Source: Macrostomum lignano (taxonomy: Eukaryota). From it: a DNA stretch of 43,870 nt. Below are positions 1 to 43,870 of the stretch, one piece after another (within the stretch, counting starts at the first letter, position 1; every line of letters starts with the position of its first letter). The DNA lies in the NCBI GenBank assembly GCA_002269645.1, contig NIVC01002828.1, positions 1 through 43,870 of the forward strand, written 5' to 3'. The notes below the pieces were generated by a model. That model did not search any database. It had not been told where the DNA came from and was given only the letters and a program-made list of their open reading frames with translations. The position numbers were made by a program, and so were the translations under genes.

Positions 1-58
1 AATGAGTGAGATCATGAAAAAAGTGCGCGAGGATCGACAGGAGCTGGTCCCCGCCCAG

Positions 59-213
59 GCTGCCGTCGGCTACTTGGCCAGAACTGCGACAACTCGTGCC
101 TAATTCACTGCTCCGAGTTCCTGGAGATCTACAAGCGACCTTTCGACGTCAAGCTTGCATCGGATTACGTTTGGCCGCTATTCAGCAACATGTTCTCTTA
201 TACAGAGTCTTGA
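59..213 (+). CDS. Possible terminal coding exon of an upstream gene (CRRLLGQNCDNSCLIHCSEFLEIYKRPFDVKLASDYVWPLFSNMFSYTES*), product unknown
   Basis: GT at 6 and CAG acceptor at 56-58 give a 53-nt intron. Frame is open to TGA 211-213, GC-rich like the neighbouring gene and followed by AT-rich DNA. No homology recognised. Confidence 0.3.
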
Positions 214-721
214 CTTGCTTGATTTTCTTTTTGCTGCTTAGAGCAAAGCTTAAGAAGTGCTTCAGAAGTTTACTAATCTGAGCAAAATTTAAGATAAAAA
301 TTCAATTAAGGCAGATGAGGTTTTGTGAACTTTTTTTGTAAATAGGGGTATGTATAGTGAGTTATTGATTATTTTACTATACATAAATTATATGGATGAA
401 GATGCGAGTAGTTTTATTTAGGAATTAAGAATTTCTCAATAATCCAACCTAGTAGTTTTGATGTCACAATTTGATTTGACTGAGAAAAGCTAAATGTACC
501 ACTAAACCATTGTAACTGTGCCCACTAACTTTTTATGCTTTTTGATAAATTGGAAAGTGACATTTTTCATTTGATTCTCGTTTTTATTTCATTTCAATTA
601 CATTAGTTTTATAGTCTTTGTGTTCAAATAGTACTTTGTTTATCAGCTAGTCTGAGGCTGGAAACTTCACACTCCATCACGAACCTTTGAGCATTGATTT
701 TCTGGCTTATTGCATGCACTA

Positions 722-3700
722 ATGTCGGACCAGGAGGCTGCGGAGACGCCCAAGCAGGCGGAGCCGGCTGAAGCTTCAACTCCCGCACCGGCCACCCCCG
801 CACCCGTCACGACGCTGCAGACTCCGAAATCCGCCAGAGACGACGCCAAATCCGTGGCCAGCGCCCGCTCGGGCAAGTCGCAGCCCCGCAGCGGCCGCTC
901 GGTCGGCTCCGGCGGCAACAAAAGCCAGCGCAGCGACAAATCACCAAAGAAGTCGCCATCAAAGAAGAAGGCGGCCGCGGTGCACACGCCAGCTACGCCG
1001 GCGTCGCAGGCGGAACCTTCGCCAGAGGGCTGCGTGCCAATCTTCCTGCCGGAGCCGACGCAAAAAATTGTCGGCCTGGCCGTGCCAGAGGGCGAGGAGC
1101 CGCCACAGTCGCCGATGCATTTTGTGCCAAAGCAGGTGCGTGAATCAAGCCAGAGGTTTGATGTCCGACAGGAATTTGCGGCTTGTTTTAATTTGCATAC
1201 AAACGAATTGATTTTTGCCTTCAGGTGATCATGGACGACATTCAAAACCGAGCGGCCGTGAGCGAGTTCAAAGAGCACCTGAAGACTCTCAACGAGATCG
1301 AGACTGAAGACATCCTGCTGGTTGCCGATCCCGATTGGAAGTACGGCGCAAACTTTCTAATGGTTGTCACCGAGGAGGCTCGCGCAGAGATGCTTGCTGA
1401 GCACACAGGAGAAGAGGAGAAAGAGGAAGAGCATGTGGTTCTCGGTGAGTCTGTCTCCAATTTGCTGTTGCACTCATTGCCCCATAACTTAACTTGGATG
1501 CATTTCACAATGTGATGAAAAACCGCATTAATCCAATTCAGGCTACGTGCCGCCCCAGCCTCGGGACTGGATTCCCCAGGGCAGCGACCGTGAGATTCGC
1601 GAGGCCTCGGTCTCCAACAGCCGGCCGCAGTTCCGCCTGACCTACCAGCGCCGAAGGCGCGACTTCGGCGCCCCTGTCAGCCTCGCCGATCGCAACGTGG
1701 TAGATGCGGCGCCCTCCAAGTTGGTGAAGAACCAGTTCATCGATGTCCAGGCGCTGGAGGATGCCAACAGGTCGACAACGGACATTCCGATCACGGAGAA
1801 GGACCAGGATGTTCAAGTGGCCCCATCAAGCGACTCTGCAGCCGTGCAAACTTTCTGGGGCAACCCGAAGAACGCCTTTACGCAGTACGAGGCTCGCCAG
1901 CTCAGCCAGGCAGAGCGGGAGGCGCAGCTGGAGCTGCCGGAGCTCATCGAAGCTGGACGAAGAACGGCGCCGCTGTTCGAGCAGTCGCTGCAGCAGAACG
2001 AAATCATGAACTGCTTCTATGACGACTACACAAATCTCGGTGGCGACGGCATCCTCTTCTCTAAGACCGACAACACATTCAAGGAGTTCCAGACCTTCAC
2101 CGATCTGGAGCACTCGCGCGAGAAGGCTGTTAGCCACATCGCCTGGCACCCGACACTCAAAGGCATCGTGGCGGTCAGCACGCGCGAGCGATACGACTTT
2201 GACGGCATGGTGGACCACTCGGCTAAAATCGTGCTTAAGACGTCCGTCATCGTTGTCTGGAGCTTTGCTGATCCAATTCAACCGCAGCTGTTCCTGGAGG
2301 CTCCAGAGGATGTTCTTTGCTTTGAGTTCTGCCCATCGGATCCGAATATTATTGTCGGTGAGTGACGCTTTGCAGTTTTGAGACCAACGTTAAAGCTCAA
2401 ACACTCTCTTAAGCATCCTCTGTATTATTGATACGAATACCTATACAGGTGGCTGCATCAACGGCCAGATTGTCCTGTGGGATCTGTCCCAGCATATGGA
2501 CAGATTGAAAAGTACCAAAGCCAAAGGCCGTAGCAAGAAGGTGAGCAACATGCTCACCGAGTTCGTGAAGACCGACTCGATTCCGACGATCCGGTACGCA
2601 GCGGCCAGCAGCATCGAGCTGGGCCACCAGGCCCCCGTCACCGACATCATGTGGGTGCCGGACCACTTCGAGATCCAGAAGGTTACAGGCTACGCTCTGG
2701 AAGCCAAGGAGTTAAAAAATGTGCAGATAATCTCCTGCGCCACGGACGAGACCATCTACATCTGGGATCTGCGCTCCGCTAAGAGCAACAATCCGGTGTT
2801 CAAGCGTGAGGAGGACCGCTGCCCAATGGGAGTGCCCGACACTTTCTGGCATCTGCACCTCAAATGGAAGCCCTTCCTCAGCGTCAACCTGTTTAAGTCG
2901 GAGCCCGGTGGCAATCACAATCCCGTCAAGGTGTCCATGAAGGAGATGCAGGGCGACAGGTCGGTGCTGACCAAGGAGGATCCGGAGGGCAAGGACCCAA
3001 CCAGCACCAACCGCGGCGACTTCACCATGCCGGGAGGCCCGAAGCCGACCAAGCAGAGGATGTTGCAAAAGGTCAGCACCTTCCTCTATGTCGGCACGGA
3101 GGACGGCGAGCTGGTCTACGTGGACTGGATGCCGCAGAAGGATCAGGACACGGGCAAGTCGCAGACACCCAAACCCGTGTTCTATTCGACAATGCACGAC
3201 AGCTCCATCAAGCACTTGTCAAGGTAATTTCAATGAGAATAATTGTTAAACTTCTAAGCCAACTCATTATTGCGTGTAATTAATTGTGTCGTAGATGTAA
3301 TCCTGGGCTCAAATACTCGAATCACAAAACCACCTGCTAGACAGCCGTTGGATTAAATATGACCAAAAACCTTAGTACCAAATTTATTTAAAAAAACGTC
3401 GGAACCCTGCAGATCGTCATTCGACCGCAGCCTAGTGCTGTGCGTTGGCGGTTGGCTGTGGACTCTGTGGAAGGAGGGAGTGAACTCCGGACCCATCCTC
3501 TACTCGCAAAAGTCGCCAAAGCCGCTAACGGGCGGCTGCTGGAGTCCCACGAGGCCATCCGTGTTCTTCATCACTAGGGCAGACGGATCGGTTGAAGTCT
3601 GGGACTTGCTGGGTGAGTTACCGCGAATGGCTGTTGCCTGTTTTCGGTAGAAGAGTAGGTTGCAGTTAGGCTTTATAGGACAGTCGACTCGCAGTCAGCA

Positions 3701-4530
3701 AGGAGGCGAGCAGTCTTGCCCATTCCGCTCACCCTTGAGAACACACGCACACGGATTCGTACGCATTTGCGAATTTTGCTTTTAAATTTTTAAATCCAAC
3801 TAAATGCATGTTTTTTTAAATACAATCAGCAACCGTTGTTAACTGCTGTCCAGTTTAAGTTTACTAAAGAAGGTCAATTTTTTAACCTACTGGTCACAGG
3901 TTAGTAAGGGCACTCCACTGAAACTGATAGAGCAGTCGAATTTTGCATATAGAAGCCAATAATAGCTAGAACACACCTATTTTTCCGTTCATTAGGCGGC
4001 ATATATTACATTTTAGCAAGCTCGTTTAATTTTGCTTTCGCATGATTCATAGCCTCTTCATGTCGCTCCCGTCTGAAACCTGCTCCGCAGACAAAACCCA
4101 CGAGCCGGTGCTGGTGCAGAACATCTCCGCTAACGCGCTCACCTACTGTACCGTGTGGAACATCAGCCACAAGAGGCAGCTACTCATTGTTGGCGACACG
4201 CAGGGCACGGCGCACGCACACAAGGTGCCGTTCACCCTGCACACCCCCATGGCCGGCGAGGCGCCCAGCATCGAGGCCTACTACAAGCGCGAGATTCAAC
4301 GACGCGCCTTCGTCATGGGCCGCTGGGACTACCGCGAGCACGAGAAGATCGAGCTGGAGGCCAAGGCCAAGCGCGAGGCGGGCATCGCCCCGGCGGTCGA
4401 GCTGACGCCGGAGGAACGCCTGCTGAAGATGCAGAAGAAGTACGAGGCCTACCTGGCCGAGGAGATGACCTTCTTGCGCGAGCTCGGACTCAAGGATGAC
4501 GATGACGAGCCTCTGCCGGCGGTTGAGTAG
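722..4530 (+). CDS. DNAI3: Dynein axonemal intermediate chain 3 / WDR63-like WD40 protein; join(722..1135,1225..1444,1542..2357,2449..3223,3413..3612,4091..4530), 954 aa
   Basis: Five GT-AG introns (89, 97, 91, 189, 478 nt) splice phase-consistently into 2865 nt. Recognisable WDR63-type segments: GYVPPQPRDW, FTDLEHSREKAVSHIAWHP, LFLEAPEDVLCFEFCPSDPNIIVGGCINGQIVLWD, VGTEDGELVYVDW, LCVGGWLWTLWKEG, WSPTRPSVFFITRADGSVEVWDLLDKTHEP. Confidence 0.9.
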
Positions 4531-4902
4531 CTGCTTTGGTCCTGTTGACCCAATTATTGATTTTTCTATGTTTATTAGTGAACACTTTTCGATTAATTTT
4601 ACAGATTCCGACTGAATTCTTCATGCCCTGTTTGCACCCAAATGTTTTTGACTAAGTTAAAAAGTTACTGAAGTAAAATACACCAATCTTTGCTAATTGT
4701 CTGCACTGTTTTTTATTTTATGCGAGAATGGATATTTAGCGTGAGACGCCAATGAATTTATTCTTTAATTTAATTTTTTTCTGAATGATTTTATTTCAAC
4801 TTTGTCTACCCAGTAGGATGCAAAACCCACGTTTTCGACCACAAATAAGAATGCTTTGCTGAAGCTCATGTGTTGATAACAAAGCGTAGTGAGGGTCCCT
4901 CT

Positions 4903-5216
4903 CATGGAGGAAAGAATAGAATGGAGTGCTAATCTGAGCCAGTTATTTTTATCTCGCTCGATTTTCGCTTTTAACATCCCTTTCCCCCCGTTCCTTCCTA
5001 TTAACTGAAAGCATATTTTGATGCGAGCTCATACTATGCTGGGACAGACCTTTCAGAGGGGAACGAAAACGAAAACGAGACGAAAGATACTTTGTCTATG
5101 GCAGTCACGAGCCAATAGGAAAGAACGGGGGGGGGAAAGGGATGTTAAAAGTTAAGATCGAGCGAGATAAAAATAACTGGCTCAGATTAGCAATCCATTC
5201 TATTCTTTCCTCCATG
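4903..5216. mobile_element. Non-autonomous TIR element (P-element-like MITE), 314 bp
   Basis: About 95-bp inverted repeats starting CATGGAGGAAAGAATAG. Perfect 8-bp TSD GTCCCTCT at 4895-4902 and 5217-5224. CAT termini with an 8-bp TSD fit P (hAT not excluded). Confidence 0.8.
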
Positions 5217-6205
5217 GTCCCTCTTACTTTCCAACTGGAACCAGTGACAACCATTTCCAAAAACTTTTTACAATTACCATAGACAGCGACAGTTTAAGTA
5301 CAGTTTGATTGGTTCAAGAATAAAATAGTCTATGGTCGCAAGTGGGAGCCTCAATGAATTTCTCAGTGGTAGTGTGCTTCGGTATAAATGTCTATAGTAC
5401 AATACCAATAAAACAAGCATGCATCCATTAACAAGTCTATGGGCCAGAGCCTCGAGCTTGGCTCCCGCGTGCAGGCCGGTGGGTCGAGACGCAAGGAAAA
5501 TAATGCCTGAACTGAAGGAAGCAACGGCCAGAATGCATAGTTTTCGTTTAGCAAAGCAAAAGGCTAACGGCTGCTTCATTCGCCACTGGTAAGTTTAAAG
5601 CAATGTTGCTAGTATTAGCAATGAAATGTGAAAGTTTGTAAGCTAAGCTAAGCTAAACAAGGTGCTTCAACAAGTCAAGTGTAGGTTAGGTTCAAAAGTT
5701 AGGTTATTTGAAAAAATATTTTTTTCGAAAATCTTTTCGAAAGATTTCGAGAGTAACACGATTTTTCATGTTTTGTTATTCTGTTTTTATGGCAAACCGT
5801 AGATAAAAAGTTATGCCATTTTAAATCCTCATTTTTCAATCAATGTTTATTTGCACGGAAGGAAAATGAAAACTTTGAACAAAAATGTGGGCCTGGATAA
5901 AACTGGTTGATAGTGGCATGGTACGTTGCATTTGTGTATTTTTTATGCACAGGGTCGAATCAACTGTCATATACTCAGAAGGTTTCGCACAGTTGTCGCC
6001 AGACGATCTCCGCGTGCACGTAGCTCGAGGGGAAGGTCACATTTGCGTTTCGGAACGTCTCAATATTAGGCCGTATGAATAAAGTGAGCATTTGCATAAA
6101 CTCGACCGAATTCTCGATTCAGTATGAATAAAATGAGCACTTACTCACGAATAAATGCTCCAAGGTTTTTTCTATTAAGTTAATGGTCGACTGTTGAGTA
6201 TCTAC

Positions 6206-6297
6206 CATGGAGGAAAGAATAGGATGGAGTGCTAATCTGAGCCAGTTATTTTCTCGCTCGATCTTCACTTTTAGCATCCCTTCCCCCCCCCCGTTCT
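6206..6297 (+). mobile_element. Left terminus of a second copy of the CATGGAGG MITE family
   Basis: Near-identical to 4903-4998. Confidence 0.7.
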
Positions 6298-6630
6298 TCA
6301 TGATGTCAGTCTTTGCTTTGAGTTGACCCTTGATACACTCGTATTTTCCAGCTTCTTAAAGATATTCTTGGCGTAGGACTGCTTCCCTGCCTTGCTTAAA
6401 TCATCTTGGATTGCCACTACGGCTTTGTTCTTCTCTTCTACTACGCAAAGGGTCTTCCCCTTATCCAGCAAACAGGGATGCTTTACGACAAAACTTACAA
6501 AGCACTTGCTTGGACTCAGAGTAATTGCTCAGCTTTGAGCTGTTACTCCTGAGTTTTTGCTCATTTTATTCATACGGGCTCATAAGGATAGCCTTCAAAA
6601 ATGGCAGAATTCATGCCCGGAAGGGCCCAG

Positions 6631-7423
6631 GGGGTGTTTCATAGACCGCTTGTCAGAGTTACAAGTGCGACAAGTGAGCAGTAAGTAGCGGTTTCCGTTT
6701 CATAGAATTACAAGTGACAAGTGACAAGTTCTGACAAGTGACAAGTGAGTAGTGACAATTGCTAGTTACAAGCGGTTTGTTTCATAGACATTGCTTCTTA
6801 AAGAGTGAGCAGCGTTTGATTTTCGACAAGCTTAAGTAGTCCCGCGAGATTTGTCAAACTTGTAGCTATCAGATTTCGCTTCGCATGGCAACATGTTCGA
6901 TTCTGATTCGGACTCTTTGGACGAAGCTATTGGCCACATTGCATTGGCAAAGAGACCAGAATGTTTAAACCACGAATAAACTTTCAATTTGAGGATCGAA
7001 TTGATTCAATTCCTTCGTAATTATAGAGGAAAACTCTCCAAACACGCCTTTCTCTCGTTAAGCAGACGGAGTATGGCGTTTTTGTTTTCAACCGTGAGAG
7101 GCATTCTTACGCTTGCTATAAGTGGGCCAAACGTGTAAGATAGACTCTATGCCAAAGATTAAATATAATAAATATTGATAAATATCGTCTTTCCTCTATA
7201 CAGAACTAGATCATATCCAGGGTCCAACGGGAGTCGGCTGTGGCTGCGCCTGGGACGGACTTGATGTTTGGCCCATAGATATTTAGTTCACTACTCAGTC
7301 AGCTTGTAACTTGTCACTGGATTTACTCATACTCGTACAAATCAGTCTATGACACAAAAATCTGTAGCACTTGTAATTTTTTAACTTGTCACTTGTGGCT
7401 TGTCAAATCAATGAAACACCCCC
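6631..7423 (+). mobile_element. Non-autonomous PIF/Harbinger derivative with a frameshifted transposase N-terminal stub
   Basis: TIRs GGGGTGTTTCAT / ATGAAACACCCC, flanked by CAG and CTG. ACAAG-rich subterminal repeats. Stub MFDSDSDSLDEA...RMFKPRINF near 6892-7000 resembles the start of the 19839 transposase. Confidence 0.7.
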
Positions 7424-7754
7424 CTGGGGAGTGTTTCATATAATTTACAAGTTACAAGCTACAAGCTACAAGTTTAATAGCTACAAGCTACAAGTTTAAT
7501 AGCTACAAGTTTAATAGCTACAAGTTTAATAGCTACAAGCTACAAGTTTAATAGCTACAAGTTTAATAGCTACAAGCTACAAGTTTAATAGCTACAAGTT
7601 TAATAGCTACAAGCTACAAGTTTAATAGCTACAAGTTTAATAGCTACAAGCTACAAGTTTAATAGCTACAAGTTTAATAGCTACAAGCTACAAGTTTAAT
7701 AGCTACAAGTTTAATAGCTACAAGCTACGAGCTACAAGCAAAAGTGTTACACAA
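7203..7754 (+). repeat. Direct repeat copy 1 (552 bp) of segment repeated at 11035-11512
   Basis: Runs GAACTAGATCATATCC...AAAGTGTTACACAA. Appears identical to copy 2 apart from minisatellite length. Confidence 0.9.
7445..7740. repeat. Minisatellite of AGCTACA and AGTTTAAT units (15/22-bp units, 37-bp higher-order period)
   Basis: 14 TTTAAT-containing units counted. Confidence 0.95.
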
Positions 7755-7765
7755 AGTCTTTTCGC

Positions 7766-10700
7766 CCCAGTGAGCTTTGGGGTTGGAATTTTATAATACC
7801 TAGTGTTGTATCGATTATTTAAAGACTTTCAAGGCATTATTAACGCTGATGCTCCTAATATTTTGCGTCGTGTCATACATAAAGTTAGCCTAATAGATAA
7901 AGTAGGGCGAGAGTTGTAAAATGTCTCTAACGTCAAATGATTTATAGGAAGGGAATTAGGGATGTCGATTCCCCAGGGAATTATCTTATCGGGGACCCCG
8001 GTGAAAAGAAAAAATAAGTTAAAACAGCGGATCACTTAGATTGTAAGTGGAATTTTTTAAACTTTGATTTTAGCTTTGTACTACATGTTCAAGGCGCAGG
8101 GGTAAAAATTTTAAACAATGTTTTTTTAAACTGTATTTGACAATGTGGCATCACGAAATCGTGCGCGCACCTTTATCGGAAAAGTGCATTTGTTGGAATG
8201 CATGCTAAACAGCTACGCTCGTGAGAGGATAATTAATGAATGAGACTGTTTTTATAATCGGAATTTTATTTCTTGCATATATATGTAAATCACCATTTTG
8301 TCCTTGTCTAATAGGGAGTATATGTATGACACCCCCCTATGCGTCAGTGCCTGACGCATGACGCAGCGCTGCGCCTGCGTCAAGCCGTCAACGCAGACCA
8401 ACACAGCAGTCACTAGTCAGTAAGGCTTCTTTTTCCTGACGGGTTTCTTTTCTACGTGCAATTTGCTTGATTGAATGACTTATTAGTGAAAAAACAATCA
8501 AACGTGTATTGTGTTTCAAATACATGTAATGCATTGAAATAAGCAATTATGCGGTAAAAGAGCATAGACAGAGTTTCAATCAGCTTTCTGTGAATCAGTT
8601 TCTTATTTTAATGGCAAAAATTAAGTTACAAATGCATTTTTTCATATTTTTTCTCCCCAGGGTCCCCGGTTAAATTCCCCGGAGAGTATTCCCCGACAAG
8701 CTCCCCGGGGAGCACTCCCGGGGTCAACATCCCTAGAAGGGAAACTACGAGCATAAGTTCTGCAACACATATACAAGTAGCTAAGCATTAATAGACGCAC
8801 TGCACCGATAAAATGTAATGGAATTGCTCGAATCACCGACACCAAGACCCATAAAACTGGAGAAACTGGCAGGATATAGTAGATACATGTAGGTCAGAAT
8901 CAGAAGTGATCATGGGTGGGTGGGTCAAGTGATCATGGGTTCGACCTCGATTGTATTATTCCTTCTTAATCTTATGCAATTAATTGTAAATTAGGTATGA
9001 TATGAAGTAACAGTAATTATCCTTGACCATGCTAGAGTAAAGACAAGTCAAAGTCAAGTTAATAAAAATAGACACACAGTGTAACAATAACAATGGTTTT
9101 TAGAGCCATTTTTCTTGTCTGTGTTTGTCTTTGTACATACATGTACATTTGGGAAGACTTATCTGGACCCAATCCCTTCTTATTCTACATGTACGCTGTT
9201 TTGGGTATGGGGGTTAGAGTTGGGCCGTCTGACACCCCCCTCCCCCCCCCCTACCATAGTGGACTGGAGAGAAAGAAGCACATGCTATCGCTATTGGCTA
9301 GCCTGTCGTTCTCTTTCTCTTTACCTTCTGTCTTGTGTAGCGTACACTATCCAATGCACAAGGCCCAACTTTCCACTAAAGGAAGGTTCATATAGTCCGC
9401 CCATGGGCTTCCTCTTGCTTTCGCGTACACTCAAGGCCACTCACTCTCAACACCAGCCACTAGAGGCTTGTTTTAAATAATCGATCGATAATATTAAATG
9501 TACACTTGAAAGCTTGCTTTGGATCCTAGCAGAAGGGGGAGAAAGTGGCCAAGGCCACCACACCCCACAAGGCAGGCAGGCCGGCCCGAGTGCGATAACG
9601 AATGACAAAAAAATAGAAAAGTACAATTTACACATCAACTTTCAATACAATAAATACAATAATAGGTGCGGTATTAATGACAGTGTATTTTCGCACAAAG
9701 TAGCTACGTTCAAACCACCAGCACGTAAACAGCTAAAATTTCACTGTTTATGAAATTTTATAAAATTTAACACATCATTTTAGATATTGAAAACTTTTAA
9801 AGGAGGGTATTACTGTTGCATGTGACTATAAAATCGTGGTAGGTATAGCTGATGATGAAACTGGTGATTGGTATCTAGCTTTTTTGATAACTTAGCCGGT
9901 TAGACCCCGAAATAGCTATTGTAATTTGTAACGCTGGAGCCAAATACAAATACAATGGAGCAATTAGTTTCTCTCAAATCTGTCTCTGCCAGTGCCAGTT
10001 TAGTCCATAGTAAGTAACCAAAGTAAAATACCCATTAGTGGTCCCGTTTCTAATGTTTATAAATATTAAGCTTCAGTTTACTTTTGGCACAGTATGCAAT
10101 TTTGAAAATTCACCCTAATAACGGTTTGCACCAGCAGGAAAGCAACTATTTTGTTGTTGGAAATCGGATTAAGCAGTCAAAAGAGTGTATTTCTATGAAA
10201 AAAGGTACTTTTTTTCCATTTTTTCAAATATTTAAACAGGTTTCGCTCTTTCAATAAAAAAATCATCGCAGTACCTTAAAGTACAGTTAGTTTGGAATTA
10301 GATGACGGCGTTGAATTGTTTCTTCCATATTCCAAAAATTATAATGAGCACTTTTCCTCAAATCAGTTTGAGATCATGATTTTTAGTCTTTCGTCGATAA
10401 CTTTCTGATTTCAAATGTTTAAGAATTGAAAACTTCCACACTTGTGTATCTTTGAATTGCGCATCAATTGGTGCATAGTATGTATGCTTAACTATTAGCA
10501 GTATAGAAAAAAATGCAAAAAACTGTAAAAGTACATTTTCAATTTTTGCATTTTTTGCAACCAAAGTGCCAACTTTTTGATACAATTGAAAAAAACAACC
10601 CAATAATGTTATGCATCTTAGTAAGGCGCACCTATAACCCTCGAACATTTTTAGCTCGAGTTTTAATGTGCATGAGGAAATGCACTTTTGTAAAGACATA

Positions 10701-11035
10701 ATCTTAAGACAAACATTTCAACTGAAGCCTGTTCCTTTTCTCCGCAGTGAATCCATACAAAACTATACTCGTTAAATAGATCAGATTCTTCTCTTTAAAA
10801 TGACACCTCACTTGTGAAATTCGCACTTGTAGTTTTGAAGTTACAGCAGTTTTTGTGAGATTTTTCTTGTCATTTTTTCGATGCACACGTCTCATATTAT
10901 TATATTCGTCACAAGCCAGACCACCCAATGCGCTTCGCGCATTGGCTGGCTGTTTGTTCCTCATGCTCGGCACTTTGTGCCTCGCGCGTTCGCTCCGCTC
11001 ACCCCACAAACCCAAGGGAACTAGAGCTCACTGGG
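7766..11035. mobile_element. Putative non-coding TIR element with CCCAG termini (CMC/EnSpm-like)
   Basis: Perfect 11-bp inverted repeat CCCAGTGAGCT (7766-7776) / AGCTCACTGGG (11025-11035). No matching 2-bp TSD and no transposase. Confidence 0.45.
7957..8735. mobile_element. hAT-like MITE
   Basis: TIRs TAGGGATGTCGA / TCAACATCCCTA. 8-bp GAAGGGAA at 7948-7955 (one extra T before the TIR) and at 8736-8743. CCCCGGG subterminal repeats. Confidence 0.7.
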
Positions 11036-11512
11036 AACTAGATCATATCCAGGGTCCAACGGGAGTCGGCTGTGGCTGCGCCTGGGACGGACTTGATGTT
11101 TGGCCCATAGATATTTAGTTCACTACTCAGTCAGCTTGTAACTTGTCACTGGATTTACTCATACTCGTACAAATCAGTCTATGACACAAAAATCTGTAGC
11201 ACTTGTAATTTTTTAACTTGTCACTTGTGGCTTGTCAAATCAATGAAACACCCCCCTGGGGAGTGTTTCATATAATTTACAAGTTACAAGCTACAAGCTA
11301 CAAGTTTAATAGCTACAAGCTACAAGTTTAATAGCTACAAGTTTAATAGCTACAAGTTTAATAGCTACAAGCTACAAGTTTAATAGCTACAAGTTTAATA
11401 GCTACAAGCTACAAGTTTAATAGCTACAAGTTTAATAGCTACAAGCTACAAGTTTAATAGCTACAAGTTTAATAGCTACAAGCTACGAGCTACAAGCAAA
11501 AGTGTTACACAA
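11035..11512 (+). repeat. Direct repeat copy 2 (478 bp), including a minisatellite at about 11279-11497
   Basis: 10 TTTAAT units, 74 bp (2 x 37) shorter than copy 1. Confidence 0.9.
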
Positions 11513-11832
11513 CACTGCTTGTAGATTTCAGCCAAGAATCGTACAAGTTTGACAAGCTTGTAACTATTCACTTCATCGTCTATGGTAAAAAACTTACCTC
11601 TTTGGGGTGGTAGAGAGAACGACTCGAAGCTAAAAACAAAACTCATTATCATATAGACTATCGTTTTTTAATGCATTTTTTAATGAAGCTGTTAAGTCAC
11701 GATAAATTGCCATAGATTATGAGCGAGAAATTCACTGTTTTTATTCATGTAAGCAACAAGAACTTTAACAGGAAACAGATCGAGGATATAGCAAAGCAAA
11801 CGAATACCAAAGTACGAGCTATATATTCTTTG

Positions 11833-12663
11833 TTAGAAGTTGAACGTGCACCCATCGAAGAGGCAGTTGGCAAACATCGGCTGTTGCACACTTCGCATGT
11901 CAACTTGAGCTTGCTGCATGACTGTTGCACTAGTGGTTGCACTCGTAGTCGCCTCGGTTGGTGGGGCCAAATTGTCACTAACAGCGGTAGCAACCTTCCT
12001 GAGGGTTCTGTCACGCTTGCGTGCGAGATAATGTCGAACAGTGGACTCCGATCGTTGTCCCGTTACCGCCATTATCTCACCCATAGGCATTCCTTTGTCG
12101 AAAAGATCCGCAATACGCGTGACGCGTATGCAGTGATTCGTGTACTGCTTGGAGGGGTTGCACACACTACTAACGTGCTTCATGAATGCCGCCAACCAAT
12201 TGACACCGCGCACTTGCGTAGCAGAGAAGCGAATTTGTCCTCCCGAATTGTTAGTCAGAGGGCGCGGAAAGAACGAGGACGAATTCTGCGGTAACAAACT
12301 CTGATAATGCAGGATCAACTCCCGCTGAGCGCCGTAGATCCGACTCTGTTTGCGCTGAGTTCCCTTGCATTTTGTTGGATCGCTACTCTGGTTTTTTGTC
12401 TTTATCGGCGGCAAAGCAAGATATGGATTCCCATCAGCGTCGACTTCTTCTTGGAGCGTGCCAACTTGCTTTAGACTTGACAGGTGTTCTTGACCTCTCT
12501 CGCCCAGGACATACAGCAGCGTAAATAGTACTTCATCTTGCAACCGTTCAACCGAACGGTCAAAATAAGCACGCATTTTCTGTAAATCACCTTCTTCTAT
12601 TGGCTCGTGCTGATTGACAGTGCCTCCATCAGCATGAAAATGCCGCACCTTTACTCGCAGCAT
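11833..12663 (-). CDS. Crypton (DUF3504-like) tyrosine recombinase, catalytic domain, 276 aa; N-terminus disrupted
   Basis: HEPIEEGDLQKM, RLQDEVLF, GERGQE (R), TNHCIR (HxxR), TGQRS (His position), RHY (Y), C-terminal FDGCTFNF. An upstream out-of-frame segment reads DISGL...QWTGL. Confidence 0.85.
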   Translation of the reverse strand: MLRVKVRHFHADGGTVNQHEPIEEGDLQKMRAYFDRSVERLQDEVLFTLLYVLGERGQEHLSSLKQVGTLQEEVDADGNPYLALPPIKTKNQSSDPTKCKGTQRKQSRIYGAQRELILHYQSLLPQNSSSFFPRPLTNNSGGQIRFSATQVRGVNWLAAFMKHVSSVCNPSKQYTNHCIRVTRIADLFDKGMPMGEIMAVTGQRSESTVRHYLARKRDRTLRKVATAVSDNLAPPTEATTSATTSATVMQQAQVDMRSVQQPMFANCLFDGCTFNF

Positions 12664-12825
12664 CTTACTGCTGTCTTACGCTCAGACCAGTCCACTGACT
12701 AACTTCTTCACCAGGATCACGATGTCCAAGTTGCTGCAGAAACGCAATCTCATTCATTTCTAAACCGCTAATATCTTTCTCTAGTATTGATTCCCAGTGA
12801 AACATGGCTAATTCCGAACCTTTAA

Positions 12826-15467
12826 CCACGAGAAGACTGATGGTAAGCAGTGCTTACCATGGCCCAACTCAACTTTCTGCCGACCAGAGTAAATTAAATT
12901 CTATGGCTAAATTGGTAGTATCCGTTCTTGCCGGATATGGTAAGCACTGCTTACCATGAGTATTCTAGGTTTTCTTGTTTTCTGACAATTATAGGCTTTG
13001 CATTCTACATTCTTAATTGTTTCGTCAGTAACGTTCCTTTGTGCATTGGTTCAAAAACACACATTTTGTTCGAAGAGGCTTCAATAAAGTTTGAAATCGA
13101 ATTAACTAATAACAGAGTTAAACAACAAAAACGAGAATGAAAAACCTGATAATATTCTGGCTGATCGAACTTACTGCGCATACAGAGCGTACGGCTCGTG
13201 CACTACAGAAACTATAACTAGTGAAACTAATATAAATTATCAAGAGTTGTGAACTAATTTGAGCTAAAGACAAGAGCCAAAAACAGTAAACAGAAAGGAT
13301 GAAAACTTTAGTTTTAGCAGAAAGTGAGTCCATTCTGCCGATGCTCGTACTTTAACGCTGCGAATGCCAGCGTTGGAAGCAATCTAACAAACAAAGTCCC
13401 GGGCATCCTGGACATCGGCTGCAGAAATAAACTGTGCGCCGGGAACTGGCAGAACTGTAGCACATTCTGCACCTTTTCGTAGGTCTGGGCTGGGTAGGAC
13501 GACCTGGGATTTTCTCCGGAAAATGCTGCTCAGAGACTGCAACTGTTTGCAGCATGGAAGCCGGTCGCTTCCTGCCATTTCCAGTTCGCTCTATCAAATC
13601 ACGGAAGCTGGCTTCGAGATATCTGATAAAAGTATTCTGGCCACCACACTTGCAGTACAGAACCCAAGCGTTGCGCACCATTTGAAGGCACATATGCAAA
13701 CCCAGCTTGTGGAACCATTTTGTTGTCTTTCTGCCGGCATCATAGGGCTGCAGGGTGCCGTCCAGCGTGTCCACTCCACCCATGCAGCGATTGTAAGTTA
13801 GCACACTGCGGCTCTTCTGCACTGCCACATGCTGACCAGCTCGATTGATCTTGACTTTCTCTGCCTTTGACGCAACGTCCTTCGTGTCCAGCAAATACAA
13901 GGTCTTGACTCCACTCTGCTTTCTCTCGACAGCCTTCACAATCAGAACACGTCCCTTCCTCGCGAAAGCTACATTATTCGGAACCACTAAAGCCTGCCGA
14001 AGCTGAGCCGGAACTCCTCGGTCTGGCCTCACGGTGCCCGTCAAGAACGTTGAATGGTCGATAAGGAACTGGGACAACCTGTATGATGTAAACCAGGTGT
14101 CGGTAAATATTCTGTACCCCTGGTCCAGAATGTCCTTGGCCAGCTCAGCTACGATTCGCTCACTGAGAGAAAGATGTTCCCAGTCGTGTGTGGAGCCAAA
14201 CTTCCGATTTTCTTCTGGAGTTGAGTGCACAAGGAAACTGAAGAGATAAGCAGACTTCGACTCACACAGACAGTACATTTTCATGCCGGACTTCGCCCGC
14301 TTTGTTGGAATGTACTGCTTAAAACGAAGTCGGCCCTTAAACAGTATCAATGACTCATCAATGCTCACTTCACATTCAGGCCGGTAGTTGTTCTTGCAAT
14401 AAGTTTGGAGCAGATTCATGAATGGACGAATCTTGTGTAGTGGGTTGGCGCTTGCTTCTTCCCTGCTGTCGTAGAAGCGCAGAAATGTCAGCAGCTGTTT
14501 GAATCTATCGCGAGCTAACGCCTCGGGCTTCTGAAAGTAAGGTATGCAGTGAAAATCGTCTGTGCTCCAGTAGTCATGTAGCTCGGACTTTTTTTCAGGC
14601 CCATGTACAAGTGCATGCCGACTAGCTTTTTCATCTCGCTTGCGGTGCAGTCCCGCCAGCTAGATACAATGGACGGAAGGACGTCCGTCTCAGGATCCAG
14701 TTCCATCAGCATGGTGGCCACCTTGGCGTTTGTCCATTCAGCGAGGCGTTGGAAAAGCTCTTCAGAAAGAAACATTTGTAAAAATAAAGACTTATCCTTC
14801 TCAACATCCTCAGGAATTAAAAAGTTCGGATTGAGGCCAGCAGTTCCGGTAAATTCAAAACATTCTGTCCCTTCATCGGACCCAGGCTCGACAAGTCGCC
14901 AAAAATTCTCAACTTCAGCAGTATCGCCATCTGCAAACTCCTGTTCTTCCTCGCCGTCAGGCCCTTCTATGGTTGGAGGATTGCCATCCAGTGCTTCTTC
15001 GCCAACCTCCTCGCCAGGCTCCTCGTCTATTGTTAAGTAGGAGTCGAGGCTTGCTTCACTGTCAGAGGTCATGTAGTCGATCTCAGAGGCAGAAGCCATG
15101 TACTTTAGGATATCAGTGAGTAAATACTGTGTCAAATTTAGCGAGAAAAGGCTAACAAACAAGATGGTAAGAGTGTTACTGTAAGAAAGCTAGTTTTATA
15201 GCAAAGGGGACTTGCTGTCTGAGCACAGATTTCTATGGTAAGCAGCGCATACCAAGCAGGCAGCAAGTGAAACTGTTTTATTGGCTAAAGCAGTAGTGCT
15301 GTTCATTTCCTTCCCGTCTAGCGTGTCAGTTTGAGCCAAGCTGGATCAGTAAGCCTAGCCAGCAGGAATGGAAGTGACATGCTATGCCAGAAAATATCTA
15401 TGGTAAGCACTGCTTACCAAGCAGTCGGGAACAGACAAATTATGGATTCTGGTTAGGCAGGAAGAGG
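12826..15467 (-). mobile_element. piggyBac DNA transposon
   Basis: TTAA at 12822-12825 and 15468-15471, CC..GG ends. Four subterminal palindromes TGGTAAGCASTGCTTACCA near 12841, 12938, 15237 (variant) and 15402. Confidence 0.8.
13352..15099 (-). pseudogene. piggyBac transposase, about 582 aa, single frameshift in the A7 run near 14588-14594
   Basis: Acidic N-terminus, SIDESLI / FTDTWFTS / GGVDTLD catalytic aspartates, C-terminal CxxC...CxxC...C...C cysteine-rich domain. Shifting frame restores KSELHDYWSTDD...RDRFKQLLTFLRF. Confidence 0.92.
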
Positions 15468-15616
15468 TTAAAGCTGTTTAAATCTTATTTTTCTCTCCCA
15501 CCCACCAGGGGCCGATTTCACGAAACACTGCTAACAGCTATTTAGCCACTGCTAACTGCCAAAAGCAGTGGCTGGGTTACTCAAAGTGACTGCTAAGTAG
15601 CAGCGTCTAGCTGTCT

Positions 15617-16219
15617 ATGACTAGCAGGTCAGATCGGGTGCCGAGGGTGAGAGAGTTGATTTCACGAAGCTCATTGAACGTGATGCTCGTGTCAGGTCCC
15701 CAACACCAATTCCTGGCATGTAACGCGTCCTGGCCGGGAAGTGTGAACGACGTTCGCGTGCTGCGTAATAGCAGCGTGTATGATGCGTTCGAGAACGCAG
15801 GATTTCGACCATTTCACGATGCAGTCTTATTGGGAGACTCAATCTACCCATGCCTTGAATGGCTGGTCCCACCTGTCCACGGTGACAATCTCCCGGTTGC
15901 ATCTCGGCGGTTCAACCGGGCACATCGAGTGACGCGCTCCTCGGTCGAGCGGAGCATTGGCCTACTGAAGCTAAGGTTTCCGTGTCTGCGGATGCTGCGC
16001 GTGGCGACCCCCGAGTTGGCTGGTGAGATTGTGAAGACCTGCGTCACACTACACAATCTCTGCAAAAGCATCGAGGGAGAAGTTGACGACAACATCGTTC
16101 AGAAATACAACATCACGGAGGAAGAAGACGCTGGAGGACATCATGCCGTGGCAGCTCACGTTGCTCCTCACGGAGCTCGCCGACGGGACAGGCTTGTGGC
16201 CGGTTTCGCGGCACAATGA
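15617..16219 (+). pseudogene. Harbinger (HARBI1-like) transposase, C-terminal half only
   Basis: SWPGSVNDVRV, LLGDSIYP, FNRAHRVTRSSVERSIGLLKLRFPCL, CVTLHN. N-terminal catalytic D region missing. Confidence 0.88.
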
Positions 16220-16427
16220 GTGGCGCTATTGTGGTCTACACTGTGGTTGTCGTTTGTCAGTGGTAACAAACCATTGCTACTTTACATGCGATAGTTGTGT
16301 CCAAATTTGTGTCGAAAGTTTGTTTTGGGTGTTCATGTTTTTGGAAGGAAGTGGTCACTGTATTACTACATGTACCTTCGGCATATGAAAGCAAAATGGA
16401 TAAGGCCAAACAGCCCCCTGTCAATTG

Positions 16428-16881
16428 TCAACGCTTCAATAAACCCATATTATCCATTGTGTATTTCCAGCACGATACTATGATGTATTTTTCGTGAAAA
16501 ACGATTGTAACATCGACATACATGTACTGAAATGTAACAACAGTAGCAGTAACAACAAACACTGGCACTCTTCCTTCCGATGATCTGCAGCACGAGATCG
16601 TCCAGTTCGGTGATTTTGCGCTCAACGCCCCCATCGCTTCCCGTCTTTCTTCTTTCATCGTTCTTCTTATTTGCTCCCAGCCTCAGATTTTTTCAGAGCG
16701 TGTCTCTCAGCTGCGTCACCGATTTGTCTACACCGTGAGCCACCATGATGCTTTGCACTTCGTTCCATGCTTGCAGCTTTCTCTTCTTACCGTCCGCATA
16801 GTCGTCGAATTTTTCCATAAGGACATCCTTCCGTCGTAGCATCTCAAGCAGAAACAGCTTCTTGTTCTCGTTCGACACCAT
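16428..16881 (-). pseudogene. Harbinger Myb/SANT-like DNA-binding protein with premature stop
   Basis: KKRKLQAWNEV...SVTQLRDTL*KNL...KTGSDGG...ITELDDLVLQIIG. Convergent with the transposase. Confidence 0.75.
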
Positions 16882-17557
16882 GGCAGAATAGTCACAGACG
16901 GATCCGATCCAGCGACAACCAGAGAATGATGTACGCGTCTCCTTTGGTATGTTTATTACAAAAAGAACTTTTTTGTTCTTTTAGAGTTTAGAACTTCTGC
17001 TTCAATAAAGAGGGCGCGAGACACGATAAAGTAAGATGTAGGGCTTTCCTATCGCAGAAAAGGCACAAATCAATAATCGTCTTATTGACGCCTCATGTCT
17101 ATGGCGGAGACCCACGCTAGCATGCTTTTAGCCACGGCTTACTAGCCGTTGCTTTTTAGCATGGTGTTGTGAAACCACTTTTTCAGACGCGTCTAAATAG
17201 CACGGCTAAACTAGCTGCTGCTAACTGCTAACTGCTAGCTGTTTCGTGAAATCGGCCCCAGGAGAAGAATGCTTCACACTCTATTTGGGTTTCAACCATA
17301 GACAGTCTCTGTGGACTGCGAAACCGCCACTAAGCATATAGCTAAAGCTTTTTTAACCATAGACAGTTTCTGTGGACGTGAAACCGCGTTGTGCGTCCGC
17401 GCTTCAGCCTACCCATAACACTAATATGGACTGGCTGTTCGGACTGAAATGAACTGAAACGCCTCGGCATTTCAGTCCTCAACAGCCAGTCTATATTAAT
17501 ATATTTCATCCACGCTAGCTTCTTACATTCGTCTATTCGCTTTCGCTTTCGCTTACG

Positions 17558-18240
17558 ATGCCTCTCTCTGCAAGTGAGAAGACGCTTCTGTTAGAGAAGA
17601 TACGCGACGTCAAGGGAACTTTATTTGGCGAGTTCACCTCGGTGCTAACCAGAGAAAAACGAACGAACGCATGCAAGTCGTCCGGACTTGCCGTGAGGAA
17701 TATGGTTTCGATCCGTGTCCCAGCAAAGATTTTACCTACTTGCGTGACACCGTTTGGCCAAATATTAAGCGCAGAACAATTGAGAAGGTGGATGCCAATA
17801 AGAAGACAGGAGCAGATGGTGGAAAGGACAAGCAACTAACCGAAGTTTCTAGACATCATCGACAAGAGGTCCGCCATCGTTGTTGGTCTGGATGTCCCGG
17901 AGACGTACGAAAGCACGGAGAACAACGCTGGGGACCACCACGCCAATGATGATCATCTACTGGAAAGTACAATTCATCATGACGTACAAACGTCCGCTGC
18001 TAGCACATCGCCCGGGGCGAGAACGAGCACATTTTCTGGATCGACGCAATCGACGCCTAAGCGATCTACTTCGACGGCTTCTAGTGGCAAAGCTACTGTG
18101 GACGAAGTTGCACTCAAGAGAAGAAAGATGGAGTTGCAAATCACTGAGCTAGAAATGCGATCAGAAAACTGGAGACTGCGAAACGAAAAGCTACGGATCG
18201 AGATTGAAACTCTCCAAGCACAGCGCAACTGGACAGGTAA
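17558..18240 (+). pseudogene. Harbinger Myb/SANT-like protein, frameshifted
   Basis: EKTLLLEKIRDVKGTLFGEF...DFTYLRDTVWPNIKRRT...KTGADGG...LTEV, with a coiled-coil C-terminus. Homologous to the 16881 and 20881 ORFs. Confidence 0.75.
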
Positions 18241-18803
18241 TTGTGCACCTGCTACGCTTTTTAATCAGCTGTAGTCGGTGTTCGGAGTAATGAGTTGCTT
18301 CACTGTGCTTCCAGTCTATTTCAGCAGCATTGACATATCGTGACTTTTAGGAACGCGGTTGAACAATTTTGTTAATTAGAAGGGTTGAAGTTTAGTTCAA
18401 TGATGGACAGGTTACTTACAAATACATTAAACGCAACTTGTAACTAGTAGCTACCTTTAAAAACTTTAACACTTGCGATCTCATGCCTGTCACTGAATTG
18501 AGTTTACGCTTACTGTATAGTTTCCCACTCAACCGGTTAATTTAGAAGTTTCTGCTTAACATGCGTTTAGCAATTGCTGTTGCAAAGAAATATCGTTGGA
18601 AAATAGAACCGCTAACGTTTATCCAAATGTACGTTTGCTAAATACCCTCGTCTCTAATACCGTTCGTCCGCATCTCTGTTGTCGACTAATATCGTTATAC
18701 ATAATAACAATGCGAGCAATGCGAAGCAGTTTTTTGTTAAGAGCAGGCAATTTTTAATTCAAATACATTGAATTGAGTAAACATTCGTACAATTATCAGT
18801 TGT

Positions 18804-19839
18804 TCAATGCATCAATTGCACAATTTGTTGTCTTCTTCCCTCCTCGGCGGCATCGTCCACTTCTTCCGTGTAGTCCTCTTCTGCAGCGACGTAGTCTTCT
18901 AGTCCATCCACATCTGTGTTGGGCAACAGCAGGTTATGAAGAGCAACGCAGCAGCGAATAACATTGCATCCAAAAACGGGATCGAATGGTAAACTCGACT
19001 GTAGACAGCGAAAACGTTGCTTGAGTATCCCGAATGCACACTCGACACGCGAACGCGTCCGTTTGTGCGCCCTATTATATGCGCGCTCCTGAAACGTGAC
19101 GGCCTGCTGCAATGGGACTAGAAGATAGTTTCGATTGGGGTAGCCACTATCTCCAAGCAGATAACCATTGGGGTATGGACGCCAACCAGCATCCAGAAGA
19201 TCTCAGAGCGTACTTTGACGAAAAACCCGCGCATCGTTAACTGCACCAGGCCACTTAGCGGACACGTATAAAAAGCGATAGCTTGCATCGCATACGAGCA
19301 TTGCGTTGATTGACGGGTAGCCGTGGCGATTGATATACTGTTCAGGAATTGTCGTGTGGCTTTCGAATCCTGACGTGTGTTCCGTCGATGCAGCCAATGA
19401 CACACGGCAATTGAGCGATATCCCGAAAATCGTGTAAGAGCCGTTGCATTTCGCCGGGATTATCTGGCCACTTTACTAGACGCGGCAGTAGCGCCTCGTT
19501 CACAGCCGTCACTACTCGGTGTAGAGCTCTACTTGCAGTTGGCTTAGACACGCCATGAGCATCGGCGATGATGGAAAAGTTTGCTCCTGTAGCCAAATAA
19601 CGAAGAGCCAAGCGTATTTGTTGCGAATTGCTCAAAGCGTAGTTGCGGCTCGTCGGGTGGTCCAGTGTCGCTCCGATAGTATTTGACAGTTCTAGCACAT
19701 GTTCCTCCCATAGCGGAAACCTTGACATGTGATCGCTGTAGTTGACATCCCAGATAAAATTGACACGCTCTTTAAACGTGCGTCGTCGCTTGGGTTCGAC
19801 AGAACCGTCGCTCTCATCGTCTGACGTTTTGAACAGCAT
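18804..19839 (-). pseudogene. Harbinger transposase (one frameshift, one TGA)
   Basis: IRLALRYLATG, IGCIDGTHVRI, KWPGAVNDARVF, LLGDSGYP, RVECAFGILKQRFRCL, CVALHN. Confidence 0.92.
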
Positions 19840-20197
19840 AAATCGAAGTAGCCCGAGCACAATTAAGCACAATAATAATCGATAGTAAAAAATACGCAGT
19901 GCGATTAGAGGTTGCTTAGTGAGGTTAGAAGAAAGCGTTCTTTGAAAACTGTGTGCTTTTAGTTTACAAGTGCGAGTAAAAGAAGGCGACTATTCAACTT
20001 GTCAGCAATTACAAGTGTTTGGGGTTGTAGACATAGACGCTTTATGAAACAAAACGCTTGTAGCACGTACTTGTAGCTACTCTCTTGTAGCTTGTAGGAG
20101 CTTGTAGCTTTGTCAAAGTTTATGAAACGAAATTCACTTGTAACTTGTCACTGATCCCACTTGTAGCTACTACAAGTCATTTATGAAACACCCCCTG

Positions 20198-20310
20198 GGG
20201 GCGTTTCATGCGTCCTTGTTACAAGCTAGAAGCATGAATAGTGACAAGTGACTATCAGTTGCTTACTTGTCACTATTCACTTGTAGCTTGTCAAATCTAT
20301 GAAACACCCC
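20198..20310. mobile_element. 113-bp Harbinger MITE
   Basis: TIRs GGGGCGTTTCAT / ATGAAACACCCC, CTG on both sides. First 55 bp nearly identical to the start of the element at 20314. Confidence 0.85.
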
Positions 20311-20313
20311 CTG

Positions 20314-21412
20314 GGGGCGTTTCATACGTCCTTGTTACAAGCTAGAAGCATGAATAGTGACAAGTGACAAGTGAACTTCGTTTCATAGGCATCCAAAACT
20401 TTACAAGCGCCTAAAAGTGACAAGTAACTTGCTACAAGCTCTTCTACAGGCGTCTTGTTCCATAGACGCTCTGTGTAGACTAGTGCAAATACTTGTAGAA
20501 TGGACAAGTTTGAATAGTGACTTGTAGAGCTTTTGGAAGCAATTAGTTTGTTATTCTATTTGTTCTAAGTTGTTCTATTTTCGATCTTCGCCACAAAAAG
20601 ATATGCATTTTGTAGATAGTGATAAGGACGATAGTGACGTTGAAGTCGCCCCGAAACGCCTAATAGTGTCATGTTGTGCCAAATAGTGTCTCTCAGATAC
20701 GTGAAATCCTTTTTAGGACACGGATCAAACCCGAAGTCGAAGCGACATAGCTCCAAGATATATTTCCACCCGTTACATCCCTTCTCTTTTGTTAGGATTT
20801 CAGTGAATTCACCGAATAAAGTATCCTTTTTCTATTTTATTTTTTCTAATGCAATCTTCTTCTCCTAGATAGACGTGGCATTCTTGCTCGCGTAGGAAAA
20901 TGATTTGGCAGAGGAATGGGCTGCGGGTGCTGAAAATGAGAATGTCTTTTAATAGTCTTGTTTTTAATAGATTTTGACCATAGACATTTGTAGATCGACA
21001 CTTGTAGCCTGTAGCTATTCGCTCAACTTACAAATTAAGTGGTGAAACGCATACTCTTGTAACTTGCCACTTGTAGTTTGTAGTGCACACACTACTACAC
21101 ACTTGTGTAGTACACACACTACACACTGTACACACACTACACACTACCACACTTGTAGTGTACAAGCTTTTAGCTTTTAATTTGTAACTCGTACGAACCG
21201 CCCCCTGGTCAAGTATTACGAGCTCGTACAACATATACCTAAAAAATATCGCTTGTCCAGTGAATGTATATGGTCAATCGTGCGCACAAGCTTGTAGCTT
21301 GTAGACGAAACCTAAAAGTGCGTGTGTGCAACGAAAATCGCATACACTTGTAGCTTGTCACTATCAGCTTGTTACTTGTCGCATCACACTAATCAATTCT
21401 ATGCAACACCCC
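20314..21412 (-). mobile_element. Harbinger derivative carrying only a decayed Myb-like gene (about 20565-20881)
   Basis: TIRs GGGGCGTTTCAT / ATGCAACACCCC. Remnant ELCRFDFGFDPCPKKDFTYLRDTIW matches the 17558 protein. ACAC/TAC low-complexity tract at about 21080-21160. Confidence 0.8.
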
Positions 21413-21439
21413 CAGAATGTCAAAAGTCGAAAACGAGCA

Positions 21440-21491
21440 AAACAAAAATAACTCAGTCAGATTAGCGCACCATTCTTTTCTTTCCTCCATG
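21440..21491 (-). mobile_element. Right terminus of the CATGGAGG MITE family
   Basis: CAGATTAGCGCACCATTCTTTTCTTTCCTCCATG matches 5183-5216. Confidence 0.6.
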
Positions 21492-21499
21492 GTCCTCAT

Positions 21500-21690
21500 G
21501 CTCAGTAGACCACGTTCTTTGGCTTCTTGGTGACAGAAAATTATGAGGGAGCTGGTAACAGTCATCTCCAATTACTACTGAGTCTTCATCCGTTACGTTG
21601 TTTACCATAAAGAATTGCTTTATTCGTTCTTCCATAGGCTTCCCATCTTTCCGGTGAACTATGTCGAACTCTGTCATTTTGCACGTTACC
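21500..21690 (-). pseudogene. Ty3/Gypsy gag N-terminal remnant
   Basis: EFD...EERIKQFFMVNNVTDED..VIGDDCYQL..NFLSP resembles the FD..W..Y.ERLEQFF.AN...IG...Y.LL..L..P gag start. Confidence 0.5.
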
Positions 21691-21799
21691 ATTGCTCTGT
21701 CCTTCGCTTCTTCTCGTAGATCTCAGAAACGAATACGAAAGGCTTCGCATTTAAGCTTTGTGCTCTTCTGGTTCCTTAGCTTGGAGTCTCGTTTATTTA

Positions 21800-22159
21800 C
21801 CCCGCATCTGCGACTATATTCTTTTGTATGCGTGTGTCGCAGACACCAAAGAAAGAAATTATATTTGATGCCATCGACTTTTCGCACCTCAAACATGAAC
21901 GTTTTTAATAGATTGTTTCTTCACCACGAGAAAGCCAATTGTATCACTACAAGCAAAAGGTTCACTGCTCGAACCACAGGCCCAAACATTTTATGGGCGT
22001 GTTCACATAAAAATGAGTATTTGGGATAGCAGCATCCAAATTCTCTTGTATATCGTCAGTTGAGAGCTTAGCGAATTGATCACTACTAGCAGCAGGATTC
22101 GTTGCAGCGGAATCTTTATTTTCAAAATATCTTAACACTAGATCTAAGCCGTCTTCCAT
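21800..22159 (-). pseudogene. Crypton recombinase N-terminal remnant
   Basis: FAKLSTDDIQENLDAAIP and, frameshifted, LLKTFMFEVRKVDGIKY match typical Crypton N-terminal motifs. Confidence 0.6.
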
Positions 22160-22180
22160 GGTTAAATGCTCCTTTATCTA

Positions 22181-23212
22181 CGAGGGTTTTCCGGTGAAAA
22201 ATAGAACAGGTGCTACGATTAGGAAACAAAGAAACAACCAGTCACTTTTCAACAGTCACTACCTTCTCCATGCAGCGCTGTCATCTCACCAGCCACTTGA
22301 TGAAGACCTCAGCGTACAGGTTTGCGGCCATGGGGTTGGTGACCCCTTCCCATGCATTCTTCACCATCCGAAAGGTGTCAAACCAATGGCATGCAATGTT
22401 GCTCTCGACATGCAGGAACAACCAGAAGTCCGCAGGTGCTGAATCAGGCGAATATGGTAGGTGCGGAACCACTTGAATGCCTCTCCTGGCCAGGAACTCC
22501 CTGGTTTTGCTCGACACTGGAAGGCGCGCATTGGAGGACTTCTGGAAGAGGATGATGGTGGAAACACCCAGCCTGTAAACCAGGTTGGGCCTCTTTTGTC
22601 AAATTTTCTCCCTGAATCGTGCTGGGCCGTGTCAGCACAGAGCAGCAATAGTCCCTGTTAACAGTCTGGCCTTGTCGGACGGAATGATGTAAACAAGGCC
22701 GTGCGAGTAAGAAAACACAATAGCCATTGTTGTTTTTCTGTCGAGGGTACCACCTGGCAGACACATACTAGAATGTCATGGACAGTGGTCTTAAGGATGG
22801 CTGATTCTTCTGCCAGCTCCCTGACAGTAAAGCACCTGTCTTTTGTATTAGCGCGGCCAGAATATGTATACATATGGATGTTCGCGGAAGTCTGGGTATA
22901 CTTGGGTCCCGGTTCCTGCCTCAGATCAGAAATCCAACCATCGTGACCAGAACGCAGTTGGTCGAAAATATTATCAACTTGGCCTCGCGACAAGGCTTCA
23001 TGTTGGTAGATATCCAGCAGGTGCCGATTGCATTATTTTGCAGGACGTGCTAGCCTTGAAGAAGTTAACAACGATGTTTCGCTGATTCAGCATTCTCTTG
23101 GCTATCATAAATTCCGTAGGGTGGGGGTATTTTTATTCACTGCATGCAAAGTACATGACTACGAGCGTATATTAAAATAGACTCAGTCCTATTTTTCACT
23201 GGAAAACCCTTG
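22181..23212 (-). mobile_element. mariner element with decayed transposase
   Basis: TIRs CGAGGGTTTTCCGGTGAAAAATAG / CTATTTTTCACTGGAAAACCCTTG, TA TSD at 22179-80 and 23213-14. HLPYSPDSAPADFWLF motif. Many stops and frameshifts. Confidence 0.9.
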
Positions 23213-23449
23213 TATTCATATATATATAGCATGATGCAAGTCTTGTAGTGCCCGCAATTTCAAACATTAGGTCTAGTTGTCCCACAATTGTGCGGGCCGC
23301 AATGACTTGTCAACTTGTTTTATCACTTGTCAACAGCGAATTTGAATTTGAAAAGGAAAAATAATCCTTTTTGAATCATTTAGGAATAGGAACATTTTTT
23401 GGTAAAAATAGAAGCTGAGTCGCACATCATCCTTTTCAAGCACGGCGAT

Positions 23450-24400
23450 TGGTTTCTCCGTGATAGTTAATGGTGTAACAGCTACAGCCGACGGTACAAC
23501 GGTTACGGCTTTTTTGATGAGGAATCACCATCCGACAGGAAATATCCATTTAGAGCGATGCAAAGAGATTCGGAAATGTTTTGCTTCCGCTTCTCAGAAA
23601 TTCTTCTGCCATAGCGCTTCACAGATGCCCTGTGAAATGGTGATAAATTTGAAAATCTATCTATGTACCTTGAGATGAGATAATTCTAATATATGCATAA
23701 CAATACGACGATTTGATCTCCTGCAGACTGTGTCCGGCTTCCGTTAGGTAGTTACGACTGTTGCGCGAATTGAAACTGCAGACCAGCACGTTTTGAGATG
23801 GTCTTCATCATGTCAAATATTGTGTTTTTTTCCATGAACCTGCTTGGGTGAATACCAAATAGCACAATCAGGCCTGACCTTAATTGGCTTCGGAAACAAA
23901 ACATCAATTCCTGGTGGAAGCTTTAAGAGGTACAGGTCCACCGCTTCCACTGCACAATTCGGGCTTTGGTTGCTGAATATTCTAATCTACTTGCTTGTCG
24001 TGCACTTGCCACGGTCCTCGGCAGTGATAGTCTTCTCTGGACCAGCTTGGATCATATCAATACACCTTGTACCATTGATCACTGAAAACTTTAGTGACAA
24101 CACCTTCATGCCCCTAATCCATTCACGACCTCGAAATCCGAAATGATAGACAATATTAAAGAATACTTCATCCTGAAGCCGCACTGGATCCCGTCGATTG
24201 AAGTATTGCTTATGAAGAGTCATGTTCAACTCCGTGATCGCTTTGAATCCAGGTTGCTCGCCCGAAGTTCGTTCTCTTAGCTGGCAACTGACTCTTAGCA
24301 CGCAGCAATAGGTTTCATCACTCAGCCTGAATTCTTCGTTGCCAATGACATCAATGGCGCGTGTCTCCTTTACAAATCAGTGAATGCTAGCCTGAAAGCT
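23450..24400 (-). pseudogene. Crypton recombinase 3, multiply frameshifted
   Basis: IDVIGNEEF, RLQDEVFFNIVYHFGFRGRE, WYSPKQVHGKN, RATVVT, SVKRYGRRISEKRKQNISESL. Confidence 0.85.
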
Positions 24401-25240
24401 ACGAATCGTATCTGGTGCATGGGCTCCACGCGAAGTCTCTGGACCTTTGGCTGACATCGCGCAGCACCCTGGCAGTCTGGCTGAAGCCTTTGATGAACGG
24501 ACGGTAAAATCCTAGCATCCCGAAAAAACGTTTCACGTCCTCTGCTATCGCTGGACTGGGCATGTTGTGGATAGCATCGATCTTTCCAGGATCAGGCGCG
24601 ATGCCCTGCTCGCTAACCAGGTGTCCGAGGTACAGCACTTGGCGGTGTGCGAAGGCGCTTTTCGCTCGATGCAGCTTGAGCCCCGCGTCTCGCAGCCGCT
24701 GGAAGACCTGCGTCAGCTTCATCAGGTGTTCGTCAAACGTCCTGCTGAAGACAATGATGTCGTCGATGTAGGTCAGCACCGCCTCCCAGGACAGACCGGA
24801 AATCACCAACTCCATGAGCCGCTGGAACGTCGCCGGGGCGTTGCACATCCCAAAGCCCATCTTACAGAACTGCATCAGACTGCGAGTCGAGTAGAATGCT
24901 GTCTTGTGCCGGTCCTCCTCCACAACTTCCACCTGGTGGTAGCCTTGCCGGCAGTCAATAGTGGAGAACCCAAAGCACCCGACGAGCGCGTCCATGGCCT
25001 GCTGCTGTTGCAGGTGCGGCAGCGGGTACGCGTCCTTGACCGTGCAGGCGTTCAGCTGCCGCCAGTCCGTGCAGACCCTGATGTCGCCGTTCTTCTTGCG
25101 CACCACCAGCACAGTAAAGTTGTGCCGCACTCGGATATCCTTGCCGACTGAAACTTCTGCCGCCGTCAGGCCAAGACAGCTCAGCCTGGAGCCGTCCACG
25201 GAGATCGGCAAGGCGAGTTCTGCAGTTCAACCTAGCTAGG
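24399..25240 (-). pseudogene. Ty3/Gypsy pol fragment: protease tail joined to an open reverse transcriptase domain
   Basis: VRKKNGDIRVCTDWRQLN, DAYPLP, GYHQV, KTAF, FGMCNAPATFQRLM, YIDDIIVFS, YLGH. No LTRs. Confidence 0.92.
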
Positions 25241-25259
25241 ATCCAGTAACGCATTCATG

Positions 25260-25830
25260 TTGGTGGCTAGATCTGCCCTGATGGTTGCCTTCCATGCTGA
25301 AATTGCGTATTCGGCTGGCGTGAGAAACGGGCTGTTGGAGGCAAGCGCCTCATTTCGACGACGCCAGGTAGTTCTTGGTCTTCCCCGTCATTTTGATTGC
25401 TCACATTGTCAAACACTATATAGGCCGGCTCGTTGATATCTTGCTGCATGTTTCCAATTAAAATGTTTAGGAACTCAGCAAACCGTTCTTTCATTATGCC
25501 GGTCGGGTAGCTTTGGAAGTGAATTGCTCCGACGGCCGAAGAAATTGCATTGCAGACTGTCAACCACGATCCCTTCGATCCAGTGACACGTCGATAGGCC
25601 CTTGACTTGCTGAGCTCTGCTAAATAATCTTATCGTTCAGCACTCGAAACCGAACTCATCTACATAGACCCTAGGGCGATTCATGACCTCAGTGGAACAC
25701 CACCACTCGCAGTAGGCTCAATGCTGCGGGAGATTCTCTGATGAGTTCCGCTTCACAGGCAAGTTTCTAACCAACTTTGTTGTGTAGAGTTCAGCCCGTC
25801 GAGATGACGACTAATGGTTGTAGCAGGGAC
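25260..25830 (-). pseudogene. IS630/Tc1-like DDE transposase remnant
   Basis: ISRHLDG..TTKLVR, VYVDEFGF, KERFAEFL, IVFDNVS, RRLP. Homologous to 29425-30006. Confidence 0.75.
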
Positions 25831-26405
25831 AGCTAGAAAAGGGAGACGGGAAATGCCTCAATTCATGCAGAAAAAAATTGAATGCTTGATTCATTTCTAC
25901 GTGCCTATGACTTTTTAGTGCTTTTCTTGTGGGCTATAAAATGCCCTCGCGAATGCGAAAGTGTTGTTTAGGAAAATGGAAACACTTGCAGACTGACAAG
26001 GGAACGGGCTATCTTTCTGTAAAGTCTTATTCAAAGGAACCTCTGTATATATTGAACAGGAGATACAATACAAATACCGTATTGTTATTACAACACGTGA
26101 AGCAAAATGTGTTGGTTTTTTGGAAATTGAGTCCCAGTCCTTATTAGTTATTTTGAGTAGCAGCCTTTAGCTAATCTCAACAGACAATCAGTGTTCTTTC
26201 ATAATATTTCGTGGCTCTTTTAGTTAAAGACCATAGCTCGTACTGTACGAAATTTCCATAGATATTTGCGGCTCCGCGGTTGACGACTCGTAACTAAAGT
26301 GCATTTTAAATAAATTAAAGTTCATCATAATGCTAAGAAAAAGGATGCAACAAAATAATTTAAACAAGAAAGCTCAACGACTACATAGTATTTATGTACA
26401 TAGTA

Positions 26406-27074
26406 TTGGTGTTTGCATGCTAAGTGAGACATTTTTCAAGCAATCTGAGACTGAATAGCAAAAACACTATTGTCTATGGCCACCCCTCGCTGCAGCCCAG
26501 CTTTTTGGGCGCGCCTTGCAAGTAAAGTGAGACATTTTTTCAAGCTAAGTGAGAGCCATATTGAAAACAAAGGGGTGGTTTTACGAAATTACAAAATGAT
26601 GTACTGTCGGAAACTATATATTTAGAAAAGGATACGCAGGAACACAACAAAACAAGCGGTTCAAAAATTGTTGATAATGTTCCGCATTTCAGCATCCATT
26701 TTGTTGACCCCGGCTTGCGGCCACCGCGTTGCAACGCATGGAATTCACCAGTAGCTGCGTAGCGACTCCATATCCGATAGGCCGTCTTCTTGTTCAGATT
26801 AAGGATTTTGGACGCAGTCGAAATTGAGTAACGATCTTCGACGGCATTGACCAGGCGCTCCCTATCCTCGTTGCTTGTTAAACGCAGTTGATTTGCCATA
26901 GCCCAGCCTTTGTTTTCAATATGGTTCTCACTTAGCTTTAAAAAATTTCTCACTTTGCTTGCAAGGCGATCCCAAAAAGCTGGGCTGCAGCGAGGGGTGG
27001 CCATAGACAAAAGTGTTTTTGCTATTCAGTCTCAGATTGCTTGAAAAATGTCTCACTTAGCATGCAAAAACCAA
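26406..27074 (-). mobile_element. IS630/Tc1-like non-autonomous element with about 165-bp TIRs and an HTH stub
   Basis: TA at 26404-05 and 27075-76. TIR starts TTGGT(G/T)TTTGCATGCTAAGTGAGAC. Stub MANQLRLTSNEDRERLVNAV...TAYRIW...RGGRK. Confidence 0.85.
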
Positions 27075-27600
27075 TATTTCGAGCACAAGTGCTACGCATT
27101 CAACTACACCTTAACTGTATTCCAAATGCAGTACTTGTGCAGACTCTAAGTCCTACACCTTTTTGCATTCAATTTCAACCAAAGTCGCATTCAATTTCAG
27201 CAAGTTGGCACTCAAAATCGGCAATCTAAATTTAGCCGACCAAATCTTCATTCAATTTAAGCATGCTCGCATTCCATCTCAGCGAACCACATTCAGTTTC
27301 GGCAATCTGCATTCAATTTAATTTTGTCTCAAACCAAAGAATACTGGGCTAAAACATCAGGGACGATGAGCCAGTAAGTGCCATAGAAAAAAATCAAGAA
27401 AACAAAAGCAGCATTCAACCAAATTATACTGAGCAAATAATACTGAGCGTTTGCACAAGACTATTCTTTTCTTAAACTTTTGACTGAACTCTAACGTTAC
27501 TTGTCCTTGTATTCCAACGGAAAAGATGTCTTATTTCCACCCGTTTTGCCGGGCAGAAATGTCATAGAAATCATCAATCCTTTGCTTGTAGACAACTGAA

Positions 27601-28901
27601 CCATAGACAGCGGGTATATTTTTAGAACGGCAAGGTAAAGATAAAGATAAAGATAATCCTTAACGTACGAACAACATGAACAGTGCGTAGAGTATTTGGA
27701 GTGAATAAATTTTTGTGAAATATGTATAACGCGCCCTTAGTCAAGAAACCTTGGTCAGCAAGACTTCTTGATGACTAGGTCAGTCACTTGTAGTAGAAGT
27801 TGAAGGTACAGTTATGAAAGGGCCCGACCAGCTGCTGCAACTGGCTTGTCCCGCCTCGTGCTGTGGCCTCTGACCCGATTGGTGCCGGCAGGGTAGAAGA
27901 GACTGTCATAGCCGTAGTCGTAGCGTCGTCGTTGACGTGAGCACTGCGATTCACTGAATGAAGGCTTTCACTGAGACAGCTAGACAGCTTCTGCTTTTTC
28001 TCTGCACTGATTCTATTAGTATAACGATGCACTGATTCAGCTCGCTTGTGTCCTGTCACTGCCTGTATATCTTGAACGCTGACACCTTTCTCCATCAATT
28101 ATGTAACCACTGTAGGTCTAATGCAGTGGTTTGTATACGAGCTACTTCGTAGATAGTTCTGCACGCGCATAAATGCTTGCCATCATTTTGTTGAGGTGTG
28201 TTCTTGCCGAGTACTTGTGTAATACTGTACCACTTTCCTGAGAAAAATTTGGCCAAAAGCCTCGAAAAAAGTGTCTTGCAGTCTGGTGGCACAAGCGACA
28301 GATACTGGCGAACAGCAGCAACGGGACGAATAGCCTTATCGTCGGTAGCGTGCAGTTTGATCTGCTTATTACTAGTCGGATTATCACCACTTGTCGTTTT
28401 CTCTTTGCCGGTCATCTTGAGAGCGATGCTCCTGAATACCACCGATCTCAGTATCATTGAATTCACTACTTCACGATACTCATGCTCAGCCGTTAGTTCA
28501 GCTCCGCGATGAACAAGCTCTTCCAGCAAAGTGTCCAACTCAGGATCCAAAGCGTAGCTGCTTCCAACACCAGGAACAGGTAGTCCTGTCCATTGGTCAA
28601 CTAGTCTGCCAGCAAAGAAAGTTAAAAAGTCCATCTCTTTGCGAAGCAGGCCACTGATATCACCACCTTGAATACAATTCAGATCGAGTAGAGATACGAT
28701 GTTATTTAGCTTCAGACAAGCTCTGCAGTGAAATACTGAAACTTAAACGCACAGAGGTTGCCTCTTTCATTCAACTCTCAAATTCGCTTTTGGCCTTAGA
28801 CTATTTTTCATGTAGCGGGCCGAGAAATGAGTCTCGCGTCCCTTTCACTCTGGGTTCAATGAATTTAAGCTCTCGGGCAGAGAAATGACGTTTCCATAGA
28901 C
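27601..28901 (-). mobile_element. Crypton-type element 2 (1.3 kb)
   Basis: YR pseudogene bounded by direct CCATAGAC at 27601-27608 and 28894-28901. Confidence 0.6.
27784..28660 (-). pseudogene. Crypton tyrosine recombinase 2 (frameshifts, stop)
   Basis: DISGL..QWTGL, HRGAE, WYSITQVLGKN, shifted YTNHCIRPTVVT, VTGHKRAESVHRY, FHNCTFNF. Confidence 0.85.
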
Positions 28902-30377
28902 CCCCTTGCAAAGCGGGTGGGAATAGCGCGAAGCGGTCCTCGGATTTCCCTCTTTCTGCACGAAAAGGGTCTATGGTATAGGTATATTATTAAATGACTT
29001 CCTTAATAAATTTTGTTTATGGTCAAAAAGTAAGTGCCCGAGGAATCAAGATTTCAGCTTCACTTTTTGAACGACACTGGCATTCTATATATTGGCTCAG
29101 TATTCTTTGTCTCAAACTTGTCTGCTCGTCTATGGGTAAACTTTATTGACGTGTGCAGATTTTGCACTCAATTTCGGCAATCTGCATTCAAATTCAGAAA
29201 ATTTTTATTTATTAAACGTAAAACGAACCAAATGTCGTCCAATACATGTACAGTGTCATAGGGAACAAAAGCGGAAAATCAAAGTCACGTCAAGTGTGGC
29301 CCTTCAGTCCTCAATGATGTGCATCCTGGCCAGGCATCTCGGTACAAAGCTGAAGCAGTATTGTACCACTGGAGACACTTGTCCTGAGTGACGCTGTCGT
29401 TCACTGTTAGATCGGTGAAGCGCATCAGCTCGTCCCTTCGATATTTAGCCAGTGTACGCCCAGCGCGAGCTTCGTCGGATGGATTGATGAAAACGGATGG
29501 CTGTATCTAGGGAGTCGACGGAACTCAGCCAGCCCCACAACCTCTTGTAATTCAGCGTCATTATGGCTGCTGACATGATCAAAAATAGGGTATGCAAGTT
29601 GGTGCGGCGAGGCCATTTGAGCGCTACCCATCAAAATTTGCAGAAATTCAGCGAATCTCTCCTTTGTCATGCCACAAGTATACGCTTGATAGTGGATCAG
29701 ACCAATCTGAGGGGAAACAGCGACGCAGATGGTGATGCGAGTGCCCTTTTTGGCTGGAAACGGTTCTGTTATTCTGTAGGCCGGTTGACCGCGGAGCGAC
29801 CTACCCTGTTGACGTCGCATCAAGGTGTCGAATGCGAATTTATCGATGAACACCTTGGGAGCATTGATAACATCGGCCGAGCACCACCAGTTACAATAAG
29901 CTTCACGCTCTGCTAGGACTGCCGAGGAATCGAGTTCTGAGGACACGTCTCGAACAAGTTTGATAGTGTACGCATGGCCCTCCAGTTTTCGGCTTAGTGT
30001 AGTCATCGAAACAGCTGGGGGGGGATCTTTCTCGAAACTATTGTAAGTTCTATGGTAAGTGCAGGCGTAAGTCAGAACTTTGCGCTTGGCGTAAGACGGG
30101 TCGTAAAGCTGTTTCTCGAAGCTAACCTAGAGTTCTCGCAATTTACGCAGTTCGCAAGTTATCGCGAAGCGAAAAAATGTTGTCTATGGCCGAAGTGGGC
30201 AACGATTCTAATGGTTTTTGTCTGCTTCAGTATATACTAGCAATTAGACTATAGAATTCGATTTAGTTATATAGATTCTTTTTGTACATATTGATGCTTA
30301 ACATTAATTTCAAAGTCAATAAAAGGACTTCTTTCGGCACTCTTCTCCGGCTAACGAGGACTAACGAGTATGCTAAA

Positions 30378-31436
30378 ATGGATTTTCTGCTTGTGACTGC
30401 GCTGCTCAGGCAAACCGCCGACCGTGCACTGGGACGATATCGTCAACTTCGGGATCATACCGACCCCTTGTGCATGCGCGATACCGAATTAGTTGACCGT
30501 TACCGCTTTCCGCGTGTCGTAATTTTGGACATCGTATCACTTGTACGAGAAGATATTCAGCGACCAACGAGGAGAAGCAACGCCATGACTCCCATTTTGA
30601 TGGTGTGTATTGCTCTGCGATTCTTTGCTAGTGGTGCATTTCTTCGGATCATGGGGGACACATGTAACACCGGAATTACTTCCGCCTCTCGTGCTGTTGG
30701 CATAGTTTCTGCAGTGCTGGCAAGCCACCTCACGGAGTTTGTTAGTTTTCCAAGAAGCCACGCTGAACTGAACCATACAATAGCTGGTTTCCATTCAATA
30801 GCAGGATTAACGCACGTCATTGGTGCCATTGACTGTACTCATTTCGCCATCAAGAGGCCTAAAAATAACGAGCACGTGTTTGTGAACAGAAAATCGTTTC
30901 ACTCAATCAATGTGCAGGCCGTGTGTAACGCATCAATGTTATTCACTAATGTTGTGATTCGCTGGCCCGGTAGTACGCACGATTCATTTATATTCAGCAA
31001 CTCGGCATTGAAAGAAATTCTATCAGAAGGGCGAGTGGTTGGAGTCCTCGTTGGAGACAGTGGCTATCCGCTAAGGCCGTACCTTATGAAAGTATTCGAC
31101 ACCCCCAGAGACGCACGAGAGACAGATTTCAATCGGCGGCTACGACAAACTCGAGTGAAAATATAATGTTCCTTTGGGATTCTGAAGTCACGTTTTCAAT
31201 GTTTGAATCGCCATTCTGCTAGTCTCCGATTCACTCCCAGCAAATGCTGCAAAGTAATGAGCGCATGTATTGTGCTGCACAACATTGCAACGAGCAGGGG
31301 TGTTCCTTTAAATGTGCCTATCCAGCATCACCCGAATGATGACACGGACGATGTTGTTGTTGACGATGAAATTTGAGCTGGAAGAGCGGAGAGAATTCGC
31401 ATCATGAATGCAATACAGGCAAATCTTCATGCCTAA
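30378..31436 (+). pseudogene. Harbinger transposase with TAA replacing the catalytic Glu codon (31164-66) and a late TGA
   Basis: DRYRFPR, IALRFFASG, IGAIDCTH, RKSFHSINVQAVC, RWPGSTHDSFI, LVGDSGYP, RVKI*CSFGILKSRF, CIVLHN. Confidence 0.92.
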
Positions 31437-31672
31437 CTAATCAGACAACTGACTTAATGACGATACGTTTATTACAGTGCTCTTTACAGCTTCCTCCACT
31501 CGTTCTGCTGTTTGTAATTCTTTAAACGTGTATATTTCAAACTTGTTACATCCTAACTGTTTATTATATGAAACAGCTGAAATAAACAGTAAAAAACTTT
31601 AAACAGTTAAGTAACGATAGAAATGTTTGTCCAAAAGGGCACCCAAATTGTAGTCCATGTTCCGCTGTAGTA

Positions 31673-32386
31673 CTACATATTCCTTGTTTCAATAGCCAAA
31701 CGCGCTCTCTCGATTGCCAGTCGCTCACGCTCTACAGCCAGCCGCTCTTTCTCCACTGTCAGACGCTCCTTCTCGACCTGCATTCTCTGCTGTTCACACC
31801 TGTAAATGCCTTCCATGTCGCGAGAGCATTCTCGAACTCTCTTTGGTGCACTTGCAGCCGCGAGGTCAGGTGGGTTTTTGACCGGGCTAGAGCGTCGAAC
31901 AGGAAAGTCGTTCAGCAGATTGTCTTTCGCCATCTTCGCGGCCGCGAGGTCAGGTGGGTCATTGACCGGGCTAGAGCGTCGAACCGGAGAGTCGTTCAGC
32001 ATTGATTCGTATCCACCAGAGACTCCAGAGATGCTCTCTGGGGCCATCATTGCAGCTGCATTCTGCTCAAGTGGAGTCAGCTCTGAAACTGTGGGTGGTC
32101 CACCGCCAGTAGCCACTTTGTCTTTCCGTACTAGGGCTGTCTTTGCTTTGACGTTGGACTTCACGTCGCACCACTTCTTCCTACATTCTTCGCCTGTACG
32201 TTTATTTCCTCCGATCACATTCACACGAGCTGCGATGGTCTCCCAACAGGCCTTCTTTCTCCTCTGCATCTCAACCTTTTGATCCTTTGAGTTAACAATG
32301 TCCAAGTATTTGTTGACATAGCTAAGTAATTTTTCTATTTCACCGGACGAAAAGTTGGGCTGCCTCTTGGATGGGTTAGACGACAT
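31673..32386 (-). CDS. Harbinger Myb/SANT-like DNA-binding protein, intact, 237 aa
   Basis: RQPNFSSGEIEKLL...KKACWETIAARVN...RTGEECRKKWCDVK...TGGGPP, coiled-coil tail. 84-bp (28-aa) internal duplication. Confidence 0.9.
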   Translation of the reverse strand: MSSNPSKRQPNFSSGEIEKLLSYVNKYLDIVNSKDQKVEMQRRKKACWETIAARVNVIGGNKRTGEECRKKWCDVKSNVKAKTALVRKDKVATGGGPPTVSELTPLEQNAAAMMAPESISGVSGGYESMLNDSPVRRSSPVNDPPDLAAAKMAKDNLLNDFPVRRSSPVKNPPDLAAASAPKRVRECSRDMEGIYRCEQQRMQVEKERLTVEKERLAVERERLAIERARLAIETRNM

Positions 32387-32979
32387 GTTCAATAGTGTCT
32401 TGGCTAAAGTTGAACTTGATTTGGCTTGACTAAAGCTTCACGTGCTATGCGATTAGTGCTTTATGTGCGTCTTACGACTGATACCGAGCAGTCGTAGGGT
32501 TAAGATCAACCTTACGAAAGACCATTAGACATACGAACGTTTCGAGAAACAGTCTTTTGCGCAAAGTTACGAACTCGTAAAGTTGCGATCAATCTTACGC
32601 ATAGCTAACTTGCGAGCCCTTCGAGCAACCCGCAAGTGTAGCTTACCCAACTTACGTCTATGGCCGATCGTAAGTTGCTTTCGAGAAAGACCCCCCTGGT
32701 TTGTCCGGAAATCTTATGCGCAGTCGATCATTGATTCCTTTTAGCGTCAGAACAGGATTGTTTTCCAGTAGTTCAGTACAATGCTGCAGCATCTCCTCAT
32801 CAAACTTCGAGTACCGCCTTGCGCCCTTGGGTCGTTTATATCGGCGGCCTGATCGAACTATTGAATAGGCGGTGGCTCTCTTGATTTTCATGAGCTCGAT
32901 AAAACGAGACCGATACTTAAGGGAACTGAGAAACAAATGCTGCCGCTCGCACCGGGATTAGGCACCGAGGCCTCTGGGC

Positions 32980-33352
32980 TCAGAGGTGGGTCTTCCTTCG
33001 CTTAGGCTCCTCGGTAAAAGCCTCGGCATAGGCCGTGGCCATCTGCCTGATGTGTTCCACGGACACACCCATCTGCTGCAGGAGCTCAATGCCTTCTCGT
33101 GTCATGGCTCCGCTCTTTCCTTCTCCCACATCAGTCAGGAGGTCGATGTCGTCTGCATCCAGCATCATACCGGCGTGGCGCTTCGAGGCGAAGTTAGCGT
33201 TCAGCTGGCCTCGCTTGACGGCGGCCGCTCGCACCACGGCGGTAAGGTTGGGAAAGATGCTCTGGTGCAGACGAGGCGTATGGTCCTCGACCTTCTTCTT
33301 CTGACTCAATTTCTTCGTCACCTTGTTCTTCAATGATCTCATCGTCACTCAT
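32980..33352 (-). CDS. Uncharacterised ORF upstream of the IS630-like transposase, inside the TIRs
   Basis: GC3-rich open frame of about 120 aa ending PKRRKTHL. An overlapping frame starts with acidic MSDDEIIEEQGDEEIESEEEG. No family recognised. Confidence 0.5.
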
Positions 33353-34070
33353 ATCTATGCTCGATATCTACACTTGCAGTCGAAAAAAACAGAAAGCTGG
33401 GGTGAAATGAAATGAAAGGATCGACAAAGCCTCTTTGGATGTAAACTGTACATGAAATTGAACATTCGTCTGTGGTTGAAATCGAATGTGTTTCGCTGAG
33501 TTTGAATGCAGATTGCCGAAATTGAGTGAAAAGTCTGCACGCGTCAATAAATTTACCCATAGACAAGCAGACAAGTTTGAGACAGAATTAAATTGAATGC
33601 AGATTGCCGAAATTGAATGTGGTTCGCTGAGATGGAATGCGAGCATCCTTAAATTGAATGAAGATTTGGTCGGCTAAATTTAGATTGCCGATTTTGAATG
33701 CCAACTTGCTGAAATTGAATGCGACTTTGGTTGAAATTGAATGCAAAAAGGTGTAGGACTTAGAGTCTGCACAAGTACTGCATTTGAAATACAGTTAAGG
33801 TGTAGTTGAATGCGTAGCACTTGTGCACGAAATATTATGTACATACTGTGCAATTGTTTCTGGATATGCGCTTTGTTCCTTCGCGCGCTATTGCTTGCTG
33901 ATAAGTGCACAGGTTTTTGCGTGTTCAAATACACCAAAATGCAGCACTTGTGCAGAATCTAAGAAATCCCTCTCTTCTGTCTTGATTCCCTTCTTAGATT
34001 GGCGCTGTCGAAATTGAGTGCAGTTTGCCGAAATTGAATGCAGTTTTATCAAAATAGAACACAATAAGGT

Positions 34071-35500
34071 GTACTGTAAGCTTCAATTTAATCGCAGATA
34101 CGGAAATCAGACTTGTGAGACTGAAAATTTTTTTGTCTATGGTCGACACTTGTTGGCATAGCGGATTTCAATTTAATACTGGGGGATCAATTTGATCATT
34201 CTAATCATATAACGTTAGATATCCAGTGCTATAACACAAGTCGTTTACTTATCGTTGAGAAAAACTGAACACAAGAAACAAATAAACGCTTTAGCGCTGG
34301 ATGTCGTCGAGTCAAAAAAGTTTAGATGACTGGCTGTCTGGCGATGAAGGCTGGAATAAGCCTCAGCATCTGCCGGTACCAGCCTCCGCATTTTGCAACG
34401 GTCACTTCAAGGGTTGCGTCCTCTGCAAACCTATGTAGGACACGGATTTGCCACTCTCGTAGCGAATGACCATCAGGCGGAGTGTCGAGCTCTTCTAGCA
34501 ATGTGGTTTGATGGCTGCCTTCAGGCAGGCGTGCGCGTTCTTCACACGATTGAGGAATGGAGAGTATGGAGGCAATGTCACCAGGCGCCAAGCGGGCTGA
34601 AATTGATCTGGGATTGTCACTCCATGATGAAAACGGGCTCCATCCATGTTCACACAGAACTCCTCGCCATCAGGTACATCACCACGACTCGTCACGCTTT
34701 TAACCAGATCATTGATCAACGTCTGGAACCTGGCTGCCGTCATAGTTTCTCCGAGGATCATATGATGTACCAGGCCGAGATTAGGTGTAATTGCTTGCAT
34801 GAAGTTCACTTGCACTCCACGTTGCATGGTAACTTTAAGTCTAGCCTTCTTGCCCCTTATGCTGCGAACTTGAGTCCGACGTGTGTAGATGTTAAAACCT
34901 TCCCCTCGATGAAAATCAAGTGAATCTGAGGGGACAATCCAGTCGACCCCTGAGCAAACTCTTGCCGCAAAATTCGATTCTCTGCAGAATTTCTTGCGAT
35001 TGGAATGTCGGCATCTGGGCTAAGGCATTTTAGAGTGATGAGCTGCTCGTTTAACATTCGGCTTACAGTTGAGTCACATACGAGCGTACTTGCAACTCCA
35101 GATCGACTTCGCGAAGCTTAAGCTTCATTTCTCGCAAAGTTAGCTGAGGGTTTTCTTCGATTCATTACAGCAGTTGCTGCACATGAGCGTCAGTAAGTTT
35201 CACTTGACGAGCACCTCCTCGACTTAGTCGGTTCCGGCGACCAATGAGTTCGTACCGCCTTCGAATCGAGTAAACAGTATGGACTTTCACTAACAAGCTT
35301 GTTAAAAACCAGTTACGATGACAGTAAAAATGTGCATTGAATACATAAAGTGATCGAATTGATTCCCCCAGGATTAAATTGAGCTCCGCTATGCCAACGA
35401 GTGTCGACCATAGACAGAAAATTTTCAGTTTCGCAAGTCTGATTTCCGTATCTGCGATTAAATTGAAGCTTACAGTACCAACTAGGCCGCAAAAAAGGAA
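34071..35500 (-). mobile_element. IS630/Tc1-like element A, decayed transposase
   Basis: TIRs ...GTACTGTAAGCTTCAATTTAATCGCAG... The left end lacks the outer 25 bp or so. IEENPQLTLREM, MDGARFHH, LPPYSPFLN. Confidence 0.85.
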
Positions 35501-35763
35501 TATTTAGTGTGGTAGTTTGTAAAGCAGTTTCCGCGCTGCACTTTCTTGGCATGCACAAAATCTTTCGGTCTTCGGTCTTTCGGTCTACTTACAGTCACGA
35601 CTCGGATATGTGCCACATGTGTATGTAAATAGCTATAAGCTGGCTTGTCATGCCCCTCAGCTCTATATAACTCGTGCTGAAGATGAAGTCGAAGGCTACA
35701 AGCATAAGTCAACATGCAGCCATAGACATACTTACGCTATAATAGACATAATAAAATGAATAA

Positions 35764-35952
35764 TTAAGGCCTATAAGTTTTTTCTGCATGAGGCGTTTCC
35801 CGGATTCCCGCCCCCTTTTCTAGCTGTCCATGGGTTGTAAGCGATACTTTAGGCTTCGCCTGAAACCGTGCGTGCAGCCCTGCTTTGATCTCGACCAGAG
35901 TAATACTGGGATTTGCCTCAATCCTGTTCTCCATTGAGTCCCTAAGAACCAT
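35764..35952 (-). pseudogene. IS630/Tc1-like HTH fragment
   Basis: IEANPSITLVEIK...FQAKPKVS aligns with LEENPFLTLKEM...FPEKPQVS. Confidence 0.6.
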
Positions 35953-36962
35953 AGACTAAATAAAGAAGCTTGGAATTATAAAAAATATATTGTCAGCAGA
36001 TCAAATTGTCGTCTACATGACAGAACTCCAGTACAAACTGTCGATTCCTTTTTGCGGCCTAGTTGGTACTGTAAGCTTCAATTTAATCGCAGATACGGAA
36101 ATCAGACTTGCGAGACTGAAAATTTTCTGTCTATGGTCGACACTCGTTGGCATAGCGGAGCTCAATTTAATCCTGGGGGAATCAATTTGATCATTTTATG
36201 TATTCAATGCACATTTTTACTGTTATCGCAACTTGTTTTTAGCTTGTCTTTTACATCATATGATCCTCGGACAGACTATGACGGCAGTCAGGTTCCAGAC
36301 GTTCATCAATGATCTGGTGCAAAGCGTGAAGAGTCGTGATGTACCTGGATGGCGAGGAGTTAGTTCTGTGTGATCATTGATGGAGCCCGTTTTCATCATG
36401 GAGTGACAATCCCAGATCGATTTCAGCCCGCTTGGCGCCTCGTGACATTGCCTCCTTACTCGTCGTTCCTCAATCCTGTGGAGAACGCGCACACCTGCCT
36501 GAAGGCAGCCATCAAATCACATTGCTAGAAGAGCTCGACACTCCGCCTGATGGTCATTCGCTACGAGAGTGGCGAATCTTTGTCCTACATAGGTTTGCAG
36601 AGGACGCAACCCTTGAAGGGACCGTTGCAAAATGCGGAGGATGGTACCGGCAGATGCTGAGGTTTATTCCAGCCTTCATCGCCAGACAGCCAGTCATCTA
36701 AACTTTTTTGACTCGACGACATCCAGCGCCAAAGCGTTTATTTGTTTATTGTGTAGTTCTGTTTTCAGTTTTTGTCAACGATAAGTAAGCGAATTTTGTT
36801 TCAACACAGGATATCTAACGTTATATGATTAGAATGATCAAATTGATGCCCCCAGGATTAAATTGAACTCTGCTATGCCAACGAGTGTCGACCATAGACA
36901 AAAAATTTTCAGTCTCGCAAGCCTGATTTCCGTATCTGCGATTAAATTGAAAGCTTGCAGTA

Positions 36963-38616
36963 TCGCTTTTGACGCTCTAGATAAGACTTTAGACATTCAA
37001 AATAAGACTGCATAGGATCGCAAGCAAGGCCAGGCTAGCCACGGCCAGAGCATGCCCAGTCTTGGCTGCAGGAATGGCTTGGCCATAGACTAAAAAATGG
37101 AATATCAAAATGAGAATAAGACGCTCAATATGAGACCGGGAGTGAACGTAATTTATTTGCTTTTTGGCAGTCACCATACAAACAGCTAAGGAGAAATTAG
37201 GCAATAAACAAGAAGCAGAATAGCATATCGAAATGTTTAGTCCCTCACTGAAGTCAGCCTGGCGGACTGCGTTAGAAGGCCATTCGATTTAAGCACCTGC
37301 CAAAGTGCCTCTGACAGCGGAGTTCCCATCTGGCCGCCTTCTCAGCTGTGATGACGAGGCCGACTGCCTCCCGTGCAATCCGCTCCAGCAGCATGAAGCG
37401 CCACTCCTCTTGTGTGAAATCTGCAGGTGGAGCAGCCTCTTCCTCGACTAGCTCAGGGTTCGCCAGCATCTGGCGAATGCGCGCCTTGAGTGCTGAGTTC
37501 GCGAGCTCCACAGGATTGAGGAAATGCGAGTATGGTGGCAGAATCCTGATGGAGATCTGGTTCTGGAGCTGCTGAGGGACCCTCGCCGCACGATGAAAAT
37601 TTGGCCCATCCATCAGGATGACCCATTGGGCTCCCTGGTCCAATTGGTTGCATCGCTCGCACAGGGCGTCCACAAACTCTTGGAAGCGAGCAACGGTTTG
37701 TCCACCGCGGTAGACATTCGAGTGCAGGAGACCAAACTCAGTCGCAATCGCCATGCACACCGAGACATTTGGCCCGCGTTGCGTTGTCACAGTTCGCCGA
37801 ATAGGACGGCCTTTCAGCGCACGACCCTGAGAGCGCCTGGTCCAGAGATTGAACCCGGTCTCGTCCAAGAAGACAGTGCGAGTCTCTTGAGCCAAATTCA
37901 GCATGAACATGGCGTATTCGTGCCTGGCTTCGATATTTGCCTCAGAATTTGTCCTCATCCTCACGTCAGTGCCTTTGACAGCCAGCTTCACGGTGTGTAG
38001 CAGACCGTGCAGCATTCGGTCCACGCACTTGTAGCTGACTTGCGGCTTTTCCGGAAACTGCGTAGCCAGACGTGAGGACATTTCCTTGAGTGTGAGGAAG
38101 GGATTTTCCTCCAGCGTCTCAGTCAGGAAGTCTCTCATCTCGTTGTCAGCCTTGCAATTTTCTTCTCTCCGACCGCCACGAGGTAGGGATTCAACTCTGC
38201 CATGGAGGCGGAACTCCGCAGCGATCCTAAAGGCGGACGCTCTCTTGATCTTGAAATTTGAGCGGCAGCTAGGATGGTTGATCCATTGTTTACTGCGTCG
38301 ATCAGACGCTGACGGTCTGCTGCAGGAATCGATGATGCCATCACAGTGAAATCCAAGGGGTCAGATGCAACCCAAGGGGTGAAGAAGGAGAGCTGGCTGA
38401 GGGTCAGAGGGTTAGAGCGATATCTGAAGGCTTTCACACTCAGTCTCATATTGAGCGTCTTATTCTCATTTTGATATTCCATTTTTTAGTCTATGGCCAA
38501 GCCATTCCTGCAGCCAAGACTGGGCATGCTCTGGCCGTGGCTAGCCTGGCCTTGCTTGCGATCCTATGCAGTCTTATTTTGAATGTCTAAAGTCTTATCT
38601 AGAGCGTCAAAAGCGA
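36963..38616 (-). mobile_element. Young IS630/Tc1-like element, 1654 bp, about 175-bp near-perfect TIRs
   Basis: TIR TCGCTTTTGACGCTCTAG. TA TSD at 36961-62 and 38617-18. The empty site is reconstructable from 35470-35490. Confidence 0.95.
37272..38341 (-). pseudogene. IS630/Tc1-like DD33E transposase, about 356 aa, one 1-bp frameshift near 38255
   Basis: N-terminal HTH, LPRGGRR linker, VFLDETGFN, ILMDGPNFH, LPPYSHFLNPVE. 33 residues between the second D and E. Confidence 0.9.
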
Positions 38617-38882
38617 TACCAACTAGGCCGCAAAAAGGACTATTCATCCAGCAAAACGCTGAAGACTTTAACGAACGTGTAAAACAAAACTATTGTAAAC
38701 AAGAGTAACGGAGGGAGGGAGTGTCTCTTTCAAGGGAGCCATTGCGGTTTAGTCATTTATGTCATCCGTCAGTGGCCTGAAAGCCTTAAGTCGTTGCTTG
38801 TTGCTTGTTGCAGATGGAGGTCACATCAAGACAAGATTTCTGTTCTGACGGCTGCTAAAGTCTGACTATAGAATCAATCAGA

Positions 38883-39165
38883 CTATTCACACGTATACGC
38901 GCATAAAACAGTCTTGATGAACGGCTTCGCTTCACCAGTTTTGTCTAAGATCTTCACGGGCGTTTTCACGCATCCTAAGATTTCGTTGATCTTGGAGTTG
39001 TCGTAGTTTGGTAGCGCCGATTCTGCCAGTCTTTGCAGATCTAATATCCGGATGGTTGAGACCTCTGCGGCAGTGTCTAGTAGTGCTGTGCATGTTCCAT
39101 TTTTTCCGGTATCGCCACAAGAACAGATGGTACACCATTTTACCCTCGCTTTTGAACAAACTCCG
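38883..39165 (-). pseudogene. Retropepsin-like aspartic protease remnant
   Basis: Frame not shown in the ORF track reads GTCTALLDTAAEVSTI, close to the ALLDTGAxVSxI signature. Confidence 0.55.
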
Positions 39166-39391
39166 TTTCACTTTAGACAGCCGGAACTTCAGTTTAGACA
39201 CTTTTAGACTGGAGCCCCGAATCTACATTCACTATCGACAAACTCCGTTTCAGTATCGACAGCTAAGCTTTGTGGTGCTACACTTCTATCTATTTATATA
39301 GGCAAGTAAGGAAACGCACATCCAAATCTAGGCGAAACTCCCTTTCACTTTCGATGAAGAGTTTAAGAGTGGTGATCAGTCACTCAAAAAC

Positions 39392-39407
39392 TCCCACTTC
39401 TAGACAC
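39392..39407 (-). other. Primer-binding-site-like sequence (tRNA-Leu type)
   Basis: Minus strand GTGTCTAGAAGTGGGA versus the recalled Gypsy Leu PBS TGGTGTCAGAAGTGGGAT, one inserted base. Confidence 0.5.
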
Positions 39408-39409
39408 GG

Positions 39410-40279
39410 GGGAACAAGTGCCTAGGTATTTATCTGTTCAAATAACTTACTTCAGCGGATCCTCTTGGGGTCGGCAGCCGGTGGAGTTCTGTGGCGCGTC
39501 GGGATAGCAAGCTTGCTGAGCGGTTACGGCGACCGGTTCCGGTGAACAACTGTTTTTCTTTGGTGTCCTTAACTTTATCTGTGGGTCGACCAAACGAGAG
39601 CGAATCAGAACTTCTTAACGGTCCTCGAGCTCGGAATTAACAGTAGAACGTGCGCCCTAATGAACAATCGAATTCTCTAAGTTTCTGTGATAGGTCCTCC
39701 TGAAGGGCGTCTTCTTCGTTACGTCCGAAACGTAACGGATAACTCAAATCAAATCAATAATCCTCTAGGAATATATCCTAGGAAACAAGGAGGCCTTTCT
39801 CAAATGTGTCGACAATAAACGGCTCTCGTAAACTCAATAATTCAACTTACTATCACTAACAATCAAAGAAATGAATCCGGTAAACGCTTACCAATTGTAC
39901 AAGTGTGGTCCCTCAGAGATTGGTCTTCTTCTTTGTTCCTTCAGAGTCTTCTTAGAGACCGCTCTGAGTCTGAATTTTTGACTTGAATTTTCACTTATAT
40001 TTATAGCAAAATTTTGGAGAAAAACCGGTTTGGGATTGGGTATTTACTTAGGTCAAAAATGTTTGATTAAGCGGTCATGCATGTTTGAGCATTACCATAT
40101 ATGGAGTTAAACAAATACAGCTGTTGAAATCCGGTTCCTTGATCAAACAATGTAGGGTTCTAAATCATTCTGTTTGCGCGTGATTCCTAAAATAGATATG
40201 ACTCATTTTGAAAGAAATTGACTTCCTTAGAATATTACTTTAAGTAGAGCATTACGGTATGGTCTAATAACTCTCTACA
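39410..40279 (-). repeat. LTR of a Ty3/Gypsy-type element (left boundary approximate)
   Basis: Begins TGT just after the PPT. Contains promoter motifs and a splice donor. PBS-like site follows. No clean terminal CA seen. Confidence 0.7.
39998..40205 (-). promoter_or_regulatory. LTR U3 promoter: AP-1 site, CArG box, TATA box
   Basis: TGACTCA at 40199-40205, CCATATATGG at 40095-40104, TATAAATA (minus) at 39998-40005, in the expected order for minus-strand transcription. Confidence 0.55.
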
Positions 40280-40282
40280 ATA

Positions 40283-40313
40283 TCTCCCCTTTTCACGAAA
40301 AATTCGTCCCGAA
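40283..40313 (-). other. Polypurine tract
   Basis: Minus strand TTCGGGACGAATTTTTCGTGAAAAGGGGAGATAT-TGT, the usual Gypsy pre-LTR configuration. Confidence 0.8.
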
Positions 40314-40472
40314 TTTTAAAGTTAAAGCGGTGAAGTGGGGTTTTATCTTCTAATAAACATGAAAATGTATTTAAGGATTAGAAATTTTGAACCAGTAGTA
40401 GTATAGTAGATGGATAGGTAGATAGGTAGGTCACATTGTTATTGTGTTGCTTGGCAGGATGCATTGTTATTG

Positions 40473-41072
40473 TTAATAGGAAAGCGTATTATTCAGTATA
40501 TCGTTTACTTTGGTTGTCAATCTCGCGAGTGGCCACAGTAAGTGCTGTATCGGCGTAAATTGTGTTGATTCGGTGGCGTTGAGGAATTCCAGGTAGATCT
40601 CTTCAGTTGTACTCGTAGTATTTATTGGATGCGCCGCATATTGACGTACCAAGTCAAAAAGATATTCCAAATGGTCTCTCTTGTTGAATGGTATTGGCCA
40701 GGTTCGTATAGCTGTTGCTAGTTCCTTGGCCGTCATACTGTCCATGGTCTCCTTTGTAAGTTGGATCTTTGGTAATGTTGTTGTTCCGGCGTAAATTTCC
40801 TTAGATATTGGCGCTGCACAAGTTATGCAATGCTTATAGTCGCGGCACCGAATTTTTAGAGCACAATCTCGGCAGACCCAGTGTCCGTTGGCGCACATCC
40901 TTTGTTGCGGTGTTGTATTGCATACCTGGCACAGGGTAGGTGGTGCGCGGCATAGCGGGCATTTGTCTATTCTATCCGTTGTGCAGCAGTTATAGCAGAA
41001 CTTATGCCCATGCTGACAGTAGACATACTGTTCAGTGTCTTCATAACAAACAATGCACTCGTCGCTATCCAT
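40473..41072 (-). CDS. Double RING-finger protein 2, 199 aa, putative E3 ubiquitin ligase
   Basis: C6-C9-C19-H23-C26-C29-C38-C41 and C48-C51-C60-H64-C67-C70-C82-C85. Intact ATG to TAA. Confidence 0.85.
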   Translation of the reverse strand: MDSDECIVCYEDTEQYVYCQHGHKFCYNCCTTDRIDKCPLCRAPPTLCQVCNTTPQQRMCANGHWVCRDCALKIRCRDYKHCITCAAPISKEIYAGTTTLPKIQLTKETMDSMTAKELATAIRTWPIPFNKRDHLEYLFDLVRQYAAHPINTTSTTEEIYLEFLNATESTQFTPIQHLLWPLARLTTKVNDILNNTLSY

Positions 41073-41144
41073 GTCTGAAAATGGTCAATTTGATAAGTAA
41101 TATCTGTGCAAGAATGGTTGCAATATCTGTGGGTGCATGGTATT

Positions 41145-41795
41145 TTAATCAATTTCTGAAGCGGAACTATTATAGTCATATGATTCTTGGGGTGGTAATA
41201 TATAAGACAAGTCCTCATTACGCAGAATGAGTGCAGGTAGAGCTGTACAGAGGATGGGGCATGGGTGAAAATTCATATCGTTAACAATTTTAAACAGCTT
41301 ATGTTCAATTTCTTGTGGAGATAATTGCCGGAGTCTAGAACCGTAGGAAGAGGAATAGCGAACGAGGTATTTACGTGTTTTATGAGCAGCACGTGGTATG
41401 GGCCATGATCTGAGGCGGATAATTATAGCATGTGATGGAAAAAGAGCATAAGTGAATGGGTGAAGCTGTAGGTTGTAGTCCGCTTGAATGCATGCAAGTT
41501 TGTTGTTAACTTTAGGTAAAGGGGTGGCATCGCATATAGGACACTGACAAATGGAGCGATAAGCAAGCTTCTTAATACATTGTGTGCACATAAAATGTTG
41601 ATTTAAGCAATATTGTTCAGTGCGCCAGGAGTTGCATATCATGCATTGACGGAGATTACCTCGACACATAGGGCAATTTTTTAAAGGTTTTTTGTAATGT
41701 GCAAGGCTTAAGCAAGAACCACACACCTGGTGTCTATTGACACATATACAAGGTAGTTTACATGAAAATTCTCCGAGACAGATAGGACAATCCAT
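41145..41795 (-). CDS. Double RING-finger protein 1, 216 aa, putative E3 ubiquitin ligase
   Basis: C3-C6-C18-H22-C25-C28-C41-C44 and C51-C54-C63-H67-C70-C73-C85-C88. Intact ATG to TAA. Confidence 0.85.
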   Translation of the reverse strand: MDCPICLGEFSCKLPCICVNRHQVCGSCLSLAHYKKPLKNCPMCRGNLRQCMICNSWRTEQYCLNQHFMCTQCIKKLAYRSICQCPICDATPLPKVNNKLACIQADYNLQLHPFTYALFPSHAIIIRLRSWPIPRAAHKTRKYLVRYSSSYGSRLRQLSPQEIEHKLFKIVNDMNFHPCPILCTALPALILRNEDLSYILPPQESYDYNSSASEID

Positions 41796-41926
41796 TGTCG
41801 TGTTTGTCGTAGTTGTGTGAGCGTTTGTAGGAAAACAAGGATTTAGTCGCCTCTTACGACAAGCTTGAGGAAGCTGTAGTGCTATTCTTTATCCCGGTCA
41901 CTACACGGGGACATGAAGCGAATAAT

Positions 41927-43708
41927 TTAACGAGGTCTTAGGTTGTACGTATGACCGACAGGTGGTGCGTTTGTTGTTTGTGTTTCGGCGTGTGCAGTGG
42001 CAATGTGTTTATTTGTTGTTTTTGTGTGGTCTGGATTTTGTAGGTCTGGGAGGAATGTAGTGTCGTTAGTGATACGTTTTAGACGTTGAATGTGAACATA
42101 GAACTGAGGTTGATGTGGATCCTGGATATTAGCGAGGCGTGCTGATACTAGAGAAGGCTTAGGTAGGTCTCGCTTATGTCGTTCTATGACATCTTTTCTC
42201 TGATAGGTTCCATTTACTACCTTCAGGAAAACATTCTTATCCATATCCTTAAGCGCGATTGGTATTTCTTGGTCGGAGAGGATTAGTTGCTCGTCCTTGT
42301 TTTTACATTTCAAGTGTGTGTAGCTTGGTTGCTTTGGAAATGTAAGAGCCAAATCTCCTGAGTCGGCAAGGAAGGTGTTAGATAGCAGTTTCCCTTGAAC
42401 AGTGTGATATTTTTGCAGCTTGCAGTCAATTTCAGTTTTTACTTCCCATGCAGTGAAATATTTGCGGGTTCGGCTGGGCTCCTCATATCGGGAATCCGAT
42501 CTATATTCAATTTGGTATCGATAGTCATGGAAATAAATCGGTGCTAGGGGTAAATTTTGAGCTTCTTCTTTGTTGTAGTTAGGGGTAGAACAATATCCAG
42601 AGCTGTAGTGACACTGGTCGAGTGGTAGCTGTAAGGATTCCATGTTGTCAAATGGATTGTGGTAGAATAAAACATTTCGGATGAGGTAGCTATTGTAGAC
42701 TGAGTATGTAGGCCATCGTGATTGATGATAATGGACATATCTTCCATCGGCTACATTTTTTGTGCGAAATAGCTGTGCTCCGCTGGCGGACGTCTCATGA
42801 AGTTTTAATTGACCATCTTCGGAAAACAGAGTTTGATTCCACCGAAGGCATTCTTCTTGTGATACCATCATCGAAGTTTGCCAATACCTGATTCGGTTCC
42901 ATTGTACCAGCCAAACCTTTTCAATTTCATCCTTGTCTCGGAAGCACACAATTCCCATTTGTCGATGCTTCTTTGTATTTGCTTTGTATATTTCAATAGT
43001 TAGTGGTAGTGGCTTGGTTTGGTTTGTCTTAAAGTAACTGCATTTGATTTCCGTAGGAATCTTGTAAATGACTGGCTGGATGTCTCCATCAGTGGGACAG
43101 ATCATTGGAGATGGAGACGGCAGTACCGTGGGAACAATTGCCATCATCAAGATCGTGAGGAAGCATTGCAGTAGCGGATGTTTTTTCTTTCGTCTTGTTG
43201 GTACTGGTGGAGTGTCTTCAATCTCGTCATGACTATCTTCAGGATACGGCGGAGGAGTAAGGCGAGTCGAAAAGTGCCATTTGTTGGAACATGGTAATGG
43301 TGTGGGTGGCTGCGATTGCAACATCGGACGCATAAAGTTGGTTGATTTTGATATATTGGTAAGATGTGTAGTTGTATTCTCATCAGTTGGAGTGTTAACC
43401 GGTTCCATTATTGTTATCGGTTCATCATATTCGCTTTCATAGTCTAGGTTCATTGAAACATATGTGTCATCCTCCGTCTGTACGAACTTTTCATCTGTCG
43501 AATGGTTAGATTGTGTGTTCGTGGCCTTGTCATGTTTCCATTTTTCGTGGACTGGACTAGGGGAGACAATATTTTCATAGTCTGGTTCCTGTGTTGGAGG
43601 TGTTTCTGACAGGTCTATATCGTCGACTAGGACCTGCAACATGTCAACGCTTTCTTCAAAGATGTTTTGAGAAGTTGCTGGATCTCTGTCTTCTTCAAGT
43701 GTTGTCAT
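41927..43708 (-). CDS. env-like glycoprotein of an LTR retroelement, 593 aa, no C-terminal transmembrane anchor
   Basis: Acidic P/T-rich N-terminus, RRKKK plus hydrophobic segment (aa 179-196), Cys-containing ectodomain starting PMICPT...YKIP...C, furin-type RHKR and RLKR, terminal HTYNLRPR. Lies upstream of the PPT/LTR. Confidence 0.7.
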   Translation of the reverse strand: MTTLEEDRDPATSQNIFEESVDMLQVLVDDIDLSETPPTQEPDYENIVSPSPVHEKWKHDKATNTQSNHSTDEKFVQTEDDTYVSMNLDYESEYDEPITIMEPVNTPTDENTTTHLTNISKSTNFMRPMLQSQPPTPLPCSNKWHFSTRLTPPPYPEDSHDEIEDTPPVPTRRKKKHPLLQCFLTILMMAIVPTVLPSPSPMICPTDGDIQPVIYKIPTEIKCSYFKTNQTKPLPLTIEIYKANTKKHRQMGIVCFRDKDEIEKVWLVQWNRIRYWQTSMMVSQEECLRWNQTLFSEDGQLKLHETSASGAQLFRTKNVADGRYVHYHQSRWPTYSVYNSYLIRNVLFYHNPFDNMESLQLPLDQCHYSSGYCSTPNYNKEEAQNLPLAPIYFHDYRYQIEYRSDSRYEEPSRTRKYFTAWEVKTEIDCKLQKYHTVQGKLLSNTFLADSGDLALTFPKQPSYTHLKCKNKDEQLILSDQEIPIALKDMDKNVFLKVVNGTYQRKDVIERHKRDLPKPSLVSARLANIQDPHQPQFYVHIQRLKRITNDTTFLPDLQNPDHTKTTNKHIATAHAETQTTNAPPVGHTYNLRPR

Positions 43709-43870
43709 TTCTTTACGATCCTGGAAATTGTCATCTCGGTGAGTTTCCGAAAGATTGTCGATCGTCGGAACTTTAAATAGATTGCTTTGTTGCTTAGAAA
43801 TAGTTTGTTGTTGTCTTTTGTTTTCTCGGAGACTGGACTTGCTTTAGAAGAGGTAGGAATGGGTGGATCT

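Follow-up and report, generated by a model that had tools for sequence, protein, structure and literature searches.

A recurrent octamer upstream of transposon genes in Macrostomum lignano, a candidate binding site for a host protein

Organization of the window

The window, the whole 43,870-nucleotide stretch of Macrostomum lignano DNA that was analysed, consists of a DNA-transposon nest flanked by two host genes. It is ~99% identical to contig NIVC01000301.1 of Mlig_3_7. The octamer CCATAGAC was matched exactly 27 times on both strands across the whole window, at every coordinate and strand given in an earlier description made without database searches (the sequence-only reading). The octamer sites are also present in the independent Mlig_3_7 assembly and are therefore not an artefact.

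No match was found in the host genes of the window (1-4600 and 39000-43870), in a direct-repeat-bounded block at 7203-11486 or in the reverse-transcriptase region, in line with the earlier statement that the host gene and the LTR element lack the octamer. It was also absent from the piggyBac element, the RT/YR element and the region upstream of ORF 11833-12663. In the Macrostomum-type DNA examined, only ~75 kb in total, the octamer occurred 0 times in 18 kb of host genic DNA compared to 27 times in the 34 kb transposon nest (P 7e-7, or P 3e-5 with independent sites only). The few host promoters inspected (Translin, TEX47, DNAI3) did not contain it.

IS630-like elements

Elements A, B (copies Ba and Bb), C and D are IS630-like, and the octamer was found in the TIRs or inverted arms of all four families, as the sequence-only reading had it.

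26404-27076, minus strand: element A, an IS630-like remnant that has inverted arms of ~170 bp and contains an HTH ORF (26540-27004)
26472-26479, minus strand: octamer in the left arm of element A, pointing outward
27001-27008, plus strand: antisense octamer in the right arm of element A, preceding the likely transposase start (MANQLRL...) by ~100 nt
27073-33836, minus strand: element D, IS630-like, with a DDE_3 ORF at 29425-30006 and TIRs of ~340 bp
29128-29135, minus strand: octamer in the left TIR of element D, intact, 10 nt from the duplication made by the insertion of element E
33557-33564, plus strand: octamer in the right TIR of element D, pointing outward, ~272 nt from the outer end
34071-35478, minus strand: element Ba, IS630-like, with a DDE_3 ORF at 34495-34827 and TIRs of ~130 bp
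34135-34142, minus strand: outward-pointing octamer in the left TIR of Ba, 64 nt from the end
35408-35415, plus strand: octamer in the right TIR of Ba, pointing outward
36066-36962, plus strand: element Bb, a shorter, non-coding deletion derivative of family B in opposite orientation to Ba
36129-36136, minus strand: octamer in the left TIR of Bb
36892-36899, plus strand: octamer in the right TIR of Bb
36960-38619, minus strand: element C, a young IS630-like element with 187-bp TIRs that are 98% identical and transposase ORFs at 38482-38135 and 38138-37272
37083-37090, plus strand: octamer in the left TIR of element C, pointing inward, 123 nt from the end
38489-38496, minus strand: sense octamer in the right TIR of element C, preceding the first ATG by 6 nt

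Two insertions interrupt element D: element E lies in the left TIR, Harbinger H1 in the transposase ORF. The transposases of the DDE_3/IS630-like lineages B, C and D share 29-38% identity. The octamer stands at both ends of the long-TIR elements because the TIR duplicates it. It was absent from the TIR tips, and its position and orientation within IS630-type TIRs were not fixed. The octamers of C, L003 and L004 point inward, those of A, B, D and L087 outward. The distance to the element end was 64-272 nt in the IS630 lineages and the distance to the start codon was 99-216 nt. Upstream distances were 215 nt for the copy at 33557, measured to the inferred transposase start of element D, and 148 nt for that at 38489, measured to the conserved transposase start of element C (MASSIPAADRQRL).

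Harbinger elements

Two Harbinger elements, F and H1, carry the octamer, and their transposases share 33-37% identity.

17000-21400, minus strand: Harbinger F (ends uncertain), with a transposase at ~19839-18855 (minus strand) and family-specific CTTGTAG subterminal arrays
17097-17104, minus strand: octamer in the left subterminal region of F, 453 nt upstream of ORF start 17558
17296-17303, plus strand: octamer in F, 254 nt upstream of ORF start 17558, sense
17357-17364, plus strand: octamer in F, 193 nt upstream of ORF start 17558, sense
20460-20467, plus strand: antisense octamer in the right subterminal region of F, preceding transposase ORF start 19839 by 621 nt
20978-20985, plus strand: octamer in the right subterminal, CTTGTAG-rich region of F
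30019-32690, plus strand: Harbinger H1 (approximate ends), with a DDE_Tnp_4 transposase at 30294-31166 (plus strand)
30182-30189, minus strand: antisense octamer in the subterminal region of H1, preceding the transposase ATG at 30294 by 104 nt
32656-32663, minus strand: sense octamer in the subterminal region of H1, preceding the ATG of the Myb-like gene at 32386 by 270 nt

The second gene of H1 is a Myb/SANT gene (31673-32386, minus strand) convergent with the transposase gene. In both Harbingers each of the two convergent genes is preceded by an octamer, and both subterminal regions carry it. H1 is nested in element D; its two octamers are in direct rather than mirror orientation, inside its own subterminal repeats and at least 21 nt from the junctions. 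H1 also has family-specific repeat words of the binding type (cgtaag/aacttgcg).

Element E and tyrosine-recombinase-like genes

Two tyrosine-recombinase-like ORFs are present in the window. Element E, the only tyrosine-recombinase element of the window with mappable junctions, encodes a small tyrosine-recombinase-like protein.

27335-29107, minus strand: element E, 1.77 kb, with 13-bp TIRs (AAGAATACTGRGC) and a 10-bp flanking duplication (TGTCTCAAAC)
27601-27608, plus strand: octamer within element E, 266 nt from its left end
28894-28901, plus strand: antisense octamer in element E, preceding ORF start 28634 by 260 nt and forming a convergent pair with 28969
28969-28976, minus strand: sense octamer in element E, preceding ORF start 28634 by 335 nt

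The junctions of E carry TGTCTCAAAC and not the octamer. The octamer of the target is intact 10 nt away, and the target sequence is uninterrupted in the other TIR of element D. The recombinase ORFs of the window resemble one located beside a reverse transcriptase, a DIRS/Ngaro-like layout. Neither the Harbinger copies nor those of element E have IS630-derived flanks.

Octamers outside delimited elements

The remaining copies lie outside the elements listed above.

5094-5101, minus strand: octamer ~12 nt past a ~95-bp repeat unit; a CCAAT box precedes this copy by 12 nt
5277-5284, plus strand: octamer in a convergent pair with 5328, with a CCAAT box between the two
5328-5335, minus strand: octamer with TATAAA ~50 nt off, polymorphic (GTCTATGG in the window, GCCTATGG in Mlig_3_7)
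5435-5442, minus strand: octamer, member of the 5094-5435 cluster
11578-11585, minus strand: octamer between a CTTGTAG array and the 3' end of the tyrosine-recombinase ORF at 11833-12663
35720-35727, plus strand: octamer in the 587-bp spacer separating Ba and Bb
35949-35956, plus strand: octamer in the same spacer, with TATAAAAAA ~30 nt downstream

The apparent inverted repeats at 5094-5435 are copies of the ~95-bp unit, which occurs four times in either orientation, and the octamers of the cluster lie outside these units. Element ends or a target duplication were looked for around 5094-5435 and none could be defined. The cluster had been described as a P-like MITE; it adjoins the ~95-bp repeat copies and bears no P-like mark. 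An element end was likewise sought at 11578 and none was definable. The proposed location of octamers at Crypton ends was not borne out, and no mapped junction carries the octamer.

Octamer frequency and independence of contexts

The expected number of matches was 0.68 from dinucleotide shuffles, none of 100 of which reached 27, and 0.81 from a first-order Markov model, close to the single occurrence that had been estimated. TIR-pair or family copies account for 10 of the 27 matches (26472/27001, 29128/33557, 34135/35408/36129/36892 and 37083/38489), and 17296 and 17357 are a local duplicate. After collapsing of copies 20 contexts remained, without similarity between their flanks. When every repeated copy from self-BLAST was masked, CCATAGAC was the top-ranked octamer of the window (20 observed compared to 0.96 expected from an order-3 Markov model), which answers the concern that all matches might trace to one repeat family. 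Self-BLAST grouped only the TIR copies.

Information content was limited to the eight octamer positions, the flank profile being flat but for weak preferences at -4 (T), -1 (R) and +1 (A). The 24 single-mismatch variants totalled 35 occurrences against ~23 expected, and this near-background level marks CCATAGAC as a sharp word. CTTGTAG is even more abundant but is restricted to arrays of one family. The carriers of the octamer belong to at least three superfamilies, namely DDE_3 (IS630-like), DDE_Tnp_4 with Myb (Harbinger) and the tyrosine-recombinase element; the claim that unrelated transposon families share it thus held.

Placement relative to gene starts

Seven of ten transposon gene starts had an octamer 99-335 nt upstream, compared to a random mean of 2.3 (P ~0.001); promoter proximity is here defined by distance to start codons, some of them inferred. 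In the strict set of starts supported by Pfam or tblastn the figure was five of eight (P 0.016). The interval of 100-270 bp upstream of Harbinger and IS630 starts in the sequence-only reading is thereby confirmed and widened to 99-335 nt. Orientation and distance from the element ends varied between lineages.

IS630 relatives in other assemblies

Five IS630 relatives at 94, 69, 66, 64 and 44% identity all carried the octamer within unrelated flanks. They came from five different samples, with hosts inferred from run numbering and one host-gene homologue, and gave seven matches in 7.7 kb against 0.12-0.24 expected (P 6.5e-9). No octamer was found in the 183 kb of 82 more distant relatives at 25-41% identity, presumably from other hosts.

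Discussion

The octamer is enriched, occurs in independent contexts, lies near transposon gene starts and does so with varied geometry. Diverged IS630 lineages keep it, and neither distant relatives nor host genic DNA contain it. The balance tips modestly towards CCATAGAC being a cis-acting site of one Macrostomum DNA-binding protein, most likely a host transcription factor, in the promoter regions of several transposon lineages. A host-protein binding site is suggested because the exact word recurs just upstream of the genes of unrelated families. Independent adoption of a host site by many DNA transposons, the first alternative of the sequence-only reading, fits all the tests; that the protein is a transcription factor is what we infer. 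Typical transcription factors seldom have so sharp a site, an exact 8-mer almost devoid of near-matches, and this speaks against one. The absence of the octamer from the host promoters inspected, from piggyBac, from the RT/YR element and from the region upstream of ORF 11833-12663 also weighs against this reading, as does the modest P of 0.016 for the strict set of gene starts. The octamer fits only in part motifs such as those of YY1 (GCCAT core), Cdx or SMAD (AGAC), and none of the Macrostomum papers searched contained the word.

The proposed mechanism would involve one sequence-specific Macrostomum protein, presumably host-encoded, that recognises the octamer. Unrelated DNA transposon lineages would each have evolved or kept the site in the subterminal region that holds the promoter, ~100-350 nt upstream of their genes. 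Apparently functional regardless of orientation, and frequently multiple, it would be of the upstream activating site type rather than a core promoter element. Binding may activate transcription, for instance where transposition is profitable, as in germline or stem cells.

Several other explanations were weighed. Descent of the excess from one repeat, or an effect of chance or composition, has next to no probability. Ten octamers are TIR copies of four families, but this source is ruled out by the 20 contexts left after masking against 0.96 expected and by flanks without information beyond the 8-mer; no shuffle approached the count. The second idea of the sequence-only reading, a tyrosine-recombinase crossover core (attachment core) marking Crypton targets or ends, is very improbable. 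The two recombinase-like ORFs and the insertion of E only 10 nt from an octamer speak for it. It was rejected because the mapped insertion junctions do not coincide with the octamer: E joins at TGTCTCAAAC beside an octamer left intact, in sequence uninterrupted in the other TIR of D, and the H1 octamers lie within that element's own subterminal repeats. Most copies, moreover, are symmetric inside TIRs, and 11578 is at no element end. It is quite unlikely that the octamer serves a transposon-encoded protein (an IS630-like transposase or the Harbinger Myb-like protein) and reached other elements by hitch-hiking or in old nested fragments. Ten of 27 octamers are in IS630-type TIRs, close IS630 relatives keep the word and paired-like HTH domains can read 8 bp or more. 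However, it is missing from the TIR tips, to which the transposases of this superfamily bind, its place and direction in the TIR are not fixed, and lineages only 29-38% identical would need one shared specificity. The 82 more distant relatives are entirely without it, the Harbinger and E copies are free of IS630-derived flanks, the carriers include two Harbinger lineages and E rather than one transposase family, and the family-specific repeats (CTTGTAG arrays, the H1 words) look different.

Two further explanations retain the host protein and change its role. A host architectural protein could bind the octamer as a cofactor site for assembly of the transposition complex at element ends, without a transcriptional role, in the manner of the IHF sites within bacterial insertion sequence ends; we regard this as unlikely. 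Octamers are subterminal at both ends, including those of non-coding derivatives such as Bb, they are conserved in the TIRs of diverged IS630 relatives, and they occur in cut-and-paste elements of several superfamilies and not in the RT-bearing element. Against this, the distance from the end varies more than 4-fold and the orientation flips between IS630 lineages, while the distance to the start codon is tighter; the H1 copies are direct, each before a gene, and piggyBac has none. A mark for a host function other than activation, such as an insulator or boundary protein or a sequence-specific repressor of many transposons, is rather unlikely. The octamers are clustered and orientation-independent at element borders and host genic DNA is free of them. 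Transposons should lose a repressor site, yet it is kept across lineages at 44-94% identity with changing flanks; for an insulator, the sequence gives no means of distinguishing its role from that of an activator.

A host-factor site acquired convergently can be compared with several known systems. Crypton transposons also have tyrosine-recombinase-like ORFs, but in the window no mapped junction holds the octamer, E has TIRs and a 10-bp flanking duplication, and the ORFs point to a DIRS/Ngaro-like layout. Tc1/mariner elements of the Sleeping Beauty IR/DR type have transposase-binding direct repeats that are family-specific, repeated at the TIR tip and fixed in position and orientation. The octamer-bearing IS630-like elements share with them long TIRs and an internal conserved word in both arms. 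The octamer differs in having no tip copy, in its change of orientation between lineages and in being common to Harbingers and a recombinase element. Bacterial insertion sequences and phage Mu contain IHF sites within their ends, degenerate in sequence and at a defined distance from the terminus. As is proposed for the octamer, these IHF sites serve one host protein in subterminal regions of unrelated mobile elements; they are prokaryotic with defined spacing, whereas octamer spacing from the ends is not conserved. To our knowledge, they have no eukaryotic sequence-specific counterpart.

Transcription-factor sites common to many retroelement families include large-Maf/Traffic jam sites in Drosophila gypsy-type LTRs and the YY1 site in the human L1 5' UTR. 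As proposed for the octamer, a host factor of the expressing tissue acts at a site at or near the element promoter, but these are retroelements with known factors. Some octamer copies read (C/T)GGCCATAGAC and have GGCCAT in common with the L1 YY1 site, but the 3' half (AGAC) departs from the YY1 consensus, and in half of the copies the base before CCAT is A instead of G.

In M. lignano itself LTR retrotransposon families independently acquired heat-shock elements, whose function was established by reporter mutagenesis (PMC12801592); ONSEN in Arabidopsis is a comparable case cited therein. The reporter assay method is established for this organism (PMC5730564, PMC12801592). The heat-shock elements have a canonical motif and factor (HSF), whereas the octamer is a candidate site that matches no factor we can name. 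Their carriers are LTR retrotransposons, unlike the DNA transposons of several superfamilies that carry the octamer, and the LTR/RT element of this window has none. In both cases unrelated lineages of the same organism carry a short site in 1-4 copies near the promoter.

Octamer Count and Independence

A pattern search of the whole window found 27 exact matches to the octamer CCATAGAC (reverse complement GTCTATGG), both strands pooled. All 27 coordinates from an earlier, sequence-only reading were reproduced exactly. Its estimate of about one copy by chance agreed with dinucleotide shuffles (mean 0.68, maximum 5) and a first-order Markov model (0.81). Ten matches are copies within four TIR families (26472/27001, 29128/33557, 34135/35408/36129/36892 and 37083/38489). 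Comparison of oriented flanks showed sites 17296 and 17357 to be a local duplicate, and the remaining sites had nothing in common outside the word. One representative was kept per copy group, giving 20 contexts. The profile of these contexts carried information in the eight core columns only, with a weak T at -4, R at -1 and A at +1. For the sequence-only reading, an origin of all copies in one repeat family would have been a refutation; 20 contexts without related flanks were found, and common descent was ruled out because the flanks are unrelated.

Every repeated copy detected by self-BLAST (3.1 kb) was then masked. CCATAGAC was the top over-represented octamer of the masked window, with 20 copies where an order-3 model predicts 0.96. 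Next in the ranking were words overlapping it and one family-specific word. The 24 single-mismatch variants totaled 35 against about 23 expected, so the word is sharp. Their slight surplus is of the kind expected if old copies decay.

Window Make-Up and Second Contig

Pfam scans showed the window to be a nest of transposons, which lies between two host genes. The features are:

left flank, host gene for an axonemal dynein intermediate chain, DNAI3/WDR63-like
13352-15162, piggyBac (Pfam scan)
TE nest, three Harbinger-type transposase genes, one with a Myb/SANT partner (Pfam scan)
TE nest, several DDE_3/IS630-like transposases (Pfam scan)
TE nest, reverse transcriptase and tyrosine-recombinase-like ORFs (Pfam scan)
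right flank, RING/Sina-type host gene

The window ORFs had no exact match on record, and the TE ORFs are unannotated in the public assembly. The octamer was absent from piggyBac, the reverse transcriptase region and the 7203-11486 block in the window pattern search.

The dynein exons were 91% identical to a Macrostomum lignano protein. The contig encoding this protein, NIVC01000301.1 of GCA_002269645.1, aligned to the window at about 99% and also carried the octamer sites, with the single exception of 5328. At 5328-5335 the window reads GTCTATGG and the second contig GCCTATGG, a single T/C change. The sites are therefore no assembly artefact, and ordinary mutation acts on them. This difference is a natural variant which could be used for testing function.

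About 3.4 kb is enclosed by two 452-bp direct repeats of 100% identity, 7203-7654 and 11035-11486; a 37-bp tandem array forms the end of each. The second contig (15191-15742) has one copy and lacks the enclosed segment. The 7203-11486 block is thus present or absent between assemblies or haplotypes, through either duplication or recombination between the repeats. The palindrome TACATGTA occurs seven times against 0.5 expected (8521, 8884, 9138, 9186, 16367, 16519 and 29243), and four copies fall within 670 bp inside this assembly-specific 3.4-kb block. An intron-less ORF of 593 aa (41927-43708, minus strand) lies upstream of the same-strand RING/Sina-type exons. It had no Pfam domain, a search of 5.8 billion proteins gave one homologue (47% identity), and it is apparently a lineage-restricted gene.

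Octamer-Carrying Elements

Elements were resolved by self-BLAST, inverted-repeat search and tblastn of the window's own ORFs, with some ends and starts inferred. The principal carriers are:

about 17.0-21.4 kb, Harbinger F, transposase 33-37% identical to that of Harbinger H1
26404-27076, A, IS630-like remnant with inverted arms and an HTH ORF
27073-33836, D, IS630-like, TIRs of about 340 bp
27335-29107, E, 1.77 kb, small tyrosine-recombinase-like protein, three octamers
about 30019-32690, Harbinger H1, inserted in the transposase ORF of D
34071-35478 (Ba) and 36066-36962 (Bb), IS630-like family B, TIRs of about 130 bp
36960-38619, C, young IS630-like, 187-bp TIRs 98% identical

The catalytic regions of B, C and D share just 29-38% mutual identity. 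The claim that the octamer lies in the TIRs of four IS630-like families was borne out by the ten matches in four TIR families. In C it lies 123 nt inside each TIR, pointing inward; the gene-side copy is 6 nt ahead of the first ATG and 148 nt ahead of the conserved methionine, which aligns with the start of related transposases. It points outward in B, 64-70 nt from the TIR tips, and in D, about 272 nt from the tip. In A an antisense octamer is found about 100 nt ahead of the likely start.

Both octamers of H1 are on the minus strand inside its own subterminal repeats; one precedes the transposase ATG by 104 nt and the other the Myb gene ATG by 270 nt. The 11-mer CGGCCATAGAC is found on both sides of H1, yet a target-site duplication was rejected, because the subterminal repeats extend beyond both copies and the interrupted D transposase puts the junctions elsewhere. 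The subterminal regions of Harbinger F have three octamers on the left and two on the right. The words CTTGTAGC/AGCTACAAG (53 copies; 7446-7728, 11278-11486 and 20057-21347) are commoner than the octamer. Outside 37-bp tandem arrays they occur only in the right subterminal region of Harbinger F, and they are probably the family's own protein-binding repeat. The octamer at 20978 (20978-20999) is directly followed by ATTTGTAGATC. In a Logan contig from another species (L001, 2811-2841) CATTTGTAGATC precedes the single octamer, a resemblance due perhaps to chance, perhaps to an element type in common.

Element E is inserted in the left TIR of D. It has 13-bp TIRs and a 10-bp flanking duplication, TGTCTCAAAC, and the right TIR of D is the uninterrupted target, giving a clean filled/empty pair (27325-29117 and 33575-33584). 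Two of its octamers precede its ORF, at distances of 260 and 335 nt. For an element that encodes a recombinase, having TIRs together with a 10-bp duplication is unusual in itself. E-type termini were found nowhere else, and a PDB sequence search with the recombinase-like ORF gave no useful match. The region 23831-25211 (minus strand) shares 28% identity with the N-terminal half of the recombinase-like ORF 11833-12663, and is on the same strand as the reverse-transcriptase ORF, immediately downstream. Such an arrangement suggests a retroelement of DIRS/Ngaro type, and the recombinase ORFs of the window may therefore not be Cryptons.

The 5094-5435 cluster has four octamers next to copies of a repeat unit of about 95 bp, with a CCAAT box between two convergent octamers and TATAAA about 50 nt beyond. 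The unit starts with CCATGGAGGAAAG and ends in a C-run then GTTC, and its four copies are in both orientations (4903-5002, 5114-5218, 6204-6298 and 21417-21495). It has the look of a dispersed repeat of very short length and not of the TIRs of one element. The P-like MITE assigned here by the sequence-only reading was not supported.

Placement Relative to Genes

An octamer was present within 350 nt upstream at seven of ten TE gene starts, some of them inferred, at distances of 99-335 nt. This confirmed and widened the 100-270 nt previously described for Harbinger and IS630 starts. When 27 sites were placed at random in the nest, the mean was 2.3 starts (P about 0.001). With Pfam- or tblastn-supported starts only, five of eight had an upstream octamer (P 0.016). 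Orientation relative to the gene was mixed and copies often came in twos or threes. Mild AT-richness was seen downstream (63% vs 55%). AGAC/GTCT words and CCAAT boxes were not clearly enriched near octamers as a partner motif, and CTTGTAG was rejected as a partner, being confined to one family.

GTCTATGG contains ATG, but the resulting ORFs are short at all sites but one and sense-strand distances to the ATG are inconsistent, so a start-codon context was rejected. A splice acceptor, splice donor and small-RNA seed site were likewise discarded on the mixed orientation. The octamer does not act at the RNA level, since its strand relation to genes is inconsistent. RNA genes and RNA-gene promoters were rejected too, as Rfam and tRNA searches gave no match.

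Relatives in Other Assemblies, Host DNA and Literature

The element C transposase was used as a query and found relatives on element-length contigs from other assemblies. All those of at least 44% identity with at least 100 nt of upstream sequence carried the exact octamer in differing flanks.

Octamer position in relatives of element C
L003, 94% identity, 6 nt before ATG
L004, 69% identity, in both TIRs, inward, 145 nt before start
L005, 66% identity, 206 nt before ATG
L091, 64% identity, 216 nt before ATG
L087, 44% identity, in both TIRs, outward, 106 nt before ATG

Together these five had seven octamers in 7.7 kb, where 0.12-0.24 would be expected (P 6.5e-9). Distant relatives (80 metagenome loci of 25-41% identity and two AT-rich Logan contigs at 36%) had none in 183 kb, with 2.8-5.6 expected; the word is therefore not general to the transposase clade. 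L087 came from run SRR31628394. The only homologue of the 593-aa host ORF was in run SRR31628437, a nearby accession number, on a contig with one octamer. We infer that the two runs are from related flatworms.

The absence of the octamer from host genes held in 18 kb of genic DNA, comprising the host-gene parts of the window and 8.6 kb of upstream host genes from the Mlig_3_7 assembly (Translin, TEX47 and their promoters). At the TE-nest rate the probability of zero is 7e-7, or 3e-5 with independent sites only, for a set that takes in no more than three or four host promoters. In all, the Macrostomum-type DNA examined came to about 75 kb. A full-text literature search for the octamer gave primer noise only, and none of the searchable Macrostomum papers had the word. 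The 2017 genome paper and a multi-flatworm motif preprint describe no such motif. The octamer is treated as undescribed, short of proven new.

Discussion

The octamer behaves as expected of a site bound by some trans-acting protein that is common to the host cell. It is a DNA site retained by several unrelated elements in the region holding their promoters while the surroundings diverge, in either orientation and often in several copies. We lean toward a promoter-proximal activator site. Heat-shock elements have been experimentally shown to be independently acquired by several M. lignano LTR retrotransposon families (PMC12801592), and this reading is favored because such convergent gain is already shown in the same species (PMC12801592). 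Of the two proposals made from the sequence alone, the host-factor site is thus kept in part: unrelated flanks, promoter-region placement and retention in relatives speak for it, and its P-like MITE and Crypton-end settings were not supported. The other, a recombinase attachment core making other transposons Crypton targets, is contradicted. The insertion of E is bounded by TGTCTCAAAC and the 13-bp TIRs, its junctions lack the octamer, which stands untouched 10 nt away, and at 11578 no element ends.

Other proteins could read the same site. In the IS630-type elements the octamer is 99-216 nt from the start codon and 64-272 nt from the tip, and its orientation flips among lineages; that it serves a host architectural cofactor for transposition is unlikely. 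Another host function, such as that of an insulator or repressor site, is about as unlikely. A site for a transposon-encoded binder is slightly less likely still: a family-specific transposase or Myb binding repeat has the pattern of the CTTGTAG arrays, with many copies in one family, whereas the octamer is found in several.

If the octamer is a functional site, many DNA transposon families would have one factor upstream of their expression or mobility, and this in a flatworm that regenerates and has a mostly repetitive genome. The cell types licensing transposon activity would become testable by established M. lignano transgenesis, as would the way unrelated elements converge on one host input and the host's own use of the site. 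A functional octamer would also serve as a compact part with which reporter promoters could be built or tuned. As an annotation signal it is a strict 8-mer flagging the promoter-bearing ends of unrelated elements.

A working octamer would extend the heat-shock-element case from LTR retrotransposons to cut-and-paste elements and to another, putative regulator. More speculatively, and with little confidence, a dedicated octamer-reading protein might be a handle that macrostomid flatworm DNA transposons from several superfamilies have in common, either as a shared, sequence-specific cofactor required for their mobility (IHF-like) or as one recognition code for host control. Such a protein might be host-encoded or of a domesticated transposase or Myb type. 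IHF is bacterial, and as a mobility cofactor the putative octamer protein would be its eukaryotic counterpart.

What the first reader, a model, noticed from the sequence alone, without database searches (positions are those of the whole stretch)
4903..43870. Transposon ORFs are almost all antisense to the upstream gene: candidate uni-strand piRNA cluster
Seen: of 17 single-polarity coding remnants (4 Crypton, piggyBac, mariner, 4 Gypsy pieces, 7 IS630-like), 16 are on the minus strand. Only element B is plus, and the Harbinger stub at 6.9 kb would be a second plus case. A two-sided binomial gives about 3e-4, though the copies are not fully independent. Convergent Harbingers are neutral. Known: Drosophila flamenco is a nest of antisense-oriented transposon fragments just downstream of a gene. 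Inference: plus-strand transcription from or past the DNAI3 3' end would make a silencing precursor covering at least five superfamilies.
Basis: partly seen in the sequence, partly recalled or inferred. Interest (0 to 1): 0.78.

Follow-up and report, generated by a model that had tools for sequence, protein, structure and literature searches.

The report
Strand-skewed transposon nest in a flatworm
Downstream of the cilia gene DNAI3 in the flatworm Macrostomum lignano lies a 39-kb pile of transposons nested in one another; most point the same way, but the skew is much weaker than claimed and nothing here shows the locus makes silencing small RNAs.

Summary
The window is from Macrostomum lignano. 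DNAI3/WDR63 ends at 4530 (+) and a transposon nest fills about 77% of 4903-43870. The minus-strand excess is real. A symmetric Pfam scan of both strands finds only Harbinger transposases and one IS630-like copy (B) on plus. The "16 of 17" counts pieces, not insertions. The Gypsy pieces are probably one gB-type-envelope errantivirus. It seems to be split by a 13.3-kb array of IS630-like elements nested at each other's ends. One IS630-like transposase is split by a nested Harbinger. I find three Crypton-like loci, not four. That gives about 12 minus to 1 plus (two-sided p = 0.0034). The excluded Harbingers run the other way: 4 of 5 have the transposase on plus. Counting them gives 13:5 (p = 0.096). 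Treating the IS630 array as one event gives p from 0.016 to 0.39. No small-RNA, transcript or control-window evidence could be obtained. The plus strand is not depleted of AATAAA. Unlike flamenco, the locus is mostly DNA transposons. My best reading is an ordinary nested transposon graveyard with a chance or non-independent skew (0.5). A uni-strand piRNA cluster remains possible (about 0.25); such clusters are already reported in this species.

The parts
1..4530 (+). 3' part of TEX47 (1-214), then the DNAI3/WDR63 gene; stop codon at 4528-4530
   Evidence: The exons are 100% identical to M. lignano BOX15_Mlig003582g2, and the next hits are DNAI3/WDR63 of many animals. The locus is NIVC01000301.1 of GCA_002269645.1. 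The stop codon was read.
4903..5216 (.). Inverted pair of a short non-coding repeat; further copies at 6198-6289 and 21392-21571
   Evidence: Self-blastn and inverted repeat I7, 87 nt at 95%; peptide-level matches.
6627..7426 (+). H0: internally deleted Harbinger carrying the 5' stub of the transposase
   Evidence: TIR motif CCAGGGGGTGTTTCAT at 6627 (+) and 7411-7426 (-). The N-terminal transposase-like reading was made. Positions 6626-6786 match 20199-20043 inverted.
7755..11277 (.). 3.5-kb segment absent from assembly GCA_002269645.1, bounded by the 455-bp direct repeat 7203-7657 / 11035-11489, which includes a 37-bp tandem array
   Evidence: Alignment of L001 to the window, self-blastn, tandem repeats. 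No TE domain was found in it.
11748..12853 (-). Crypton-like tyrosine-recombinase remnant 1
   Evidence: Weak Phage_integrase match, E = 0.01, at the HxxR...Y region. Homologous to loci 2 and 3. No PDB match.
12840..15421 (-). piggyBac, nearly intact, with one frame break near 14.5-14.66 kb
   Evidence: DDE_Tnp_1_7 E = 2.5e-54 plus zf-Tnp_2. Palindromic subterminal repeats lie at 12840-12958 and 15235-15421.
15505..17262 (+). H1: Harbinger with the transposase on plus (15611-16216) and a Myb-like remnant on minus (16702-16857)
   Evidence: DDE_Tnp_4 E = 7e-26; weak Myb_DNA-bind_4; 23-nt TIRs at 96% (I7).
17263..20198 (-). H2: Harbinger with Myb-like on plus (17519-18271) and the transposase on minus (18807-19989); the left end is not defined
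   Evidence: DDE_Tnp_4 and HTH_Tnp_4; right TIR at 20183-20198; homology to H1 and H3.
20310..21208 (+). H4: deleted Harbinger keeping only a Myb-like piece on minus (20568-20831), so the transposase side would be on plus; a 121-bp Harbinger MITE lies next to it at 20194-20314
   Evidence: TIR motifs at 20194, 20299-20314, 20310 and 21193-21208. The Myb-like piece matches 17519-17946.
22179..23214 (-). Mariner remnant
   Evidence: SETMAR E = 1.3e-6 and Mos1 E = 2e-5; 29-nt TIRs at 90% (I5).
23506..24376 (-). Crypton-like remnant 2, broken into several frames
   Evidence: Homology to Crypton-like 1 and 3.
24402..25226 (-). Ty3/Gypsy reverse-transcriptase fragment; no RNase H or integrase follows
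   Evidence: RVT_1 E = 1.7e-26. Its homologues are RT-RNaseH proteins, one of which is named as a 17.6-like Pol. It is the only RT locus in the window.
25339..25804 (-). IS630-like DDE fragment
   Evidence: tblastn with the 29.4-kb copy gives 46-50% identity.
26379..27101 (-). Internally deleted IS630-like element that keeps the N-terminal HTH
   Evidence: 195-nt TIRs at 90% (I5); HTH_28 at 26711-26863.
27073..33836 (-). Large IS630-like element with 262-nt TIRs; it hosts two nested insertions
   Evidence: TIRs at 98% (I2). The inner TIR parts 29108-29197 and 33496-33584 pair (I13, I19). The transposase is split: aa 36-110 at 32685-32891 and aa 106-287 at 29464-30018. DDE_3 hit.
27787..28742 (-). 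Crypton-like remnant 3, nested in the left TIR of the large IS630-like element (inserted interval about 27335-29107)
   Evidence: Phage_integrase E = 0.0038; homology to loci 1 and 2; interruption of the TIR.
30020..32696 (+). H3: Harbinger nested in the IS630-like transposase gene; transposase on plus (30267-31373), Myb protein on minus (31673-32392)
   Evidence: DDE_Tnp_4 E = 3e-29; Myb_DNA-bind_5 E = 5.6e-16; 18-nt TIRs at 94%, exactly at the break in the host ORF.
34071..35495 (-). IS630-like element C
   Evidence: DDE_3 E = 2.8e-14; TIRs (I10); tblastn.
35842..35946 (-). Short IS630-like fragment at the centre of the C/B palindrome
   Evidence: tblastn match to aa 75-109 of element A, E = 0.001.
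36049..36962 (+). IS630-like element B, a deleted mirror-image copy of C and the only non-Harbinger remnant on plus
   Evidence: DDE_3 on plus; inverted repeats with C at 91-97%.
36960..38619 (-). IS630-like element A, nearly intact (362-aa open frame, one N-terminal frame break), flanked by TA and inserted at the right end of B
   Evidence: DDE_3 E = 1.9e-22 plus HTH_32; 187-nt TIRs at 98% (I4); junction sequences; 96.5% DNA identity to an independent contig, L002.
38886..43870 (-). 5' part of a GAG-ENV-POL-type Ty3/Gypsy errantivirus; it runs off the window. Components: PR-like remnant 38886-39167, RING-finger ORFs 40473-41072 and 41145-41795, gB-type ENV ORF 41927-43708
   Evidence: The ENV homologues sit upstream of PR-RT-RH-IN in long polyproteins. 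The same polyproteins also hit the RT at 24.4-25.1 kb. The AF2 model matches herpesvirus gB, E about 1e-9. RING match. The PR match is weak. GC skew is +0.21.

Best explanation
The region is a nested transposon graveyard in the gene-poor stretch downstream of DNAI3 in Macrostomum lignano.

An old gB-envelope Ty3/Gypsy errantivirus on the minus strand was probably broken between its protease and reverse transcriptase. The breaking sequence is an array of IS630-like elements that inserted, one after another, at TA sites in or next to each other's terminal repeats. Crypton-like and Harbinger elements then landed inside those. Further piggyBac, mariner, Crypton-like and Harbinger insertions accumulated towards the gene.

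The excess of minus-strand coding remnants is real. I think it most likely reflects a modest number of partly non-independent insertion events plus a post hoc choice of what to count, rather than selection for a function.

Shown: the anatomy, the nesting and the strand of each remnant. Inferred: that the RT and the ENV block are one element, and that the skew has no function.
For: Organism and locus.

Strand map: a symmetric scan puts only Harbinger DDE and element B on plus.

Non-independence:
- An IS630-like ORF is split by a Harbinger whose TIRs sit exactly at the break.
- A Crypton-like remnant sits inside a TIR.
- Element A, flanked by TA, sits at the end of B.
- C and B form a palindrome.
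- ENV, a weak PR match and the RT are collinear once 25339-38619 is removed.

Statistics (for 12:1 and 13:5; the other two are my own arithmetic): p = 0.0034 for 12:1, 0.096 for 13:5 with Harbingers counted by transposase strand, and 0.016-0.39 if the IS630 array counts once.

Harbingers are skewed the other way, 4:1. The plus strand is not depleted of AATAAA: 30 observed against about 16 expected.

Against: If Harbingers are set aside, 12 of 13 insertions share the minus strand. Setting them aside is defensible, because their two genes converge, so either orientation puts one gene antisense. These insertions come from five superfamilies. They range from degraded copies (Crypton-like, mariner, RT) to nearly intact ones (piggyBac, element A). 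A skew that persists across ages and families is what selection on orientation would give. By length the skew is 19.9 kb against 0.9 kb. No mechanism is known to me that would orient nested IS630-like insertions, so treating the array as one event is a conservative assumption, not a demonstrated fact.
Confidence: 0.5

Rival explanations
1. Uni-strand piRNA cluster. A promoter near or beyond the 3' end of DNAI3 drives a long plus-strand precursor. PIWI proteins process it into piRNAs antisense to piggyBac, mariner, Crypton-like, IS630-like and errantivirus mRNAs. Insertions in the antisense orientation are retained because they confer silencing.
For: 12 of 13 non-Harbinger insertions are on minus, across ages and superfamilies. 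The nest is fragmented and nested, as clusters are. M. lignano has 436 clusters, some unidirectional and up to 93.7 kb long, and Macpiwi1 piRNAs are mostly antisense to transposons (PMC4604429). The nest holds an envelope-carrying errantivirus on minus, the class of element that flamenco controls. GenBank's lack of genes here is uninformative, because repeat-overlapping and non-coding transcripts were filtered out of the annotation.
Against: There are no small-RNA or transcript data. Clusters cover 0.63% of a genome that is more than half repeats. The skew weakens to 13:5 if Harbingers are counted. There are 30 AATAAA hexamers on the proposed precursor strand. The content is mostly DNA transposons, unlike flam-like clusters, which are defined by single-strand Gypsy-family content. 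From my own knowledge: DNAI3 read-through would probably occur in ciliated somatic cells rather than in PIWI-expressing neoblasts or germline.
Confidence: 0.25
2. The nest lies inside an ordinary plus-strand transcription unit, such as a long 3' UTR, read-through from DNAI3, an unannotated non-coding RNA, or an intron of a downstream-ending gene. Sense-oriented insertions, which bring their own polyadenylation and splice signals, were removed by selection, as with antisense-biased transposons in introns. No piRNA role is needed.
For: The strand skew is the same as above. The annotation used for GenBank dropped non-coding and repeat-overlapping transcripts, so an unannotated transcript is possible. 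ATTAAA is rarer on plus than on minus, 16 against 41.
Against: Average M. lignano genes are 7.5-9.4 kb with 1.1-1.4 kb introns, so a unit of 39 kb or more would be exceptional. DNAI3 ends in a normal stop codon at 4530 and no further exons were seen. AATAAA is not depleted on plus. From my own knowledge: orientation selection in introns is usually weak for DNA transposons.
Confidence: 0.12
3. Mechanistic orientation bias. Incoming IS630-like elements are tethered by transposase bound to resident terminal repeats and insert next to them in a preferred relative orientation, building a head-to-tail array. The remaining same-strand elements are chance.
For: Seven IS630-like loci from at least three subfamilies are packed into 25.3-38.6 kb. 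They sit end to end or inside each other's TIRs at TA sites. Six of the seven have the same polarity.
Against: I know of no such orientation rule for Tc1/IS630-type elements. C and B are mirror images, which breaks the rule. It does not explain the piggyBac, mariner and Crypton-like polarity.
Confidence: 0.08

Closest known systems
Drosophila flamenco and flam-like unistrand piRNA clusters (PMC10643416; FlaHMM, PMC11400887)
   Same: A transposon-dense stretch starts just downstream of a protein-coding gene. Most polar insertions lie on one strand, opposite to that gene. It includes an envelope-carrying Ty3/Gypsy element in that orientation.
   Different: Flam-like clusters are recognised by Gypsy-family content on one strand over tens to hundreds of kb. 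Here Gypsy-type sequence is about 6 kb of 39 kb, probably one element, and the bulk is DNA transposons. piRNA output, promoter, precursor and synteny are all untested. Only 39 kb is visible.
Macrostomum lignano piRNA clusters (Zhou et al. 2015, PMC4604429)
   Same: Same species. Those clusters are 1-94 kb transposon aggregates, some unidirectional.
   Different: They are defined by uniquely mapping 28-32-nt reads on the ML2 draft. Their coordinates could not be mapped to this window, so membership is unknown. If this locus is one of the 436, the finding is already known.
Nested transposon graveyards (transposons inserted into transposons in gene-poor DNA; from my own knowledge)
   Same: There is hierarchical nesting: errantivirus, then the IS630-like array, then Crypton-like and Harbinger. 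Degraded and nearly intact copies are mixed, and no host genes are present.
   Different: Such nests are not expected to show a strand skew. Here 12 of 13 non-Harbinger insertions agree.
Antisense bias of transposons inside host transcription units (from my own knowledge)
   Same: Insertions are oriented opposite to the neighbouring gene's strand.
   Different: There is no evidence that the region is transcribed as part of a gene, and it would be far longer than typical M. lignano introns or genes.
GAG-ENV-POL errantiviruses of Platyhelminthes with HSV gB-type envelope (PMC13524379)
   Same: For the 38.9-43.9 kb block: the ENV has a herpesvirus gB-like fold. Its homologues sit upstream of PR-RT-RH-IN in Ty3/Gypsy polyproteins, which is the arrangement reported for flatworms.
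   Different: The copy is incomplete. GAG and the 5' LTR lie beyond the window. POL is interrupted and truncated after the RT. Two RING-finger ORFs lie between ENV and PR, and I did not find these in the homologues.

Membership tests
flamenco-like unistrand piRNA cluster | piRNAs map almost only to one genomic strand | not testable with these tools
   No small-RNA data were available. The supplement of PMC4604429 lists clusters on another assembly, without sequence.
flamenco-like unistrand piRNA cluster | A long single-stranded precursor transcribed from a discrete promoter | not testable with these tools
   No RNA-seq or CAGE data. The GenBank annotation excludes repeat-overlapping and non-coding transcripts. 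There are 30 AATAAA hexamers on plus.
flamenco-like unistrand piRNA cluster | Content dominated by Gypsy-family (errantivirus) insertions on one strand | tested here: not met
   There is one RVT_1 fragment plus one ENV-PR block, probably a single element of about 6 kb. The rest is piggyBac, mariner, IS630-like, Harbinger and Crypton-like.
flamenco-like unistrand piRNA cluster | Most insertions are antisense to the direction of cluster transcription | tested here: inconclusive
   12 minus to 1 plus without Harbingers (p = 0.0034); 13:5 with them (p = 0.096). The direction of transcription is unknown.
M. lignano piRNA cluster as defined by Zhou et al. 2015 | At least 10 uniquely mapping 28-32-nt reads per 1-kb window, with such windows merged | not testable with these tools
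   The definition was read.
Ty3/Gypsy errantivirus, GAG-ENV-POL type | Class III (gB-type) envelope protein | tested here: met
   The AF2 model (core pLDDT 70-97) matches EBV, HCMV and HSV gB with E about 1e-9 and probability 1.00.
Ty3/Gypsy errantivirus, GAG-ENV-POL type | ENV lies upstream of PR-RT-RH-IN on the same strand | tested here: inconclusive
   This order is seen in the homologous polyproteins. In the window, ENV, a weak PR-like match and the RT are collinear on minus, but they are separated by the 13.3-kb IS630-like array, and RH and IN are missing.
Ty3/Gypsy errantivirus, GAG-ENV-POL type | Long terminal repeats and GAG | tested here: not met
   There is no direct repeat flanking the element in the window and no gag domain. 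The 5' end lies beyond 43870.
IS630/Tc1-like DNA transposon | DDE_3 transposase with an N-terminal HTH, terminal inverted repeats, TA target duplication | tested here: met
   Element A has DDE_3 E = 1.9e-22 plus HTH_32, 187-nt TIRs at 98% and TA on both sides.
PIF/Harbinger DNA transposon | DDE_Tnp_4 transposase, a second Myb/SANT-like gene, and short TIRs | tested here: met
   H3 has DDE_Tnp_4 E = 3e-29, Myb_DNA-bind_5 E = 5.6e-16 and 18-nt TIRs. The TIR motif occurs 9 times against 0.27 expected.
Crypton (tyrosine-recombinase transposon) | Tyrosine-recombinase catalytic domain (R-H-R-Y) and no terminal repeats | tested here: inconclusive
   Only weak Phage_integrase matches over the HxxR...Y region, E = 0.01 and 0.0038. 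No PDB match. The three loci are homologous to each other. The element ends are not defined.

The most novel reading that the evidence does not exclude
A flatworm counterpart of flamenco: a uni-strand piRNA source next to DNAI3 whose plus-strand precursor is antisense to five superfamilies of DNA transposons and to a gB-envelope errantivirus. This would show that selection for antisense capture of transposons in a single-strand cluster operates outside arthropods and on DNA transposons.
Probability: 0.22. Interest if true: 0.55.

Novelty: new member of a known kind. Interest (0 to 1): 0.3.

Why it matters
If the locus were shown to make plus-strand piRNAs, it would be a compact, fully dissected example of an orientation-selected uni-strand cluster in a spiralian. 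It would be built mainly of DNA transposons and would sit next to a named gene. That would help test whether the flamenco logic is general. As it stands, the main value is cautionary. Counting coding fragments instead of insertion events, and leaving out the one superfamily that points the other way, turned a borderline skew into an apparent p of 3e-4. The anatomy is useful for annotating this genome: the nesting order, the IS630-like array, and a gB-envelope errantivirus with open ENV and RING reading frames.

Tried and rejected
1. Control windows from the same genome could not be obtained.
- Exact look-ups of window ORFs found nothing.
- The IS630-like A transposase has relatives only on contigs under 2 kb from other samples.
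- The GenBank annotation of M. lignano leaves out repeat-overlapping genes.
- Only one 22.5-kb locus of that assembly was retrievable.

2. Packing stop-free segments into roughly 900-aa pseudo-proteins for Pfam lost at least one clear hit: the RING finger, E = 7.6e-8 when scanned alone. I therefore repeated the scan segment by segment on both strands. The strand picture did not change.

3. A fourth Crypton-like locus was sought with relaxed tblastn and not found.

4. More Gypsy domains (RNase H, integrase, gag) were sought with 120 RT-RNaseH homologues and with Pfam. None was found.

5. The supplement of Zhou et al. 2015 was checked for a cluster near WDR63. The cluster table is not usable without the ML2 assembly.

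6. Rfam and tRNA scans of the window were empty.

7. I considered using strand composition as a sign of transcription and rejected it, because the A-rich sense strands of the transposons themselves explain the T>A excess on plus.

Full report
**Origin and setting.** The plus-strand exons at 0.7-4.5 kb are 100% identical to Macrostomum lignano protein BOX15_Mlig003582g2. The next matches are DNAI3/WDR63 of many animals. The gene lies on NIVC01000301.1 of assembly GCA_002269645.1, preceded by Translin and TEX47. That assembly matches window 588-7754 at 99.0% and 11278-18293 at 99.8%. It lacks window 7755-11277, a 3.5-kb segment bounded by a 455-bp direct repeat. DNAI3 stops at 4528-4530.

**Method for the strand map.** I translated all six frames and cut them at stop codons. 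I first scanned all segments of at least 50 aa against Pfam, packed into pseudo-proteins (decoded). Packing lost at least one clear hit: a RING finger with E = 7.6e-8 when scanned alone. I therefore rescanned every segment of at least 52 aa on its own, 131 on plus and 137 on minus.
- Plus strand: the only transposon domains are Harbinger DDE_Tnp_4 (three segments) and one DDE_3 (element B).
- Minus strand: DDE_3 (three segments), piggyBac (two), Harbinger DDE (two), Myb/SANT (two), several HTH domains, weak Phage_integrase (two) and one RVT_1.
- Families without good Pfam models were checked by all-against-all comparison of segments on both strands. No plus-strand copy of the Crypton-like, mariner or piggyBac sequences exists.

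**What the pieces are.**
- piggyBac (12840-15421, minus) is nearly intact: E = 2.5e-54, subterminal repeats.
- Mariner (22179-23214, minus) matches SETMAR and Mos1 and has 29-nt terminal inverted repeats (TIRs).
- Three mutually homologous loci on minus (11.75-12.85, 23.5-24.4 and 27.8-28.7 kb) have the HxxR...Y end of a tyrosine recombinase. They give only weak Phage_integrase scores and no PDB match. "Crypton-like" is reasonable but not proven. I find three loci, not four.
- The RT at 24402-25157 is Ty3/Gypsy-type. It is the only RT locus. No RNase H, integrase, gag or protease domain is detected anywhere.

**The right end of the window.**
- The 593-aa ORF at 41927-43708 (minus) has no Pfam hit.
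- A full HMMER search found 25 relatives. Several of them sit inside polyproteins of 2,000-3,000 aa, upstream of protease, RT, RNase H and integrase.
- An AlphaFold model built on their alignment (core pLDDT 70-97) matches herpesvirus glycoprotein B chains with E about 1e-9 and probability 1.00.
- This is the arrangement recently described for flatworm errantiviruses: GAG-ENV-POL with an HSV gB-type envelope (PMC13524379).
- The same polyproteins (P0249, P0259, P0267) hit both 43.2-42.2 kb and the RT at 25.1-24.4 kb, on the same strand and in the right order.
- A weak protease-start match lies at 39.0-39.14 kb.
- If the block 25339-38619 is removed, the protease-to-RT spacing is about 0.6 kb, against about 0.75 kb in P0249.

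My estimate is about 65%; the protease link is weak.

**The block that splits it is an array of IS630-like elements.**
- A fragment lies at 25339-25804.
- A deleted copy with 195-nt TIRs lies at 26379-27101.
- A large copy with 262-nt TIRs (98%) lies at 27073-33836.
- Element C lies at 34071-35495.
- A short fragment lies at 35842-35946.
- Element B lies at 36049-36962. It is on plus and is a mirror image of C at 91-97% identity.
- Element A lies at 36960-38619. It has 187-nt TIRs (98%), is nearly intact and is flanked by TA exactly at the end of B.
- The large copy holds two nested insertions. A Crypton-like remnant sits in its left TIR. Harbinger H3 has 18-nt TIRs (30020-30037 and 32679-32696) exactly where the IS630-like transposase is broken: aa 36-110 at 32685-32891 and aa 106-287 at 29464-30018.

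**Harbingers.** A TIR motif search gave 9 hits against 0.27 expected. Together with the domain hits it defines five polar Harbingers:
- H0, 6627-7426: transposase stub on plus.
- H1, 15505-17262: transposase on plus, Myb on minus.
- H2, about 17.3-20.2 kb: Myb on plus, transposase on minus.
- H4, 20310-21208: Myb on minus only, so the transposase side is plus.
- H3: transposase on plus, Myb on minus.

By transposase strand they are 4 plus to 1 minus, the opposite of everything else. That is defensible for a silencing argument, but it is a choice made after seeing the data.

**Statistics.** The p-values for 12:1, 13:5 and 16/17 come; those for 7:0 and 8:4 are my own arithmetic.
- Independent non-Harbinger events: three Crypton-like, piggyBac, mariner, one errantivirus and six IS630-like on minus, against B on plus. 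That is 12:1, two-sided p = 0.0034.
- With Harbingers counted by transposase strand: 13:5, p = 0.096.
- If the IS630 array is treated as one event: 7:0 (p = 0.016), or 8:4 with Harbingers (p = 0.39).
- By length, 19.9 kb of non-Harbinger polar sequence is minus and 0.9 kb is plus.

The skew is real but its significance depends on the counting rule. It was also noticed post hoc in one window.

**The piRNA-cluster idea.**
- M. lignano has PIWI proteins and 436 mapped clusters (median 9.7 kb, maximum 93.7 kb). Both unidirectional and bidirectional clusters occur, and Macpiwi1 piRNAs are mostly antisense to transposons (PMC4604429). The idea is biologically reasonable, and it would not be a new kind of thing in this species.
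- Those clusters cover 0.63% of a genome that is more than half repeats, so the prior for any one nest is of the order of 1%.
- A rough likelihood comparison (my own arithmetic, assuming 85% antisense in a true cluster) favours the cluster about 175-fold for 12:1 but only about 2-fold for 13:5.
- I could obtain no small-RNA data, no transcript data and no control windows.
- The lack of annotated genes downstream is uninformative, because the GenBank annotation dropped non-coding and repeat-overlapping transcripts.
- The plus strand carries 30 AATAAA (about 16 expected) and 16 ATTAAA. The minus strand carries 24 and 41. This shows no clear clearing of polyadenylation signals from the supposed precursor strand.
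- Flam-like clusters are recognised by Gypsy-family content on one strand (PMC11400887). Here Gypsy-type sequence is a minority, so that feature is not met.
- From my own knowledge: DNAI3 is an axonemal dynein gene of ciliated cells, so read-through from it would probably be in the wrong cells. A cluster would need its own promoter.

**Verdict.**
- An ordinary nested transposon graveyard with a chance or non-independent strand skew is the most likely reading (0.5).
- A uni-strand piRNA cluster is a live alternative (about 0.25).
- Selection within some other plus-strand transcription unit: about 0.12.
- A mechanistic orientation bias of nested IS630-like insertions: about 0.08.

The decisive tests are simple: map the existing small-RNA libraries and stranded RNA-seq to this locus, and compute the genome-wide distribution of strand imbalance on event-level transposon annotation.

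Noticed in passing
window 41927-43708 (-): An open 593-aa ORF encodes a herpesvirus-gB-type class III fusion protein (AF2 plus Foldseek, E about 1e-9). It belongs to a GAG-ENV-POL-type Ty3/Gypsy errantivirus of the kind recently reported in flatworms. The ORF is still open although the downstream POL appears destroyed.
   Followed up: yes
window 40473-41072 and 41145-41795 (-): Two open, paralogous RING-finger ORFs (24% identical) lie between ENV and the protease-like remnant. I found no counterpart in the homologous polyproteins. They could be accessory genes of the element or captured host genes.
   Followed up: partly
window 39900-43870: Strong strand asymmetry (GC skew about +0.21 and AT skew about -0.1 on plus) coincides with the errantivirus block, whose sense strand is rich in A and C.
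   Followed up: no
window 7755-11277 (repeats 7203-7657 and 11035-11489): A 3.5-kb segment is present here but absent from assembly GCA_002269645.1. It is bounded by a 455-bp direct repeat (99.8%) that contains a Harbinger end and a 37-bp tandem array. This may be a structural polymorphism or an assembly collapse. Its content has no recognisable domain.
   Followed up: partly
window 25339-38619: Seven IS630-like loci from at least three subfamilies are packed end to end or inside each other's terminal repeats at TA sites. This suggests preferential insertion next to resident copies.
   Followed up: partly
window 34071-36962: Elements C and B, with about 20 nt of flank, form a large palindrome (91-97% identity) around about 35770. 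This is either an inverted duplication or two mirror-image insertions.
   Followed up: partly
window 36960-38619; L002 1-1559: IS630-like element A is 96.5% identical over 1524 bp to a contig of the ENA metagenome assembly ERZ27309178, which encodes an intact 399-aa transposase. The family may be recently active. The window copy has one N-terminal frame break.
   Followed up: partly
window 6627-7426, 15505-17262, 20310-21208, 30020-32696 versus 17263-20198: Four of five Harbingers have the transposase on plus and the Myb gene on minus, the reverse of the skew of the other superfamilies.
   Followed up: yes
window 4903-5216, 6198-6289, 21392-21571: A short non-coding repeat family (about 90-100 bp, with a G/C homopolymer run) is present in four copies, two of them as an inverted pair directly after the DNAI3 3' end.
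   Followed up: no
versus 25 (method): Concatenating segments with X spacers into roughly 900-aa queries made hmmscan drop a RING-finger hit that scores E = 7.6e-8 on its own. Packed scans under-report cysteine-rich or short domains.
   Followed up: yes

Follow-up and report, generated by a model that had tools for sequence, protein, structure and literature searches.

The two open reading frames at positions 40473..41795 are genes of a gag-env-pol Ty3/gypsy element in the flatworm Macrostomum lignano. Both are intact on the minus strand, as the first-pass annotation had it, and each encodes a double-RING protein, here called RING A and RING B, with all four C-x3-H motifs present. The backbone of the element is already published, while its accessory cassette of paired or tripled tandem-RING genes, with the accompanying evidence of selection, exchange and splicing, appears to be undescribed. 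The window analyzed here is, in a genome of 764 Mb, an entire contig of 43,870 nt, the end of which cuts the element, and it contains the following parts:

43181..43870, minus strand: C-terminal spacer of Gag, containing a PPPY motif and truncated where the contig ends; 98.9% identical to the full-length copy C2596
42143..43180, minus strand: N-terminal half of an envelope-like glycoprotein, from a hydrophobic signal segment to an RHKR furin-type site
42138..42142, minus strand: junction left by an internal deletion of 4.7 kb; microhomology of 5 nt
41927..42142, minus strand: final ~70 integrase codons, a remnant of the deletion, matching the pol end of C2596
41846..41895, minus strand: conserved block of non-coding sequence between integrase and RING A, with a candidate acceptor (ACAG/CT) and a short inverted repeat; putative role
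41145..41795, minus strand: RING A gene, 216 amino acids, with RING1, RING2 and a helical C-terminal domain carrying a WP motif (open reading frame, AlphaFold2, dN/dS)
41075..41081, minus strand: splice acceptor of pyrimidines and CAG, 2 nt upstream of the ATG of RING B, joined to the LTR at a GT..AG boundary in one contig of run X6
40473..41072, minus strand: RING B gene, a paralogue of 199 amino acids with the layout of RING A (open reading frame, Pfam zf-C3HC4_3, AlphaFold2)
40284..40293, minus strand: polypurine tract, from the sequence
39355..40279, minus strand: 3' LTR of 925 bp, TG...CA, with a TATA box at 40005
~39891 and ~39450 (donors) and ~39579 (acceptor), minus strand: LTR splice sites; the copy from which they are used is the 5' LTR, situated outside the contig
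39351..39354, no strand: 3' copy of a 4-bp target-site duplication; flank and duplication are as in the insertion on contig C301

The internal deletion has removed the C-terminal half of env, the protease, reverse transcriptase, RNase H and most of the integrase, and the frame upstream of the RING genes in the window is consequently a fusion of gag, half of env and the integrase tail. The junction is shared by five of the ten copies fetched. Among these ten, two full-length copies measure 11.3 and 11.6 kb, five copies of the internal-deletion form 6.87-6.89 kb and one further form 4.7 kb; for the remaining two, no LTR pair was found in the stretch retrieved. A DNA search with 1,501 nt returned at least 43 matches (40 of 115 candidates were scored), and nine of the matches listed, counting the window itself, round to 100% over all 1,501 nt. 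LTR pairs of the window family are 99-100% identical, copies of this family are more than 99% identical to one another, and 4-bp target-site duplications were found in all 12 copies checked at both ends. The window copy was considered as an independent insertion, and this was rejected as its flank is that of the C301 copy over all 1,805 nt compared. At this twin locus the LTRs are 100% identical, and the window copy is thus intact because it is young and not through selection on that copy. Its intactness amid decayed neighbors, which the first-pass annotation had noted, was therefore dropped as a sign of selection, which was instead tested between families.

Full-length copies have the order LTR-gag-env-PR-RT-RH-IN-RING A-RING B-LTR. 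The Pfam domains of C2596 follow the pol order PR-RT-RH-IN, as in Ty3/gypsy (Metaviridae), and the TG...CA LTRs, primer-binding site, polypurine tract and target-site duplication that Ty3/gypsy requires were all found. In some copies, single frames of 2,502-2,538 codons run through gag, a signal segment, a furin-type site and a transmembrane segment before reaching the protease, and the gag CCHC knuckle (zf-CCHC) lies in C2596 upstream of the region that the window has kept. The envelope gene thus stands between gag and pol, as in GAG-ENV-POL errantiviruses; the rest of the gene in C2596 gives a hit to Pfam Monjiviricetes_fusion that falls below the cut-off (E 2.6e-5), and the resemblance of this envelope to the Bryozoa C2b rows in the available part of PMC13524379 is by eye only. 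The gag-env-pol domains of the full-length copies bear out the earlier view of an envelope-bearing, retrovirus-like Ty3/gypsy element. The RING genes had also been placed after env and before the polypurine tract. The polypurine tract and LTR do follow them, but in full-length copies they come after integrase, and the placement after env arose because the deletion joins the N-terminal half of env to the integrase tail at 42138-42142.

A protein search of the genome gave at least 139 matches to the RING genes (150 of 186 candidates scored), and the linkage to gag-pol that the first reading had proposed to look for in other copies was found: at six of ten diverged loci, two or three RING genes follow immediately after a matching pol. 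The integrase region is 71-98% identical at these six loci. Of the other four diverged loci, a single one retains an integrase fragment, and LTR pieces but no pol occur in the stretch at the remaining three. The six RING-bearing reverse transcriptases form one group in an 11-row tree, with support of 92/96, slightly below the starred threshold. Moreover, LTR or integrase-end sequence is present no more than 1.5 kb away from 29 of the 30 best RING loci, which shows the family to be element-borne; a host gene cluster was rejected on this ground, and no free-standing, host-fixed RING copy was found among these loci. RING-gene matches also cluster, often broken, among element fragments on contigs C272, C1405, C2121, C87, C1130 and C4009, where old insertions may have piled up in nests, for instance as source loci of small RNAs.

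RING A and RING B are 24% identical across 181 residues (E 3e-13) and share the motif RSWPIP/RTWPIP, in agreement with their description as diverged paralogues. Each has two C3HC4 fingers five residues apart in addition to the WP motif. RING B passes the Pfam cut-off for zf-C3HC4_3 (E 7e-8); the most frequent Pfam hit is Sina_RING, found in 13 of 16 family members at E <= 0.01, mostly below the curated cut-off; and the best solved-structure match of the family profile is the RING of SIAH1 (E 3.5e-5). The C-x3-H spacing, found in all four fingers and called unusual in the first-pass annotation, is the ordinary spacing of SINA/SIAH proteins and adds to this likeness. The proteins differ from SINA/SIAH in that, in both predicted models, a second RING and a helical domain replace the zinc fingers and the TRAF-like beta-sandwich, and on the Sina_RING model the SIAH-like loci of the host itself far outscore the element RINGs.

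Structure prediction, another of the steps proposed at the outset, gave confident AlphaFold2 models (pLDDT 92.3 for RING A and 88.7 for RING B) in which both fingers fold as RINGs. In the model of RING A, residues 1-48 and 46-99 each align with solved RINGs at ~2 Å (Z 4-5.5). Both fingers combine the eight zinc ligands in C3HC4 order with a predicted RING fold (rmsd ~2 Å), and the ligands are kept although overall identity is only 20-40%. The arginine after the last cysteine pair is present in RING1 in 20 of 20 rows and in RING2 in none of 20, where one row has lysine; a further row has no RINGs, and two rows are near-duplicates. According to the accessible text of PMC11992055, such a linchpin residue closes E2~Ub or favors its closed state, and there are RING proteins that are inactive pseudoligases. 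Since RING1 keeps the activating arginine and RING2 does not, RING A and RING B are predicted from their sequences to be E3 ubiquitin ligases, which we consider probable. The C-terminal ~100 residues are all-helical in both models, and a fold search with the modeled domain gave no clear match (best Z 5.9, helical bundles). This domain changes faster than the RINGs (24% against 63% identity for RING A, window against C1063).

The same protein features bear on what such proteins might do for the element. Arenavirus Z is a RING matrix protein, and a comparable role in assembly or budding, in which the RINGs ubiquitinate or scaffold the element's own Gag-Env polyprotein, would suit an element with an envelope and a PPPY motif in its gag-env spacer. 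RING2 can be superposed on Lassa Z (Z 5.0, rmsd 2.2 Å, 48 residues), although this match ties with those to ordinary E3 RINGs and reflects the common fold only. RING A of the C282 and C240 families (L076:5197-5865 and L083:3686-4354) starts with MGNAxS, which we take to resemble an N-myristoylation signal, but an MG start is found in just two of six RING A proteins and is absent from that of the window. As sister clades with an envelope have no RING gene, we regard an assembly role as unlikely.

A role as E3 ligases tuning host cell survival or stem-cell state has a precedent in another flatworm, the planarian, where the Gypsy element Burro1 protects stem cells from apoptosis through a protein with BIR and RING domains (B-IAP), as described in the available text of PMC13465017. 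However, no BIR domain was detected by Pfam in any of the 16 members examined, the two RINGs and the helical domain accounting for the whole proteins, and the best RING loci sit in element context with no host-fixed copy among them. We consider this explanation quite unlikely for the genes of M. lignano.

dN/dS across copies, likewise suggested in the first-pass annotation, was estimated by the Nei-Gojobori method for 14 pairs of natural copies, which are not independent of one another, and revealed purifying selection between families. dN was significantly lower than dS in 11 of the 14 pairs; omega was 0.12-0.30 in nine of these, including 0.24 for RING A of the window against the C583 family, and dS was saturated in two. 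Three near-identical pairs were uninformative (0.42, 0.47 and 1.28). For comparison, omega of the integrase was 0.05 in three pairs. All informative pairs, drawn from few lineages, were purifying, and there was no sign of positive selection among them. The RING genes and pol differ in their divergence: the C583 and window families are 96% identical in integrase, 85% in RING A and 32% in RING B, and between C282 and C240 dS is 0.5 in integrase and 1.4-1.5 in the RING genes. On these sequence comparisons, RING genes appear to have been swapped between lineages, with the cassette moving apart from pol.

Homologues were also sought outside the genome. Among 1.84 billion protein representatives, 167 matched at E <= 0.001, most of them on one RING only, and four were below 1e-30. 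One of the four is a UniRef entry labeled Macrostomum lignano, near-identical by eye to the C282-type RING B; the other three, as well as P0005, P0020 and P0153, come from short contigs. The identity of P0003 to any sequence scored in the M. lignano genome does not exceed 31%, and P0002 groups with RING A (100/99), indicating that both gene types exist elsewhere. A word-based protein search gave no match at E <= 1e-5 with the in-genome alignment and two proteins with a wider alignment. The atlas neighbors of RING B are giant-virus RING proteins, all below 0.9.

These results weigh on the notion that the RING genes are passengers, that is, captured host sequence that is intact merely through recent insertion. 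The identity of more than 99% within the window family and the repeated deletion of the RING genes would fit with it, but it is largely refuted by the purifying selection between diverged families, and the conserved splice acceptors and zinc ligands and the homologues of both types outside the genome speak against it as well. We hold it to be extremely improbable.

Expression was examined by mapping contigs of four runs from four studies, the RNA status of which is a software guess, on one natural copy. A GT-AG intron of ~310 nt in the LTR (window 39579-39891) is removed in contigs of all four runs, which supports those runs being RNA. In the C1192-type LTR, the sole AATAAA lies inside this intron. 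In one contig from one of the four runs, a donor at LTR nucleotide 821 (GAA/GTAAGT) is joined to an acceptor (TTTTCAG) 2 nt before the RING B ATG, with only 29 nt on the short side of the joint; none of the at least 43 genomic DNA matches starts at this acceptor. A YAG triplet lies 0-2 nt before the ATG in seven of seven second-type ORFs, compared with none of six first-position and none of four third-position ORFs. Upstream of RING A, all six regions compared contain the conserved block, and a candidate acceptor is located ~75 nt from the gene; no splice to RING A was seen in the contigs of the four runs. The strongest joint, with 3,658 nt skipped, was rejected as a splice because it matches a 3.2-kb deletion derivative in the genome. 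Downstream of the TATA box, no ATG occurs in any of the four LTR types, where 10-12 would be expected in each, a lack that gag translation alone could also select for. Taken together, the sequence signals and the contigs suggest that the RING genes are likely translated from spliced subgenomic RNAs.

Splicing raises a further alternative, namely that the proteins control the element's own RNA (splicing, export or stability) with the RINGs serving as interaction modules. The retroviral RNA regulator Rev and CERV of Cer1 offer models, and CERV serves this purpose in Cer1 according to the available portion of PMC10309623. An element that splices, here within the LTR in all four runs and to RING B in one, needs an export route for its unspliced genomic RNA, and the conserved non-coding block before RING A has a short hairpin. 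Yet no RNA-binding domain was detected in Pfam or fold searches of the family, and the invariant linchpin arginine suggests E2 activation instead. RING-less lineages also multiply, although a supply in trans could cover their need. Control of the element's RNA is in our view distinctly improbable.

The losses are extensive. In 15 of 18 C282-type copies RING B is lost and RING A truncated, and three copies keep both; the 18 were hand-picked, mostly for their absence from the list of protein matches, and the proportion is thus biased towards losses. RING A is cut at two breakpoints, shared by 12 and 3 copies, and several of the 15 reduced copies have pol frames of more than 2,300 codons. Furthermore, a 3.2-kb derivative of the window family had neither RING gene at three of three loci checked. 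This derivative consists of an LTR, the first ~290 gag codons and an LTR (L124, L125, L126, on C3022, C70 and C1130); its loci have distinct target-site duplications, and its junction occurs in four of four runs. RING-less copies with long pol frames, together with the 3.2-kb derivative, indicate that the RING genes are not needed in cis, which is compatible with proteins that act in trans or with a benefit under some conditions only.

We propose that the RING genes are errantivirus-like accessory genes, and that the predicted E3 ligases made from spliced RNAs remove host proteins that limit the element, a reading to which we give an even chance. An AUG-free leader from the 5' LTR would be spliced to each RING gene. 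RING1 would bind and activate E2~ubiquitin through its invariant arginine, while RING2, lacking this residue, may be a structural or partner-binding module, and the faster-changing helical C-terminal domain would select the substrate, a host protein limiting the element. The RING proteins would act in trans, and this would explain the spread of copies that have lost the genes. That the substrates belong to the silencing or antiviral factors is suggested by analogy with viral E3s and is the weakest step of the mechanism. Herpesvirus ICP0 and Vif have anti-defense roles of this kind in viruses. A broader version, which we put forward tentatively and by the same analogy, is that a lineage of complex enveloped invertebrate retroviruses encodes a tandem-RING ligase family of its own, made from spliced subgenomic RNAs and both duplicated and swapped between lineages, and would use it to destroy silencing or antiviral proteins of the host in trans, with RING-less 'cheaters' depending on it.

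More distant elements were inspected for related genes. A RING match was found in none of nine gag-env-pol or Gypsy loci with integrases 33-39% identical, and envelope-bearing elements here therefore manage without RING genes; in six of the nine, another long ORF occupies the slot. One sister clade (integrase 34-36% identical) has a different conserved ORF of ~260 amino acids after integrase (L110:5798-6595, minus strand; L116:9148-; L121:5704-6504; L123:4955-5764, minus strand; and C368 at L118/L119), which is 40-75% identical among members and is accompanied by an env between gag and pol where seen. Searches of Pfam, PDB sequences and a protein atlas gave no useful match for this ORF, and a likeness to SUMO proteases found no support in any of the three. 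In a third gag-env-pol clade (L114/L115, C362), integrase is followed by an open frame of 366 codons for which Pfam gave no match. Since the post-integrase slot of sister clades is filled by unrelated genes, the elements resemble complex retroviruses whose accessory cassette can be exchanged.

The nearest published relatives of the backbone are the GAG-ENV-POL errantiviruses with HSV/gB-type ENV, reported from Platyhelminthes, Nematoda and Bryozoa in the accessible text of PMC13524379, with which the present elements share the Ty3/gypsy pol order, the env between gag and pol and multi-copy recent insertions. Mlig_errantivirus_2 in that source agrees with the present elements in all 12 nt of the primer-binding sequence and resembles the C282-type subfamily in LTR length (~864 nt), the comparison covering these features only; its entry of 10.6 kb is ~1.1 kb shorter than a C282 copy bearing the RING pair. 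The main text of PMC13524379, as far as available, does not contain the terms RING, zinc finger, ubiquitin, accessory or splicing.

The statement that no Gypsy family is known to encode its own paired RING proteins held in one respect and not in another. No report of stand-alone tandem-RING genes in LTR elements was found in the openly accessible literature searched, but B-IAP of Burro1 is an earlier case of a RING carried by a Gypsy element (PMC13465017, in the part available). The giant planarian Gypsy element Burro1/GYPSM1 has RING/BIR and other ubiquitination or apoptosis modules, judging from the accessible sections of PMC13465017 and PMC6431247; the RING is within a captured IAP (BIR and RING), and the extra domains are part of a polyprotein of 4,873 amino acids (PMC6431247). 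Unlike Burro1, the elements described here have two to three separate genes for proteins of ~200 amino acids, each with two RINGs, a helical domain and no BIR. Family-specific post-pol genes expressed from spliced messages are likewise found in the bdelloid rotifer ORF3s (PMC5408684) and in CERV of Cer1 (PMC10309623), but these encode esterases, exonucleases, membrane proteins or an RNA-export factor, going by the portions of both papers available. The ORF3s are diverse and spliced, none is a RING protein, and RING and ubiquitin are absent from the accessible text of PMC5408684, as are the terms ORF, zinc, splicing and ubiquitin from that of PMC12801592. With viral RING E3s (ICP0 and those of giant viruses), structural similarity is weak (best E 0.004), does not extend beyond the RING and involves no full-length homology, and their anti-defense role can serve for the element RINGs as an analogy only.

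Accessory proteins for which a biochemical activity can be guessed are rare among LTR retrotransposons, and the RING proteins are in addition small and confidently folded. Their families are recently mobile and apparently transcribed in a laboratory-tractable flatworm, and their substrates would point to the factors by which an animal whose adult stem cells are pluripotent keeps enveloped retroelements in check.

Other mobile sequences are present in the window. A DDE_Tnp_4 transposase frame (30267-31166, plus strand) faces a Myb/SANT-like gene (31673-32437, minus strand), a pair that is presumably of the PIF/Harbinger type. A Tc1-like DDE_3 transposase (37272-38360, minus strand) lies between inverted repeats of 187 nt (36960-37146 and 38433-38619), and further DDE_3 remnants were found at 29425-30126 and 34495-35019. 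A DDE_Tnp_1_7 (piggyBac-type) transposase in two frames is located at 13352-15189 (minus strand), and a fragment of an unrelated reverse transcriptase at 24399-25226 (minus strand). Two frames at 1532-3227 (plus strand) have weak WD40/beta-propeller matches and are perhaps host-gene exons. Finally, two copies of a tandem array with a 37-nt period (7203-7830 and 11035-11623) have 300 nt of identical sequence.
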